Source: Mytilus californianus
Lineage: Eukaryota
DNA length: 64,000 bases
Reading direction: 5' to 3'
NCBI RefSeq assembly: GCF_021869535.1
Contig: NW_026262668.1
Location: 58,962,001 to 59,026,000 of the forward strand
The notes beneath the pieces were generated by a model that worked only from the letters and a program-made list of their open reading frames with translations, searched no databases and had not been told where the DNA came from. The position numbers and the translations under genes are program-made. Shown one piece after another: positions 1 through 64,000 of the stretch (the first letter of the stretch is position 1; every line of letters begins with the position of its first letter).

Positions 1-2446
1 AGAATTGGATTTTGGAAACAAAAAGTATATCACAATTTTTCGGGAAGACATATCTCATCGACTGTTTTCTGACATTTGTTTATCCGACATTGCATGAAAG
101 CTTATTCTAAAAAACGAATGTTCGTCTAAAATAACCATTTTATACCATTATGTTTATAAATTACTGCAACGTTGTTTATAGAACTAGTAAACTAAGAAAC
201 GATCAATATGAGCTTATTGTTTCTTTAAATAACATAATATTCTTACAAGTTGTCAATTTGAAATTGTAATAAGATCTTTAAATATTATATTTTTTGGTAC
301 TTACATTGTTTTTATTTTTAGTTGTTTGATACATAATAAGTTTAATTATTAGAATTAAAAGCAAAGCCTAAACATTTGTCCTACATCCTGTCGTATATAT
401 ATTTTGGCATTCCTCCATGTCATGCTTTTCTCAGACTGCTTAGGACGTCTTTAAACTAAAAATACTGCCGGTGTACTGAATGAAATATATTTTAATCCTG
501 GAACCGATGGTTTATTTGTTAATTCAAATTTGGCATTAAAGTAACTTTAATTTCAGCGTGTACTCTTAGATCGATACTTTTGATCGTATGAGTCTTTTGT
601 TATTTGTTTTTGTGCGTAGGACCGAGACAAACTCTTTGCTACCTTTTTATCTATTTATTCTTAGGTTGTGTTTTTACATCTCTTGCCAAGGTATAAGAGA
701 CCTGTAATGCAGTAGTTGTCGTTGGTTGCTGTATGCATTATTTGTTTTCCGTTTATTTTTTCGGATATTGTGTCTTTCATTGATTTAGTATTTTGATTTG
801 TTTCACATTTTGTCATACTAGGGCCTTTGATATCTTACCATGGGTATGGGTTTTGTTTATTGTTGAAGGTCGTATGATGACCTATTATTAAGCATACCTT
901 GGTCATGTGGCCAAATTTAGTAGTGTTTATACACTTCGCTGAATCATATCAGAATGTACAGTAATTGTTATATATACTTTTTCAAAATAATGATTACTAA
1001 AATGTCTGAAAAGTGAAAGTATTTGATTGACACCAAGCAAAATGTTTGAACAGTATTGATTTTACCACAAGAAAATGCATGTAAATAAAAAATACATTTA
1101 TTTTATAAATAGACAAAAGTTTAAAAAGAAAAAAAAACAAAAACAAAAACATACATGTAATCTTCTTATTTCTATGTACTTGTCGCCTAATTAAAATATA
1201 CAGTATTCCTTGGCCTGTCAATAATCATTGTTAATATTTAAAAATGTTAATGACTGATCGTAAAGTTGTCATTGGTACATCATAGTTATTAGAAACATCT
1301 AACTTGTAAATCTACATACCATAGCATCATGCCATGTCATTTTGTCGCCATTAAAGAAATAACATGAGTCGCCCATGTGGGTCCATCTCTGAGGACATGC
1401 TGCATTTATACTGTCTGAAATTAATCAAAATATTAACTAGTCTTGTTAGATGAAAACGTTTGTCAGTTAGACCACTTTTTTAACATATGTAATTCATGCA
1501 AATACTAGGGAGCGATTCTTCACAAAACATTAAGGAAAAGGTTACCTATTAGTCCTAATATGAAAATTAAACCGAGGCTTAAACAGCGATTTTCCATTGT
1601 ATGGTATGAATAAATGTCATGTATTTCCTAATATACCAATATATAGATTGACTGTCGTTTATATAACAATACATTTCTTCAGATTATTCTAACAACTGAT
1701 AAAGTATACCGTTCTGGTTAATGCACTGTTTCGTCAAGTTTGAAAACTGGTATGGATACCAAAAAAAGAAGAACAATTTAATGGTACCGCTTTGCAATTG
1801 TTGAAAGGTTAAATGATTTTAATTGTCAGATTAAAGTCAGAAATAGCTTGATTGTACTCCTATCATGGCAGTATTGTATTGTCTTTATTGCATTGATTAC
1901 AAAGAATTACCAATATTTCCCAGTGAAATAAAAACCGATAATTTCACACGTGAAATAAATTTGACCATTTCACTCCTCTGACATCATACAACAATGTGTC
2001 TTGTCAAGCCACATGACGTTACATCAAAACAGTTGAAAATGCGTAGAAAAAGATATAGTTCCCTTCATTTTCTACTTTATTTCCATAAAAAAATGCATGG
2101 TCAATGTAATAAGAAGAAAGAGCGATTATATGAAAATTTACACCATCACATACACCAATACCTTAAAAGTTTGCAATTGTATTTCTGTGAACGGATGAAG
2201 AGAATCAAAGAGCATTGTCGAGATATCTATAAAAACATTTGACAAGTACAACAAGTAAAAACTGTACTGGGTTGAAACGTGCGTAAATCGAATGAATTGC
2301 TTTGAAATACAGTGACTGACTCTTCCTTTACATTAATTTGGTTATTAAAAGTAACGTATCTTAACCTATTTTAAGCTTGTTGATAAGAAACTACTGACAT
2401 GTTGATAAAGAACCAGGTTACTCTGTATACGTAGACGTACACAGCA

Positions 2447-5400
2447 ATGATAGCCTATACATGTTTTCTGGTAACATTTCTGTTTCTGGGTAAGGGCTTT
2501 ATTTATTTTCAGTACATTTTATATTTTGGTTTCCTAGATCACAACGCAAACTGCCATATATGTGTCAACCACAAAGCCTTATACGACTGAAAATAAGTTC
2601 TCACTAAACAGTTCGAATGATTTTGTATCAAGTTGGGCAGTTGTATATAGCATATTGTTAGATGAATATTAATTTTGCCTATGAATGAAGTTGTTGTTGT
2701 AATCTAATGTGATAAAGATTATGAACCATATAAATACTCGCCGCGATATAGCATATTTGTGTTGAGGCGGCGTAAAGCGCGTATCAATCAATCAATCAAT
2801 CAAACAAACCATATACATGATTGGACATCGACCTTTTTTAAAATCCTTTAGATCTAATGTTTAGAGAGACCAAGAAACAGTTTATCTCGCTTTATATTTG
2901 CAGACAAAAAAGCAAATAACTCTTTATCCGATACACCATATGAATAAACTCAAAGATATACTTCTTAATTCCTGTTAATGGACCAAAGATTTGTCTGTTT
3001 ACTTTTAAGCTGTGCTTCTATTATTTTTCTAATAAAAATTGTTATTTGTGTTATTACGCAATATCATATATTATTTTCAACGCTACAGACAATTTTATTT
3101 ACAAAAACATTGAAATTATAATTAACATCACACACTTTGATGTAATTTTGCGTTGATTAAAATTTATTGTTTAATATTCTTTCTGCTTCATTTTAAGTAT
3201 ACATTATGTTTTCTTAATCAATTTCTTGTTTCTACACACCTAGAATTGTTTCATTTTAATGTTTTCTTTTCGTATACATTAAAAAAATGTCACCATATAA
3301 ATAAAGGGAGATGTGTGTCAATGAGAAGCAAGCCAGTGATACAATACTAAAACTGGGTCGATGCAACTGCTAGTGGAGGTTTCCAGCCTAGTAGGCAGTA
3401 CTTCTGTGTTCACATGAATTATCAGTGACATGGTCATAATTATAAATTAATTGTTTACAACACTTTTAATTCTTCGAAATACTAAGGATTTTCTACCCGG
3501 AATAGAGTACCTTAGATGTATTTGGCAAAACATTTCGGAATTTTGGGTCCTCAATGCATTTCAACTTCTTACATATTTGGCCTTTTAAAAAAAATCTTTT
3601 CTGATTTGAGCGTCACTAATGAGTCTTTTGTAGATGAAACGCGCGTCTGGCGTACAAAATTTAATCCCGGTATCTATAATGTCATTGAGTTTATGCACAT
3701 CTAGAGGAGAATATACGGGGTTCAACAATTATCGTAGTCTACATCAACTCGAATATAGAACATTTGAAAAGGAATTCATTGATACAGACCATGAAAGAGC
3801 TACCATGAACTCAACACTCCAAGACTGTAATTTATTTTTTTCAGGCACACATGGGATACTTCCTCCAATTACAGACGAGGAATTGCGGTATTTGAATATC
3901 TTAATTCATTATCGGTAGATTAGATCTCGTGTACATTCTGTTCTAAATTAAAAAACAGCTTATCAGTCTATGAATGACTTGTAAATAGTTCAGTTAGGGA
4001 TTAGGTACTCACATATTACTTACAAACTTGACTAAACTATTTTATAGAAATACAGATTTGATTTATTGTAGATCTTAAAAAGCTTACTATACGATGTGGG
4101 CTTTGTTCGTTGTTGATAGACCGTGCGGTGCTCTGTAGTTGTCCTTGTGTCTTTTAGTGGATAGACATCTCATTGGAATGGGCAATCATACCACCACTCC
4201 TAATATAATTTATAGTTCCTCTTTTATCGACTTAAAAATACCATATAAATTTATTGCAATCATATGTTTTGGTGATTAAAGTGATAACTTAGATAAAAGT
4301 TAGCATATTATTAATTGGTAAAATGAACATGATAATGGCGGAACTGAAAAAAAAATCCATATAAAAACAATTCATGAGTGACAAATAAAATCCTATAGAA
4401 GAGACAATTTAAACATGAATTTAAGTACACAAGTAATCAGTATAAAAGATGTCTTCAGCAATTTGGATTGAAATGGATATTTGTGAAAAATGTATTAAGT
4501 TTTATTCACAAGGGTTAAGTATGTTTGTGTTATTCTTCTTTGTTAAAAAAATATAAGCTATTGTCACCAACGAGTTATCGTGAAAATTGACAAGGTGTAT
4601 TGACATTGCATTAAAACAAAAAAGGAAAAAAAAAACATGACCTTGATCAAACAAGAAATGATTGTAACAGGATGCTGTTACGAAGTCTCCCAAACGAAGC
4701 TCCCATAATTCGTAATTCCCAGGGTCGCCTGACATTGGGCAAAGTCCAGTGAAAATTGATTTGGCCCAGTAAAGTTATATGCATTAGTGATGCCTGGGGA
4801 CTAACCCTGTATATCATTCAAATCATCTTGGCATGACAAACCAGAATATATATGGTTTAGGGGTGGGGATCTCGACCATTTACAAGATATTAGAACTTTC
4901 TCAAATGGCAGGGGGTCGGGATAACCCCTGGGAACTAACCATGTATATCATTCAAACCATCTTAGCATGACAAACCAGAATATATATGGTTTAGGGGTGG
5001 GGATCTTGACCACTTACAAGATATTAGAACTTTCTTAAATGGCATAGGGTGGGGGTGACCCCTGGGGACTAACCCTGTATTTCATTTGATTTGCTTTATC
5101 ATGACAAACCAGAATATATATGGTTTAGGGGTGGGGATCTCGACCATTTACAAGATATTAGAACTTTCTCAAATGGCAGGGGGTCGGGATGACCCCTGGG
5201 AACTAACCCTGTATATCATTCAAACCATCTTAGCATGACAAACCAGAATATATATGGTTTAGGGGTGGGGATCTTGACCACTTACAAGATATTAGAACTT
5301 TCTTAAATGGCATAGGGTGGGGGTGACCCCTAGGGACTAACCCTGTATTTCATTTGATTTGCTTTATCATGACAAACCGGAATATATATGGTTTAGGGGT

Positions 5401-6333
5401 GGGGATCTCGACCATTTACAAGATATAAGAACTTTCTCAAATGGCAGGGGGTCGGGATGACTCCTGGGGACTAACCCTGTATATCATTCAAACCATCTTA
5501 GCATGACAAACCAGAATATATATGGTTTAGGGGTGGGGATCTTGACCACTTACAAGATATTAGAACTTTCTTAAATGGCATGGGGTGGGGGTGACCCCTG
5601 GGGACTAACCCTGTATTTCATTTCATGTGCTTTATCATGACAAACCAGAATATATATAGTTTAGAGGTGGGGATCTCGACCATTTACAAGATATTAGAAC
5701 TTTCTCAAATGGCAGGGGGTCGGGACGACCCCTGGGGACTAACCCTGTATATCATTCAAACCATCTTAGCATGACAAACCAGAATATATATGGTTTAGGG
5801 GTGGGGATCTCGACCATTTACAAGATATTAGAACTTTCTCAAATGGCAGGGGGTCGGGATGACCCCTGGGGACTAACCCTGTATATCATTCAAACCATCT
5901 TAGCATGACAAACCAGAATATATATGGTTTAGGGGTGGGGATCTTGACCACTTACAAGGTATTAGAACTTTCTTAAATGGCAGGGGGAGGGGGTGACCCC
6001 TGGGGGCTAACCCTGTATTTCATTTAATGGGTTTTATCATTTAGAACATTTTCAATTAAAAAGATTGTGTCTATCACAAACGGTTTTCAATTTATAATCG
6101 TTTGAAAATTTTAAAAAATAAAATCCCATAGGGTTCTATAGTAAAACCCTCTTTTCTTTTTGCCCCTCAAAGGACCCCTTTATAAACCCCATTGCACAAA
6201 CAAAACCCTGATTGCACCACTAGACATGTTAGTCTAACATATTGTGAAACCCTAAGTTAATCTGACAAGCGGTTTTGGAGAACGGGTGCGGACAAGTTCA
6301 AATTTAAAAGCGGCGGAAGAGGAAGAGGAAGAG

Positions 6334-6366
<33 letters not shown>

Positions 6367-9300
6367 GAACTGAGCAAAAACAATAAGTCTTCCCAAACTT
6401 CGTTTGGGAGACTTAATTAGCCACTTTACAAAGGCAATATATGATTGAATAGAAAACTCGATAATGAGTTATAAACTACATGTTAGTACAAAAATTGACA
6501 CAAGCATTGGATGCCAAAAAAAAAAAAAAAAAACAGCCATAAGAAGGAGATATAAATGTAGGGCCTAAGGTAAGAAGACAGCAACCCAACGACACAAAAA
6601 CAAAAGGACATATAGAACACAACATGCTTTCAGTAACAATAAAAAAGTGTATATACAATTTACCATTCTCTATACCTCTCCCTCGAGTCTAAAAAAAACA
6701 AATAACTTTAACAGACCGAGATTATCAATGATCTGCCATCAACAAATGATTTCCTAAATAACTGACACACAAAAATACTCAATGCATAACACTGACGAGG
6801 TTTCTGACTTGGGACAGGCAAAAACGGTGAGCGTACGATGACCTCTTCAAATGAATTTGTTTACGTCCTCGTACGCGTCATTCAGTCTCTGGTAGAATGC
6901 TGTCTTATTTGCAATTATATTACATCTTCTTATTTTTACATGAACATAAGATAGGGTTAAACTATTTTTTTTTAAGATTGATCGGAGGCTGTCTTAATCT
7001 ACAGTGACAAGTATCTTATGCATATTCATCACAAACCCATCAAAGATTTATTACAATGACTCTTTAACGTGCAGATAGAATGTCACTCTCCCACTTGAAA
7101 AATCAGATTTAACGTACACATTTCGATCGGACATAAGGCAATTATACTTCTTTATTGTAAAATTAAACTTTATTTCATTTTCAGAGAAATTTCAGATGGA
7201 AAAGTAGAACTGAAGCCTTACTTGCCCCCGAAGCCGTTATTCTTACATGGTTTTCGTGCAGGTTTTAAACATTTATATGTGGACAGTAGTGGACGAGCTC
7301 ATTCATCTCATACTAGCTCACCAACCATTACTATTGCTGCTACTCAAGCTGTTGGATCTTTAGCATTCCATAAGGTACAAACTACACTACAAAAATATAT
7401 AAAGATCATAAAATATATATTTAACATAACCTTTAATGAAGAAAACAATGGGATCATAGTCCTGTTTGTAAATTAAATGAGAAAAAATGAGAATCTTCCA
7501 ATTGTGAAAAAAATTACCTTATCGTATACATGTCTGTTATCTCAGAAAGTCATTCTTATGATTTTTAACAATCATAGTTGATTACACAAGATAACTTTTT
7601 TGTAACTATGGAGTTACATACCTCATGCAAAGAGAGTTGTGAATGTTTTGACACATTGTAAAATGTTATATTTAAAAAGCAAAAACTTTTGTTGTGCCAA
7701 AAAGTGTTTCTATGTTTCAATTACATTTCTTTAAATAATTTCTACATTCAAAATGTTTACAGTGTAAATACTGCATATAAATAAAGATACATATTTGCTG
7801 TCTATATGATTATTACAAAGTTGAATTGTAATTAATGCATAAGCCATAATTTCACATCAATGTAAAATAGGGATTTTTAATGGCTAGCAAACTTAAAAGG
7901 TCCAATTTTACTGTTCATTCTATCATTCTAAAATTATTTCAATCTTTTTACAGAAAACTTAGATCCTTTTATTTACACATAAAAGATTCAATGACATATA
8001 CTTTGAGCCGATAGTCCACCAGCTAGGTCCAATATATTTGCATAATTGATCACTTTAAGGTAAAAGCATTAAACTTAGCACAGTAGAAGTTATGATGCTT
8101 ACGAACATTTTTTGATATGGAGCCACGAAAAATATTCAATATGGCCGCCAAATTAAAGATTATATCTATAAATAGTGCTTTCTAAACTTTAAGAGGGTGC
8201 TTATCTAATATAATGTATGATCGCCCTTATTTAAATAGTCATTACATTGGGTCGTATCAACTTAACACTGAAATTATTCCTGTATTAAGAAAAGGTATAT
8301 AAATAATATATGTTCACTATTTTAGTTTTTAGTTTTATGTCTTATTTTTGGTACAGGTGGAAGATATTTTCAACAGAATATGAAAATATTTTAACTTGAA
8401 GTAATGGTTATTTTATTTTTTTTCTCGTAATTTAATCCATAAAGTTTATTTTAGCTTAAAGTATTTTTAAATTAGATATTTTAGATTGTCCTTTGCAAAA
8501 TTTGAAACTAGTCCAGTATTTTTGTAAAGTAAGATAATACTTTAACTTCGGGATTTATCAGATATGATCTATTCCCCTTTTATGCTAAAGAGATATTGAG
8601 ACATATAAATAAGGATAACTCTATAAAAGTGGACAGATTACATTTGATTATCTCATAATTAAAAACTTAATTTGAACATATTCTAAATAAAAGTAAATTT
8701 CACTGAATGTTTTCATTGTTTTCATTGTTTTCTCAATGCTATTCAACTTTGGTGGAGTGATTTTAACCACAAAATAATTTTTTTAATGCACCCACCTAAC
8801 GCGCGGCTAATAAATTTTCGAATTATATATTACAATGTGTACATCGTGGAAACTAATAGAAACTGTGCCTTTTGTGATGATGTTTAACGAGTTTGTCAAA
8901 CATGGGTGCATTATAACGTTAAATTTAATGACAAACGAAGCTGAAATGTTTCGTTCTGAAATGTTAACCTCTGATTAAGTAAATAAAAACGAGAAAAAAA
9001 AATCTTGGCTTTTATAAAATGATATTAAAATTTCATTTCGTCCACCTTCGATTCTTTCTCGTCAATTGTCAAGAGTTTTTTTTCGTGGCTCCATATCCAA
9101 AAATGTTCTTTAGCATCATAACTTACATTGTGCAAAGTTTCATGCTTTTTGCCTTATAGTTATCAATTATGCAAATATATTGGACTTAGCTGCTGGACTA
9201 TTAGCTTAAAGTATATGTCATTGAATTTTTATGTGTTAATAAAAGGATTTAGTTTAGATATTTTAATGCGATTGAAAGAGTGAAACACTTACTGCGTGAA

Positions 9301-12300
9301 GTAACAGTAAACATATATTTCTTCTTTAATCATAGGCAGCCACAATAATTGGACTAATGACCCGACACATGTCATCTTCAGTTTTTACAAGTGTAGCATC
9401 AAAAGGGCATGGCGTCGGTGTATTTACTGATCCAGAGAAAATTACGGTGTTTCCTGAATTTAATTACCTGAAGTCTCCCGCTGGATGTAGTAAGTTTGTA
9501 TCCATCATGGATATACAATATATACATTGTGATTTTCCGTTACATATTGTAATCAATTCGAATACTTAAAATCTAAATTGAACTGTTGAAATATGTTGTA
9601 TTGTATAAGCTTTTCAATATTTAAATTACAGCGATTTTGGAGAACTTTCTGCTTTTGGCCCTGGACAGGGGAAATTTACTCTAGTTCTTGTAGGAAAACA
9701 TAAAGCAAATCCGAGCATCTTTTGTAGTATATCATATGTTAAAGTTTACAACTTAAGTTAATTTTGGAAAACAATTATTCAAAGCTGTTGAATTTTTACC
9801 TTAAAACACGCTGTTTACTTACTGGTAGGTAGTACTGGTTTGAAACAAGAAAGAGCTTAGAATTCTTATTTTGACCGCGGTTAATTTATCAGTACTATTA
9901 ATGATCAAGTTCTTTCAATGTATTACAGGTTTATAGTTACACTGTTACACAAATAAGCAACTTCGATTATAAAGCTTGAAATATTTCTTAACCAAATAAA
10001 GCATGGAAATTGGCTTGAAATAATATTGGAAGACCTTAACTCATGATTAATATTATCAGTTTTGTATACAATTTTGAATACTAGTAGCTTGTTTTGGTAT
10101 AATTTGATTACTTTATCTGTCTTGTGGCACTACCGACCTATAATGTTATGATTTCTATCGTCTATTTAGTCGCTTGTTCTTTTTTCTTGTCATTGTTTTT
10201 TTTTTTATTTTGCTGGGTACAGTGTGCTATAACGTCCTTATGAAAAGTTTGGCATTCATTGGAATTTTCTTAATTTAAGGTCTTGAAATGATGAGTTGCC
10301 TTTTTCATTATTTCTTCTTTGTACTTTTAGTTTTGTGTGTACATTGTTCTAGTTATTTGTAGAGCTGAACAAATCCATTGTCTAAGAAAAGTTTGCATTC
10401 TGTTTGAAGTAGTTTATCCTTTTTAACTGCTACATTGTATTTAAAACTATTAAAACAATCTTCATTTTTATATTGAAGGTCACTCGTGTTCTGGTTCCGT
10501 TTGTTCAAAATCGTGTTACAGTGACGGAAGAAAATACGAAGATATGCACGGTCTTACAAACAGTATATCGGGTATTGTTGACGATAACATTTTGTGCAAT
10601 TCACACGACCCACATCACGGTCTAGAGAATATTTTGGTGCACGAATTTGCACATCAAGTATATAACTACATGCCATCAAGTGATAGAAACAAGGTAATAC
10701 TATATGTTATTAAATGATATGAGCAAATCAGCCCTAATACGGATAAATCAGCATGTGCAATACTGATGACGTTGCCCTGTTAATATAAAGCATGAGTTGA
10801 TATTGCTTTTCAGACCGGTCCAATACGGGAAAAGCCGTATTGGCCCATGGGCTAATACGGGACGTTCACTTCCGGTTTCATTTATTTAGCAGTATTGGTC
10901 CATGGGATAATACGAGACGTTCACTTCCGGTTTTATTTTTTTACGCCTTACTTAACTTTGGACGTATTGTTATTCATAAGATACATTTTCATATTATGTA
11001 ATTTTGAATTACATTAAAAAAAAGTTTAAATAATGTTCCGTGTTTTGTAACGATCTGAAACGGCCTTTTGGAGAAAAACTTTCGATTATTATCACTGTTT
11101 AATTTCCGTTGATTAATCATCAGAACGCAGATGATTCAAGAGTAAGAATGGGTAAACTGTCTAAATTATTATTTCTAGCTTCTTTATACTTTCTAGATAA
11201 AATGAATTGAAATAACAAATATTAAGTACTTGGACGAGAAATCGGAAATTTCATAATGTATCGTAATAGCGAAAAGACAAGTTCAGATATGAATTCCTAT
11301 ATTTTTTTCCGGTAAGTTTCTTGGTTTAATCGAAGAATTTAATGACATCATTTAATAAAAGTGTTATGAACTGGCTGTTTCTGTATTGACCCTGTTATAG
11401 ATTCTCGATCAGCTGTATTGGCCCTCGACTCTACGAGTCTCGTGGCCAATACTGCTAACCTCGAATCTATAACAGGGCCAATACAGAAACAGTCATTTAA
11501 TAACACTATATTATAGGTTTCAGTATATAATATACATGTATATCGTATTTAAAAATAATAAGATAACAATGCATTTATGATGCAAGATTGGAAACATCAT
11601 ACCAGACTGGCTTAAACTTGTTTCCTTGCAAAACAATTCTTTTACGAAAGTTATCAGTAAACTAAACACTGAGCTAAAATTAAGTGAAATAAGATATGGA
11701 TCGTTATTGCGACCTTATGGGGATCTTTGGTAGGTGATTTTTCCAGGATACGGTCACATACTTTTATATCAAACTTACTCGTAAAAGACAATTTTCCTGG
11801 AATAATCTGCAAAAGGTACAAATGAACACATGAGAACAAATTAAAGTAGAAGAAGCCAAAATTTTTGATCGCTTAAAACGAAAAGGGCTAACACAGAACG
11901 ATAAAACTACCCTTATAAGGTCAACATAGTTATGACCTATTAAGTTATAGTACAATACATTTTATATTAACCTAACTGAAAACTAAGAGACATAAAATAT
12001 TATTTAAGTCATATCAGTATAGAAGCGTTGATTTCTGTGTTGACACTCAAGTAAGAGGTGGTCGGCCAGCAGCGGTGCCGACTAAGGGGTAGAAATAAAA
12101 CACGTGTTTTTGGCATAACCTTCATCCGTTATGCTCAAAACTAATATTTTAGAAGAAGAAAAATGAAATGTTGAACAATATATCAATCAGTAAATATATA
12201 AACATGTATAACGTAAGTATCAAAATCAGAATATTATTTATGATTGAAGGTTTTTATTATTAATATTTCTGTAGGTGAAATATATCTATAATCAAGACAA

Positions 12301-13169
12301 GCAACATCATACATGGCATGACCATACTTATGCTACCTCAAATTCAAGAGAGTTTTGGGCAGAAGCTTCTGCAAGTTTCTTTCGTGTATCCATACGACCA
12401 AGGACGACAAGTGCAACTGGTGGATTGAATATGTAAATTCTCAATTTAATTATTGTTTATATTTGCTCATATGGCCCACCATCATCTCCCAAACTTTCCA
12501 CATTTATTTTATGAATCGAATTTTACACTGTAACGCTAAACGGATTATTAACATTATATTCCTTACTTGTGTATGTCAACTTCTTTCTGGCTACTGTTAA
12601 TGTAACTCTTTAAAACCGGTGTTAGTGTGAAAACATATGTGAATCAATAAGAAATATTACGAAAGTATAAACATAAAGTGTTAACCTGGATAAATTATAA
12701 TTGTAAACTGTTTAATTAACAGTATAGCTCTTCTTATTACTTTCAATACTAATAATCGCAATAATTGTTACATGTACACCTTAAATCTTGGCGTGGCTTT
12801 TTGTAAAAGGTTAAGCTATTGAGAAAATTATATCTTGATAAAACAGTACATAGCTGTAATGTGGATATCGATGCTCATTTCATGGTAAAAGTCAATTTTA
12901 TACGCATATTTTCATTGAAATATCATTGCCATATCAGAATTATGTGTTGTTTTTGCATATTCAAGTTCAAAGGTTATTTCTAATATGATTTAAATTTTCT
13001 TTAATCAAGCTGTTTCTTTTTTAGCTGCGATTTTAACCATGTATGTAGAACCGAGCAGGAAAACAGGGAATGGATTAAAAAGCATGACCCAACTTTATAC
13101 AACTTATTAGCAAAAATTTACACGAACAATCGACCTTCAGTTCTCAGTGGATTAAAAGTGTGTCAATAA
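2447..13169 (+). CDS. Secreted zinc metallopeptidase-like protein (HEXXH...E; anthrax lethal factor / Pro-Pro endopeptidase-like), 7 coding exons, 315 aa
   Basis: Manually assembled exons 2447-2489, 3845-3887, 7185-7374, 9336-9489, 10479-10693, 12275-12432, 13025-13169. All introns are GT-AG, phases 1,2,0,1,0,2 join in frame, total 948 nt with no internal stop. N-terminus MIAYTCFLVTFLFLGTHG looks like a signal peptide. Motifs: ENILVHEFAH (HEFAH at 10640-10654), YATSNSREFWAEAS, C-terminal HDPTLYNLL. The TAA stop overlaps an AATAAA (13165-13170). Confidence 0.9.
3340..3680 (+). mobile_element. Retrozyme-like repeat monomer (~350 bp) ending in a mutated type I hammerhead
   Basis: Shares the CTGGGTCGATGC..CTGCT.GTGGA block with other copies in the window (17340-17390, 19150-19220, 57140-57200). 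It ends in GTCA-CTAATGA-GTCT-TTTGT-AGAT-GAAA-C-GCGC-G-TC-TGGC (3611-3653). Confidence 0.7.
4649..6416 (-). mobile_element. Non-autonomous Helentron-associated element (HINE/DINE-1-like) carrying an internal satellite
   Basis: Perfect 17-bp subterminal inverted repeats AAGTCTCCCAAACGAAG (4683-4699) and CTTCGTTTGGGAGACTT (6398-6414). The right copy is part of a hairpin. There is a terminal stem-loop GTAACAG-GATG-CTGTTAC (4664-4681), a (GAGGAA)n/(AAT)n microsatellite near 6315-6366 and an internal tandem array. This order matches HINE architecture read on the minus strand. Confidence 0.8.
4790..6040. repeat. 134-bp tandem satellite, 9 full copies plus a partial, two alternating variants
   Basis: The CTAACC anchor recurs at 4801, 4935, 5069, 5203, 5337, 5471, 5605, 5739, 5873 and 6007, an exact 134-bp period. 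Confidence 0.95.
8012..9200. mobile_element. MITE with long (~130 bp) terminal inverted repeats, TAG...CTA ends
   Basis: The left end TAGTCCACCAGCTAGGTCCAATATATTTGCATAATTGAT... matches the reverse complement of the right end ...ATCAATTATGCAAATATATTGGACTTAGCTGCTGGACTA. Homology continues to GATATGGAGCCACGAAAAA. It lies in intron 3 of the metallopeptidase gene. Confidence 0.8.
10700..11506 (+). mobile_element. Non-autonomous element ending in a 146-bp palindrome
   Basis: The left end TTATTAAATGA is the inverted repeat of TCATTTAATAA, which occurs just before and near the end of the palindrome at 11361-11506. There is an internal duplication of GTATTGG.CCATGGG.TAATACG.GACGTTCACTTCCGGTTT. Confidence 0.6.
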
Positions 13170-13424
13170 AAATTAAAAGGGTCACAGATATTTTTACTGA
13201 AATTTGTAAGACTTATAAGCTAAGAACTAATACATTCAGAAGTTTATACATGGCTGTACAACATTACCAAAGATTTGGTGTATAGATATTTCAACAGACA
13301 GTCGGTCATCCAATTGGTACTTATTGTGCATCTCTACTGGCCTAATTATTTTTTTATTCATATGAAGCATGCATAACCTTCTCAAAGACAAAAAGAAAAA
13401 AAGCATCAAGCAAAGTTCATTAAT

Positions 13425-14130
13425 TTCACTTTCAGATATATTGATGATGTTCTGTCACTCAATAACCAACATTTCAGTGAGTGCAAGTATCTTATATATC
13501 ACAGTTTAAGATTAAGAATACTACTTATACAAGAAGATCTGCTTCAAATCTTGATCTTTTTCTCGATACTGATGCAGATGGACGACCTAAAACTAGACTC
13601 TATGACAAAGTTGATGAATTCAACTTTCAAATTGTCAACTTCCCATTTTCACTTGTGACGTACCATATGACCCATCGTATGGCGTTTACATATCTCAATT
13701 AATACGCTACGCTCGTGCAGGTTCACACTATACGGACTTCATTCACAGGGGTGTGCTACTTACACAACAAATGAAACAACATAGTTATGAGGCAAAACGA
13801 CTGAAATCAACATTACATAATTTCTTTTGTCACATTCACGAATTGGCTGACCGATACGATGTGTTTGTATCTCATCTCACTAGAAACATGTTTTCGCTCT
13901 GTTTGGTCTTTAGAAACCAGAATAAATTTTGATCTGTCATTTAACGGATTTTTTCCTATTCCCAATTGTGACATTATGACTGACAGTACGCATAGCAGGA
14001 GATATTTGGCTTGTCGATGCACCCTGTATCGCTTCTCCTGGAGTTCATGTAGTACCCTAAGTTTTTGTTTGTTACCTTGATTCGTATTTTCTGAATCGAT
14101 TTATGAGATTTCAACATCGGTTAACTACTA
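13425..14130 (+). mobile_element. Penelope-like element reverse transcriptase remnant
   Basis: Frameshifted translation from 13431: FRYIDDVLSLNN...IKNTTYTRRSASNLDLFLDTDADGRPKTRLYDKVDEFNFQIVNFPF...YGVYISQLIRYARA, typical of the PLE RT C-terminal half. Confidence 0.85.
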
Positions 14131-14280
14131 CATTAACGGTAAGCGATGTCATGTCAGAGCAATAGTCGTAAATGAATTATAATCAACTATATAAGGTATA
14201 GCGAACATACCCATCAATATGGTTTGATAATGGTTTTGATAATTCTAATATGAATATATTCCATGACTAACTATGATGAA

Positions 14281-14375
14281 AGGGCCTCGGTGGTTGAGCT
14301 GTCTAAGAAGTTCATCTACAGTAATCTCTAGCCTGTCGACACTAATAGTGTCAGTTAGAACACCGCTCGTGGCGA
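14281..14375 (+). mobile_element. Degenerate tRNA-derived SINE head
   Basis: GGGCCTCGGTGGTTGAGCTGTCTAAG...GTTAGAACACC has A-box-like and B-box-like remnants but does not fold into a cloverleaf. Confidence 0.4.
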
Positions 14376-16649
14376 AAAGCTGTGGATTTTTTTTGGAAAT
14401 TATTAATTTCACTTTCAATTATTTACACTAACAACTTTATAATTACTTTCTGATCTTTAACTTTGTATTTGATTTGGCTTTCTAACAATTTTGATTCGAG
14501 CGCCAACGATGAGTCCTACGTAGGCGAAACGCTCTACTTGCATAACAAACTATAAGACTGGTATTTTTGGTGTGTTTTTTTTAACAAAGACCAGAACAAC
14601 ATTGATTTTAATAATTAAAGTTCCTCTAATAAATCACCCAAAATGATAGCAAATACAGAAATTATATAAAGCACTACACATGTTATAAAGCAATGAAGTT
14701 ATGAAGGATTTTCATATACTGCGAACAAGATGAAGCACTGTGCAAACATGTCGGTACCTGTATTTAATATATTAATTATTGTATCCATCACTTTGCATCT
14801 GCGTCTTTTGGTGGATGAGCTCACACTGCTGGGTACTGAATCCTGATGAATTCTTTGTCTTAAAGTCGGGAAATATTGTAATTGTCAGCTTTTCCAATGT
14901 CTTCAAAAGGCGTCTTTCGTCGGATACAAGGTAATAAGTTGCAAATAAAAACGTTAACCACAGGAAGACGGTGCTTGTAGCATTGTTAATTGCTGTTTAG
15001 TAGTAGATAGAATCTGTCTGATTACAATTTTTCTTGGTGTTGTTGAGGCAGGTACATGCTCATGGAGAAGAAGCGTTTGCAGATGACCTCTTATTTTCAT
15101 GGCAGTTAAGTAAACACTTGATAGTCAAATATACATAAAAACATCTAGAATGGACTAGTTTATAGCAGTAGTTAGCCATCATCTATCTTGTCACTTCATT
15201 CTTTGATAGATGGTTGTGTTGTGGACTGAATTTGACTAGGTCACCCTCCGTGGTTGCCTATCTTTAATGTTAAAAATTCTTCTTTTTTTAAAATTTGAAC
15301 ACATTTGAAAAATATGTAATTACTAAATTGAACAATAAATTGAGAGGAAAACAGTAACTTCTAAGTTACATTTTTTAAATTTAAATCTACAGGTAACATG
15401 CATTTACTTTTAATAGAAGTCATATTTTACTTACATTTTTCAAATTTAGTTAAAGATAATCTTGTCAAAAATAATGTATATTTCTGTATAATGTTCGTCA
15501 ACATAATGCATTTTCCTTGCAAACGTGCTAGGGCTGTTCCAGAAATATACAAGGGTAGGGGTCGTGATAGAAAAGCACATTTTATTTAACCCCTCGCAGC
15601 ATGACATTTTAATTGATTTTTCTATCATTGTTCAGGCTCTTTTTCTAAAATATTGTCACCACCCTTCAAATATTAAATCACAGTGCAAGCGACCCCTTTA
15701 AACAACTTGTGCAACATTGATTGTCAAAACCATACAATTTTCCTTAATTCAGTGGTGTAATGAAGTATTCTTTGTGAGATCTTACAATATATAAATATGA
15801 CTACAATTCAGAACTAAACTTTTATTTAACAACACACCTTTTGTTTTATATATATAAGTAATTATAATGGACAAACCAGGATGACACCGACTTTTATCAA
15901 CAAATGTATTTTTTTCCATGTTTTAGTAGGTCATTTTAATATTCAATAGCTAGAATATGTAACTTTGCTGTATTCTGCAAAATGAAAAGAAATAAAAAAA
16001 ATAAAAAAATGAGCCCAACTGTTGTTTGTAAATTGTTGGATAAACTTGAATCAAATATTTCAAGTGTCATAGAAACTTAAATAAACCTACCGATTATGAT
16101 TAATAGCTTTATATCATACAGTGTACACAGTAAAGGTTCTGTAAAAGACATAGACTATAAGAAGATAGCAATGGAGCAATTGAAAGTCATTAGTCGGAGA
16201 AATACACGACCAGAGAAAAAGTAGAATAGACAACAAAACAATAACAGTCCAAAATGTACAACATACAAAACAAAAGAGAAACATATAATACCCACGTAAA
16301 ACTGAATGTAAACTTAGATGCTCCGAAAAGCAGTTTGTTTTTCTCGTAAGTTGCACCCGTTCATTTCATTAAAAGTAAGTACAAATCATGTGATCAGTTC
16401 CATTGGTGTTGTCATGTTAGAGGAACTGAAAAGTAGTCATCAACGACAAAAATAATCTAAACAGTCAACAAAAACATATTGGAGTCCATAAAACTTCAGA
16501 AGATAAGAATAACAGTAGATAAAAAGAGTTGGTTTCAGTATTACCAGTTTATTACTATTGATTCAAAAGCTACATATTAAGCAGTAACTCTTTATCAAGG
16601 AAATCATGATAGGAAACGCAACTCTTGGAAAAAGGGGAATTATATACTT

Positions 16650-16890
16650 CTGATGCAGTTGCTACACATACCAAAGATCCGGAATTGGCAAATTAAAAAA
16701 AAAATCTGTTGCCGTCAGGTGAAATCTAATTCGAACATTACTGTTAAATTTTATAGGCAAGACAATGTATGAAACAGACCTAACTGTATGTATAGTATCC
16801 TTTATTTCAAGTTTAACAGAAAATATGCGATCAATATATTCACCAAACTTTGAATTCTGACATTTTAATTTCATTTTTTCCTGACTTTAT
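16650..16890 (-). mobile_element. Penelope-like RT remnant
   Basis: ORF 16662..16874 contains NSKFGEYIDRIFSVKLEIKDTIHTVRSVSY, the same RT block as 13425-14130. Confidence 0.65.
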
Positions 16891-17159
16891 CAACACATTC
16901 AGTGTTTTTAAACGTTTTAAATGTTTTGATATAACGTTTTATTATTAGAATATGTAATATTGCTGACATCTCGCCCTTGACCTTTGACCTTACTTGGTGG
17001 AAATAGCACCGTACGAATTTTTGTTATACCCCTGATAAGTATGATATGCTTTAAATTGTTAATGGTTTAGCCGTGAGTTAGATGGTTATGTTTTTAATTT
17101 CAATTATAACTATATAAAAAACTCGTTAATATCATAAGACTCGTCATGGACTCTCAAAT

Positions 17160-17560
17160 AAAGACAGTTGGAAGGCGAAATCAAAAACGAAGATTAAGAG
17201 CGTTGAAAACCAAAAAATACCAAAGCATCGTGGCAAATACAGCCAAGGCTATGTATGCTTGGGGGTAGAAAACGGTAGTGTTTCGAAAAAATCATATTTT
17301 TTAAACGAATGTACACAAAATTACCGTATCAATGGTAATTCTTGTCAACACAGACGTACCGACAACTGGGCTGGTGATACCTTCGAGAACGACTCGTAAG
17401 TAATTTACAGACAATTACACTCAATTGAAATCTAGAATGAGGTTTGTTTAAATAAACTCATCAAAGATTAAAATTAAAATTTTGTATGTCAGGCGCTCGT
17501 TTTGTCTACAAAAGACACTTCGGTGACGCTCGAATCAAAAACGTTGAATAGGCGAAATAA
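17160..17560 (-). mobile_element. Degenerate retrozyme-like repeat copy
   Basis: Contains the family block CTGGGCTGGTGATACC and a decayed hammerhead at ~17489-17529 (minus strand GTCA-CCGAAGT-GTCT-TTTGT-AGAC-AAAA). Confidence 0.55.
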
Positions 17561-18409
17561 AGTACGAACACATCAATAAATAAGTTTTATTTGATATCGA
17601 CCGTATCGATAGTTAATAAAGTTGATTTCGTCAAGAATGACATGCATGAATTAGATTGCACCTTTGTACATAAGATATGAATCATTGAAAATTGTGCTAG
17701 GCGTTCATTAGAATATATAGAGGTCTTCGTTTAAATATCAGTCAGGGTTTCTTTAACCGAGGGTTGCTGTTTACAAAGTAGCTCCTGAACTATAGGATCT
17801 TAATGGTATGAAGTTGAAGTAATACCATAAAACGTTTTAGTTCGTCATCATACCTTAGTTGACCGTTATGAAACGTGTGTCACATATAACCACCGATACA
17901 TTAAAAATGTATAGCCTTAATCCCGACCTTTTTCTTATTCATGACTGATCAGTTGGTGGGTGTCACTAGTAATGCAATACATTCTTACTCTTCAGTTTAC
18001 TTTCTGATAGGGTTTTATTTGCAATGTTATGTGAATAATTATTCTTCCTTTCGTCTTTTTTTCTATTGGCTGCCAATGTGTTGTCTGTCCTATTTTATGA
18101 TTTTTGATTACCTTCTTGCTATCCATTTACGAAGGGGAGGTTTTCCGTAACGAAAGTTTGTCAACACAAATTTCCCAAGTTAATTAAACTTGGTAGAATT
18201 ACTTCATTCCTGACTTATAACATCAGTGTCGATATACTTTTTTTCTTTTTATCTGATAAAGTTTTTGAAATTCCCCTATTAAAGAAACCTAGGACTTAAA
18301 CATTTCTACTTATTTGAGAGTGAAAGCAAAATGTTCCACAGTTTACCATTGAATAGAACCAAACTAAGGCATTGTATCATAGGTCAAATTTATTTGTTCA
18401 GTGTATGTT

Positions 18410-18825
18410 CACTGGTGTTAATATGCCCTTCGATTGAGTTAAGCTATTTCAGTTGATATTTTATAGTGTGTCTTTCTATGTTGTGATGTTACACTATTGT
18501 TTCAGGAAAAAGGGTTAAGGTTTGGTACCATTAAAACGTTTAAACCCGCTGCATTTGTTTGCACCTGTCCTAAGTCAGGAATCTGATGTTCAGTAGTTGT
18601 CGTTTGTTGATGTGGTTCATAAGTGTTTCTCGTTTCTCGTTTTTTATATAGATTGAATGGTTTTACACTAGTAATTTTTGGGGCCCTTTATAGCTTGCTG
18701 TTCGGTGTGAGCCAATGCTTCGTGTTGAAGGCCGTACTTTGACCTATAATGGTTTACTTTTATAAATTTTGACTTGGATGGAGAGTTGTCTCATTGGCAC
18801 TCATACCACATCTTCTTATATCTAT
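18410..18825 (+). repeat. Dispersed repeat family (related copies at ~30875-31000, ~800-890, ~4090-4200, ~47620-47720 and reversed ~55925-56060)
   Basis: Shared block GTTGAAGGCCGTAC.TTGACCTATAATGGTTTACTTTTATAAATT...GGATGGAGAGTTGTCTCATTGGCACTC.TACCACATCTTC. Confidence 0.8.
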
Positions 18826-19149
18826 CAGTAGTTTACCGATTTTGAATTCTCATTAATCGTTTATGAAGACAAATCATAGTAACAAGCAAAAACTGATGAA
18901 ATCGCTTGAACTCTAAAAGGAGTGAGACCCGGTACGTGAACACGGTAAGCGGATCCTAACCTCACATAATTATCTCACAGTAATACAACAATCACTTAAT
19001 TTCATGTGATATCTTGTACAGATTTGATAATTTTTTGTTATGCATCTATTTTTTTTAAAAACTTTTTTTTTTATATTAGTTTTGTATTTTCCAATAGCAT
19101 ATAGAAGTAAATCAAGAAAACTTCTTCGAAAGTATAATTTTCATTTTTT

Positions 19150-19420
19150 AGCACTGGCTTGATACCACTGCTGGTGGAATGTTAGTCCTCGAGGGTTTCG
19201 TCAACTCAGTAGTCAGGGATTCGTTATTTTCAACATATTTTTTTTTATTTCTCAATTGATAAATTAAGAGATTATTAAACATCTAAGTTTCCGACTCTCT
19301 CAGGCAAAGTTGACCTTCGATAACTTTGGTCATTCTTTTAATGTTCTTTTGGTCATAAATGTTCTCATGTTCATCATTTTTTTTTTTGGTTAAAGCGTTC
19401 CTGATGAAGATACATTTGCA
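19150..19420 (+). mobile_element. Degenerate retrozyme-like repeat copy
   Basis: GATACCACTGCTGGTGGA...CCTCGAGGG family block, ending in GCGTTC-CTGATGA (5' half of a hammerhead; the 3' half is lost). Confidence 0.5.
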
Positions 19421-21776
19421 TCATCACGTATATTTATTCTAGGCTCAAATCTAATGTTATTTGAATTCGGATGTCAAACTATCTATCCTCAAGTGGTTTG
19501 TCACTGTCATTTAATCCGGAATTTTTGTGAACGAAACCGATATTGTTGTCATATCGGATTTACAAAATCGTACCATATTGCAAAGATCCTATAAGGCTGA
19601 ACTATTAAAACAAAAAACAAAATGAAATGAAATTTCATTTACATACATTTAACAAATCTTTTCCGAAAATTTAAAATATACTATACTGATCATGATGGAC
19701 ACTTTTGTATCAAATCAATCTATTCAATCCTATATTGCTATACAAAATATAAGCAGAGACTTCCAAATCAATATTAAAACGGTATGAAACAATTATCGTA
19801 GTGACTATTAATAAGAAATGATTATTGTAAAATATTGATTACGTTTTTCGTGAGATGCAAGGTCCTTGTGAATTGAAACCATGCAAGTATTTTTTTTCAT
19901 TCACTACAGTTTGAATTTAAGATATTAATTTATGTGTGTGCATCCCTGATAATTGGTGGTCACATGTTGCATATAATTTTCATAATATTTTCACTATTAA
20001 AACCTGTGAAACATAATATAACATTATTAATAATTTGAATAAATATTCCCTTGATCTGATAGTATCTTTTAATGAAATTAAATATTTTTAACAGAAATAT
20101 CGTTTAGTTTTAATTCTCTTTTCTTTCCAACATTTGGTTACATATGTTGCATATGCCTCTACAAAACATCACTGGCTTAACGTTCAGAAATAATCAGTTT
20201 AATCTTGGACATAATATATTGTCAGTTTACTATTCCCATGTTTTTCCTCAGATGCACAATAGCACGTTGTATTAAATACTCCATACACAACGCGTACAGT
20301 GACCGTCTCAAAACATAAATTATATAATTGCTTTATCATTATACGTGATATTTGATAAACATTCACATCAAAACTCATATGTTCTGTCAAATGGCAAAAA
20401 GGTTGGAATTTATAAATGATTTTTTTCTGCAATCTAGTCTTTACTGCTTTACTTTCCAATCTATAACGAACTTTGATTGTTGAAATATACAATGTCACGT
20501 GATAGCCTATACATAGAGGGACCGTATTAAAAAGATAGAAAACTATCTGTATAAACAATCGAATATTTTCGAGGCATTCCGAGAATCTTGTTTCCGAGGA
20601 TATCTGAATGGCCCATATAAGCTTCCAAAACTCACCAATATATAGGCCTTGACGGGTTCACGCAAAAATCATGAGTACTGTTGTTTGTCTAATTGTTATA
20701 AATAAAACAGGGAGGAATATAATTATAAAAACATATTGAGTTTAGTTTTGAATATTGTAAACGGTATATAATGGTACATAAATGGAACATTTCTTAAAAA
20801 AGAATTGAAAAGAGGGCAAATGTGTAGGTAAAATAGCATTTAAAACTTGTTAACCTACGAGGCAATGTTTTTTATGGAACAGTGACTGTTGATATATGAA
20901 GCAAAAGAAATAAAAAAAAAAGTAAAAAACATTTACATCCCTTTTACTAATCATGTTAACATTTAAAGTGGGCTAATATCAAATAGGAAAATAACAAAAA
21001 TATCGAACTCCAAGGAAAATTCAGAACGGAAAGTCCCTTATCAAATGTCAAAATCAAAAGCTCAAACACATCAAACGAATGGATAACAACAGTCATGTTC
21101 CTGACTTGGTACAGGCATTTCCTCACGTAAAAAACGGTGGATCAAACCTGGCCCTATAGCTAGCTAAACCTCTCTCTTGTATGCCAGTCGCATACAATTC
21201 TATTATATTGACAACAATGTGTGATCAAACCCAACAGACATAATAGGTTAAAATGTCAAAAATAGGGGTACAGCAGTCAACATTGTGTTATAATCTTAAT
21301 CACTATAAAAACAAACAAATATGTCAAAAAAGAAAAACAAAATGGCACATAGACAAAGCACATAAGCAAATTTAAAATGAAAGACAAGAATACAAAAAAT
21401 GACCATTGCACAATAACACGCCAAAAAGATATTACCAAAAATGGACTAAACAGTAAAGGTTAATAATTTACAAAGACAAATAAAAGAACACTATAACACG
21501 TAATTAAGATGATAAACAACGTCAGTACCTAGAATCTATACTTCAAGACCATCATGTATTATTTGTGAAGTTGATACGGAATATTTATCAACTAGGTCTT
21601 GGTATCTTCCGATGAATTTTGTTTAGCAAAAGGTCGAGACGTTCTTTGACATAACCCTGGTTCATCAACTTTCAGCTCAGACACTGGTGACTTTTTATAA
21701 AAAAATCATTATTACAATGAGAGGCTAATTTTGTTATGTCACTCGAAGATTTGAATATGTTCTTAATTGGTCAGAC

Positions 21777-21859
21777 AATACTTGGTCATGTTTTAGGAAC
21801 ATTTAAAACCCTCGGCTACGCCTCGGGCTTTCAATATTCATAAAACATGACCAAGTATT
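21777..21859 (+). repeat. 83-bp palindrome with TC/TC apex
   Basis: 35-bp arms with 4 mismatches around CCC-TC-GGC-TAC-GCC-TC-GGG. Confidence 0.85.
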
Positions 21860-24210
21860 ATATAACCTATAAGTATAGTTGCTTTATTGTGTATATTAAA
21901 TAGGATGAAACAGGGAGCCATACGTCTATTTTCCAAAACCAATTTTTGTTGTTATACCACTTTTTCAGTGGAATGCTTTTATTTTTCTTAAATTTGAACA
22001 TTTGACATCGTTCTGCATTCTTTGCACATTTTTCCCTGAGAGTTCGCGATGAAGGTTAGCATTTTGAATACAGCAAACTTTGTAACTAACTTTTACTACT
22101 GTCTGTAATGTGCTTGTCAGTAATCTCTTGTCTGTTGTTTTCGTATTTCATATCTTTCTGTATTTCGGGATACATTGTTGTGAGTTGAAGATCTTGCATT
22201 GTTTCCTTTAAATCTATCTACACCTGTTATATCGTGGATGATTTTCAGCTTGATATATTGTTTATGTATATACACCTGTCAATTATTGAAGACTGTATGT
22301 TGCCATCTAGATGCTTTTGGAAATATTTGTCGCTGTGTTGTTGTTTCATTGAAGTATATTCCACATCATTTTATTCGTACATCTGCTTTAATTATTGCAG
22401 ATCACATCAATTGCGGCAAAAAGTTTCATTGACTACACTTGATGAAGCTTATAGTCGTCACAGTTTAATATCAGTCTAGTATAAAACATGCTTCTATGTT
22501 ATGTTCAATTGAAGATGATGCATTTTTGTCAATTAAATAATATCAGATTATTACATGGCATTTTTCATATCAGATGTATTATCAGCCCTCGAGCCGAAGA
22601 TATGAAAAATGACATGTTATGATCTTTTTATCATATGCTTCAACAATGGAGAAAGATAACAGTTTACTATATTGATCCTTTTAAGTGGTTCTCAGGTAGA
22701 AGTTCAAAAAGTGAAAAGTTTACGGACGACAGAGGCCAAATGTAAATATCCGATATGAAATCTTTCTATCATATGCCTCAACAGAGGAGAAAAACAACAG
22801 TATAATATAGTTTTATATTGACGGTAAAAAAATCAACAAAACATAATGAACATTGTTTGGAAAAGTCAATATTTGTAAAGTAACTTGCTAAATTATGCTG
22901 GAAAGTTTGAAAAATGCATTTATTATATCATTTATTTTGCATTTTACATATTATATTTTCCTGTCTCCGAATATTTGTTTTGTACCCTCCTTTGTTATGT
23001 TTTTCACTGAAAACGTACCATTGAGGTGTATTTTCCGGAATTTGCCTGGTAATGTCGGAATGCCATGCGATAACGTTACGGAAAGGCATGCGATAATAGC
23101 CGGAAGCAGTTGATAATTTTTTCATACAGCCCGCTAAGCACCATTTCGGAAAATATGAAATTCACGTAAATTTAATGCTATTATCATACTTTAAAAATTA
23201 TAAGTTATTTACTCTAAGTAAATGATAAATAATGATACATCGTTACATAATATAATGTAATCATCTAAGTACTTTATAATGTAAATTAAGGATAATGTAC
23301 CCTTTTGTTGTTTCAATGCTAAACATATGAAAATTTTATAAAATTTCAACAGCCTTTCCCCTTGTACTCGTTATTTGACAATTCGGTGCTAAATAGAAAG
23401 AGGATTATTGCATGCAGTGCTAGCAATGATTTCCCTAAAAACAAGTATCTAAATAAAGATATTGGTTAAAACAGGTATAAAAACAGACTTATTCAAGTAC
23501 AGCTTCTACTCGACTGTAGTGGATCAACACGAGGTTTTTTGGATGGTAAAGGTTGTTTAGGATTTTTTGTCGAAAATAAACGCTAGCACATCATGGACTA
23601 ACAAATGAGTAATCTATGTTTACAATTACAATTAACGAAAATCTCTGTAATGAAGTCAGCGGTTTTTTTGCCAAAAAATTGGCTTTATTAGCCACCAAAT
23701 CCCCATTTTCTATTAAATGCAATGAAATAGTTAGTAGAATTGCTTCGAACAACGTTTCCTTTTAGTATGTGTACAAAATGGCACGCCACTTTTATACTAA
23801 AATTTTATAGTTTTGATATTGTAGCACTTAGGACTACAGAAGGGGTCATAAACTTTCAGCATTACATTTCTTTTATATACATTATCCAAATTTAAAGATA
23901 TTATCGCTATCTTTCTTGATCTGAAAGTATGAATTTTATGTTTAAGAATTTCACGTTTCACTTAATGCTGTTAAAATCAACGTGTAGATGGTAAGCTATA
24001 TTTGTTTGCTTGACAAACATTTGCTCAGGTCAAATAACACACAAAACATAATTTATGTCACAAGAAGGAATAATCCTACGTTCAAGGTTGCGTACTAAAC
24101 TGGAGGTACATATCATTCATTATATGTATGATTTTATATACATGTATCTATTGCATATTCAAATGTAAATATATTTCGAAGGAAAAATATCAATGTATGT
24201 ACATATGTAG

Positions 24211-24775
24211 CCTGTTATCGAAGATTGTCCTAAGATCTGACCTAAAATATATATCTTAGGACATAGTTAAGGATAATTTTAGAACCATCTGAGTCTTAAC
24301 ACAGGTCTGAGAATGCACACCGAAGATCTCTTAGGACTATCTTAAAAAATGCATCCCAATTCACCATTATAATAATATCAACAAAGATTGCACATTGTAA
24401 TTTAATGAATCAAAACGAAAGAACGAATATGAATAGAGATTTAAAAGATTTAAATGTAAACATTTTCAACTATATATATTATGATTATGTGGAGGGAGAT
24501 GAATTCTGGTTGTCACGTTACAGAGGTCAAAGGCAATATCGTGCATCTTTCATATAAATATTGAGTAGTTTTACTATTTTTGCCGTAAAAGACATCCTAA
24601 ATTCATTCCTACAGTTAGAATCATATAAAGGTCACAATAAGAGTCCAAACTTAGGGCCAATTCTGAGCCATATATTAAGTTGAAAAATAATGTTTGAAAA
24701 ACCCACTTGAGACTTAATAATGTCCTACATGTACGATAGACCTAAGACCAATCTTAAGACATCTTCGATAAAAGG
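24211..24775. mobile_element. MITE with imperfect terminal inverted repeats
   Basis: Left end CCTGTTATCGAAGATTGTCCTAAGAT versus the reverse complement of the right end CCTTTTATCGAAGATGTCTTAAGATT. Internal CTTAAG/CTTAGG sub-repeats. Superfamily not determined. Confidence 0.55.
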
Positions 24776-25373
24776 ACATCTGTGCATGAAATAGAATCAA
24801 ACCTGAAAAATGTTTTAATTCTTTTCAGGACAAAAGGATTGTATTTGACAATTCCGCTAGAGACAAATACATGTGCAAAGAACTGTAAAACTTGACTTGG
24901 ATTTTTTTATCATCTGAATACTATATATTATGCATTTTTTTAGTAAACTTTTGAATCCTTTTAGTAAGAAATCTTCAGTTTTCCTATTCATATAAATAAT
25001 ATGAACGCTATAGACGTAAAAAGGCTTTTTATCCTGTACAAAGTGCGTGTGCATTTCTCTTCTCATCTCGAAAAACTTCCCACGATAGCCGTTCCGATAG
25101 TGTTAATTCTTTTTGAAATATTGTTACTAAACACACAGACACAGATACAAGAGAATTTCAAAGGTATTCATGGATTCTTCAGAATATCAATTTCAGTTGT
25201 TTTAAAAGATCAAACATACATGAACACATGAGGAATAGAATATTAAATCCTACGTATTGCATTATATATGCACCAATCTCCTGTATTACAAAGTTTCATT
25301 AGATATCCTGAACTGAAATGCAGCAACAGCTATATCTTTATGGTATTATAATGCAAGTTAATATCATTTGCAA

Positions 25374-28300
25374 TTATAATTTCGTAAGTTGATAGTCATC
25401 ACATGCAAGCTCTTCAATATTGGACGCATGGTTTGTTACGCCGTCCTTAATCTTTTCGTTGCATCCCCCTGAAGCTGCGTCTATTACCGACTTCTCGTCA
25501 GATTGAATTTTCTTTCCATCAGCCCGTTTACTGTAACATCCTTCGGACATCCAACGAAGGCAAACTTTTGTGGAGAAAATACGATCGTACAGTAAAGCAC
25601 CGGCGGTAGCTCCGACTAGATCTCCTATCCAATAAAGCTGTAGAATAAAAAAAAAATAGTGAGCCATTCCGATAGTATACAAATTTAGTACAAGAAAAAT
25701 ATAATTGAGTTTAAAACTATATTTATATTAGAGAGACAGCGATACTTTTCTTTATGAATTGAAAATTTTAAAATGCTAAGTAAATTAACATTAAATACAA
25801 AAAAGATACTTTTTCAACTGTATAAATTTTGTCAGAAACCTGTTAGATTTTACACTTTGTTTCAAGTAACTTCCAAATTCTTGGAATATGTGATCGCTGA
25901 TAATAATAAACAAAAAAGATCATTTATTTACAGAATTTATCAAAGATATGAGCAGTACACCAAACCAAACCAGACAATTCAGGTGAAATATATAATAGTT
26001 TGTTTACTGTGATCGTAAAACCATCGCACCAACGTTGCTGACTTCCTAATCTGTATACTAGATTTGAACATTGGTAAACTACTGTCGCCTTTATTTGTTA
26101 CATGCACACAGTTTTAAAGAAGTTAAACGTGCGCACAAACCTTCCTCTTTCCTAACGTAGACCATATGTCGTTATAATAAATTTAAACACAATTAAATCC
26201 GGCACAGTCTAATTACCAACAAGATAATCATCTTACTTGAACAAGAAAATAAAAGGCGGCACATAATTTAGAAAGCAGGACAAGCACGTGCATGTCAATT
26301 TATTGTTACAATTCAATATAAAAATATTGTGTTAATACAACGATTTAAAAGTTATGTCTGTTCAGGTTTGAACTAAAAATTAATAGATTTTTTTTTTACT
26401 AAATCTATCTACTATTTTTAGAACAAGTATTATATAAGGTTGTCTCGATTTTTTCATTATGTATGTTTGTGTTCTTCAATTTCTTCGCATTGAAAGTTTA
26501 TTCCCGAATAAGGTCCGTTTAAATTTGCCTCATGGTTTAAGTTTCAAAAGTTGTGATTTGAGTGAAGATCAGACGAATCTGATGGTTGTATATTTTGAGC
26601 TTCGAAATCTAGCTTCACTAAATGGTCCTGAGACGTTAACAGTCAGTCGAAAATACATATAGGTTTGTGCTCCTGAGATGTGTACAGTCAAACGAAAATA
26701 CAAAGAGGTTTGTACATGTACAGTCAGTAGAAAATACAAAGAGGTGTATGCTACTGAAACGTATACACTCAATAGAAAATACAAAGAGGTTTGTGCTACT
26801 GAGACGTATACAGTCAGTAGAAAATACAAAGAAATGTGTACTCTTGAGACGTATACAGTCAGTAGAAAATACAAAGAAATGTGTGCTCCTGAGAAGTATA
26901 CAGTCAGTAGAAAATACAAAGAAATGTGTGCTCCTGAGACGTATACAGTCAGTAGAAAATACAAAGAAATGTGTGCTCCTAAGACGTATACAGTCTGTAG
27001 AAAATACAAAGAAATGTGTGCTCCTGAGACGTATACAGTCAGTAGAAAATACAAAGAAATGTGTGCTCTTGAGACGTATACAGTCAGTAGAAAATACAAA
27101 GAGGTTTGTGCTCCTAAGGCGTATACAGTTAGTAGAAAATACAAAAAAAAGTTTGTACTCCTGAGACTTATACAGTCAATAGAAAATACAAAGAGGTTTG
27201 TGCTACTGAGACGTATACAGTCAGTAGAAAATACAAAGAGGTTTGTGCTCCTGAGACGTATACAGTCTGTAGAAAATACAAAGAGGTTTGTGCTCTTGAG
27301 ACTTATACAGTCTGTAGAAAATACAAAGAAGTTTGTGCTCTTGAGACGTATACAGTCAGTCGAAAATACATATAGGTTTGTGCTCCTGAGATGTGTACAG
27401 TCAAACGAAAATACAAAGAGGTTTGTACATGTACAGTCAGTAGAAAATACAAAGAGGTGTATGCTACTGAAAGGTATACACTCAATAGAAAATACAAAGA
27501 GGTTTGTGCTACTGAGACGTATACAGTCAGTAGAAAATACAAAGAAATGTGTACTCTTGAGACGTATACAGTCAGTAGAAAATACAAAGAAATGTGTGCT
27601 CCTGAGAAGTATACAGTCAGTAGAAAATACAAAGAAATGTGTGCTCCTGAGACGTATACAGTCAGTAGAAAATACAAAGAAATGTGTGCTCCTAAGACGT
27701 ATACAGTCTGTAGAAAATACAAAGAAATGTGTGCTCCTGAGACGTATACAGTCAGTAGAAAATACAAAGAAATGTGTGCTCTTGAGACGTATACAGTCAG
27801 TAGAAAATACAAAGAGGTTTGTGCTCCTAAGGCGTATACAGTTAGTAGAAAATACAAAAAAAAGTTTGTACTCCTGAGACTTATACAGTCAATAGAAAAT
27901 ACAAAGAGGTTTGTGCTACTGAGACGTATACAGTCAGTAGAAAATACAAAGAGGTTTGTGCTCCTGAGACGTATACAGTCTGTAGAAAATACAAAGAGGT
28001 TTGTGCTCTTGAGACTTATACAGTCTGTAGAAAATACAAAGAAGTTTGTGCTCTTGAGACTTATACAGTCTGTAGAAAATACAAAGAAGTTTGTGCTCTT
28101 GAGACGTATACAGTAAGTAGAAAAATGAATTGAGGTGTGTAAATTAAAAATATTCTCTCGTATTATTTTTTTCACTATATCCTAAAGTCTGTTATTCACA
28201 TCTTTTGCCATATTTAGAAGCATTATTATAATTTTTCTTCATCATAATTATTTAGCGAAACATATTCTTGCGGAGAACGTATTGAACATTGAGGAATGTT

Positions 28301-31300
28301 TCAAAATGTGCAAGGGTGATAGTTTTTATCGCAAGTTTTACCAGTGTAGTAGATGTTTGAATTATTTGAGACAGCTACATCATTACAATTAGTGTTTTTC
28401 TCCTAAACAAGTTTAACGACCGTCAATACGATAAACGTACTAAGTTGAAGTGCACCAATATCCTCGAAAAATTGTGTTAAATCCTTACATGTATACTCAA
28501 CCCAAACATTTGTTATTTTTCTTTCAAGTTCAAATTTGATTGCAACCCAAGGATTCCGAACATGTGTACCGCCCATGAAAAGTGAAATCGACATATTGTT
28601 TATACAGGTTACGAAAGCAGTTACTACAACACGGTTAATCGAAGCGTAAACAAAGGAAAAAAAAATCAAACGGTCCAATCACATTCAAGTATTTGTAAAT
28701 ATGCAAATCATATCAAAACTATCTAGCTATAACGGGTATAGGGATTTTTAGGAAGAAAGATAACGAGTATAGCAGGGTTAAACATGATTGTTTTTAAGCG
28801 ATTCCATGTTAACTTGTTAACTACGTATAGTCATTTTTACTTTTGTTATTATTGTATGTGGGTTTTTTGCTTCGCATTGAGTTTTAAATTTTGAAATAAG
28901 GTTAAAAGTCCGGTGTACCCTGTCTGTCTAATATGTACACCTTTCAACTATCATATATACCAAATACGGCTGACCACTTTCTTGTAATAACTAAAAACTA
29001 AAAAAATATTTTGCCCCCCCCCCCCCCCCCCCCCCAAAAATGACTACTAGTGCAAATGTATATGGTTTTTAAATGGGTTATTGAACCAGGGAAATAAGGT
29101 CAATGTGTTAATATCATTTGCCAGACGGATACATCAGAACAAAGGACATCTGTATACAATATATAGAGTATTCAGCCCTTTTTCATTTCTGAAATAGAAA
29201 GCATAGTATATAAAACAAATATTTTGCGCCGAACGCCACCATGTCTTTCTATTTCGCATTCGGTGACATCCGGCGAAAGTGAGACACAAACTTTATTTTC
29301 TATGAGACTATGGAGAACAATGACTGTCATTTAATTTGATTACGTCTACTTACCCACATTTTGTCTAACTTCCCTGTCATGATAGCTGGACCTAAATTTC
29401 TAGCCGGGTTCATACAACCTCCAGATATATTCCACTGAAAAAAAGATATCAACAAGGTGTAGGACAAGATGATGTTTTGAATTCCATATTATTCAAGTTT
29501 TTCATTTATAAACTTCCAACAATATTACAAAAAAAGTCAGATTAGCAGTTTGTTTTAATGACAAGAGGATATCATGCCTGCTCTATGCAGATGATCGTTT
29601 TTTGTTTATCAGAAACTTAGACAGAACGGCAATGCAATCTTTATATTTCATATAACTATTGCAATTGGTGCTGTCTAGAAGTAAACTCAAATATAACAAA
29701 AATAATTGTTTTCGTAAAAAAATAGAAGATTTGGGAAGGAAAATACAGACTGTATAAAGCAATATCAATTCTTGGGTCTTATTATTGAAATGCTATGAAA
29801 ATTAAATGAGGCTAGAAAACAGTTTTTAAAAAGAACAAGTTTGAAAGCCTGAATTGAGCTTTAAAGAAACCTGAATTCTTCAAGCTTAAGCACAAATGGA
29901 TTTCTACATTTATTTGATCATTGTATCAACCTATTATCCTTTAAGATTGCGAGAACTGGGTGTTATTGATATTACTCCAAACAGAAAATCATTATCTTTA
30001 TTTAATATATTCAAGGACTTGGAAAAGACTCAACTTCAAATTTTGTAAATATATACTTGGGGTCTCTAAACTATGCACTAACATAGGAGTTATAACAGAA
30101 ATTTGAAGATATCCTCTTTACATAGTTATGTGGAAACTAGTCTTCATGTATTGGCACATAGTAGAAAATTCATCAACAAACTTGTTGAATAATACATACG
30201 AGGAATATGTTATTTTGCATGTAAGCATAAACAAGGGCCATTACTCCTAGTAATTAAACATTGATCTGGCTAATTGTAATTGTAAACCTAACGATTTGTT
30301 TACGAGTTCCATAGCATAAGTCGATAATTGACGAAGGGTTAAGTACCGTAACCTTACACATTAATATACTGTAATAGCATTGTACTAAAACAAATATTAA
30401 GACAACTCTCCGTCAAACATTTTTGTGTGTACGAAACGCCGTATGTTACGTAAGTTTCCAACCCCGAATTTTGGGACAGTGTCGCGCTTTCTGCACGAAT
30501 AAATTTAATATAAAATTGAGAATGGAAATGGGGAATGTGTCAAAGAGACAACAACCCGACCATAGATACTCTACACAATGATTCGTAAGTTGTATCTAGC
30601 AAGGCAAAACGTCTAACTCTATTTAACATGATCTAATTTTCACGTACATTCTAAATTACGATGACGGTCCAAAATCACGTGAAAATCGCCTTTCTTAGGA
30701 AGACTGGAAACACACCTTTTCTTGATCTCCATAGGCATGCTTCGTGAAACAAAGGGCGCACAATTTTATAACGCAAGAATTCAATTACTTAAAGGAAATG
30801 ATTCAACATTTGAAATTTTTAAAATTCTTCTTCTCTTATTTAAAAATACAATGTTTTCCATAACACAGTATAGTTCGGTGTGAGCCGATGCTCCGTGTTG
30901 AAGGCCGTACCTTGACCTATAATGGTTTACTTTTATAAATTGTTACTTGGATGGAGAGTTGTCTCATTGGCACTCCTACCACATCTTCCTATATCTATAT
31001 AGTAACAATTAATCCTGTGTTCGCCTTAAAATGATACCTTGACTGAAATAATATTGATCGAAAAGCATTTCGTCGTGTGAATCTTATAGTGTTATATGTC
31101 CGTTTTTGATAAAAATGGAGATATCTATATTTTTGATATCCAAGTGCAATGGTCTATCTCCCTATACAACTATAATACAAGATTTCTACACCCTACACGT
31201 TTTTGTCAGAACTACATTGTTCTATCTCCACATTCCCATTTGCTTATTCATCAAGTTAGTTCAGATAAAAATATTTTTATAGTGTTGTATCTCCACTATT

Positions 31301-34300
31301 TTTCGGGTATTTTTGCTGTAAAATAATTATCAACATCATCTGAGTAGTACTATGCTTAGATTGTTTGCGTGGTTAAAACTCAATCTATGAGCAAATTCTT
31401 AGCAAATTCAGCAGTCCAAAATTGGGATTATTACACAGTTAAAAAATCCATGGTATATCTCCTGTAGAAATATAGGGATAAATTTCTAAAACAACATTGT
31501 TTGTAATGAAATGTTCTATCTCCAGTAAAGGGAAAGTTTTATTTATCGAAGTTGCTTGTCTATTTAAAAAACAATCGAACAAAAAGTTACTCTTCATGTA
31601 CGTAAATTCAATTCCTATATATCTTTTTTATGCCTCAGTCAAATATTTAAGATATTGCCCTTTTAAACTTTAATTTAAATTCTTACCACTATTACCCAAT
31701 GGGAAATGCATAATTATTGGATTCACACGACGATTTGTAAAACTGTCACGACTAACATTATTTCATCTTCTTAACAAGTTAGTGGTACATGACGTGTATT
31801 ATACACTTACATACATGTAGCTACCTTCTTCCTTGTATAGTCATTAAGATAGACAAGATTTAAAACAACATGTCATTATAAACTCTAAACATGGAGATTT
31901 CAAATATTTAAGTTCTACCTAGTTGGATACACATATAGGTACAAATTACGTTCAATACATTGCATTACACTCTCACTATCGAATGTAAAGTATTTCGTCC
32001 TTTCTTTTTGTTCAACTAATCAAGATTAATTTTTTTCAATAGAGACAAGAAGAATGACATACTTTTTTTAAAACAAATGATGACCTCTGTGTCTAAAAAT
32101 GTATGATACTATCCAGTATCAGGTATACGTCAACACACCAGCAAAGTAAATTAAAATATATGATATAGGGGTAATATAAATGCGACGTGAAAATGGTGCC
32201 CCAATCCATCAGCTTTGAACAGTTCACGAATATGATTAAACAGAGATTTAACATTTCAAATGTGAACACATAATAAACAGATACGTCGATCATCTCTGGC
32301 ATGGGAATCAATACTAAGTCAGGACAGGTACAAGACAATGTCAGGACAGGTACAAGACAATGTCAGGACAGGTACAAAACAATGTCAGGACAGGTACAAG
32401 ACAATGTCTAGTAATTCATATACTTTAAAGTATTTTCATCCCCTTATTAAGTTGTCTTTTTTGTAAATGTTACTCCACCACAACTTGGTTGACTGTAGTA
32501 GAATACATGTACCATAAAATGTCACCGATATGTAAGTTTTATTTTTAGTTATCGCAATCCCCCTTTTCTCTTCTGAGCTATGTTTGGATTTTTCCATATT
32601 TAGAATCAAACGTTTGCAAAGGAAAATTCATGACGTAACTTTTGGCTTTTAAAATCGAAAATGATAAACTAATTAATGAAACCTTCAGATGTTCTTCAGA
32701 CAACTCTCTGCCAGATATCAATAATGATTTATGTATAGGGTGTTCTTAATATTAGCGTAGGGCTTCAAACTTCTTCTACTTAAAGCGAATCAACGAAAAA
32801 CTATCAAAATTACCTAATTTTAGTGTGTTTGTTTCCCGTCCATTTGCAAATATTTCATGTACATTGAAGTCGGATACAAATTAAACAATAATTCCTTTTA
32901 AAGGTTTTTAAAATGGGTCGATCTGGTTGAAGGGCGGGTTTGACTGCTGGTGGAAAAAAATGGATTTTACCACTATACAAGTCATTGTGGAAAAGGAGAA
33001 TATGTCGGGAAGCTACAGAAACTTTTCCTTGCAAAAGGTAACTTACGGACACCCGAACCGTCTATTACAAGGGTTCTTTTGTGTGCAGAGAGCGTGACAC
33101 TCTCCTTAAACCGGACGTTGCTGCGTATTTATGCTCTCACATATACTAACAGACTACCACTCACATGGGTCTTACTTCCGAACGGGATCGACCCACGTGA
33201 CCAGATTTCCATACCCAAGTTAACCCTTTGGGCAACCTTATCATTTTTGAGATATTCACAATATCATTAACATCCGAACAACTGTAACAATTCTAACCAA
33301 AAAGGTATTGCCACAATCTGTCTTCAACAAAGCAGTTGATGGGTGTTATTTTCTGAGGTAAGTCCGTTGCTTATATTTTAGCTGTATATATTAACTTCAA
33401 TAATTTTTTTTCTAATATATTGGCAAGTATATAATGACTTCATTTTTTCGAAGTAGAACCTACTCCCGAGTTCATTAGCCTTCCATGATTGTAATTGGGG
33501 TTCATATTACTCAATCAAAATCCACTTTTTAATGAAATTCATGTTACTCTGTTTTATTCCTTTGTGTGTCAAGGTTAAATTTCTTATGGGTATCCTCTTT
33601 TCTTATATATTTTTCCCAATTCTTTTGAGACGACTTTGGTTTAACAGATATCATGTTCTTGTTTTGACATCGTCATTTCTACCTTGTATACGATAGTATA
33701 TATTTGAACTGCTATTCAAATTAAAAAAGCATTGCTACATGTAAAAAAAAGTCAGACAAGGAATGAACAATGTGAATACCTACCCCACATAACACGTTAA
33801 TCGACACAAGTAGACCAATCATCAATGGAGCGAACCCATGTACATCATCTCTCCCTTCATCGATCATTGCAAACGTTCCAAAAAGCATCATGAACGTTAT
33901 TATCATCTCACAAACAATGGCTTGTCCGTCACTTATGTGTGGATTTGGGAGAATAACGCCAAAACCTCCACGTATGTGTTCATCTGTGATCGCATAAATA
34001 ATTCCAGCGCCTGATACTGCACCTAATGTTTGACAAATTACGTATAGAACAAATCTTACTGTTGAAATTTGACCGGTGACAAAAAATCCCATTGAAATTG
34101 AAGGATTGACATGCCCACCACTAACCTTACTGAAAATAGTTATTGCCACTGCTATGTAGAAGCCAGTTTCGAGTGCAACATGCACACTAGAAACTGGTTT
34201 AAAGTCCCCGCTAAGTATATTGCATCCAACACCGTAAAATGCTAGCATGAAAACACCAATGAACTCGGCAGCACATGCCCGATACAGGGAAGGCGATTTA

Positions 34301-34362
34301 ATATCTTCTATTTCTCGCCTCAGGTATTCCCGCCAAAATGTGTCCGTTTTATTTTTGGCCAT
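25374..34362 (-). CDS. Aquaporin (MIP family, AQP8-like SGGCMNPAR signature), 3 coding exons, 307 aa
   Basis: Exons 34362-33784 (193 codons; AEFIG, SGGHVNPS), 29434-29354 (WNISGGCMNPARNLGPAIMTGKLDKMW) and 25637-25374 (LYWIGDLVGATAGALLYD...stop). Both introns are phase 0 and GT-AG. Exons 1 and 3 match ORF-track entries 33721..34362 and 25374..25682. Confidence 0.95.
26630..28115. repeat. 45-bp minisatellite array containing a 713-bp higher-order duplication
   Basis: Unit GAGACGTATACAGTCAGTAGAAAATACAAAGA(AAT/GGT)(G/T)TGTGCTCCT. Variant order from ~26640 is repeated 713 bp later (ORF starts 26678 and 27391). It lies in aquaporin intron 2. Confidence 0.95.
29445..30200 (+). mobile_element. Non-LTR (LINE, CR1/L2-like) reverse transcriptase remnant
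   Basis: Degenerate translation QQGVGQDDVLNSILF...NDKRISCLLYADD (TATGCAGATGAT at 29584-29595)...WCLEVN..TKIIVF...QFCKYILG. It is antisense within aquaporin intron 1. Confidence 0.75.
32318..32408. repeat. 22-bp tandem repeat x4
   Basis: GTCAGGACAGGTACAAGACAAT repeated four times with one substitution. Confidence 0.95.
33050..33235 (-). mobile_element. SINE-like fragment
   Basis: CAAGGGTTCTT...GAGAGCGTGACACTCTC...CCGGACGT..CTGCGTA..TA.TTCCGAACGGG resembles a widespread bivalve SINE body I recall. It partly overlaps in sequence with 51442-51720. Confidence 0.5.
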
Positions 34363-35855
34363 CGTAAAATAGAATGTTCAATTATCTTTCATGTATGTAA
34401 TTATAATACATACTTTCATAAACTGGTGAATAGCGTGTCAATTTTACACAATGGAATAAGTTACAATGATAGTCCTTTTATGCAGTACAGATTATAATCA
34501 AAAATTATCTTTCAAATTACTCACAACATATATATCCATTATTGTAACCATAAAATATTATGCGAATATATCATTACTATGAACTAGTATACAATTTTGG
34601 ATATCAATCCAAGCAGAAACGATGTAAAATTCGTTTCGCGACATTTAACACATGTATATGAAATACACAAATCTAAATTTGATGATGTCGCTTCAGTCAT
34701 CCAGTTCCTAAATGAATATCTCGAACACAATGATTCTGGTTGTCACCGACATAGTTTCCGTTATATATTTTTATATTGTTTACATCATATTTTCTTATTA
34801 AAAAACAATATTCCAAACATAAATAAAGTACGTTCAAGAAGCATAACAAGTTTTACAGTTAAATTCGAATTCGCCAAACTCAAGCGAATATAAATTATTT
34901 AATAAATAAAACAACACATGAATAGGATAAGTGTGCCTACAATTAAATATCCTTCATACTAAAATCCTTCACTATACATTCAGGCAAGCACTACTAATCC
35001 CAGCATATAATTTAATACAGTTAATACCCACATTAACAATATTCAACTCTGAAAGGGTTGGTAAACATAATAACGAACTGCTGCTACGTAAACTATAGGC
35101 AAACTTCGAATAACTTTAATTTTTCAAACGAAACCCTTAAGTAATACTTAATCATGCTTTTCATGAATCTCATGAGCTGCATATACCCGTAAAAGGCATT
35201 GCCATCCAATCATAACTAAAATAAACACTAACCATGTGCTAAGTATAAATACAAACACGTGTTTAAAGTGAACAATCACTTGACCGTTACCACATCATGT
35301 GACCAATAACTTTAATAAATATATTTATATTCTAATTCGCTAAGTTCAAACGAATATAAATTATTTAATAAATAATACATGTACAACACATGCAAAGGAT
35401 AGGTGTGCCTACAGGTGTAGCAGCCTTTCGAAAGACAAAGAAAGCCAAGCAGATCTGAACAAAAATAATTGATATAAAAATTAAATTCCCAAACATTTAG
35501 AAACTGTCAATTTTTCTTTAATATTTTCTTTGAAATAGCCGTCTTTAGCTTAATCCAGGAACATATATAATGTTAGATATACTGTTCCCATCTTAATCTG
35601 AAGCCCATCTACCATGCTTCTTTCATATTCTATCATGAATGCAAGCTGTTGCAGCCGCAGTAGCTCAACCTGATCTCAGGCTATGTAATCCAAATTTAGA
35701 GTTAGACTTATATAAATAAGCCGATTGATTCCAGAGCTGATAATATAATTTCTCTAACTCTAGTATATGACAAAGGTTTAAGATCATCTAGTTTTTTTTA
35801 CATAAAATACATATACTAGTACCTAAATATATAATCTGAAAATTATACATCTTTA

Positions 35856-36532
35856 TTATACTTCATGTCAAAATGCCAGATTTTGATTGGTTAATACGAG
35901 GGAGACAATTTACTTTATTATACCTTACATATATTTCAAACAATTCTATTGGGTAAAACGTTATCACGTGACATGGAATAATTCAGTTAATTTTCATTCA
36001 ATTGCAAGGAAGAACGAATAACCCTAAAAATTTACACCAGCGTGGAATAACCCTATTATTCACCGGCGAATAACCTTTTTAGTTTGTTGATTTGTACCCA
36101 TGAAAATGACGTCACAGACGTAAATAAACAAAATGGCAACGTTCAAGTTACAGGAAGTCTATTGATCGAGAGAAGAGAAAATAAGGCTTTTGACGTGAAT
36201 CTTGTGCCGATGAAATCTCTAATAACGGTCCTTTTCAGGGCCATCAATATTTTACAAAAAGAATCTACCTTTGTTGTACAAATTATATGTATTTTTGAAC
36301 GTCAACTTGTGTTTGTTACTGACTCAAGTAAGGGTAAGTGCTTTTACAATGATTCAAAATGCCCTTCCACTGTTAGTTCGGTATAATAAAACAATTGTGG
36401 CCCCTTAGAAGCGATGAATATCCAAAATTGTCAAACCTTAAAAGTTATTTCACTTCGGGCTGCGCCCTCAGTGAAATAACATTCTCGTATTGACAATTTT
36501 GGATATTCACCTTTTCAACGGGCCATAATTGT
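35856..36532 (+). mobile_element. Non-autonomous element ending in a 142-bp palindrome, inserted in the Ngaro recombinase gene
   Basis: The body is bounded by TTATAC...GTATAA and followed by a palindrome at 36391-36532 with apex CACT-TC-GGGC-TGC-GCCC-TC-AGTG. Confidence 0.6.
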
Positions 36533-36760
36533 ATGCTATCCCATGGCAAATACTCTATTACCCTTCACGTAGACGCTTGCTCAAGTTTGCGCTTTAATAG
36601 ATATGGATGATTGTTATGGCAAGACGTCATAGTTTATTACTTTGAATTTAAAATTTAATAGACAGTAATAACAGAACATTCGCCTCAGTTGACAATGTTT
36701 TCTCGGGGTAACAATCTGCTCTATCACCCTCTCAGATATGTGATATTTATATAATATTAT

Positions 36761-37290
36761 ACAAATATAGCCTTTGTATGAGGTCGATACAAGGATATAT
36801 TGACCTGAAAGAAGTATATTGACTGAGGACGAAGTCCGAGGTCGATATACTTCTTTGGGTCGATATATCCTGTATCGACCTCATACAAAGGCTATATTTG
36901 TTATATTATTAATTTTCGACCATATTTGTATCAAAATCGACATTTGATTTTGTTGGAATTTTATAGATATTATATTGTCTCCTTGACAATAACAACATAT
37001 TAGTTGTTATTTCATTTACTTTTTTTTTTGTTTGTTTGACATCTTATGTATTTGAAAAAATTTTTGTCAAATAATCGATCACAGATGTCATTTGTTTCAA
37101 AACGTTGAACAATATCCTGAAATTCATTACATGACGTCACAAAGTATATCGGTTTTTAGATATTCTAAAAATAACCGTGCAATATGCTTTTTGCTATCCG
37201 CCGTTTTCTCTCTACCTTCGAAAATATAGTTTAACATGTGACTGTCCTTAAACGAATCAAATTTGTTAAAATATACGAATTAATAATATT
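36761..37290 (-). mobile_element. Non-autonomous element ending in a 141-bp palindrome (opposite orientation)
   Basis: Palindrome at 36761-36901 whose minus-strand apex is GACC-TC-GGAC-TTC-GTCC-TC-AGTC. The body is bounded by ATATTATTAA (~36903) and TTAATAATAT (~37280). Confidence 0.6.
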
Positions 37291-37864
37291 AGATAATAAT
37301 AGATAGTTTGTGTATTAGTTCTAGCAATTAAAACTTGCATGCCTTCTCTATAATGATCAGTTTTGCTTTTCTGTATGAGCAAAGAGTGATGTGTATCAGC
37401 AAATTTTAAATCAGATCTTTTTAAAAATAACCATTTCGGAAAATCTTAGAAACCCTGCATAACTTATAAGACACATACAACAAATTCTAATTTCTATATA
37501 TATATAAATATAAACAAGTCTAAATTGAAAACAACGTTCAAACCTATGATTGCGTTGGATAAAAACCCCAATTTTTATACGTGTGCATGCAAAACAAATT
37601 TCTTGGTAGAGTGGTCTAAATACAGCACAAACAACATTTTCCAAAAGACCAAAAAGGTGAAAAAGTATATTTAAACAAAACGCATTTGACTAGCAGGTCG
37701 AACAACGGATGTTCTTAAACCCTGCTGACTGCCATGACGATTGCCAAATAAATGGATCTCTAGATGTAAAAATGGATCTTAATTTATTAATTAAATACCA
37801 AACAGAAAACAATAAACTTGCGGAAAAGATGGTATACCGCAAACATGAGGTGCAAACATTTGTA

Positions 37865-37906
37865 CACCATATCCGGATTTCGACAATTAATGTCTCTTCA
37901 GTGATG
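37865..37906 (-). ncRNA. Type I hammerhead ribozyme, intact consensus
   Basis: Minus strand CATCA-CTGAAGA-GACA-TTAAT-TGTC-GAAA-T-CCGG-A-TA^TGGTG: CUGANGA and GAAA cores, 4-bp stem II, 1-bp stem III with palindromic CCGG loop, AUA cleavage triplet. Confidence 0.85.
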
Positions 37907-38402
37907 TTAGGAATCGAAACGGTATTTGGAAGGCCATATAATTTACCTCAATTTGTGATTGACACTTGAATTTTGAAGAGTCAAAATAGGATGAACGGAT
38001 CATACAAACCCGAAGGCAAATATAATACAAGCCCAAACGAACAAATATAAACAAGTCAAAATTGAAAATAACGTTCACACCTATGATTGCGTTGGATAAA
38101 AACCCCAATTTTTATACGTGTGCATGCAAAACAAATTTCTTGGTAGAGTGGTCTTGATACAGCACAAACAACATTTTCCAAAAGACCAAAAAAGTGAAAA
38201 AGTATATTTTAACAAAACGCATTTGACTAGCAGGTCGAACAACGGATGTTCTTAAACCCTGCTGACTGCCATGGCGATTGCCAAATAAACGGATCACCAG
38301 ATGTAAAAATGGATCTTAATTTATTAATTAAAATACCAAACAGAAAACAATAAACTTGCAGAAAAGATGGTATACCGCAAACATGAGGTGCAAAAATTTG
38401 TA

Positions 38403-38444
38403 CACCATATCCAGATTTCGACAATTAATGTCTCTTCAGAGATG
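38403..38444 (-). ncRNA. Type I hammerhead ribozyme, slightly mutated
   Basis: Same core as 37865, but stem I has a mismatch next to the core (CATCT) and loop III is CTGG, which is not palindromic. Confidence 0.65.
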
Positions 38445-39150
38445 TTAGGAATCGAAACGGTATTTGGAATGCCATATAATTTACCTCAATTTGGGATTGA
38501 CACTTGAATTTTGAAGAGTCAAAATAGGATGAACGGATCATATAAACCCGAAGGCAAATATAATACAAGCCCAAACGAAAAAATATAAACAAGTCTAAAT
38601 ATAAATATATGTCAAATGTACTTAATAGGTGATTTACCAATATTTGTCAAATATACTTAATATGATGACACAGAAAAATATGAAAGAGGTAATGTGTTTG
38701 AAATATAAATAGATAAACACCACTAACAGAAAGCGTTGAAAACATATCTATACTGTCGTTGAGTTTTGTCCGCTCTAGATGACAAACAAATTTAAAGCAT
38801 AGTATCTGGTCTACGAGGAGCTGCAAGAATGGGGATTGTGTTTGACGAAAAAAATCAACATCAAACCTTCTCCCGGTTTTGAAGACATCGGAAAAATGTA
38901 ATACCCAACAAAGGAAAATTAAACAAGTATTCATATAATAAAATGCATATGACATAAAAAAAAACAATCGACCGTGTCTACTACTATATCATATTACAAC
39001 ATATGATACTAGGGCCATGTCGCTAAAAAACCTTCCTCTTCTAAATTCTCAACTGAGTAATATGTACAACAACAAAAAAACCTCATTCACCATGTCTCTG
39101 CAATGCCAAAATTGATATCAGGACCATGTGAAAATTCACAGACTAGCGTC

Positions 39151-39715
39151 TAGTCTAACATCTTCGCTAGCCAAGGGTTACGATCCACTTCCCTCCTCTC
39201 CACCCTTGGCAGATTAAGCCAACATTTGTGAAAACAATGTTGCGCCATCTATCGGTAGATTAAAGTCACGCCCATTCCGAATACATTATTCTTGACCAAT
39301 GGTTGCACTTGAACGCTTCAATTTGGAGATAAAAACACGGTAGCGTCTAGATTCTACACACTTGGTAAAGCAGGAAACGAAAATATACGTTGACATTCAT
39401 GCATTTGTGCAAGAAACATATACAGGAACTTCTATTAGTTGGTTAAAAACATTCAAATTGTCACTAAATATAGTCGTATGTTTAGGGATGTAAAGACTTG
39501 TTGCACAATAAGCACGTGGCAATTGTTTACATACTGTACCATTTTCTACATTTACACGTGATCATGTTATAGGCGCTTTTTGATTGGATGCAGCGAGTTT
39601 CGACTGCAACCAATGAAAATCATTACCTAGTGTCTCCGAAATTCTATCTCAATCCGCCAAGGGTGGAGAGGAGGGAAGTGGATCGTAACCCTTGGCTAGC
39701 GAAGATGCTAGTCTA
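39151..39715. mobile_element. MITE with ~60-bp TIRs, TAG...CTA ends
   Basis: CATCTTCGCTAGCCAAGGGTTACGATCCACTTCCCTCCTCTCCACCCTTGGC in the left TIR (39151-39210) is exactly inverted in the right TIR (39656-39715). Confidence 0.85.
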
Positions 39716-40794
39716 ACGGCGAGAACAGTCTATACATTTTTTTCAGTTCACACTTTGGACTACTTCCTTTTGAATAGATTCTATTCGTTTCTTTAAATTC
39801 TAGCTCGTCCTTCACATATGCTTTATAAGTCAAATTTTTATCAAAAAATATGACCAAAATGGCGCAAAAACCCATCGTGGGACAATCAAAGACCCTTTTG
39901 CTTTGCACTTAATCAGATGTTTAATTGTGCGTATAACTGAGTAGATAAGGGGAACAAGCCAATTATTTTCTCCATGCCAATTTTGTGTAAAAGCATCTAC
40001 CGCTTCTGCGGTCGAATTTCAGAAAAGTGAGTTAACCATTTTGTCTTGTAATTAATCACGCTAGCGAACCTATCAATAGAAAAAAGTCCCCATAAACTTT
40101 CTAAAAATTATAAAAAAAATCATTTGAAATTTGCCAATCCTCATGATCTCTCATTTGCTAATGTAATCTGCCTTTGAATTCAATGTGCGAGGAATCCATT
40201 GTAATTCAATGAATATATTATGCTCTTTACAAATACAAAATATGCAAGTGTTGCTCTCCACCTATTGCAGTTTTTTTTGTAAATCGTCCTTCATGCTTCT
40301 AGCTTGTACTATACGTACACAGTTTTGGTTATCAGTAAACCATTTCAAACTTTTGCCCATGAATAAAGTACTAAATGGCAATAAGGCATGTTCGGTTGCT
40401 CTCATCTCTCTCCAAGTGGAGCTTTTACTTTCTAATGCATTCCACATTTTGTGAAAAATCTTGTTTTCTAATTTTAGTATAAGCCCACAAGCTACATTGC
40501 TAGCATATAAAAAAATTCTATCAAAGAAAGGCTATATGAGCACATTCAAAATCTCACCTGGATAAAATATTTTTAATTGTCTATCCCAGCCCAATCTTTG
40601 CACGATGCACAAGTAACAATATCTTGTCATCAATCTAGTCAAACCGAACACTGGAGATAAAGAAATAATCTTACCAGTCACTTGAGCTAATTGCCTAGTA
40701 GAGAAAAACAAAAATCTTTCTAAAATTTTATTTATAGACTGTAACAAATCATAAATCTTCTTTCGGGAATTGAAATGCAAAATTGAGTAGATTC

Positions 40795-41505
40795 TCATGT
40801 GATTCCTAACCATTCTAATTTTTGGGTAGGTTCAAACACAGATTTTTTTCTATATTGACTAAAAAAACCAGCTTCTGCTAGTAATTTTTCCACAAAATCA
40901 GAATCTTTCCGACATAATTCGTAATCTGAATCCATCCCGAAACCATCGTCTAAATACAAAACAATATCAATTGAATTTTGTCTCCAATATTTAACCATAG
41001 ATCCCAAACATTTTGTGAACAAGTAAGGGCTAGAAGCCAGACCAAAAACTAAAACTGAAAAACAGTAATACTTGTTATTCCAGGAAAAACCAAGAAAAGT
41101 TTGTTGCTGCGGACGTATGTCAAAATGATAATAACCTGACTTTAAATCGAACTTAAACAGATATGAATCTTTTTTGAAAAATTGAATCGCTGTTTTCCAG
41201 ACTTTAAATTTGAATCTCTCTTTTTTGACTGATTTATTTAAAATTGAAAGATCCAATATTAACCTCTTTTTTCCTGATTTATTCGTGGCTACCGACAAGG
41301 GATTTACAATGTAAGGCGTAAAAGTAACTACATATGCACATCCAGAATCAACTAATTTCAAAACGGCTTTATCAACAATGTCGGAGTTAGAAACAGCAGA
41401 TTTATTGTTTTTTATGTGCATACTAAGGGGAGGCACTAAAAAGGGGATAACATAACCGTTTTCAGTTGTATTTAAAACGAAATCACTAGCTCCAATCTTA
41501 ACCAA
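40795..41505 (-). pseudogene. DIRS/Ngaro reverse transcriptase (disrupted)
   Basis: 236-aa ORF with VNPLSV...KKRLILDLS.LN, FDLKSGYYH, FGLASSPYLFTK and YLDD. The RNase H region continues only through frameshifts. Confidence 0.9.
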
Positions 41506-42809
41506 AAAATCGTAATGCTTTGCAATCCTGCTTTTAACATCTTTAAAGTTTTGTTGACTTGCAGAAAAATCTAATTTTCAAGAAAATAAACTTGTGACAT
41601 GAATTCGCCATTATTGCTACAATATCAAGAAGATAAAAAAAAAAAAAATCTAGATACTTATTATTGAAAGAAACTGGATCATTGCTGTTTGGCTGTCTGG
41701 TTACTGGGTGCAGAAGCTGTGACTGACTTGAAGTTGAGGGGGTAGTTTCTTCTCCATACTGCTTACAGTAGTGACAGATGTCCATGGGGCACGGGTCACG
41801 TGGTGCAGTGCTGGCACGAAAGGGCTGTTGATAACGACTGAAATCGTAAGCTGGAGGAGGAGGAGGGGCAGTAGCGATATGTTCAACTGCAGGCGTTGGC
41901 CTAGCTGTATACGGCTGAGGGCGGGTCTGTTTCTCTTTGATAGTTTTATGGGCCCTAGTCTCTGCCTGACGAATCTATTTCTCGTCTTCATCATTATCGG
42001 CGATATCGTTGTTCTCATATTCTTTAACAGTAGCCCACCCCGGCAGAGTTATCAGCAATCCTGATGAGTTTATTTCTTTCTTAAAGTTTACACAGCAATA
42101 GAAGAAAGAGGCAGAGCAACAGATACAAGGTCCTTGTGGATTTTGTTAAGACCCTCAATACTATTATCGTTAAAACGAAACTGAATACGATTCCCTTCTG
42201 ATTTAAACTTAATATTGGTCTCATCTCTGTATTTCTTTGACAAATTGTCTTGCTCTGAAAGAATGTCTGACTTTAAATCAACAAGAATCTTTGAAAAGGC
42301 CAAAAGTGTCTTTTAGGTCACGGTTTTGTTGACTTGCTTGTGGATTGGAATCGTTATGCCGTTCAGACTGACTGCTTAAGGGTTCCCCTAACAATTCGCC
42401 TTCATTCAAATATAGGACTGGCTCGGTCATATTTTCATCTAAACTTAACTGCACTGTAAACGAGCTTCGAATGACAATATTCCCTTAACTTACTTTAACA
42501 AGAAAACTACATGCATTTGCGCTTAAAAAATCCCATGCTATTTACAAATATTGACCAATCCGAAATATCATATATTTAAAACACAAACCTGTTTATTTAA
42601 TATGAACACCAATAGATGACCACTATAAAAACACACACTCACGTGTGTATGTTTTTATAAATAGAAACACGTATATGCTCAACTTTAATAAAAACATTTT
42701 GCAACGGATGAAATATCTATATCATCAAAATATTTACATGTGACAGAAACAGTTCAAACTGTCCGTGAAGATTACTTTCATCTAGAAAAGTAGTATAAAT
42801 TAATTATCA

Positions 42810-43100
42810 ATAACTCTGTTGCCTTGATGTCCCTGGGACAACTGGTTTTGCATTGAAAAGGGGACACAGAGTTTGCCAGTGACCAAGCTGGTTGTAGTTG
42901 TAACAGATGCAATGAGATGAGGGTTCCCTCCGTCAGCTGGTTCGAAAGGGCGGCTTTTGATAGTTGTTTTGCCGTACATGATATTGTGATTGGAAACGGA
43001 AGCAGTAGGAGCAGAAACAGTAGCTGCAGCAGTTTTACAAGGATGAGGTCTTTTCTTCTCCTTGATATTATATTGAAAGGTAAGAGGTTTGATAGTGTTA
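42810..43100 (-). pseudogene. Second retroelement gag remnant with zinc knuckle
   Basis: Minus-strand frame reads CICYNYNQLGHWQTLCP, a CX2CX4HX4C knuckle with the second Cys replaced by Tyr, after an Ala/Thr/Ser-rich stretch. Confidence 0.55.
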
Positions 43101-44271
43101 CGATTCTTTAGTTGAATACTAATTTGGCTTATTTGAAAGACATATTCTGTACGGATAGGAACGGGGAAAATAAGCTTTGACCGATATTAGATTACAACAA
43201 CAAATGCCATGTGTAGTGAATAAAATCTCTCTGTAGTTAAAACCGTCCTGTAAAACAAAGATGTTATAGCTTTAAACCCCAATAGTCATCAAAACTCATA
43301 AATTTATAGCACAGTTTTGTTTATGGAGAACGGGAGATAACACAATTTGAGATATGTTCCATCTTCTATTTAATTATTAACATACTATATAACAAAATAT
43401 TAATTTTTCTGTCCACCGCGCGCGGAAGTAGTCAAGAAGACATTATTATTTTTCAGGGGTTGACAGGATACACGTAATCGTTATAAATTTTAACTTCACG
43501 GTTCTTATGCAAGCAAATTTAATAAACAATGATTTTATACAGTTGGGTTTTTTGTTTTCACCTTACAAAGGGCTTTATTTCTGATCTTATTTCTGTGTAC
43601 ACAATTCTAAATCTACATATTTCACCTTTATCAATATTAGGAAATCCGTTTGAACGATTCCATATACCATTATGTTTTAGGGGGTTTTAGCTTCAGTGTC
43701 GAGTTGGTGTATAGTATTAAGGGTTGTCTGCGAGAAATAAATCATTTTTCTGATAGATCATTAACTGAATTCAAAACCAATATACATATAGTTAACATAT
43801 ATGCTATATTTTATTAACTGAGTAAATTGATCGGAATGTGAATGAAACATAGACCTAAAATTGTCAGTTTTGGTCTATCCCAGTCATGACATTTGCGCGG
43901 GAATTTCTTTTCCATTGACATCGTATTATATAATTTACTTTGGATTATTGTTATCTTTAAATGTAATGTGATAGGATTTTTCGCAAATACCCCTCAAGAA
44001 CATGCTATATCTGTTTAATTACACCGAATGTTAACGTTCAAAAACGCATTGATGATCGTGACGTTACAAGCGTCCAGTCGGATAGAGTATTTTTTGGCAA
44101 ATACCACGGCAGAGAGGGTAAAAAAGGCATATCCTTTTTGCATATACCCCGGCGGCGTTAAAAAATGAACGATATTCATTTGATAACAGTAAATTGGTGA
44201 AAAATACACTGGCTATCAACCAATCAAAACCCAGGATTCTTACATAAGGTGTAATTAAATGTGATATTATT

Positions 44272-44631
44272 TGTCTCTTCTTCTATAGTACGTATTTTGA
44301 CGTCAGTCTTGTACACATGAAGTCTCTAGTCTAGTCAGATCTGAAGTATACATGTACTCATTTTCAATTTTATTCTGCATATCCCACCCCCTCCCTACGT
44401 CACCCTGCTCAGTCGCTCCGTAATTCTCGTATCACTGCTTTGAGACAAAAGTGTCTCTTCTTCTATAGTTCATAGTTTGACGTCAGGTTTGTACACATAA
44501 AGTCTCTAGTCTAGTCAGATCTGAAGTATACATGTACTCATTCTCAATTTTATTCTGCATATCTCACCCCTTCCCTACGTCACTCTGCTCAGTCGCTCCG
44601 TAATTCTCGTATCACTGCTTTGAGACGAAAG
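44272..44631. repeat. 180-bp tandem duplication
   Basis: TGTCTCTTCTTCTATAGT... starts at 44272 and again at 44452 with few differences. Confidence 0.9.
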
Positions 44632-44701
44632 CAGGCATTATCAGCAACGTCATAACTCGCGTCATAATGTCTGAGGAGATGTAATCAGCGACGTCACAAT
44701 T

Positions 44702-45260
44702 TGTGAGGAGTCGTTATCAAGCTTGCTTTCGTCTAGCGTAAAACTGTCTTAGGGCTAGGCCGAGTAAGGGAGGTGAAAAAGTCAGTAATAGAACGATAAA
44801 CAGATAATCAGGTTTTCTTAGTATCTAGATACCTTAAAATATCACCCACTGCTGAGGACACAATTTTATTCATTTTAGCTCATTAGCTGCGCTCACTCAC
44901 CAAAAATGTTTATTGCGGCTCACTGGCTAATATTTTACGAAATCAATGTGAAGAAAAGCTGATAGATAATCTATACATATGTGTGAGGAGTCGTTATCAA
45001 GCTTGCTTTCGTCTAGCGTAAAAAATGTCTTAGGCCAAGTTAGAGAGGTGAAAAAGCCAGTAATAGAACGATAAACAGATAATCAGGTTTTCTTCGTATA
45101 GATACCTTAAAATATCACCCACTGAGGACACAATTTGATTCATTTTAGCTGATTAGCTGCACTCACTCGCCAAAAAGGTTCATTGCGGCTCACTGGCTAA
45201 TATTTGACGATATCAATGACTTTTTTTGTCAGTGTAGAAAAGCCGATAATCTCTATACAT
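44702..45260. repeat. ~280-bp tandem duplication with a third diverged partial copy near 45432
   Basis: TGTGAGGAGTCGTTATCAAGCTTGCTTTCGTCTAGCGTAAAA at 44702 and 44982. Confidence 0.85.
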
Positions 45261-45941
45261 ATATGGTCAGATCATATGTTTTCGTACGTCATACATTTGT
45301 CATATGAATTCGTACTATGCATGCCTTTTCAATGGAAATTGTGACGCCACAATGCATTCTTAATAGCACGAAAACCCATGAAAAGAGGATATATATACAT
45401 ATGTCAACCAAAATTTTTCAGGGACGTCATACCGTGCGAGGAGAACCTATCAAGCTTGAGTTCATTTAGCGTTAAAACTGTTTTAGGGAGGTGAAAAATA
45501 CCAGCAATAGAACGATAAACAGATGATCGATATTGTAAAATATCAATGTGTAGAAAAGCCAATGATCTACATGTATACATATATATATATACAAGTCTAA
45601 ATTGAAAACAACGTTCAAACCTATGATTGCGTTGGATAAAAATCGCAATTTTTATACGTGTGCATGCAAAACAAATTTCTTGGTAGAGGGGTCTAAATAC
45701 AGCACAAACAACATTTTCCAAAAGACCAAATGACTGAAAAAGTATATTTATACAAAACGCATTTGACTAGCAGGTCGAACAACTGTTGTTCTTAAACCCT
45801 GCTGACTGCCATTGGCGATTGCCAAATAAACGGATCACAAGATGTAACAAAATAGCTCTTATTATTAATTTATTACCAAACAGAAAACAATAAACTTGCG
45901 GAAAAGATGGTATACCGCAAACATGAGGTGCAAAAATTGTA

Positions 45942-45983
45942 CACCATATCCGGATTTCGACAATTAATGTCTCTTCAGTGATG
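45942..45983 (-). ncRNA. Type I hammerhead ribozyme, intact consensus
   Basis: Identical in sequence to the motif at 37865-37906. Confidence 0.85.
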
Positions 45984-46480
45984 TTAGGAATCGAAACGGT
46001 ATTTGGAAGGCCATATAATTTACCTCAATTTTGGATAGACTCTTAAATTTTGATAGAGTCAAAATAGGATGAACGGATCATCTAAACCCGAAGGCAAATA
46101 TAATACAAGCCCAAACGAAAAAATATAAACAAGTCTAAATTGAAAACAACGTTCAAACCTATGATTGCGTTGGATAAAAACCGCAATTTTTATACGTGTG
46201 CATGCAAAACAAATTTCTTGGTAGAGGGGTCTAAATACAGCACAAACAACATTTTCCAAAAGACCAAATGAGTGAAAAAGTATATTTTAACAAAACGCAT
46301 TTGACTAGCAGGTCGAACAACTGTTGTTCTTAAACCCTGCTGACTGCCATTGGCGATTGCCAAATTAACGGATCACAAGATGTAACAAAATAGATCTTAT
46401 TATTAATTTATTACCAAACAGAAAACAATAAACTTGCGGAAAAGATGGTATACCGCAAACATGAGGTGCAAAAATTTGTA

Positions 46481-46522
46481 CAACATATCCGGATTTCGAC
46501 AATTAATGTCTCTTCAGTGATG
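46481..46522 (-). ncRNA. Type I hammerhead ribozyme, one stem I mismatch
   Basis: Core intact; the 3' strand of stem I is TGTTG instead of TGGTG. Confidence 0.7.
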
Positions 46523-46555
46523 TTAGGAATCGAAACGGTATTTGGAAGGCCATAT

Positions 46556-46590
<35 letters not shown>

Positions 46591-47134
46591 CAACCTAAAA
46601 ATACAACTGATTTAACAAAAATCCTCATGGACTATTCTTTATACCAATATCTGTTAGCCATTTAGGGGTCGTTTGCATTCAAAGTTGAGTTATAGTGGGT
46701 TTATTTTGCGAAAAAAGAACTCAATATCCCGATAGTTAACGTTTTCTTTATATTTTGCTGTGTCAAAATGACCTCAGTGAAATATAAAGGACAGTATATA
46801 GTCCTAAAAATGGTATATCACGATCTACACATTACTTTTTAGCAGGAAAGACTGCCATTGGAGTATATCACCACTGGGTCTTTTTAATTTGATCTCATCC
46901 ACTAAAGTCATTCAAGTAGAACATTTGCTGTCGGGTTTGTCCACATTTTGGAATATATTAATACATGTATAGAAATACTGTTGAGTCTGTTCCCAAATGC
47001 CTCCCCAATTTGGAATATAATAATACATGTATAGATGTACTGTTAAGTCTGTTCCCAGATGCCTGAGATACACTTCAATATTTATTATTAATTGAAAATA
47101 AGTGGAATCATCTTTTAGAAAAGTTGTTCCTATG

Positions 47135-47735
47135 GTAATGAATCCCCTCCTTTATAAGTTAAGAAGGCTACATCTGTTTTTCCTTTTTTTAAAACCGCAA
47201 AATATCCATTGGGGGGGGGGGGGGGGGGATGTTCCCAACCTGTTTATTAGTGGAATTGTGAATCAGGCCATTACTCCTCAATTGTAATGATGCATACTTT
47301 TCATGTCGGGACAGTTTTCCTCATTTTTAAAGGCTGTATGCATGGTTGCCTATAATTGCTATGTCATTTGAACCTCTGTGGATAGTTGTCTCATCATGCT
47401 CATTGGCAATCATATATATTACATAAATGTATTGTAATTTTTATATGTAATGAATCCCCTCCAGATCCCCCTTTATAAGTTGGAAAGGGCCTATCTTCTT
47501 TTTATCTTCTTTCGAACTTTTTTTTTAGGGGGGGGGGGGGGGGTCCCAACCTGTTGTTTATAAGTTGTAAATCAGGCCATTACTTTTCTCAATTAAGTTG
47601 TTGCATATTTAACATGTCTGGACTGGTTTTTTTTCTCATTTTTGAAGGCTGTATGGTTGCCTATAATTACTTTGTTATTTGAACCTCTGTGGATAGTTGT
47701 CTCATTGGCATATGACATATACTGATTTTTATATG
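47135..47735. repeat. ~312-bp diverged tandem duplication with poly-G tracts
   Basis: GTAATGAATCCCCTCC at 47135 and 47447, each followed by a poly-G run, CCCAACCTGTT and ATTTGAACCTCTGTGGATAGTTGTCTCA. Confidence 0.8.
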
Positions 47736-48006
47736 GATTGCAGACCTGAAAAAGATGTTCAAAGTTGAAAATGCTGCAAACTTCAAACAACCTACTACAA
47801 CTTATTTACCTTGAAACTGTTGATCAGAACTATATATAATTGACTTACATGTACCACTATCAATCAACAGAACAAATGCAAATAATTATGATGTCATGAA
47901 AGGTTTTTTTTTAATAAATCTTGAATCTTTATACAATATAAACTGAATCCCAATATAAACATGTTGGGCTTTTTTACAGCAGAATATACAGTATGGAGTT
48001 TTCTCA

Positions 48007-48562
48007 TTTTTATACGCCTGTTTACGGGACGTATAATGGTATACAGTTGTCCGCCTGTCTGTCCGTCCGTTGTCAACATGTCAGAAATTAACTTAAAAAC
48101 GCTTTAATAAAATTGCATAAAACTTTGATGAATTGTTTATATCTATTGACGTGAGCTCCTTTTCTTTTTTTTTATAAATTTTAGATTTTACGTTTCCGAG
48201 TTTATTCTTAAAAAAAGGGGGATTTTCCAGTTTTCAGACTATAACTCAAAAATCTTTCAGCAGTTCTCATGAAATATTGATGAACTGTTTATATCTATTG
48301 ATGTAAGCTGCTGCCTTTAGAATTTTATAAATTTTACAATTCCAAGTTATGGGGTTTTATATATTAAAAAGGGGGAATTTCCCAGTTTCGGATAATGTTT
48401 TCAGCAATTCTCATTAAACCTTGGTGAATTGTTTATATCTATTGATGTAGCTTAAGCTCCCTTTTTGATTTTCATCAATTTCTAATCTGACATTGAGAAG
48501 TAATTGAACTTTATTCTTTGTAAATGTGACGAGGGTATCATGCGCTCATGGCGCAGCTGTTT
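48007..48562 (+). mobile_element. Non-autonomous Helentron-associated element (HINE)
   Basis: 5' TTTTTATACGCC plus inverted partner, (GTCC/GTCT)n microsatellite, three internal repeats of GAATTGTTTATATCTATTGA.GT, and a 3' GCGC-TCAT-GGCGC hairpin before TTT. Confidence 0.7.
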
Positions 48563-50945
48563 ATTGAAGGTGGTATGCATATGGTTGCCTATAATTTCTT
48601 ACATCCATTTTATTTGTATTTTAGGTAATAGTTGTTATTTATATAAACAAATCCCACGTCGATATATTACATGTACAACAATCAGACATCAACCCACGCC
48701 AACCTGGATGTAATTGAAAGACATCTAGAGGTCAATATATAGTCTCAAACAAAAGACAAAATAAGGAAAAATATAGCGAATTTTTTAGAAGAATTATTAT
48801 GAAATGTATAAGCAATATCTAAAATATATCGTTTAAAATATTTTAGGTTCCACCTACCATTTTAGAAAACTGGGATTTCATTGCGGCTAGTCAATTAGAG
48901 GGGTATTTCATTGGTTGTAGATATGGAATCTTATTTTATCATGAAGTCAGATTTGAGCTTTGACTTGAGGAATGAAGGTGGAGTAAAGACCGAATGTCAG
49001 TTTTAGTGTTATATATGTATACATATATTATTGATTCAGTGGTGATGGTAAATAGACACTGACAAGTCTTAGATAACATTTTATAGTTTTGAATGTTTCT
49101 TGATCAGTTAACTAAAATTAGGTGGAGGTATGTTCTTATTTCCGACAGAGGGGCACTCAACCTATATCAATTTGTGCATAAAGCGATTGATAGTTGCTAG
49201 AAACTGAATGCTTTAACCACAAATTTGTGAAAGTTTCATGTCTTTTTCAGGACTTCTGATCCAACCATGTAGTATGGCATGTTATTGAGATATGGTTTTG
49301 GTCGATGGATGTTCATGAAGGACCTGTAGTACAAAGTATATAACTGGATTGAGCTCTTTGTCTAAGTGTAGTATGAAAGTGCTTTGCTTTGAGCTCAGTT
49401 GATTGTTATGTTATTCATTCTTTGTGAAATAAAGATTTGACAGACAACTCTCATGTACAAGGAATTGTCAAAGTAGTATTCATTCTATGTACAATGTAAG
49501 TAATAGGGAGATAAAAGCATTTTATTTAGATTTGAACCAAACATTTTTTGTCCATTAGCCAAATTTAAAAAAAAGCACAAATTTACCAAACAATGCTACT
49601 CGTGCTATTAGCAATATGATGCTAGTTTGTTTTGTTACACTTTATTTTTATACATCTGTACTGCCTACTGACGACTCAGTCCTGAGTGTAAAGGGTCATT
49701 CAGTATGTTAAAAAAAAAGACCAAAATTCATAAGGCCTATCTGGCCTAATTGATTTCTAAAACTATATTTCATTGTACATGTTCAACATTTATCATTAAA
49801 TTTGTTTATTTCTTAATTTGTGTGGATTAACAGTAAATGTTAATTACTGCAGTACACTTTCATACCACAACAAAACTGCCTTACTGTATTGGTATCACTT
49901 ATATTTGTATCCATATAAAAAAAAATTGAAAAGAGAATATTTTTGCAATTCCTTTTCATATTGAATACTATAACTTTTTAGATCTTTAGACATATTAAGT
50001 AGATGTTCATATCCACTTGAAATTTTATCAGATTACTTCTGTAGCAGTTATGAGTCTTTGAAGCATACTCACAAAGGTTCTTTTGTTGATATCATTTTCA
50101 TACTGGTCAAAACTTTTTTTTTGCTTTGACTAGCTTTAGAGGAGATATTTTCAAAGAATTAATAAAAAATAACACAGAGGTTTACTTTTTAGCTCATCTA
50201 GCCCCAAGCATCATGTCAGGCATTGTCATTACTAAAAACCATTAATTAAATGTCTTCTAATCTGAGAAATAATTTCGACATTTAAACGGAAACTTTTACT
50301 TATGATACTGATGATCCACCACAAAGTAATATAAATAGAACCATACAAATAGTAAGCAAATACATGTTCTCAGATACCATCTCCCATATAAAAAAAATCA
50401 CATCATGAAAAAATGAACCTATTATGTGTTCCTCTCCTAGCTACAAAATGTATCCAAAATCAAAGATGTGGAACATATTCTATCATAATCATTTGGTGAT
50501 TAATGCAATAAGTGTCTCTTCCATGCCCGTCTTGAACATACAAAACTAAATATTAAATAAACAACACTCCTAATGCTCAGGTTGGTTGTCATTGTGCAAC
50601 ACAGTTAATAACATAGAACCCTATGGGAAAAAACATAGAACTTCTTTTGTCATATAAAACAGTCAAACATTCAAACATACTATCCACACTGATCTGTGTC
50701 CACACTTGTACGATACGTAAAATATTATTTACCTAAATGAAACGTCCTGTTGCGAACCAATGCAATGTGTTACTTCTCTATTAATAGATTAATATTAGAT
50801 AGATGTGGTATCATTGGCCATGAGTACAACTATCCACCAGAGACCAAAAGCTGTAAATGGTAGCAACTATATGTCGCTGTTCAGTTTTAAAAATAATGGC
50901 CAACACTGATACTGCATAGCAATAACTGACCCGATGCTTACTTAA

Positions 50946-51437
50946 GGTCAATGTACAGGAAATGGGATATGCCACAAATTTAGGTAAAATTTTGCATACA
51001 ACTTTGGTTTGTTGAACTATAAATGAAAATAGAAAAAAATAATGCATTTATCTGTTTTATTTTCTGAAATATAACTAACCGTTTTTTAAAGGGTGAACAA
51101 TGATTTTATATATACATAAAGTTGGCGAAAAACGTTCTTAAATTTGTCTTAAAATCATTAAATCTCAGAATTTTTTCTTGAAAATTGATATTTTGTTGAC
51201 ACATCAGTTTCTGTTTCTTTTTATGTGTAATAACCAATCAATTACCTACTTAGTAATGTGTTACGGCTTACAACGCTATGACGTTATGCTTATTTAGACG
51301 ATTTGCGGTATTTTCTTTCACCTAGAACACCACTTTAAATGATGTACACCGTAAAAACTAAGTCGGTGACCCTATTATTATTTTAAATCATTAAAATCTG
51401 TGAAATACATTTGTAGCCCATTCAATTTACATTGACC
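50946..51437. mobile_element. MITE with TTAA target-site duplication (Kolobok-like)
   Basis: TTAA|GGTCAATGTA ... TACATTGACC|TTAA. Ends are purine-purine (GG) with TTAA on both sides (50942-50945 and 51438-51441). Confidence 0.7.
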
Positions 51438-51441
51438 TTAA

Positions 51442-51720
51442 CGTCCAGTGCAAATAATATATTTACATATTCTTCTGGACACCACACAAAAAGCAGGTTC
51501 TGCAAGGCATGTTGACCGATGATGAAGGGAGTGACATTTGGACAGCCACTAGGAAATGAAGGTATCTATGTATGTTGGATAGCCAGGTTTAGTCATTTTG
51601 TCTTGCCCCTGACCACCCACGGGCCCTCAAAGACCTAGACATATTGATTTAACGTCCCAATTTTGACCGCACAGCCAAGCGGACGCCTCATTTCAGCAAG
51701 GGGTTTACTGCCGAACGGGG
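51442..51720 (-). mobile_element. SINE-like fragment (3' half)
   Basis: Minus strand CCCCGTTCGGCAGTAAACCCTTGCTGAAATGAGGCGTCCGCTTGGCTGTGCGG...CTGGACGTTAA resembles a common bivalve SINE body and tail from recall. Confidence 0.55.
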
Positions 51721-52020
51721 ATAATGTAATGCTGCAAAAATTAAGAAATATATTATGTTATGCATTTAGATAAAGTTCAAGCATTTTATTTTTTTTAAAT
51801 TTATGTAAACAAGATAACTGAATAAGTACCATGAAATTATGATTACAATATTATACTTAAATACAAATGAATCAATATAATGGAAATATAATACATTTAT
51901 TGTACTTGTACCTATTAGTAACTTGAAGTCGCATACACGCAACTTAACAATTATTAATTTGCCAACATTGGTTTTAGCATTTTTTGCATAGTAAAACATT
52001 TTGACTACCTATGATCAAAG

Positions 52021-55000
52021 ATGAAGTTGTTTATTGGATTTATTTCTATAATAATTGGGCCTCTTGAAGTCAATTCAATTCGTGCTAAAGGTAAATGTTC
52101 AAACATTGCAACTATGAAAAATGCTATCAGACTTTCTGCTTTTTCTCTTCTTCATTTGTCGCAACATTGATGTCCAAAAGAATGAAAAACAAAATATTTA
52201 CAGGATAGCACAATCTAATTGACAATATTTTAAATTCACAAAATAAAGCTACAAATAAACTGAAAATTATCATTAAACGTTAACATTTTAAAATAATGTT
52301 AGATTTTCATACTCAGAAATAAGCGTTAGATTTAGTACTTGTATGTAGATTTTTTTGTGACATCAGAAAAAAAACCCGCCAAAATTTGATTTTCTTTATT
52401 GCATTAATATCTTCTACTTGTACTTAGACAATTTAAAAAAGAGTGTATATTCGGTTGTGAAAAGTGTTATACTTCTGATTTATCCACATATGGTCCATAT
52501 AAGTATTACTGCAATGCAATGATCAATCGATAGCAGACATGTCATAAAATACAGTCAAAATGCGGCAGCCTGTAGCAGGTCTGAACTGGTGTGGAAGATC
52601 TGTCCTGAGGAAAGGCCAGGATTAAACTTTATTTGACCATACCTATCCGTAGGAGTAAAACACTATTAAACGATAAGATATTTGGCAATTATGTTCAGAA
52701 AGGACTATATTTGAAAAAAAAAGATATCTTCCCGTTTTTATTCAACGTTTTGTTTTCTTTGCATGTAGACATTATACTTGTATTTAAATACTATAATACA
52801 ATTGAATAAACCCACGTGGTTACTGGTTAAAGGTCTTATATGACAACACTCATTTTCAATGTAGACATCATTTGGTATTTGCATGGCTACAGCGATTGCA
52901 GTTTTGTCATTCTGCAATGTTACAAAATGGAAGTTTTGTACTGGCGTGATATTTCTGAAATTAATACTTATTAAATTTTAAGCGAACAAAAGGATGTAAA
53001 TGAAACATTTCATCAACCTTTAGATATTGTAATTTAGCTTGTTCAGTCGTCCTTCTTAGAGTTTATTTTAGGTTCTTTGCAAATGAAGTTTTTTAACATT
53101 CGGATATAATGCCTTTCGTTTTAAGAACCAATGACGAGAGATTAATACTCATATTTCCCACATTGTCAATAAACTTTGGATTTTTTTTATTTTGCAATCG
53201 AAAAATAATTAATTTAACTTATGTTGTCTACGAATTTTCTTCTGTTGAAGTTTACATTGTTTTCAATTAGAAAGCTTTTTGAATATTTGTATCTCATAAT
53301 TCCAAGTGAACTTGAAATTAAGGATGCTCCCGAAACTGGAAAATATGCTTCATATTCTATTCATTTTCTTGATATTGACACGGATGGACGACTACATTTT
53401 AAACTAAGATCTATGACAAACGTCAACTTTTCATTTCTCAGCAGTAATATATCCTCTGTCCTCTGTCCCACATTATGCAAACTTCATTAACAATGATGTG
53501 CTCCAGACAAAAATCCTGTTCCACCATGATTATGAGAAAGAATGACTGAAATCGAAGTTTTCGGTCACTATCACAAAGTCGTTGACCGTAGCGTTGTTTC
53601 TCTGTCTCAGCTCAAAAGTGGCATGTTTTCGCGGTGTTAGATATTTTATGGTGTTATATATTTTAGATACCAGAATACCGGTAGTCGACTGATCTGTAAA
53701 TTTACCGATTGTGTCATAATCCCTATTGTGCCAGTTTGGCTGATTCTGGTTTCACAAGGCGGCTGATGCATAATGCATAGCAGGAGACAGCACTCACGCA
53801 TATCTTGTCATCGCACCTAGTGTCGCCTTGTTTGGAGTTAATTCAATTTCCTCAGATTTAGTTTTTTTTATCTGGATTTGTACATTGAATGTATTTATGA
53901 TTTTTTAGCATTGTAAACTACTGTTGCTTCATATTTTTCTTCCGCTGAAGTTTATATTGGAATTATAAGAGGAGGTTTTCTTGCATTTTAAAGGAAATTC
54001 TATTGTTGGTTTAGGGATTTTGTTTTTTATAAAATTATTAATCTATGAAATATATTCTACTCATGAAAATTAGAATCAATATACTTTTCTTTTGTAGATG
54101 ATTACATCAAAAGAGAACTTCAAGAATATCCTGTACAAATAAATGATATCTTGCATTATATACAAGGTAAAACAATTACCCCCCTTTATTCTTTGTTCAG
54201 AAAAATAAATGTTCATCAAAGATACCATGCGTATTTATAAAAGACAAAATAAAATGACATGTATAATATCTTTTATAATATATATTGTTTATGTTCTGAA
54301 TGAATATCAGATTTTATTTTCAGGAAAATGCCACCGAACACATAGAGAAACAGTTGAAGAAATGCAACAGAAAAAACAATTAATTATAAAGAGTAAGTTG
54401 ATCTATATGAAACATTTCTATTCATCTTAGTGTACATTACATAACTATGACTTGAACCCAAAAAGTATGACAAAAGTTGGGGTCTCAGGGTTAGAAAATA
54501 GACAATTACCAATCCGCTATTGTATGATGAAATATCACTTGAGATAACTTATCAACATAATTTATAAACTGACGCGTGGCACATATGTAGTAGGATCTGC
54601 TAATCCTTCCGGAACACCTGGGATCACCCCCGGTTTGTGGTGGGGTTCTTTTTCCCCAGTCTTTAGTTTCTATGTTGTGTTTTATATTTTTCGCCATAGT
54701 TTGTCATCGATTTATGAGTTTGAATATGCCTTTGGTATCTACATCTCTATTTAAAGTTTATCCGATAAATGAATTGGTAAAAAAACCGTCAGAGTTCATA
54801 ATATTTTAAAATTTTACTGGCCGCATACTTATGACGTTAAGTGGATGTTGTTTTTAACAGGAAGAAGGCATTCTTACTGAAACAGACTGTGCTCCTCTTT
54901 TTTTAGCTAAATTGTTTATGTCATACAGTGTCCTCCCCAAGAAGAATGAAAACAAGCTTTGATTATCTTTTAACATCAAGTTCCACTGAGATATTCACAC

Positions 55001-58000
55001 TTTATAACTATGTTGTTTTCTGTGATATCCATTTGACGTGGCTAGGTACTTATACATCCCGTCAATGTGTTTGTATTATCTTTAATTTTTACTGGTGTGT
55101 TTTGTATATGCGACTTTTTGTGTTTCTGTGGTTCTTATAACGTGACTCTGTACTTTAAAAGATCCCGTCATTATGTTATTGTTCTATTATATGTCATTAT
55201 GTTATTGTTCTATTATAAATTTGAAAATACTTTGAACGACAAACGACAAATTTATTTTACTCGCGTAGTGGTATTTACCACATGTGGATTCTTAAGGGTT
55301 CTGAAGAACTTCTGGACAATTATAAATCTCGGTCTATTTCTGAAATTAATTCTAACATAACTTTTGATTTTTTAACCCTGTATACCAACATTCCCCATGT
55401 GAAATTATAAAATTGTTTTGAATAGACATTGAATGACAAACTTTTTTCTTATGTGACGTTTACATTTTCTGACGTCAGACACGCGAAGCAATGAATGTGG
55501 GTCTTAATTTGATAGATGCTTTTGTGCTTTTTTTGTAAATAATTGTTTGTTTTGATATTGTAACACAGTGATGACTGCTGTACCCATATTTTGACTATTT
55601 TATTTATAATGTCTGTTTTGTTCACGCATCGTTGTAAATATAACGAAATTTGATAAGACTGTCGTACAAGTGAGAGGTTTAGCGCTATAAAACCAGGTTC
55701 AATCCACCATTTTCTACATTTGAAAATGCCTGTACCAAGTCAGGAATATGACAGTTGTTGTCCATTCGTTTGATGTGTTTTGTCATTTGATTTTGCCATG
55801 TGATTAGGGACTTTCCGATTGAATTTTCCTCGGAGTTCAGTATTTTTGTGATTTTACTTTTTGTTCACATATTTCAAGTATTACATGCAAAAACGATCCA
55901 AGAGACACAGTCAGTACAAAAATAAGGAGATGTGGTATGATTGCCAATGAGACAACTATCCACCCAAGTTCAAATGAAGTGGATGTGTGCAATTATAGGC
56001 AATCGCAAGGCCTTCAACAATGAGAAAAACCCATACCGTATAGACAGTTATAAAAGGCCCCAATATGAAAAATATGAAACAATTCAATTGAGAAATGTGG
56101 TGGGGTTAATATGTTTAGGTTTGCTTCATATCTTGAGTCTTTTAAATGTAGAAATTGACAGCGAATATCGTTTAAGAAATTGAATCGGAAAAACAAAAAG
56201 AGATCATGTTTCTATTGTTACCAATGTGAAAATTCGATTTCTATGAAACAAGATTCCTGTAGAACCTACAATAGCCAAAGACTAGCGTTTTATATTCTGA
56301 TTTCCATGATATATATTTCCTACTAACATCTATTGAAACAAGAATTCTTATACTCAACTTTTTCTCCGCGGTTACAAAGCTCGTTGTCGAAATCTATATT
56401 ATTTTGAATCAGTAGTCCACAACTTAGACAATAAAGTATATTACTGTTTGGTGTTGATATAACAGTGTCTTAAGACATTCAAGCATCCCCATACGTTAAG
56501 CTTTGTCCGATAGAACAGTTGATTGGAAACATTTGTACCTGTGACAGTTTGACTCGCCTTTATAAAATGATGAGTTATCATTCAATCGCGTGTCACGTAC
56601 TACAAGTATCACTAAATATACTGTAATATATTGTAAAATTGGTGTTTCTTCGATAAACAAAATTTCAAATGTTATACAGATTCAGTGCAATGTGTGTGTA
56701 AATGAAGCCGTGAGATATTGGACAATGTGTTTTCACGTCAGACAAACTTACTCGTGCATGTACTTCATAATCGATTTAGAATTTCAAAAGGGAGTGGAAT
56801 GCCCACAGATAAAGGGGAAAGTACAAATTTATAAAATTAATTCATTACATGATAACATAAACAGTACCGATTTTAATGCACCAGATGCGCATTTCGACAA
56901 ATAAGGTCTCTTCAGTGATGCTTGAGGCCAAAATATTTGAATATCCAAAATTTAATTCAAATGTTGAAGAGCGGATCAAACCAAAAAGGACCTAAAGTAT
57001 TATAGCAAAATCTGGACAAGGAACCAGATCTTTGCATGGGGGAGATATCTTTCTTAATTTAAAATAATTTCAAAAATTTTATAACAGCAAATTTTATCCA
57101 GACAAAATTCGTATTTTCATGCCAGTACCGAAGTACTGGCTACTGGTCTGGTGATACCCTCGAGGACTAACAGTCTACCAGCAGAGGTATCGACCCAGTG
57201 GTACCTGACCCATAATATGCGATCTCGAATGCAACAATCTTTCTCTAACTATGGTCGCAGATAATTAGGATATATGTAAATGTAATTAGTATATTACACA
57301 ATTTTCATTTTAAACGTAATCAAAGTTTCCTTAAAAACATGATAATTGAAAAAAAAATAATGTTTCAATCTTAAATTCTCCAGTGTTGAGAAAAAAAAAC
57401 AACTATAAAAATGACCGCACGTGCAAAATAGCTTGCACTGAAGAAAGAAAAAAAACACAATCGAAGTGCATTTTTCTATGAAATCTATTTTTTTTCTCTT
57501 TCCTTTCGACTTGAAAGTTAAACAATTATGTTATGCCTGGATGTTATGAGATTGTTCAAATCTTGATATTTGAGTTTTCTCGAGTTTTAAGTGCTCAACC
57601 GGTTGAAAGTCACAAATGGTGACCAAATAAACATCATGAAACAATTACCATATTTCATTTTACTTATCGGGTCGGTGTTCTATGTTCCATATAATACTGT
57701 ATTATAGTTTTAACAAAGAAGTAATCGGGATAAGAAATGTCTAAATTGATAGTTTTTCATTTAGAAAATTCATTAAAAGTATATTATATGATTAGAAATC
57801 ATCGCTCGTATTTTGAAATTTTCGCCACTTTTCGTTCTTGTCATGAGGATATTTTTAAAAGGACTTTCTATTGTTTACCTCAGAAAATCAAATATCGGAC
57901 AATAAAAACATATTCAATCTAAACCTGAGACCGAGAGGCTCATTTTTTTTCTAGCAATGTTTATATTTTGTTAGATGTTGTATTTTCAAAGGTATTTATA

Positions 58001-61000
58001 AACACAGGGTTAAAATTTGAAATGTTTGATAGTACTACTAGGGGGTGTTTAACGACCTTGACTACACATAAGGGTCTCGCACGTTTGGTATGTTTGATTT
58101 AAATATGTTAAATAATTCATCTTCAAAATAACTTGATTTCAGAGGGTAATGGGAAAAATAAAAATAACAAAATACCGAATTCCAAGGGAAATTCAAAACG
58201 GAAAGTCTTTTATGAAATGGCAAAATCAAAACCTAAAACACATCAAACGAATGGAAAACAACTGTCATATTCCTGACTTAGTACAGGCATTTTCTTATGT
58301 AGAAAATGGTGGATTAAACCTGGTTTTATAGCTACCTAGCTAGGGAAATATCAGAGAAACAAAACAAAAACACTTTTTTGAGCGAATATTAAAATCCAAC
58401 TTATTAAATTAAACTTAAATTGACGTCATTACACACAGAACAAGTACTGAAACATCTCAACATGTCAAGAAAACACTGGACATAACTTTTAATATTTTAT
58501 TCAGACTAACATTTTTTCCAGAGTCGGATAAGGGACGGCTAGGGGGTCCGCCCCCTTATGGAGCTTTATATATAATAAATGCATTAAGGTTATGAATTCG
58601 TAGCTTTATGACATGTTCAATGCAGAAACAAATTGAACTCATTTCATGTTTGAATTGTTAAGAAAATACAGTTACTTGTGTGTGAAATAATTTTGCTGAA
58701 AGCTTACTGAAGGTCGTTGATAGGACGCAAATTTATGAGGGCGTGACAAATTGTTTCTAAGGTTCAATCAGGCTTTCTATTGTACAAAGTTTGGCGTGCG
58801 GTGATGCTTGAGTAGTGTAAATTACATTTTCAGTTTTTATGATATTGTTTTAGAACATCAAAAGGCTATTTACTATACTAAAGTGATTGTGTCATCCTGA
58901 TTCAAAATAACATTGTTTTCAGAAAAAGTGGCTTGCAACCGCTGAAAAAAGTTGAGTGTAATGGTTAACTTGACGTAACCTCCTTGAAAGTTTTGCTGAT
59001 GCAACCATAATTTGTTTGCCCTTTTAATAATGTCTGTGTCACTGATGACCACAATAGTAGCCGTCACCACTATCTAGTTTGCTCTGTTATGGAGCAGAAA
59101 CTGTTCACCTTTCGAACTTCCCGTGTTTTACTGAACTTTACGTTTTCAGTGTTGTACCTGTAAAATTTTCTTTTCAATGTTTGTGTTGTTTCTAATAATA
59201 ACGGTCTCATTTGTCATTTGTCCAGAAATAGAATTGTTTTCTTTTTAACTTTTATATTTCGGTCAAGAATAAAGGTTTGCAAATCTACATGTTCCTACAG
59301 TTTATAAATTGGTATTCTCGATTGGTTTGACAAGAGACATCTACAAATACTCTATTGCCAGAATTGACTTGAATTCCATATATCGATGTAAACTACACAC
59401 ATATATATATAAGCCCTCGTCACACAAGTCCAAGACCATGAAGATCTACGATCTATAAACAACAAGATCGCGGTGAGATCGTGATATGGTCGGATTGAAT
59501 ATTGAATATTTCATATTTTTCACGTTCATACCACGACCTTGTCATGATACTAATAAGATCCTGCTGCAATTCCTCTACGATACACGTTCAAGTAACGATC
59601 TTGTCTCGCTCTTGCTACGTCTAATAATACCTTACCAAGACTTACAAGATCTCTGTAAGCTTCTACCAAGACCTTCCCGATCGCATTACGATCTCAATAC
59701 GAGTCTACTACGATCGAACCACGACTTTACTACGTTTCCACTACGTTGTCACTGCACTCTAGAATATGGCTTCATTAAACAAGTTCTCAAACTAAATGCG
59801 TTGTCACCCAAGATGAAGTATGACATGTTCAGGTCGCCACTAGGTCAAGGATCTTAAGTCTTACCTTCCAAACACTCCTTTAATTCTGACGCGTTGTAAA
59901 TCTGGGCGTCCGACATGGTACCATATCCTCCCTACATCTATCCATAAAAGATTGTAGTCTGCATCAACCAATTCAAGGAGCACTAATGAAAAAAAAACCC
60001 TTTATAGTTATAAAACAAGGAACCGCTTTTATACGGGCTTCTAATAGCAACATGATTTCCATCGAGTGCGCCACAAGCGTGTCGCACATTCCATTTTCTC
60101 TGAAATTCTTCGGCAATAGCTCGCCATTCATTTGGTTCTGTTGGACAGGATATGACTTCATCTTTATATTTCTGTACAATTGCCTGGGAAACCTCAGGAA
60201 TAAAAGTACTTATACTAGTACCCCGGTATTGATCGCGACTCTGAAATGGTACCAAAGGATTGGCTATCTATCACCAGAAACTAAGTGCCTTAAGATATTG
60301 GCAACTTTTAGATCGGAATCTGGTGCCTTTCTGAATCGGGTGTCTATCTTCTGAATTCGAGGACTTACTCTGTTCAAGAGTTCAACAAACATTTATGGAG
60401 GCATCCTTAATTCTTTCATAAGTCGGTCGTAATGCCCAAATTGCAGTCTTCTGTCAATAGAAAGCCAAGGGAGCACCTAACAGGATCTACGCTGTCTAGT
60501 ATGTCCTTCTCCTTCTTCTAATAATTAAAAGTGTAGCCTGATCACCCAAATCGATACAGTGTAGCTGAATTAAAGATTGCAGAAGTAGGTTTTGCTAATG
60601 TGTGTCCATGGTTGAACTATACAGGTAGAAGTTATTGCATCCGTTTTTTTATATCAACAGAATGAGGTCGTGCAATTATCGTGGCTAGGACGTAGTAGCA
60701 TCGTAGTAAGGTCGTACTAAGGATAAGCGCGTAGTAGCAGCGTACTATTGTCTTCGTCATCGTAGTATAATCGTATCAATATCGTAGTAGAAGCGTAATA
60801 AAGACGTATAGAAATCGGTATAGAAACAGTACGACCAATATGAAAAAAATATTACTATTACCAAATTCCCGTTGTCTATATTTAAACAGTATGTGTGTCC
60901 ATGTATAAACAAGAATCGTTTATTTTTCGATTTAAGAACTTGCAACCTACAAAGAAGTAATCAAATTAAACAAACACATAGAGAAAGAATTTAAATGGAT

Positions 61001-62910
61001 TACAGAAGGTTAGTTTTATTTTTACGAATTACAAATATAGTACACTAATTTTACTGTGAATATGAATGCTTCAATTGAACTGTTATCGTCAGCTGAATAT
61101 TTTCCATGCAGTAAAAACCTTCATATCATCATTCAATTGTATTTTTTTGACATCAGGTTTGTTTTTGTCAGCATTGTTCATTGAATATTAAAAGCACCGT
61201 ATAAAAAGTTTAAACCCACAACCTGTAGCAATTCAAGTTTGCAAAATACTGATAACAGACATGAATATTGTACAGCACTTAAAAAAATCATATAATTACA
61301 GAAAAGGTCAATAGTAAAATCATGCTCATGAAAAATTTACAGAATAATGGTTAATTTTAAAGTTAAAGAAAAACACCCTAATAATTTAAAGAATACAAAT
61401 TTTAAGGCCTCCCCATCAAAATCCTCATATATAAATGTGATAAATGCCATATTGAGCACTATTCGACGCATCTGAAGCACCCGTTTTAAATTTTACAAAA
61501 AAAAAACATATTCATCTCATGGTCTTAGCTCATTTATACATGTATAGGCATTATATTTGTCAATATCTTTAAAATGTTGACAAATATAATTTCTACCCAT
61601 GTTAAAATGTGCATAAAGCGTAAACATGAAACATGAGTTTGTATTCTAATAGTGAAATTCGGAACTTTGGTACTTTGAAGCGAACACCATAGAACGTCAT
61701 CCATTTTGATTTGACGAAGCGACAAACGCTCTCAAAAACCAACAGTTCACGATGAAAAGTATACAAATACATGTACATGTAAGCTGACTTTAAAGAATGA
61801 TGTTTTTGAATTTCTCAGCAAACAACATAAATTTCTAGAATCATCTCCGTCGACGTTCAAAATACACCTGTCGATGGGATTTTTAGTTATGACGTCACAT
61901 ATATGCACCCCATGGATAACGAAATTTAGAACATAGCTACAAAGCGAAAGAAAGATGTCATATTAGAATATCTTTTAGGCTCTCAAGATCCAAGACATTT
62001 TCATTGTTAAATGCTATTGAATACATATTTTTTTACCCTGCACTAACACTCTTTATTCATGAAAATTTAGAGCTAAAGGATCACAAGGAAGCTCCAGAAA
62101 TTATTACATCGTTGAGAAAAGATGTTCAAGGTATGTTGGGTATCGTGATACCTGTCAGGTCATAAATATCATAAATTGTGCTGATATTCTATCCCTTTCT
62201 ATTGCTAAATGTATAGGTAAGCAATTGAAATAAAAAGGTATAGTTCACCTCGTTACAGTGACAGTTCCTTATGAACAAACGACAGAAGATGCAAACAAGT
62301 CACTGAGTTCCCTTTAAATCTGATGATTCTACTTAACTAAAATAACGAATAATACAATATATACCTAATACACATGGAAATTATATCTAGCATCCGAAAA
62401 ATGTACATTATAATTTGTTCGGGTAATCTATGGTGCATGTTTATGGAAGGCAAATGTAAGGATTTATAAATCAAGTATATGTGATGATACAGCAGTACAG
62501 ATTGCAAAAAATGTTATCGTCGTAAATCATTTGAAGTCACAGCAAAAAACAACTTAGCTTTATGTGATAAAAAAAAATGCATTATCCATCGTTTTCCGTG
62601 AGTATAGAATACACACTTGGACCTGGGTGGAATATTCGGTTCAGGTATATCTACTTTTCTCACTGTGAAGATGGTAACAATGACATCCTACATTTTAAAT
62701 ATGTTTTGTTTTACTAAATACATTTACCAAATCAATGTTTTGTTTCTGTAATGAGTAGATATTTGCGAGGGTCCGCCTTTGAATCAACAAAGAGAGTGCA
62801 CAGATTTAAAGAAACTAAACAAGAAGACAGGTATCCACACAATATACCCAGATAATGTGCATGGAATCAAAGTTTATTGCAATATGGAAGTCGATGGAGG
62901 TGGATGGAGC
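52021..62910 (+). CDS. Secreted fibrinogen-related protein (FReD), 5' part; gene continues beyond the window
   Basis: Exons 52021-52090 (MKLFIGFISIIIGPLEVNSIRAK, signal-peptide-like), 54098-54166, 54324-54392, 62071-62130 and 62759-62910 join in frame through phase-1 GT-AG introns. The last exon encodes RECTDLKKLNKKTGIHTIYPDNVHGIKVYCNMEVDGGGWS, the start of a fibrinogen C-terminal domain. I found no downstream VIQRR-type exon before 64000. Extra small exons inside the 7.7-kb intron cannot be excluded. Confidence 0.85.
53260..53480 (+). mobile_element. Penelope-like RT remnant
   Basis: ORF 53221..53490 contains LFEYLYLIIPSELEIKDAPETGKYASY..LDIDTDGRL..NFSFLSSNI, the same RT block. It lies in intron 1 of the FReD gene. 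Confidence 0.7.
55560..55865 (+). repeat. Dispersed repeat family (other copies reversed at ~20985-21170 and ~58150-58330)
   Basis: Shared block AATCCACCATTTTCTACAT..GAAAATGCCTGTACCAAGTCAGGAATATGACAGTTGTT..CCATTCGTTTGATGTGTTT. Confidence 0.8.
56870..57200 (-). mobile_element. Retrozyme-like repeat monomer (~330 bp) with intact hammerhead
   Basis: Family block ACCACTGGGTCGATACCTCTGCTGGT...CCTCGAGGGTATCACCAG at one end and a hammerhead at the other. Antisense within FReD intron 3. Confidence 0.75.
56879..56920 (-). ncRNA. Type I hammerhead ribozyme, intact consensus
   Basis: Minus strand CATCA-CTGAAGA-GAC-CTTATTT-GTC-GAAA-T-GCGC-A-TC^TGGTG. AUC triplet, palindromic GCGC loop III. Confidence 0.8.
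59412..60900 (-). mobile_element. PIF/Harbinger DNA transposon remnant with disrupted DDE nuclease (~59865-60480)
   Basis: Frameshifted HARBI1-type translation: PWLSIDRRLQFGHYDRLM...CPTEPNEWRAIAEEFQRKWN..ACGALDGNHVAIRSP..SGSLFYNYKGFF..VLLELVDADY..LWIDVG..GTMSDAQIYN. Both flanks are rich in TACGAT/ATCGTA subterminal repeats. The right-hand TIR was not identified. Confidence 0.85.
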
Positions 62911-62974
62911 GTACGTACATATCATAAACACACCACATAATGTGAAAAAAATGAAAACAACACGATAAATAATT

Positions 62975-63260
62975 TCATGCGTCCAAGGCGCTTTTCTAGA
63001 TTTACCTTCATCAGGAACGCTTAAAGCCGAATATTTGAAAGCCGAGGATGTATAAGAACCGAAACAGTTGAAGAACTATATGAAAAAAAAAAAAATACAT
63101 AAAAAATAGCCAATCCATCTAAGGTCAACTTTGCCTGAGGGAGTTGAAACCTTAGTTTCTTTAAAGTTTATAAACGGACTATTTAAGAAAAGTTTGTTAT
63201 AAATCATGTCGATACCGAAGTATTGACTACTGAGCTGATGAAACCTCTGGGACAGTTAAC
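62975..63260 (-). mobile_element. Retrozyme-like repeat copy with degenerate hammerhead (62979-63020)
   Basis: Minus strand GCGTTC-CTGATGA-AGGTAAATCTA-GAAA-A-GCGC-C-TT-GGACGC. Cores are present but stem II is weak and the cleavage triplet is altered. Confidence 0.55.
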
Positions 63261-64000
63261 TCTTCATTCTAAAGTAAGTTAGACACTTTAAACCCTATAC
63301 AGTGTTAAATGACATAAGTCTCAAAATGTTAGCGGTCGCAGTTTCATTTACACAGTCTTCATTGATACATCTCAAGATTTGTATATAACATGGTCTGCTA
63401 TGAAATTTAGACAATAGTAAAAAAATTAACATCGTTAAAATCATCAATCTGGTCATACGTGTAGCTTAATGAACTATTTAAACGGTATAATTTCCCCTGA
63501 TTATGTAAGCATGAAAATAAAACCCCATTACAACCGGATTAAAATTTTAGAAAAGAAATAAAAGACAGGTCTGCGAATAGATGGTTTATATATGAGTTTA
63601 AATTGGCTTTGAACTAGTTTTAAGTAACTGCAGGTACTCTTGGTTAGGTACTATGTGTATTTTGTCATTTTTATCGATTTCCTTTGTGCTTAGTATCGAT
63701 CTAATAAGGAAATGTGGTATCATTGCAAACTATTCATCAGGGAGAAAAAAAAACGATATTGTATTAGCCACTATATTTCTTTTCATCTGTTTTTTCTACA
63801 GTTTGTTCTAATGATTTATTATACTGCTATAACTTGATTACAATCTAAATTTTTAAATGATTTAGAAACAAGTCAACAATTAATTATGAAGTTTTAAGTT
63901 AAAATACAGTATAAAGTGTATGCAAATATGGATTCTATCCACAAAAGATAAAAAACAACGGTTTTAACTACTACCTTCAACAACAAGCAAAACCCTTACC

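What the first reader, a model, noticed from the sequence alone, without database searches (positions are those of the whole stretch)
11361..36901. Four long palindromes with unrelated arms share one precise apex: TC/TC internal loop, short GC-rich stem, T-N-C triloop
Seen: 11425-11441 TC-GACTC-TAC-GAGTC-TC; 21812-21824 TC-GGC-TAC-GCC-TC; 36455-36469 TC-GGGC-TGC-GCCC-TC; 36825-36839 read on the minus strand TC-GGAC-TTC-GTCC-TC. A half site TTCGCCTC survives at 36679-36686. The arms (35-70 bp) and inner stems differ in sequence but keep pairing, so structure rather than sequence is conserved, and the motif is strand-specific. In three of the four cases the element body lies 5' of the palindrome on the TC strand. 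Inference: this is a structured single-stranded or cruciform DNA signal read by one mobilising enzyme across several non-autonomous families. Tyrosine-recombinase Crypton-type elements (I recall similar palindromes beside DUF3504 ORFs in cnidarians, unverified) or an HUH nuclease are the candidates.
Basis: partly seen in the sequence, partly recalled or inferred. Interest (0 to 1): 0.7.

Follow-up and report, generated by a model that had tools for sequence, protein, structure and literature searches.

The report
Shared hairpin cap on mussel Crypton ends
The four palindromes are the folded right ends of four unrelated short derivatives of mussel "Crypton" jumping genes. Their shared tip, read on the other DNA strand, is a known ultra-stable DNA mini-hairpin, which gives a testable idea of how these poorly understood transposons present their ends to their recombinase.

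Summary
The strict motif occurs 6 times in the window against 0.62 expected, and the four GC-rich hits sit exactly at the tips of the longest palindromes.

Each palindrome is the 3' end of a high-copy non-autonomous repeat. These are F1 10707-11514, F2 21708-21872, F3 35915-36535 and F4 37291-36754. They share no sequence with each other.

All four have one layout: a 10-15 nt repeat at the exact 5' end, its inverted copy just upstream of the palindrome, a short TTAT-like tail, and no target duplication. I first read this as Helentron-type. Earlier notes of this scan, made on other DNA of this mussel genome, pointed to Crypton tyrosine-recombinase elements, and my own tests support that.

A sister family, F6, is an internal-deletion derivative of a 2.2-kb recombinase element. 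That element has six full copies in this genome. Recombinase elements in three Mytilus species and Pinctada carry the same tip; an Ostrea copy carries it inverted.

Across 14 families, 13 tip stems pair perfectly, using 8 different stems. On the complementary strand the tip reads as a CGAG block plus GCGNAGC, the published hyperstable mini-hairpin. G·T wobbles also favour that strand, 40 to 12.

Not shown: the autonomous partners of F1-F4, and any role of the tip in transposition.

The parts
10707..11514 (+). F1, a non-autonomous element of 808 bp. Left repeat TTATTAAATGAT at 10707-10718; internal ~55-bp tandem repeats around 10830-10950; right repeat at 11347-11358; palindrome 11360-11507; tail to 11514.
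   Evidence: Copy comparison with L002-L012 gives sharp ends. The repeat test is positive on the TC strand only. At least 715 first-look candidates in the genome.
11425..11441 (+). F1 tip: TC / GACTC-TAC-GAGTC / TC. The complementary strand reads C-GTA-G closed by a C-G pair and flanked by CGAG.
21708..21872 (+). F2, a 5'-truncated copy. The full family is ~962 bp (L016:704-1665) with left repeat TTAGAACATACTC. In the window: right repeat about 21753-21766, palindrome 21766-21870, tip 21812-21824.
35915..36535 (+). F3, a 621-bp element. Left repeat TTATTATACC at 35915-35924; right repeat GGTATAATAA at 36380-36389; palindrome 36391-36532; tip 36455-36469; tail 36533-36535.
   Evidence: In four sequencing runs, contigs of other copies of the host repeat join 35914 directly to 36536. 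This fixes both ends and shows no target duplication.
36754..37291 (-). F4, a ~538-bp element on the minus strand. Left repeat within 37276-37291; right repeat at 36904-36918; palindrome about 36752-36911; tip 36825-36839.
   Evidence: Copies are 95-99% identical, with at least 2712 first-look candidates.
36679..36686 (+). Half site TTCGCCTC (loop, 3' stem and TC) inside a very abundant host repeat. That repeat spans about 35800-35914 plus 36536-36753, carries the F3 insertion, and abuts the 3' end of F4.
   Evidence: summed contig depth 10-100 times that of F3 and F4. The family was not defined.

Best explanation
The four palindromes are the right-end hairpins of four unrelated non-autonomous families derived from Crypton-like tyrosine-recombinase (DUF3504-type) transposons of a Mytilus genome. 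Every element has the same layout, in order: a 10-15 nt repeat at the exact 5' end (usually starting TTAT); a body; the inverted copy of that repeat; a 100-180 nt imperfect palindrome; and a short TTAT-like tail. When the ends are joined in a circle or a head-to-tail tandem, the two short repeats pair at the foot of the hairpin, next to the crossover. The arms are free to drift as long as they pair, but the tip is kept. Read on the complementary strand, the tip is Y-GA-R / GC stem / GNA or GNNA loop closed by C-G / Y-GA-R. That is a CGAG block of tandem sheared G:A pairs on top of the published 'mini-hairpin DNA' GCGNAGC/GCGNNAGC. This strand therefore folds far better than the TC strand, where the same positions are pyrimidine mismatches and a weak TNC loop. 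Inferred mechanism: the cap nucleates and locks intrastrand folding of one strand, or cruciform extrusion. Folding loops out the palindrome and brings the two recombinase-binding repeats and the TTAT crossover together, much as folded attC and CTX sites work for bacterial tyrosine recombinases. Shown here: the anatomy, the family structure, the recombinase partner of a sister family, the cross-genus conservation, the covariation, the match to the mini-hairpin and CGAG motifs, and the G·T strand bias. Inferred: that folding of that strand is needed for recombination, and that F1-F4 use such recombinases.
For: Anatomy and ends. No target duplication, exact ends and a head-to-tail junction for F3. 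Tandems in L032-L034. Recombinase link: the genome has at least 580 DUF3504 candidates. In M. coruscus L081 and M. edulis L085 the order is left repeat TTATCCCCGG, recombinase ORFs (429 aa uninterrupted in L085), right repeat, then a 140-nt palindrome with tip TC-GGC-T(G/T)C-GCC-TC. Pfam gives DUF3504 just under its curated cut-off on a L081 ORF, Phage_integrase over cut-off on L080, and a weak QRICH1 match on L081. F6 of this genome (L044) aligns to L081 only at its first 136 nt (93%) and last 574 nt (86%). Six full-length copies and dozens of deletion copies are in G000. Other recombinase elements carry the same kind of tip: M. edulis L084 TC-GAGC-TTC-GCTC-TC; Pinctada L083 TC-GGCC-TTC-GGCC-TC; M. 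galloprovincialis L087 TC-GGGC-TTTC-GCCC-TC with a 15-nt repeat pair; L080 GGCC-TAC-GGCC-TC. Covariation: 13 of 14 stems are complementary, with 8 distinct stems, and 0 of 20000 shuffles reach that. Complementary-strand cores: GCGAAGC three times, GCGCAGC twice, GCGTAGC, GCGAAAGC, CCGAAGG and others. Published data: GCGAAGC and GCGAAAGC melt at 76.5 C, against 33 C for GCTTTTGC (PMC13037366); d(GNA) loops need the C-G closing pair (PMC3201870); the CGAG block is tandem sheared G:A (PMC10085684). TC/TC is the only recurrent 2x2 loop, 12 times, and it also occurs inside arms. G·T wobbles number 40 on the GA strand and 12 on the TC strand, p = 1.3e-4. The GA strand is the more stable in 15 of 16 families, even with plain DNA parameters.
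Against: No autonomous partner was found for F1-F4 themselves; their assignment rests on shared architecture and tip. The Ostrea edulis copy (L082) has arms and foot homologous to L084 and L083 but an inverted tip, so a fixed strand may not be essential; the copy may also be dead, and its left repeat was not found. Two families have an AGA loop, which gives no GNA on either strand. One palindrome (L040) has the GC stem and TAC loop but no TC/TC loop beside the tip stem. The G·T bias could reflect deamination of a single-stranded intermediate rather than selection for pairing. The 18 hairpins in that count are not fully independent. Published Crypton descriptions mention neither inverted repeats nor palindromes, so the family name is stretched. 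No experiment shows folding or recombination.
Confidence: 0.6

Rival explanations
1. The tip is a sequence- or shape-specific binding site for a protein (the recombinase's DNA-binding part or a host factor), read in duplex or hairpin form. Its thermodynamic oddity is incidental.
For: Beyond the pairing, some letters are nearly fixed: the stem starts with G and ends with C, and it is flanked by Y-TC and TC-R. Two direct copies of YTCRG frame the stem. The motif is kept next to recombinases that are only 40-50% identical.
Against: Stem length (3-5 bp), stem sequence and the middle loop base all vary freely. The fixed letters are exactly those the mini-hairpin and CGAG block require. The same TC/TC block recurs at variable places in the arms. 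G·T wobbles favour one strand over the whole hairpin, not only at the tip.
Confidence: 0.2
2. The elements are non-autonomous Helentron/Helitron2 (HLE2, HINE) rolling-circle transposons, and the palindrome is an overgrown 3' terminator hairpin read by a Rep/helicase.
For: The layout mimics canonical HLE2: a terminal repeat at the 5' end, its inverted copy just before a 3' stem-loop, no target duplication, central tandem repeats in F1, and head-to-tail tandems. The genome holds at least 126 Helitron_like_N and 110 DUF6570 matches, some in open frames of 2400-2700 aa with PIF1 or an endonuclease domain.
Against: The only partner found with identical termini encodes a tyrosine recombinase and no Rep/helicase. 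The 3' ends of two young autonomous HLE2 families, fixed by copy comparison, carry 5-7 bp hairpins without this tip. No strict or relaxed tip motif lies in the first 4-5 kb downstream of the nine Rep/helicase genes scanned; a further seven were screened only for long palindromes. F3 inserted between T and C, not T and T.
Confidence: 0.04
3. The hairpin with its mini-hairpin cap serves mainly as a priming or second-strand synthesis signal for a single-stranded intermediate, as mini-hairpins do at phage G4 and plasmid ssi origins. It would not be part of the recombination site.
For: Mini-hairpin sequences occur at replication and priming origins and exclude SSB (PMC13037366). The G·T bias fits a strand that spends time single-stranded.
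Against: The palindrome sits precisely between the right repeat and the element end in every family. After end-joining it is flanked by both repeats, which is what a recombination site looks like. Tyrosine-recombinase transposition needs no replication origin in current models.
Confidence: 0.1
4. The shared tip is only common descent or chance: one ancestral palindrome whose arms diverged faster than its centre.
For: Within one recombinase lineage the whole palindrome is alignable between mussel, pearl oyster and flat oyster, so descent does explain some sharing.
Against: F1-F4 are unalignable even at word size 7. Stems differ by compensatory changes. Chance expectation is 0.62 hits per window for any stem, and far less for GC stems centred in palindromes. 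A neutral 15-nt centre would not outlast 60-nt arms.
Confidence: 0.03

Closest known systems
CryptonA / DUF3504-type Crypton transposons (Kojima and Jurka 2011, PMC3212892; Glomhopper 2026, PMC13465315)
   Same: A small element whose only enzyme is a tyrosine recombinase with a DUF3504/QRICH1-like region. No target-site duplication. Short direct repeat (TTAT) at both termini in several families. Homologues are annotated KCTD1/ZMYM2/QRICH1-like in bivalves.
   Different: Published Cryptons are described as having neither terminal inverted repeats nor other structured ends. These elements have a 10-15 nt asymmetric inverted repeat pair plus a 100-180 nt terminal palindrome with a conserved cap, and very abundant non-autonomous derivatives.
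Helitron2/Helentron (HLE2) and their HINE/DINE-1 derivatives
   Same: Asymmetric terminal inverted repeats, a 3' stem-loop right after the right repeat, no target duplication, central tandem repeats, and tandem head-to-tail copies.
   Different: The partner enzyme is a tyrosine recombinase, not Rep/helicase. The stem-loop is 10-20 times longer. HLE2 elements of this same genome end in short, different hairpins.
Folded single-strand recombination sites of bacterial tyrosine recombinases (integron attC bottom strand, CTX phage attP); general knowledge, not tested here
   Same: An imperfect palindrome whose sequence drifts while its structure is kept. Strand choice is set by asymmetric unpaired or non-canonical positions. 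Recombinase-binding repeats are brought together by intrastrand pairing.
   Different: In attC the tip is the variable part and the extrahelical bases lie in the stem; here the tip is the conserved part. The host is eukaryotic. No evidence yet for single-strand exchange.
Mini-hairpin DNA GCGNAGC/GCGNNAGC and the CGAG block (PMC13037366, PMC3201870, PMC10085684)
   Same: Seven of 14 family tips contain the exact published consensus on the complementary strand, and 12 of 14 have C-GNA-G or C-GNNA-G. The TC/TC loop is a Y-GA-R tandem on that strand.
   Different: Those motifs were described in oligonucleotides, phage and plasmid origins and a human promoter. They were not described as the cap of transposon-end hairpins.
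Parvovirus/AAV terminal hairpins with a mismatched bubble (from memory)
   Same: A long terminal palindrome whose small asymmetry marks orientation. Flipped versions exist, as in the Ostrea copy.
   Different: Those viruses use an HUH nickase and rolling-hairpin replication. Within the mussel families, all copies seen keep one orientation.

Membership tests
Crypton (tyrosine-recombinase DNA transposon) | The autonomous element encodes a tyrosine recombinase as its only enzyme. | tested here: met
   Tested for the sister family F6 only. L085 has a single 429-aa ORF between the two repeats. Pfam gives DUF3504 just under its cut-off (27.7 vs 29.7 bits) on a L081 ORF and Phage_integrase over cut-off on the related L080. 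The L079 translation shows H-x-x-R and the ...LAIYQR tyrosine region. No Rep or RT ORF lies inside. Not tested for F1-F4, because no partners were found.
Crypton (tyrosine-recombinase DNA transposon) | No target-site duplication, and short (4-6 bp) direct repeats at the termini. | tested here: met
   The F3 paralogous empty site joins 35914 to 36536 with no duplication. TTAT is present at both termini of F1, F6/L085 and L084. It is less clear in F2 and F3.
Crypton (tyrosine-recombinase DNA transposon) | Absence of terminal inverted repeats, as the family is described in the literature. | tested here: not met
   10-15 nt asymmetric inverted repeats are present in F1-F4, F6, L084, L083 and L087. 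Hence I rate this a new variant rather than a plain member.
Crypton (tyrosine-recombinase DNA transposon) | Moves through an excised circle that integrates by site-specific recombination. | tested here: inconclusive
   A back-joint 36534 to 35915 with one A is seen in two runs. The assembly also has head-to-tail tandems, which explain the joint equally well.
Helitron-like element 2 (Helentron/Helitron2/HINE) | The autonomous partner encodes Rep/helicase (with DUF6570). | tested here: not met
   The partner of F6 is a recombinase element. No tip motif lies in the first 4-5 kb downstream of the nine Rep/helicase genes scanned for it; seven more were screened for long palindromes only.
Helitron-like element 2 (Helentron/Helitron2/HINE) | Short terminal inverted repeats with a 3' stem-loop after the right repeat. 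| tested here: met
   I take this as a convergent resemblance.
Helitron-like element 2 (Helentron/Helitron2/HINE) | Insertion between T and T. | tested here: inconclusive
   The F3 window copy lies between T and C. Other copies are compatible with A|T or T|T, because the ends are T/A-rich.
Mini-hairpin DNA / d(GNA) triloop | GNA or GNNA loop closed by a 5'-C...G-3' pair on a GC stem. | tested here: met
   12 of 14 family tips meet this on the complementary strand, and 7 match GCGNAGC or GCGNNAGC exactly. The physical stability itself is not testable with these tools.
Integron attC-like folded recombination site | Recombination of one folded strand by a tyrosine recombinase. | not testable with these tools
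   Only indirect support: strand-biased G·T wobbles and strand-asymmetric non-canonical motifs.

The most novel reading that the evidence does not exclude
Bivalve Cryptons recombine a folded single strand or an extruded cruciform. Their long terminal palindrome is an extrudable insert in the recombination site, and the conserved CGAG-block plus GNA mini-hairpin cap is the strand-selective trigger for folding. This would be the first eukaryotic counterpart of integron attC / CTX-type hairpin recombination, and a natural use of Hirao's mini-hairpin as a transposon signal.
Probability: 0.35. Interest if true: 0.85.

Novelty: new variant of a known kind. Interest (0 to 1): 0.7.

Why it matters
How Cryptons move is still inferred by analogy. 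Their ends are described as featureless, and no DNA substrate has been defined. This work defines a substrate shared by many families and several bivalve genera: a repeat pair, a long hairpin and a precise cap. Copies number in the thousands per family, some families are 98-99% identical, and a 429-aa recombinase gene is open in the M. edulis copy (a 474-aa open frame in five of the six full-length copies in this genome). The cap matches two well-measured non-canonical DNA motifs that stabilise only one strand. This gives a concrete and cheap set of predictions: melt both strands, then mutate or invert the cap in an excision assay. It also warns annotators that such elements mimic Helentron/HINE architecture and can be misfiled, as I did at first. 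The scan had already found the palindromic Crypton end on other DNA of this genome. New here are the cross-family cap, its reading on the complementary strand, the strand bias, and the conservation across genera.

Tried and rejected
1. Helentron/HINE reading. I held this reading until. I searched for a Rep/helicase partner by fetching the 3' sides of 16 Helitron_like_N loci. Only short hairpins were found at the two 3' ends that copy comparison could fix. The long palindrome after the C143 gene (L059) starts where similarity to related copies stops. I found no matching 5' repeat for it, so I did not take it as that element's end.

2. Ungapped palindrome finder. It missed gapped palindromes, so I replaced it with self-blastn on the minus strand.

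3. Unbiased 800-kb genome sample. The genome-wide descriptor and covariance-model scan was therefore not run. The census rests on about 330 kb of this genome plus eight loci from other assemblies.

4. Supplementary table of oyster HINE palindromes. Illegible.

5. Full-text search for the tip sequences. Only chance hits.

6. Other look-ups. Three recombinase look-ups gave no DNA. The scallop locus L086 and the Ostrea locus L088 gave no informative palindrome.

7. Left repeat of the Ostrea copy. Not found.

8. Organism names were coded in the read search. The Mytilus assignment comes from protein hits and from the scan's notes.

Full report
**Observation**

A scan of both strands for TC, a perfectly paired 3-6 bp stem around a T-N-C loop, and TC finds six hits. 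One hundred first-order Markov resamplings of the window give 0.62 +/- 0.76. Two hits have AT-only stems and no context. The other four are the centres of the longest or near-longest inverted repeats of the window. The window is 31-35% G+C, so GC-rich stems make the excess larger still.

**What the palindromes belong to**

Each palindrome is the 3' end of a dispersed repeat of the 1.65-Gb genome. First-look candidates number 715, 672, 1424 and 2712, all lower bounds. Copy comparison gives sharp ends:
- F1: 10707-11514, 808 bp, with internal ~55-bp tandem repeats.
- F2: a 5'-truncated copy at 21708-21872 of a ~962-bp family.
- F3: 35915-36535.
- F4: 37291-36754, on the minus strand.

In all four the body lies 5' of the palindrome on the TC strand.

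**Common architecture**

Every family starts with a 10-15 nt repeat at its first base: TTATTAAATGAT, TTAGAACATACTC, TTATTATACC, and TATTATTAATT-CG. The inverted copy of this repeat lies directly upstream of the palindrome, and the element ends a few bases after the palindrome. A blind test for this repeat pair is positive on the TC strand and negative on the other strand for F1, F3, F4, F6 and F12.

Contigs from four sequencing runs of the same species label join 35914 directly to 36536. They come from other copies of the abundant repeat into which F3 inserted. This fixes the F3 insertion as 35915-36535, between ...TTTACT and CTATCC..., with no target duplication. A back-joint from 36534 to 35915 with one A is the head-to-tail junction. 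The same junction is seen as tandem copies in L032-L034.

**First reading, and why I dropped it**

This layout is the published layout of Helitron2/Helentron elements and their HINE derivatives: asymmetric terminal inverted repeats, a 3' stem-loop after the right repeat, and central tandem repeats. The genome also holds at least 126 Helitron_like_N and 110 DUF6570 matches, some in open frames of 2400-2700 aa with PIF1 or an Exo_endo_phos domain. I therefore looked for a Rep/helicase partner.

Copy comparison fixed the 3' ends of two young autonomous families:
- C165/C13 ends at L061:~1566 with a 7-bp stem and a CATC loop.
- C99/C88 ends at L075:5240 with a 5-bp stem.

Neither has a long palindrome or the tip. 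None of the nine downstream regions scanned for the tip motif carried it, and the seven others, screened for long palindromes, showed no TC-type tip. A tip-bearing palindrome 1.2 kb beyond the C99 element lies outside that element.

**Change of reading**

Notes of this scan on other DNA of the same genome describe mussel Crypton elements with 12-bp asymmetric inverted repeats and a ~145-bp terminal palindrome. I tested this myself.

- The genome has at least 580 DUF3504 candidates.
- A recombinase fragment (L079; H-x-x-R and the tyrosine region are visible) led by protein search to annotated Mytilus proteins and their loci.
- In M. coruscus L081 the order is: left repeat TTATCCCCGG at 4304; three ORF pieces (a weak QRICH1-like match, DUF3504 just under cut-off, and the catalytic C-terminus); right repeat CCGGGGATAA; a 142-nt palindrome with tip TC-GGC-TGC-GCC-TC; and the tail ...TTATA.
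- M. edulis L085 has the same ends around one uninterrupted 429-aa ORF.
- F6, a tip-bearing family I had met by chance in a flank of this genome (L044), aligns to L081 only over its first 136 nt (93%) and last 574 nt (86%). It is an internal-deletion derivative.
- Searching this genome with the L085 element finds six full-length copies at 94% identity. Five of them coincide with the 474-aa open frames; the sixth frame has one stop. The search also finds dozens of copies that match only 1-135 plus 1564-2183.

So at least one tip-bearing family has a tyrosine-recombinase partner in this very genome.

**How general the tip is**

Other recombinase elements carry the same kind of tip:
- M. edulis L084: repeat TTATCTTACC, tip TC-GAGC-TTC-GCTC-TC.
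- Pinctada imbricata L083: tip TC-GGCC-TTC-GGCC-TC.
- M. galloprovincialis L087: a 15-nt repeat pair, the gene antisense to the ends, tip TC-GGGC-TTTC-GCCC-TC.
- M. galloprovincialis L080: GGCC-TAC-GGCC-TC, with the 5' half of the internal loop lost.

These recombinases are about 40-50% identical to one another.

In about 330 kb of this genome (window, flanks and Helitron loci), roughly half of some two dozen untargeted long palindromes show the motif or a close variant. These include F5 TC-GCC-TAC-GGC-TC, F6, a decayed TC-GCAC-TCC-GGGC-TC, two with an AGA loop, one with a GA loop, one with a GC stem and TAC loop but no TC, and one with two TC/TC blocks in the arms.

Over 14 families, 13 stems pair perfectly, using 8 different stems. 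Shuffling the 3' halves among families gives 2.35 on average, and none of 20000 shuffles reaches 13.

**Reading the tip on the other strand**

The complement of T-N-C closed by C...G is C-GNA-G, and the complement of TC/TC is GA/GA in a Y-GA-R context. The complementary-strand cores are GCGAAGC (three families), GCGCAGC (two), GCGTAGC, GCGAAAGC, CCGAAGG, CCGTAGG, ACGAAGT, TCGTAGA and CCGGAGT.

GCGNAGC and GCGNNAGC are the published 'mini-hairpin DNA'. GCGAAGC and GCGAAAGC melt at 76.5 C and resist 7 M urea and nucleases, whereas GCTTTTGC melts at 33 C and GCGTTTGC shows no transition (PMC13037366). The stability of d(GNA) loops depends on the C-G closing pair (PMC3201870). Two opposed CGAG tetramers form the 'CGAG block': a C:G pair, two sheared G:A pairs with cross-strand stacking, and a G:C pair (PMC10085684).

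On the TC strand the same positions are pyrimidine mismatches and a weak loop.

**Independent signs that this strand matters**

- TC/TC is the only 2x2 internal loop that recurs in these hairpins. It occurs 12 times, plus four near variants, and it also occurs at variable positions inside arms.
- With plain nearest-neighbour DNA parameters, which carry no bonus for these motifs, the GA strand is the more stable in 15 of 16 families. Palindromes of other kinds show no consistent bias.
- Transition-type imperfections are oriented. Across 18 hairpins, 40 are G·T wobbles on the GA strand (C·A mismatches on the TC strand) and 12 are the reverse, binomial p = 1.3e-4.

Two caveats apply. These are single copies rather than consensus sequences, and two of the hairpins are from one family.

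**Mechanism**

When the ends are joined, the sequence reads: right repeat, 1-4 nt, palindrome, TTAT-like tail, left repeat. This is shown directly for F3 and follows from the ends in the other families.

If the palindrome folds out, the two repeats become neighbours, separated by about 4-8 nt. Tyrosine recombinases typically use two inverted 11-13 bp arms around a 6-8 bp spacer (PMC3212892).

I infer that the long palindrome is an extrudable insert in the recombination site. I further infer that the cap is what makes one strand, or the cruciform, fold fast and stay folded. This is by analogy with integron attC and CTX sites, which I cite from general knowledge. None of this is shown. It is the reading that best fits drifting arms, a fixed cap, strand asymmetry and the position of the crossover.

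The foot is also partly conserved (GTTAY...RTAAC followed by T-rich/A-rich letters in F1, F5, F6, L083, L084, L087 and Ostrea). It may be the true binding or cleavage site.

**Evidence that does not fit**

The palindrome of Ostrea edulis L082 aligns over its whole length with those of M. edulis L084 and Pinctada L083. The right repeat and the tail fix the top strand, yet the tip is inverted: GA-GGC-GAA-GCC-GA on the top strand. It is one copy, and its left repeat was not found. In ten Mytilus and Pinctada families the TC reading is always on the top strand, so the orientation is not random, but it may not be essential.

Two families have AGA loops.

**Comparison with what is known**

The papers held on Cryptons describe elements with neither terminal inverted repeats nor long direct repeats, only 4-6 bp direct repeats at the ends. 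Neither paper contains the words palindrome or hairpin. These bivalve elements meet the enzyme, no-duplication and short-direct-repeat criteria but not the 'no inverted repeats' description. I therefore file them as a new variant of Crypton, not as a plain member. They work like, and look like, HLE2 ends without being HLE2.

The scan had already found the palindromic Crypton end elsewhere in this genome. New here are the cap shared across unrelated families and genera, its identity with the mini-hairpin and CGAG motifs on the complementary strand, and the strand bias.

Noticed in passing
window 35800-35914 and 36536-36753: F3 is inserted into a repeat, not yet defined, whose summed contig depth is 10-100 times that of F3 and F4. 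This repeat carries the half tip TTCGCCTCAG and a CTCGG block. Its 3' end (...GATATTTATAT) abuts the 3' end of F4 tail to tail. It may be a Crypton derivative that lost the left arm of its palindrome.
   Followed up: partly
L026, L030, L016, L047, L032-L034 (copies elsewhere in the genome): Elements of these families often sit at or inside each other's ends. Examples: F3 inside the palindrome of another F3 in inverted orientation; F3 ending exactly where an F5 palindrome starts; F2 followed 20 bp later by another F2 5' part; two F4 tail to tail; F3 head-to-tail tandems. This fits integration by recombination with a resident end.
   Followed up: partly
alignment A1 (L084:6296-6478, L083:5944-6120, L082:5905-6096): The non-coding terminal palindrome of one recombinase lineage has a mean column identity of 74% along its whole length between Mytilus edulis, Pinctada imbricata and Ostrea edulis. 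This means either strong constraint or horizontal transfer between bivalve orders. The Ostrea tip is inverted.
   Followed up: partly
L061:1150-1566 with L062; L075:4941-5240 with L077: The 3' ends of two young (98-99% identical copies) autonomous Helitron-like (HLE2) families were defined. One is a Helentron with an Exo_endo_phos domain, ending ...TTGTCAT after a 7-bp hairpin. The other ends ...TTGATTAA after a 5-bp hairpin. Nearly all Rep loci of this genome have DUF6570 about 1 kb upstream.
   Followed up: partly
L087:2990-5418: In this M. galloprovincialis element the recombinase gene is antisense to the orientation defined by the repeat pair and the palindrome. Gene direction is therefore not fixed relative to the ends.
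   Followed up: no
window 37476-37600 and onward: Contig depth jumps to about a million at the start of the ~538-nt satellite that another note of this scan (s1-320626) describes as carrying hammerhead ribozymes. It begins roughly 200 bp beyond the 5' end of F4.
   Followed up: no
window 22545-22625 and 61533-61606: Two further palindromes in the window lack the strict tip. The first has a 27-nt loop containing CCCTCGAGCCGAA, which may be a decayed tip. The second has an AT-rich centre.
   Followed up: no
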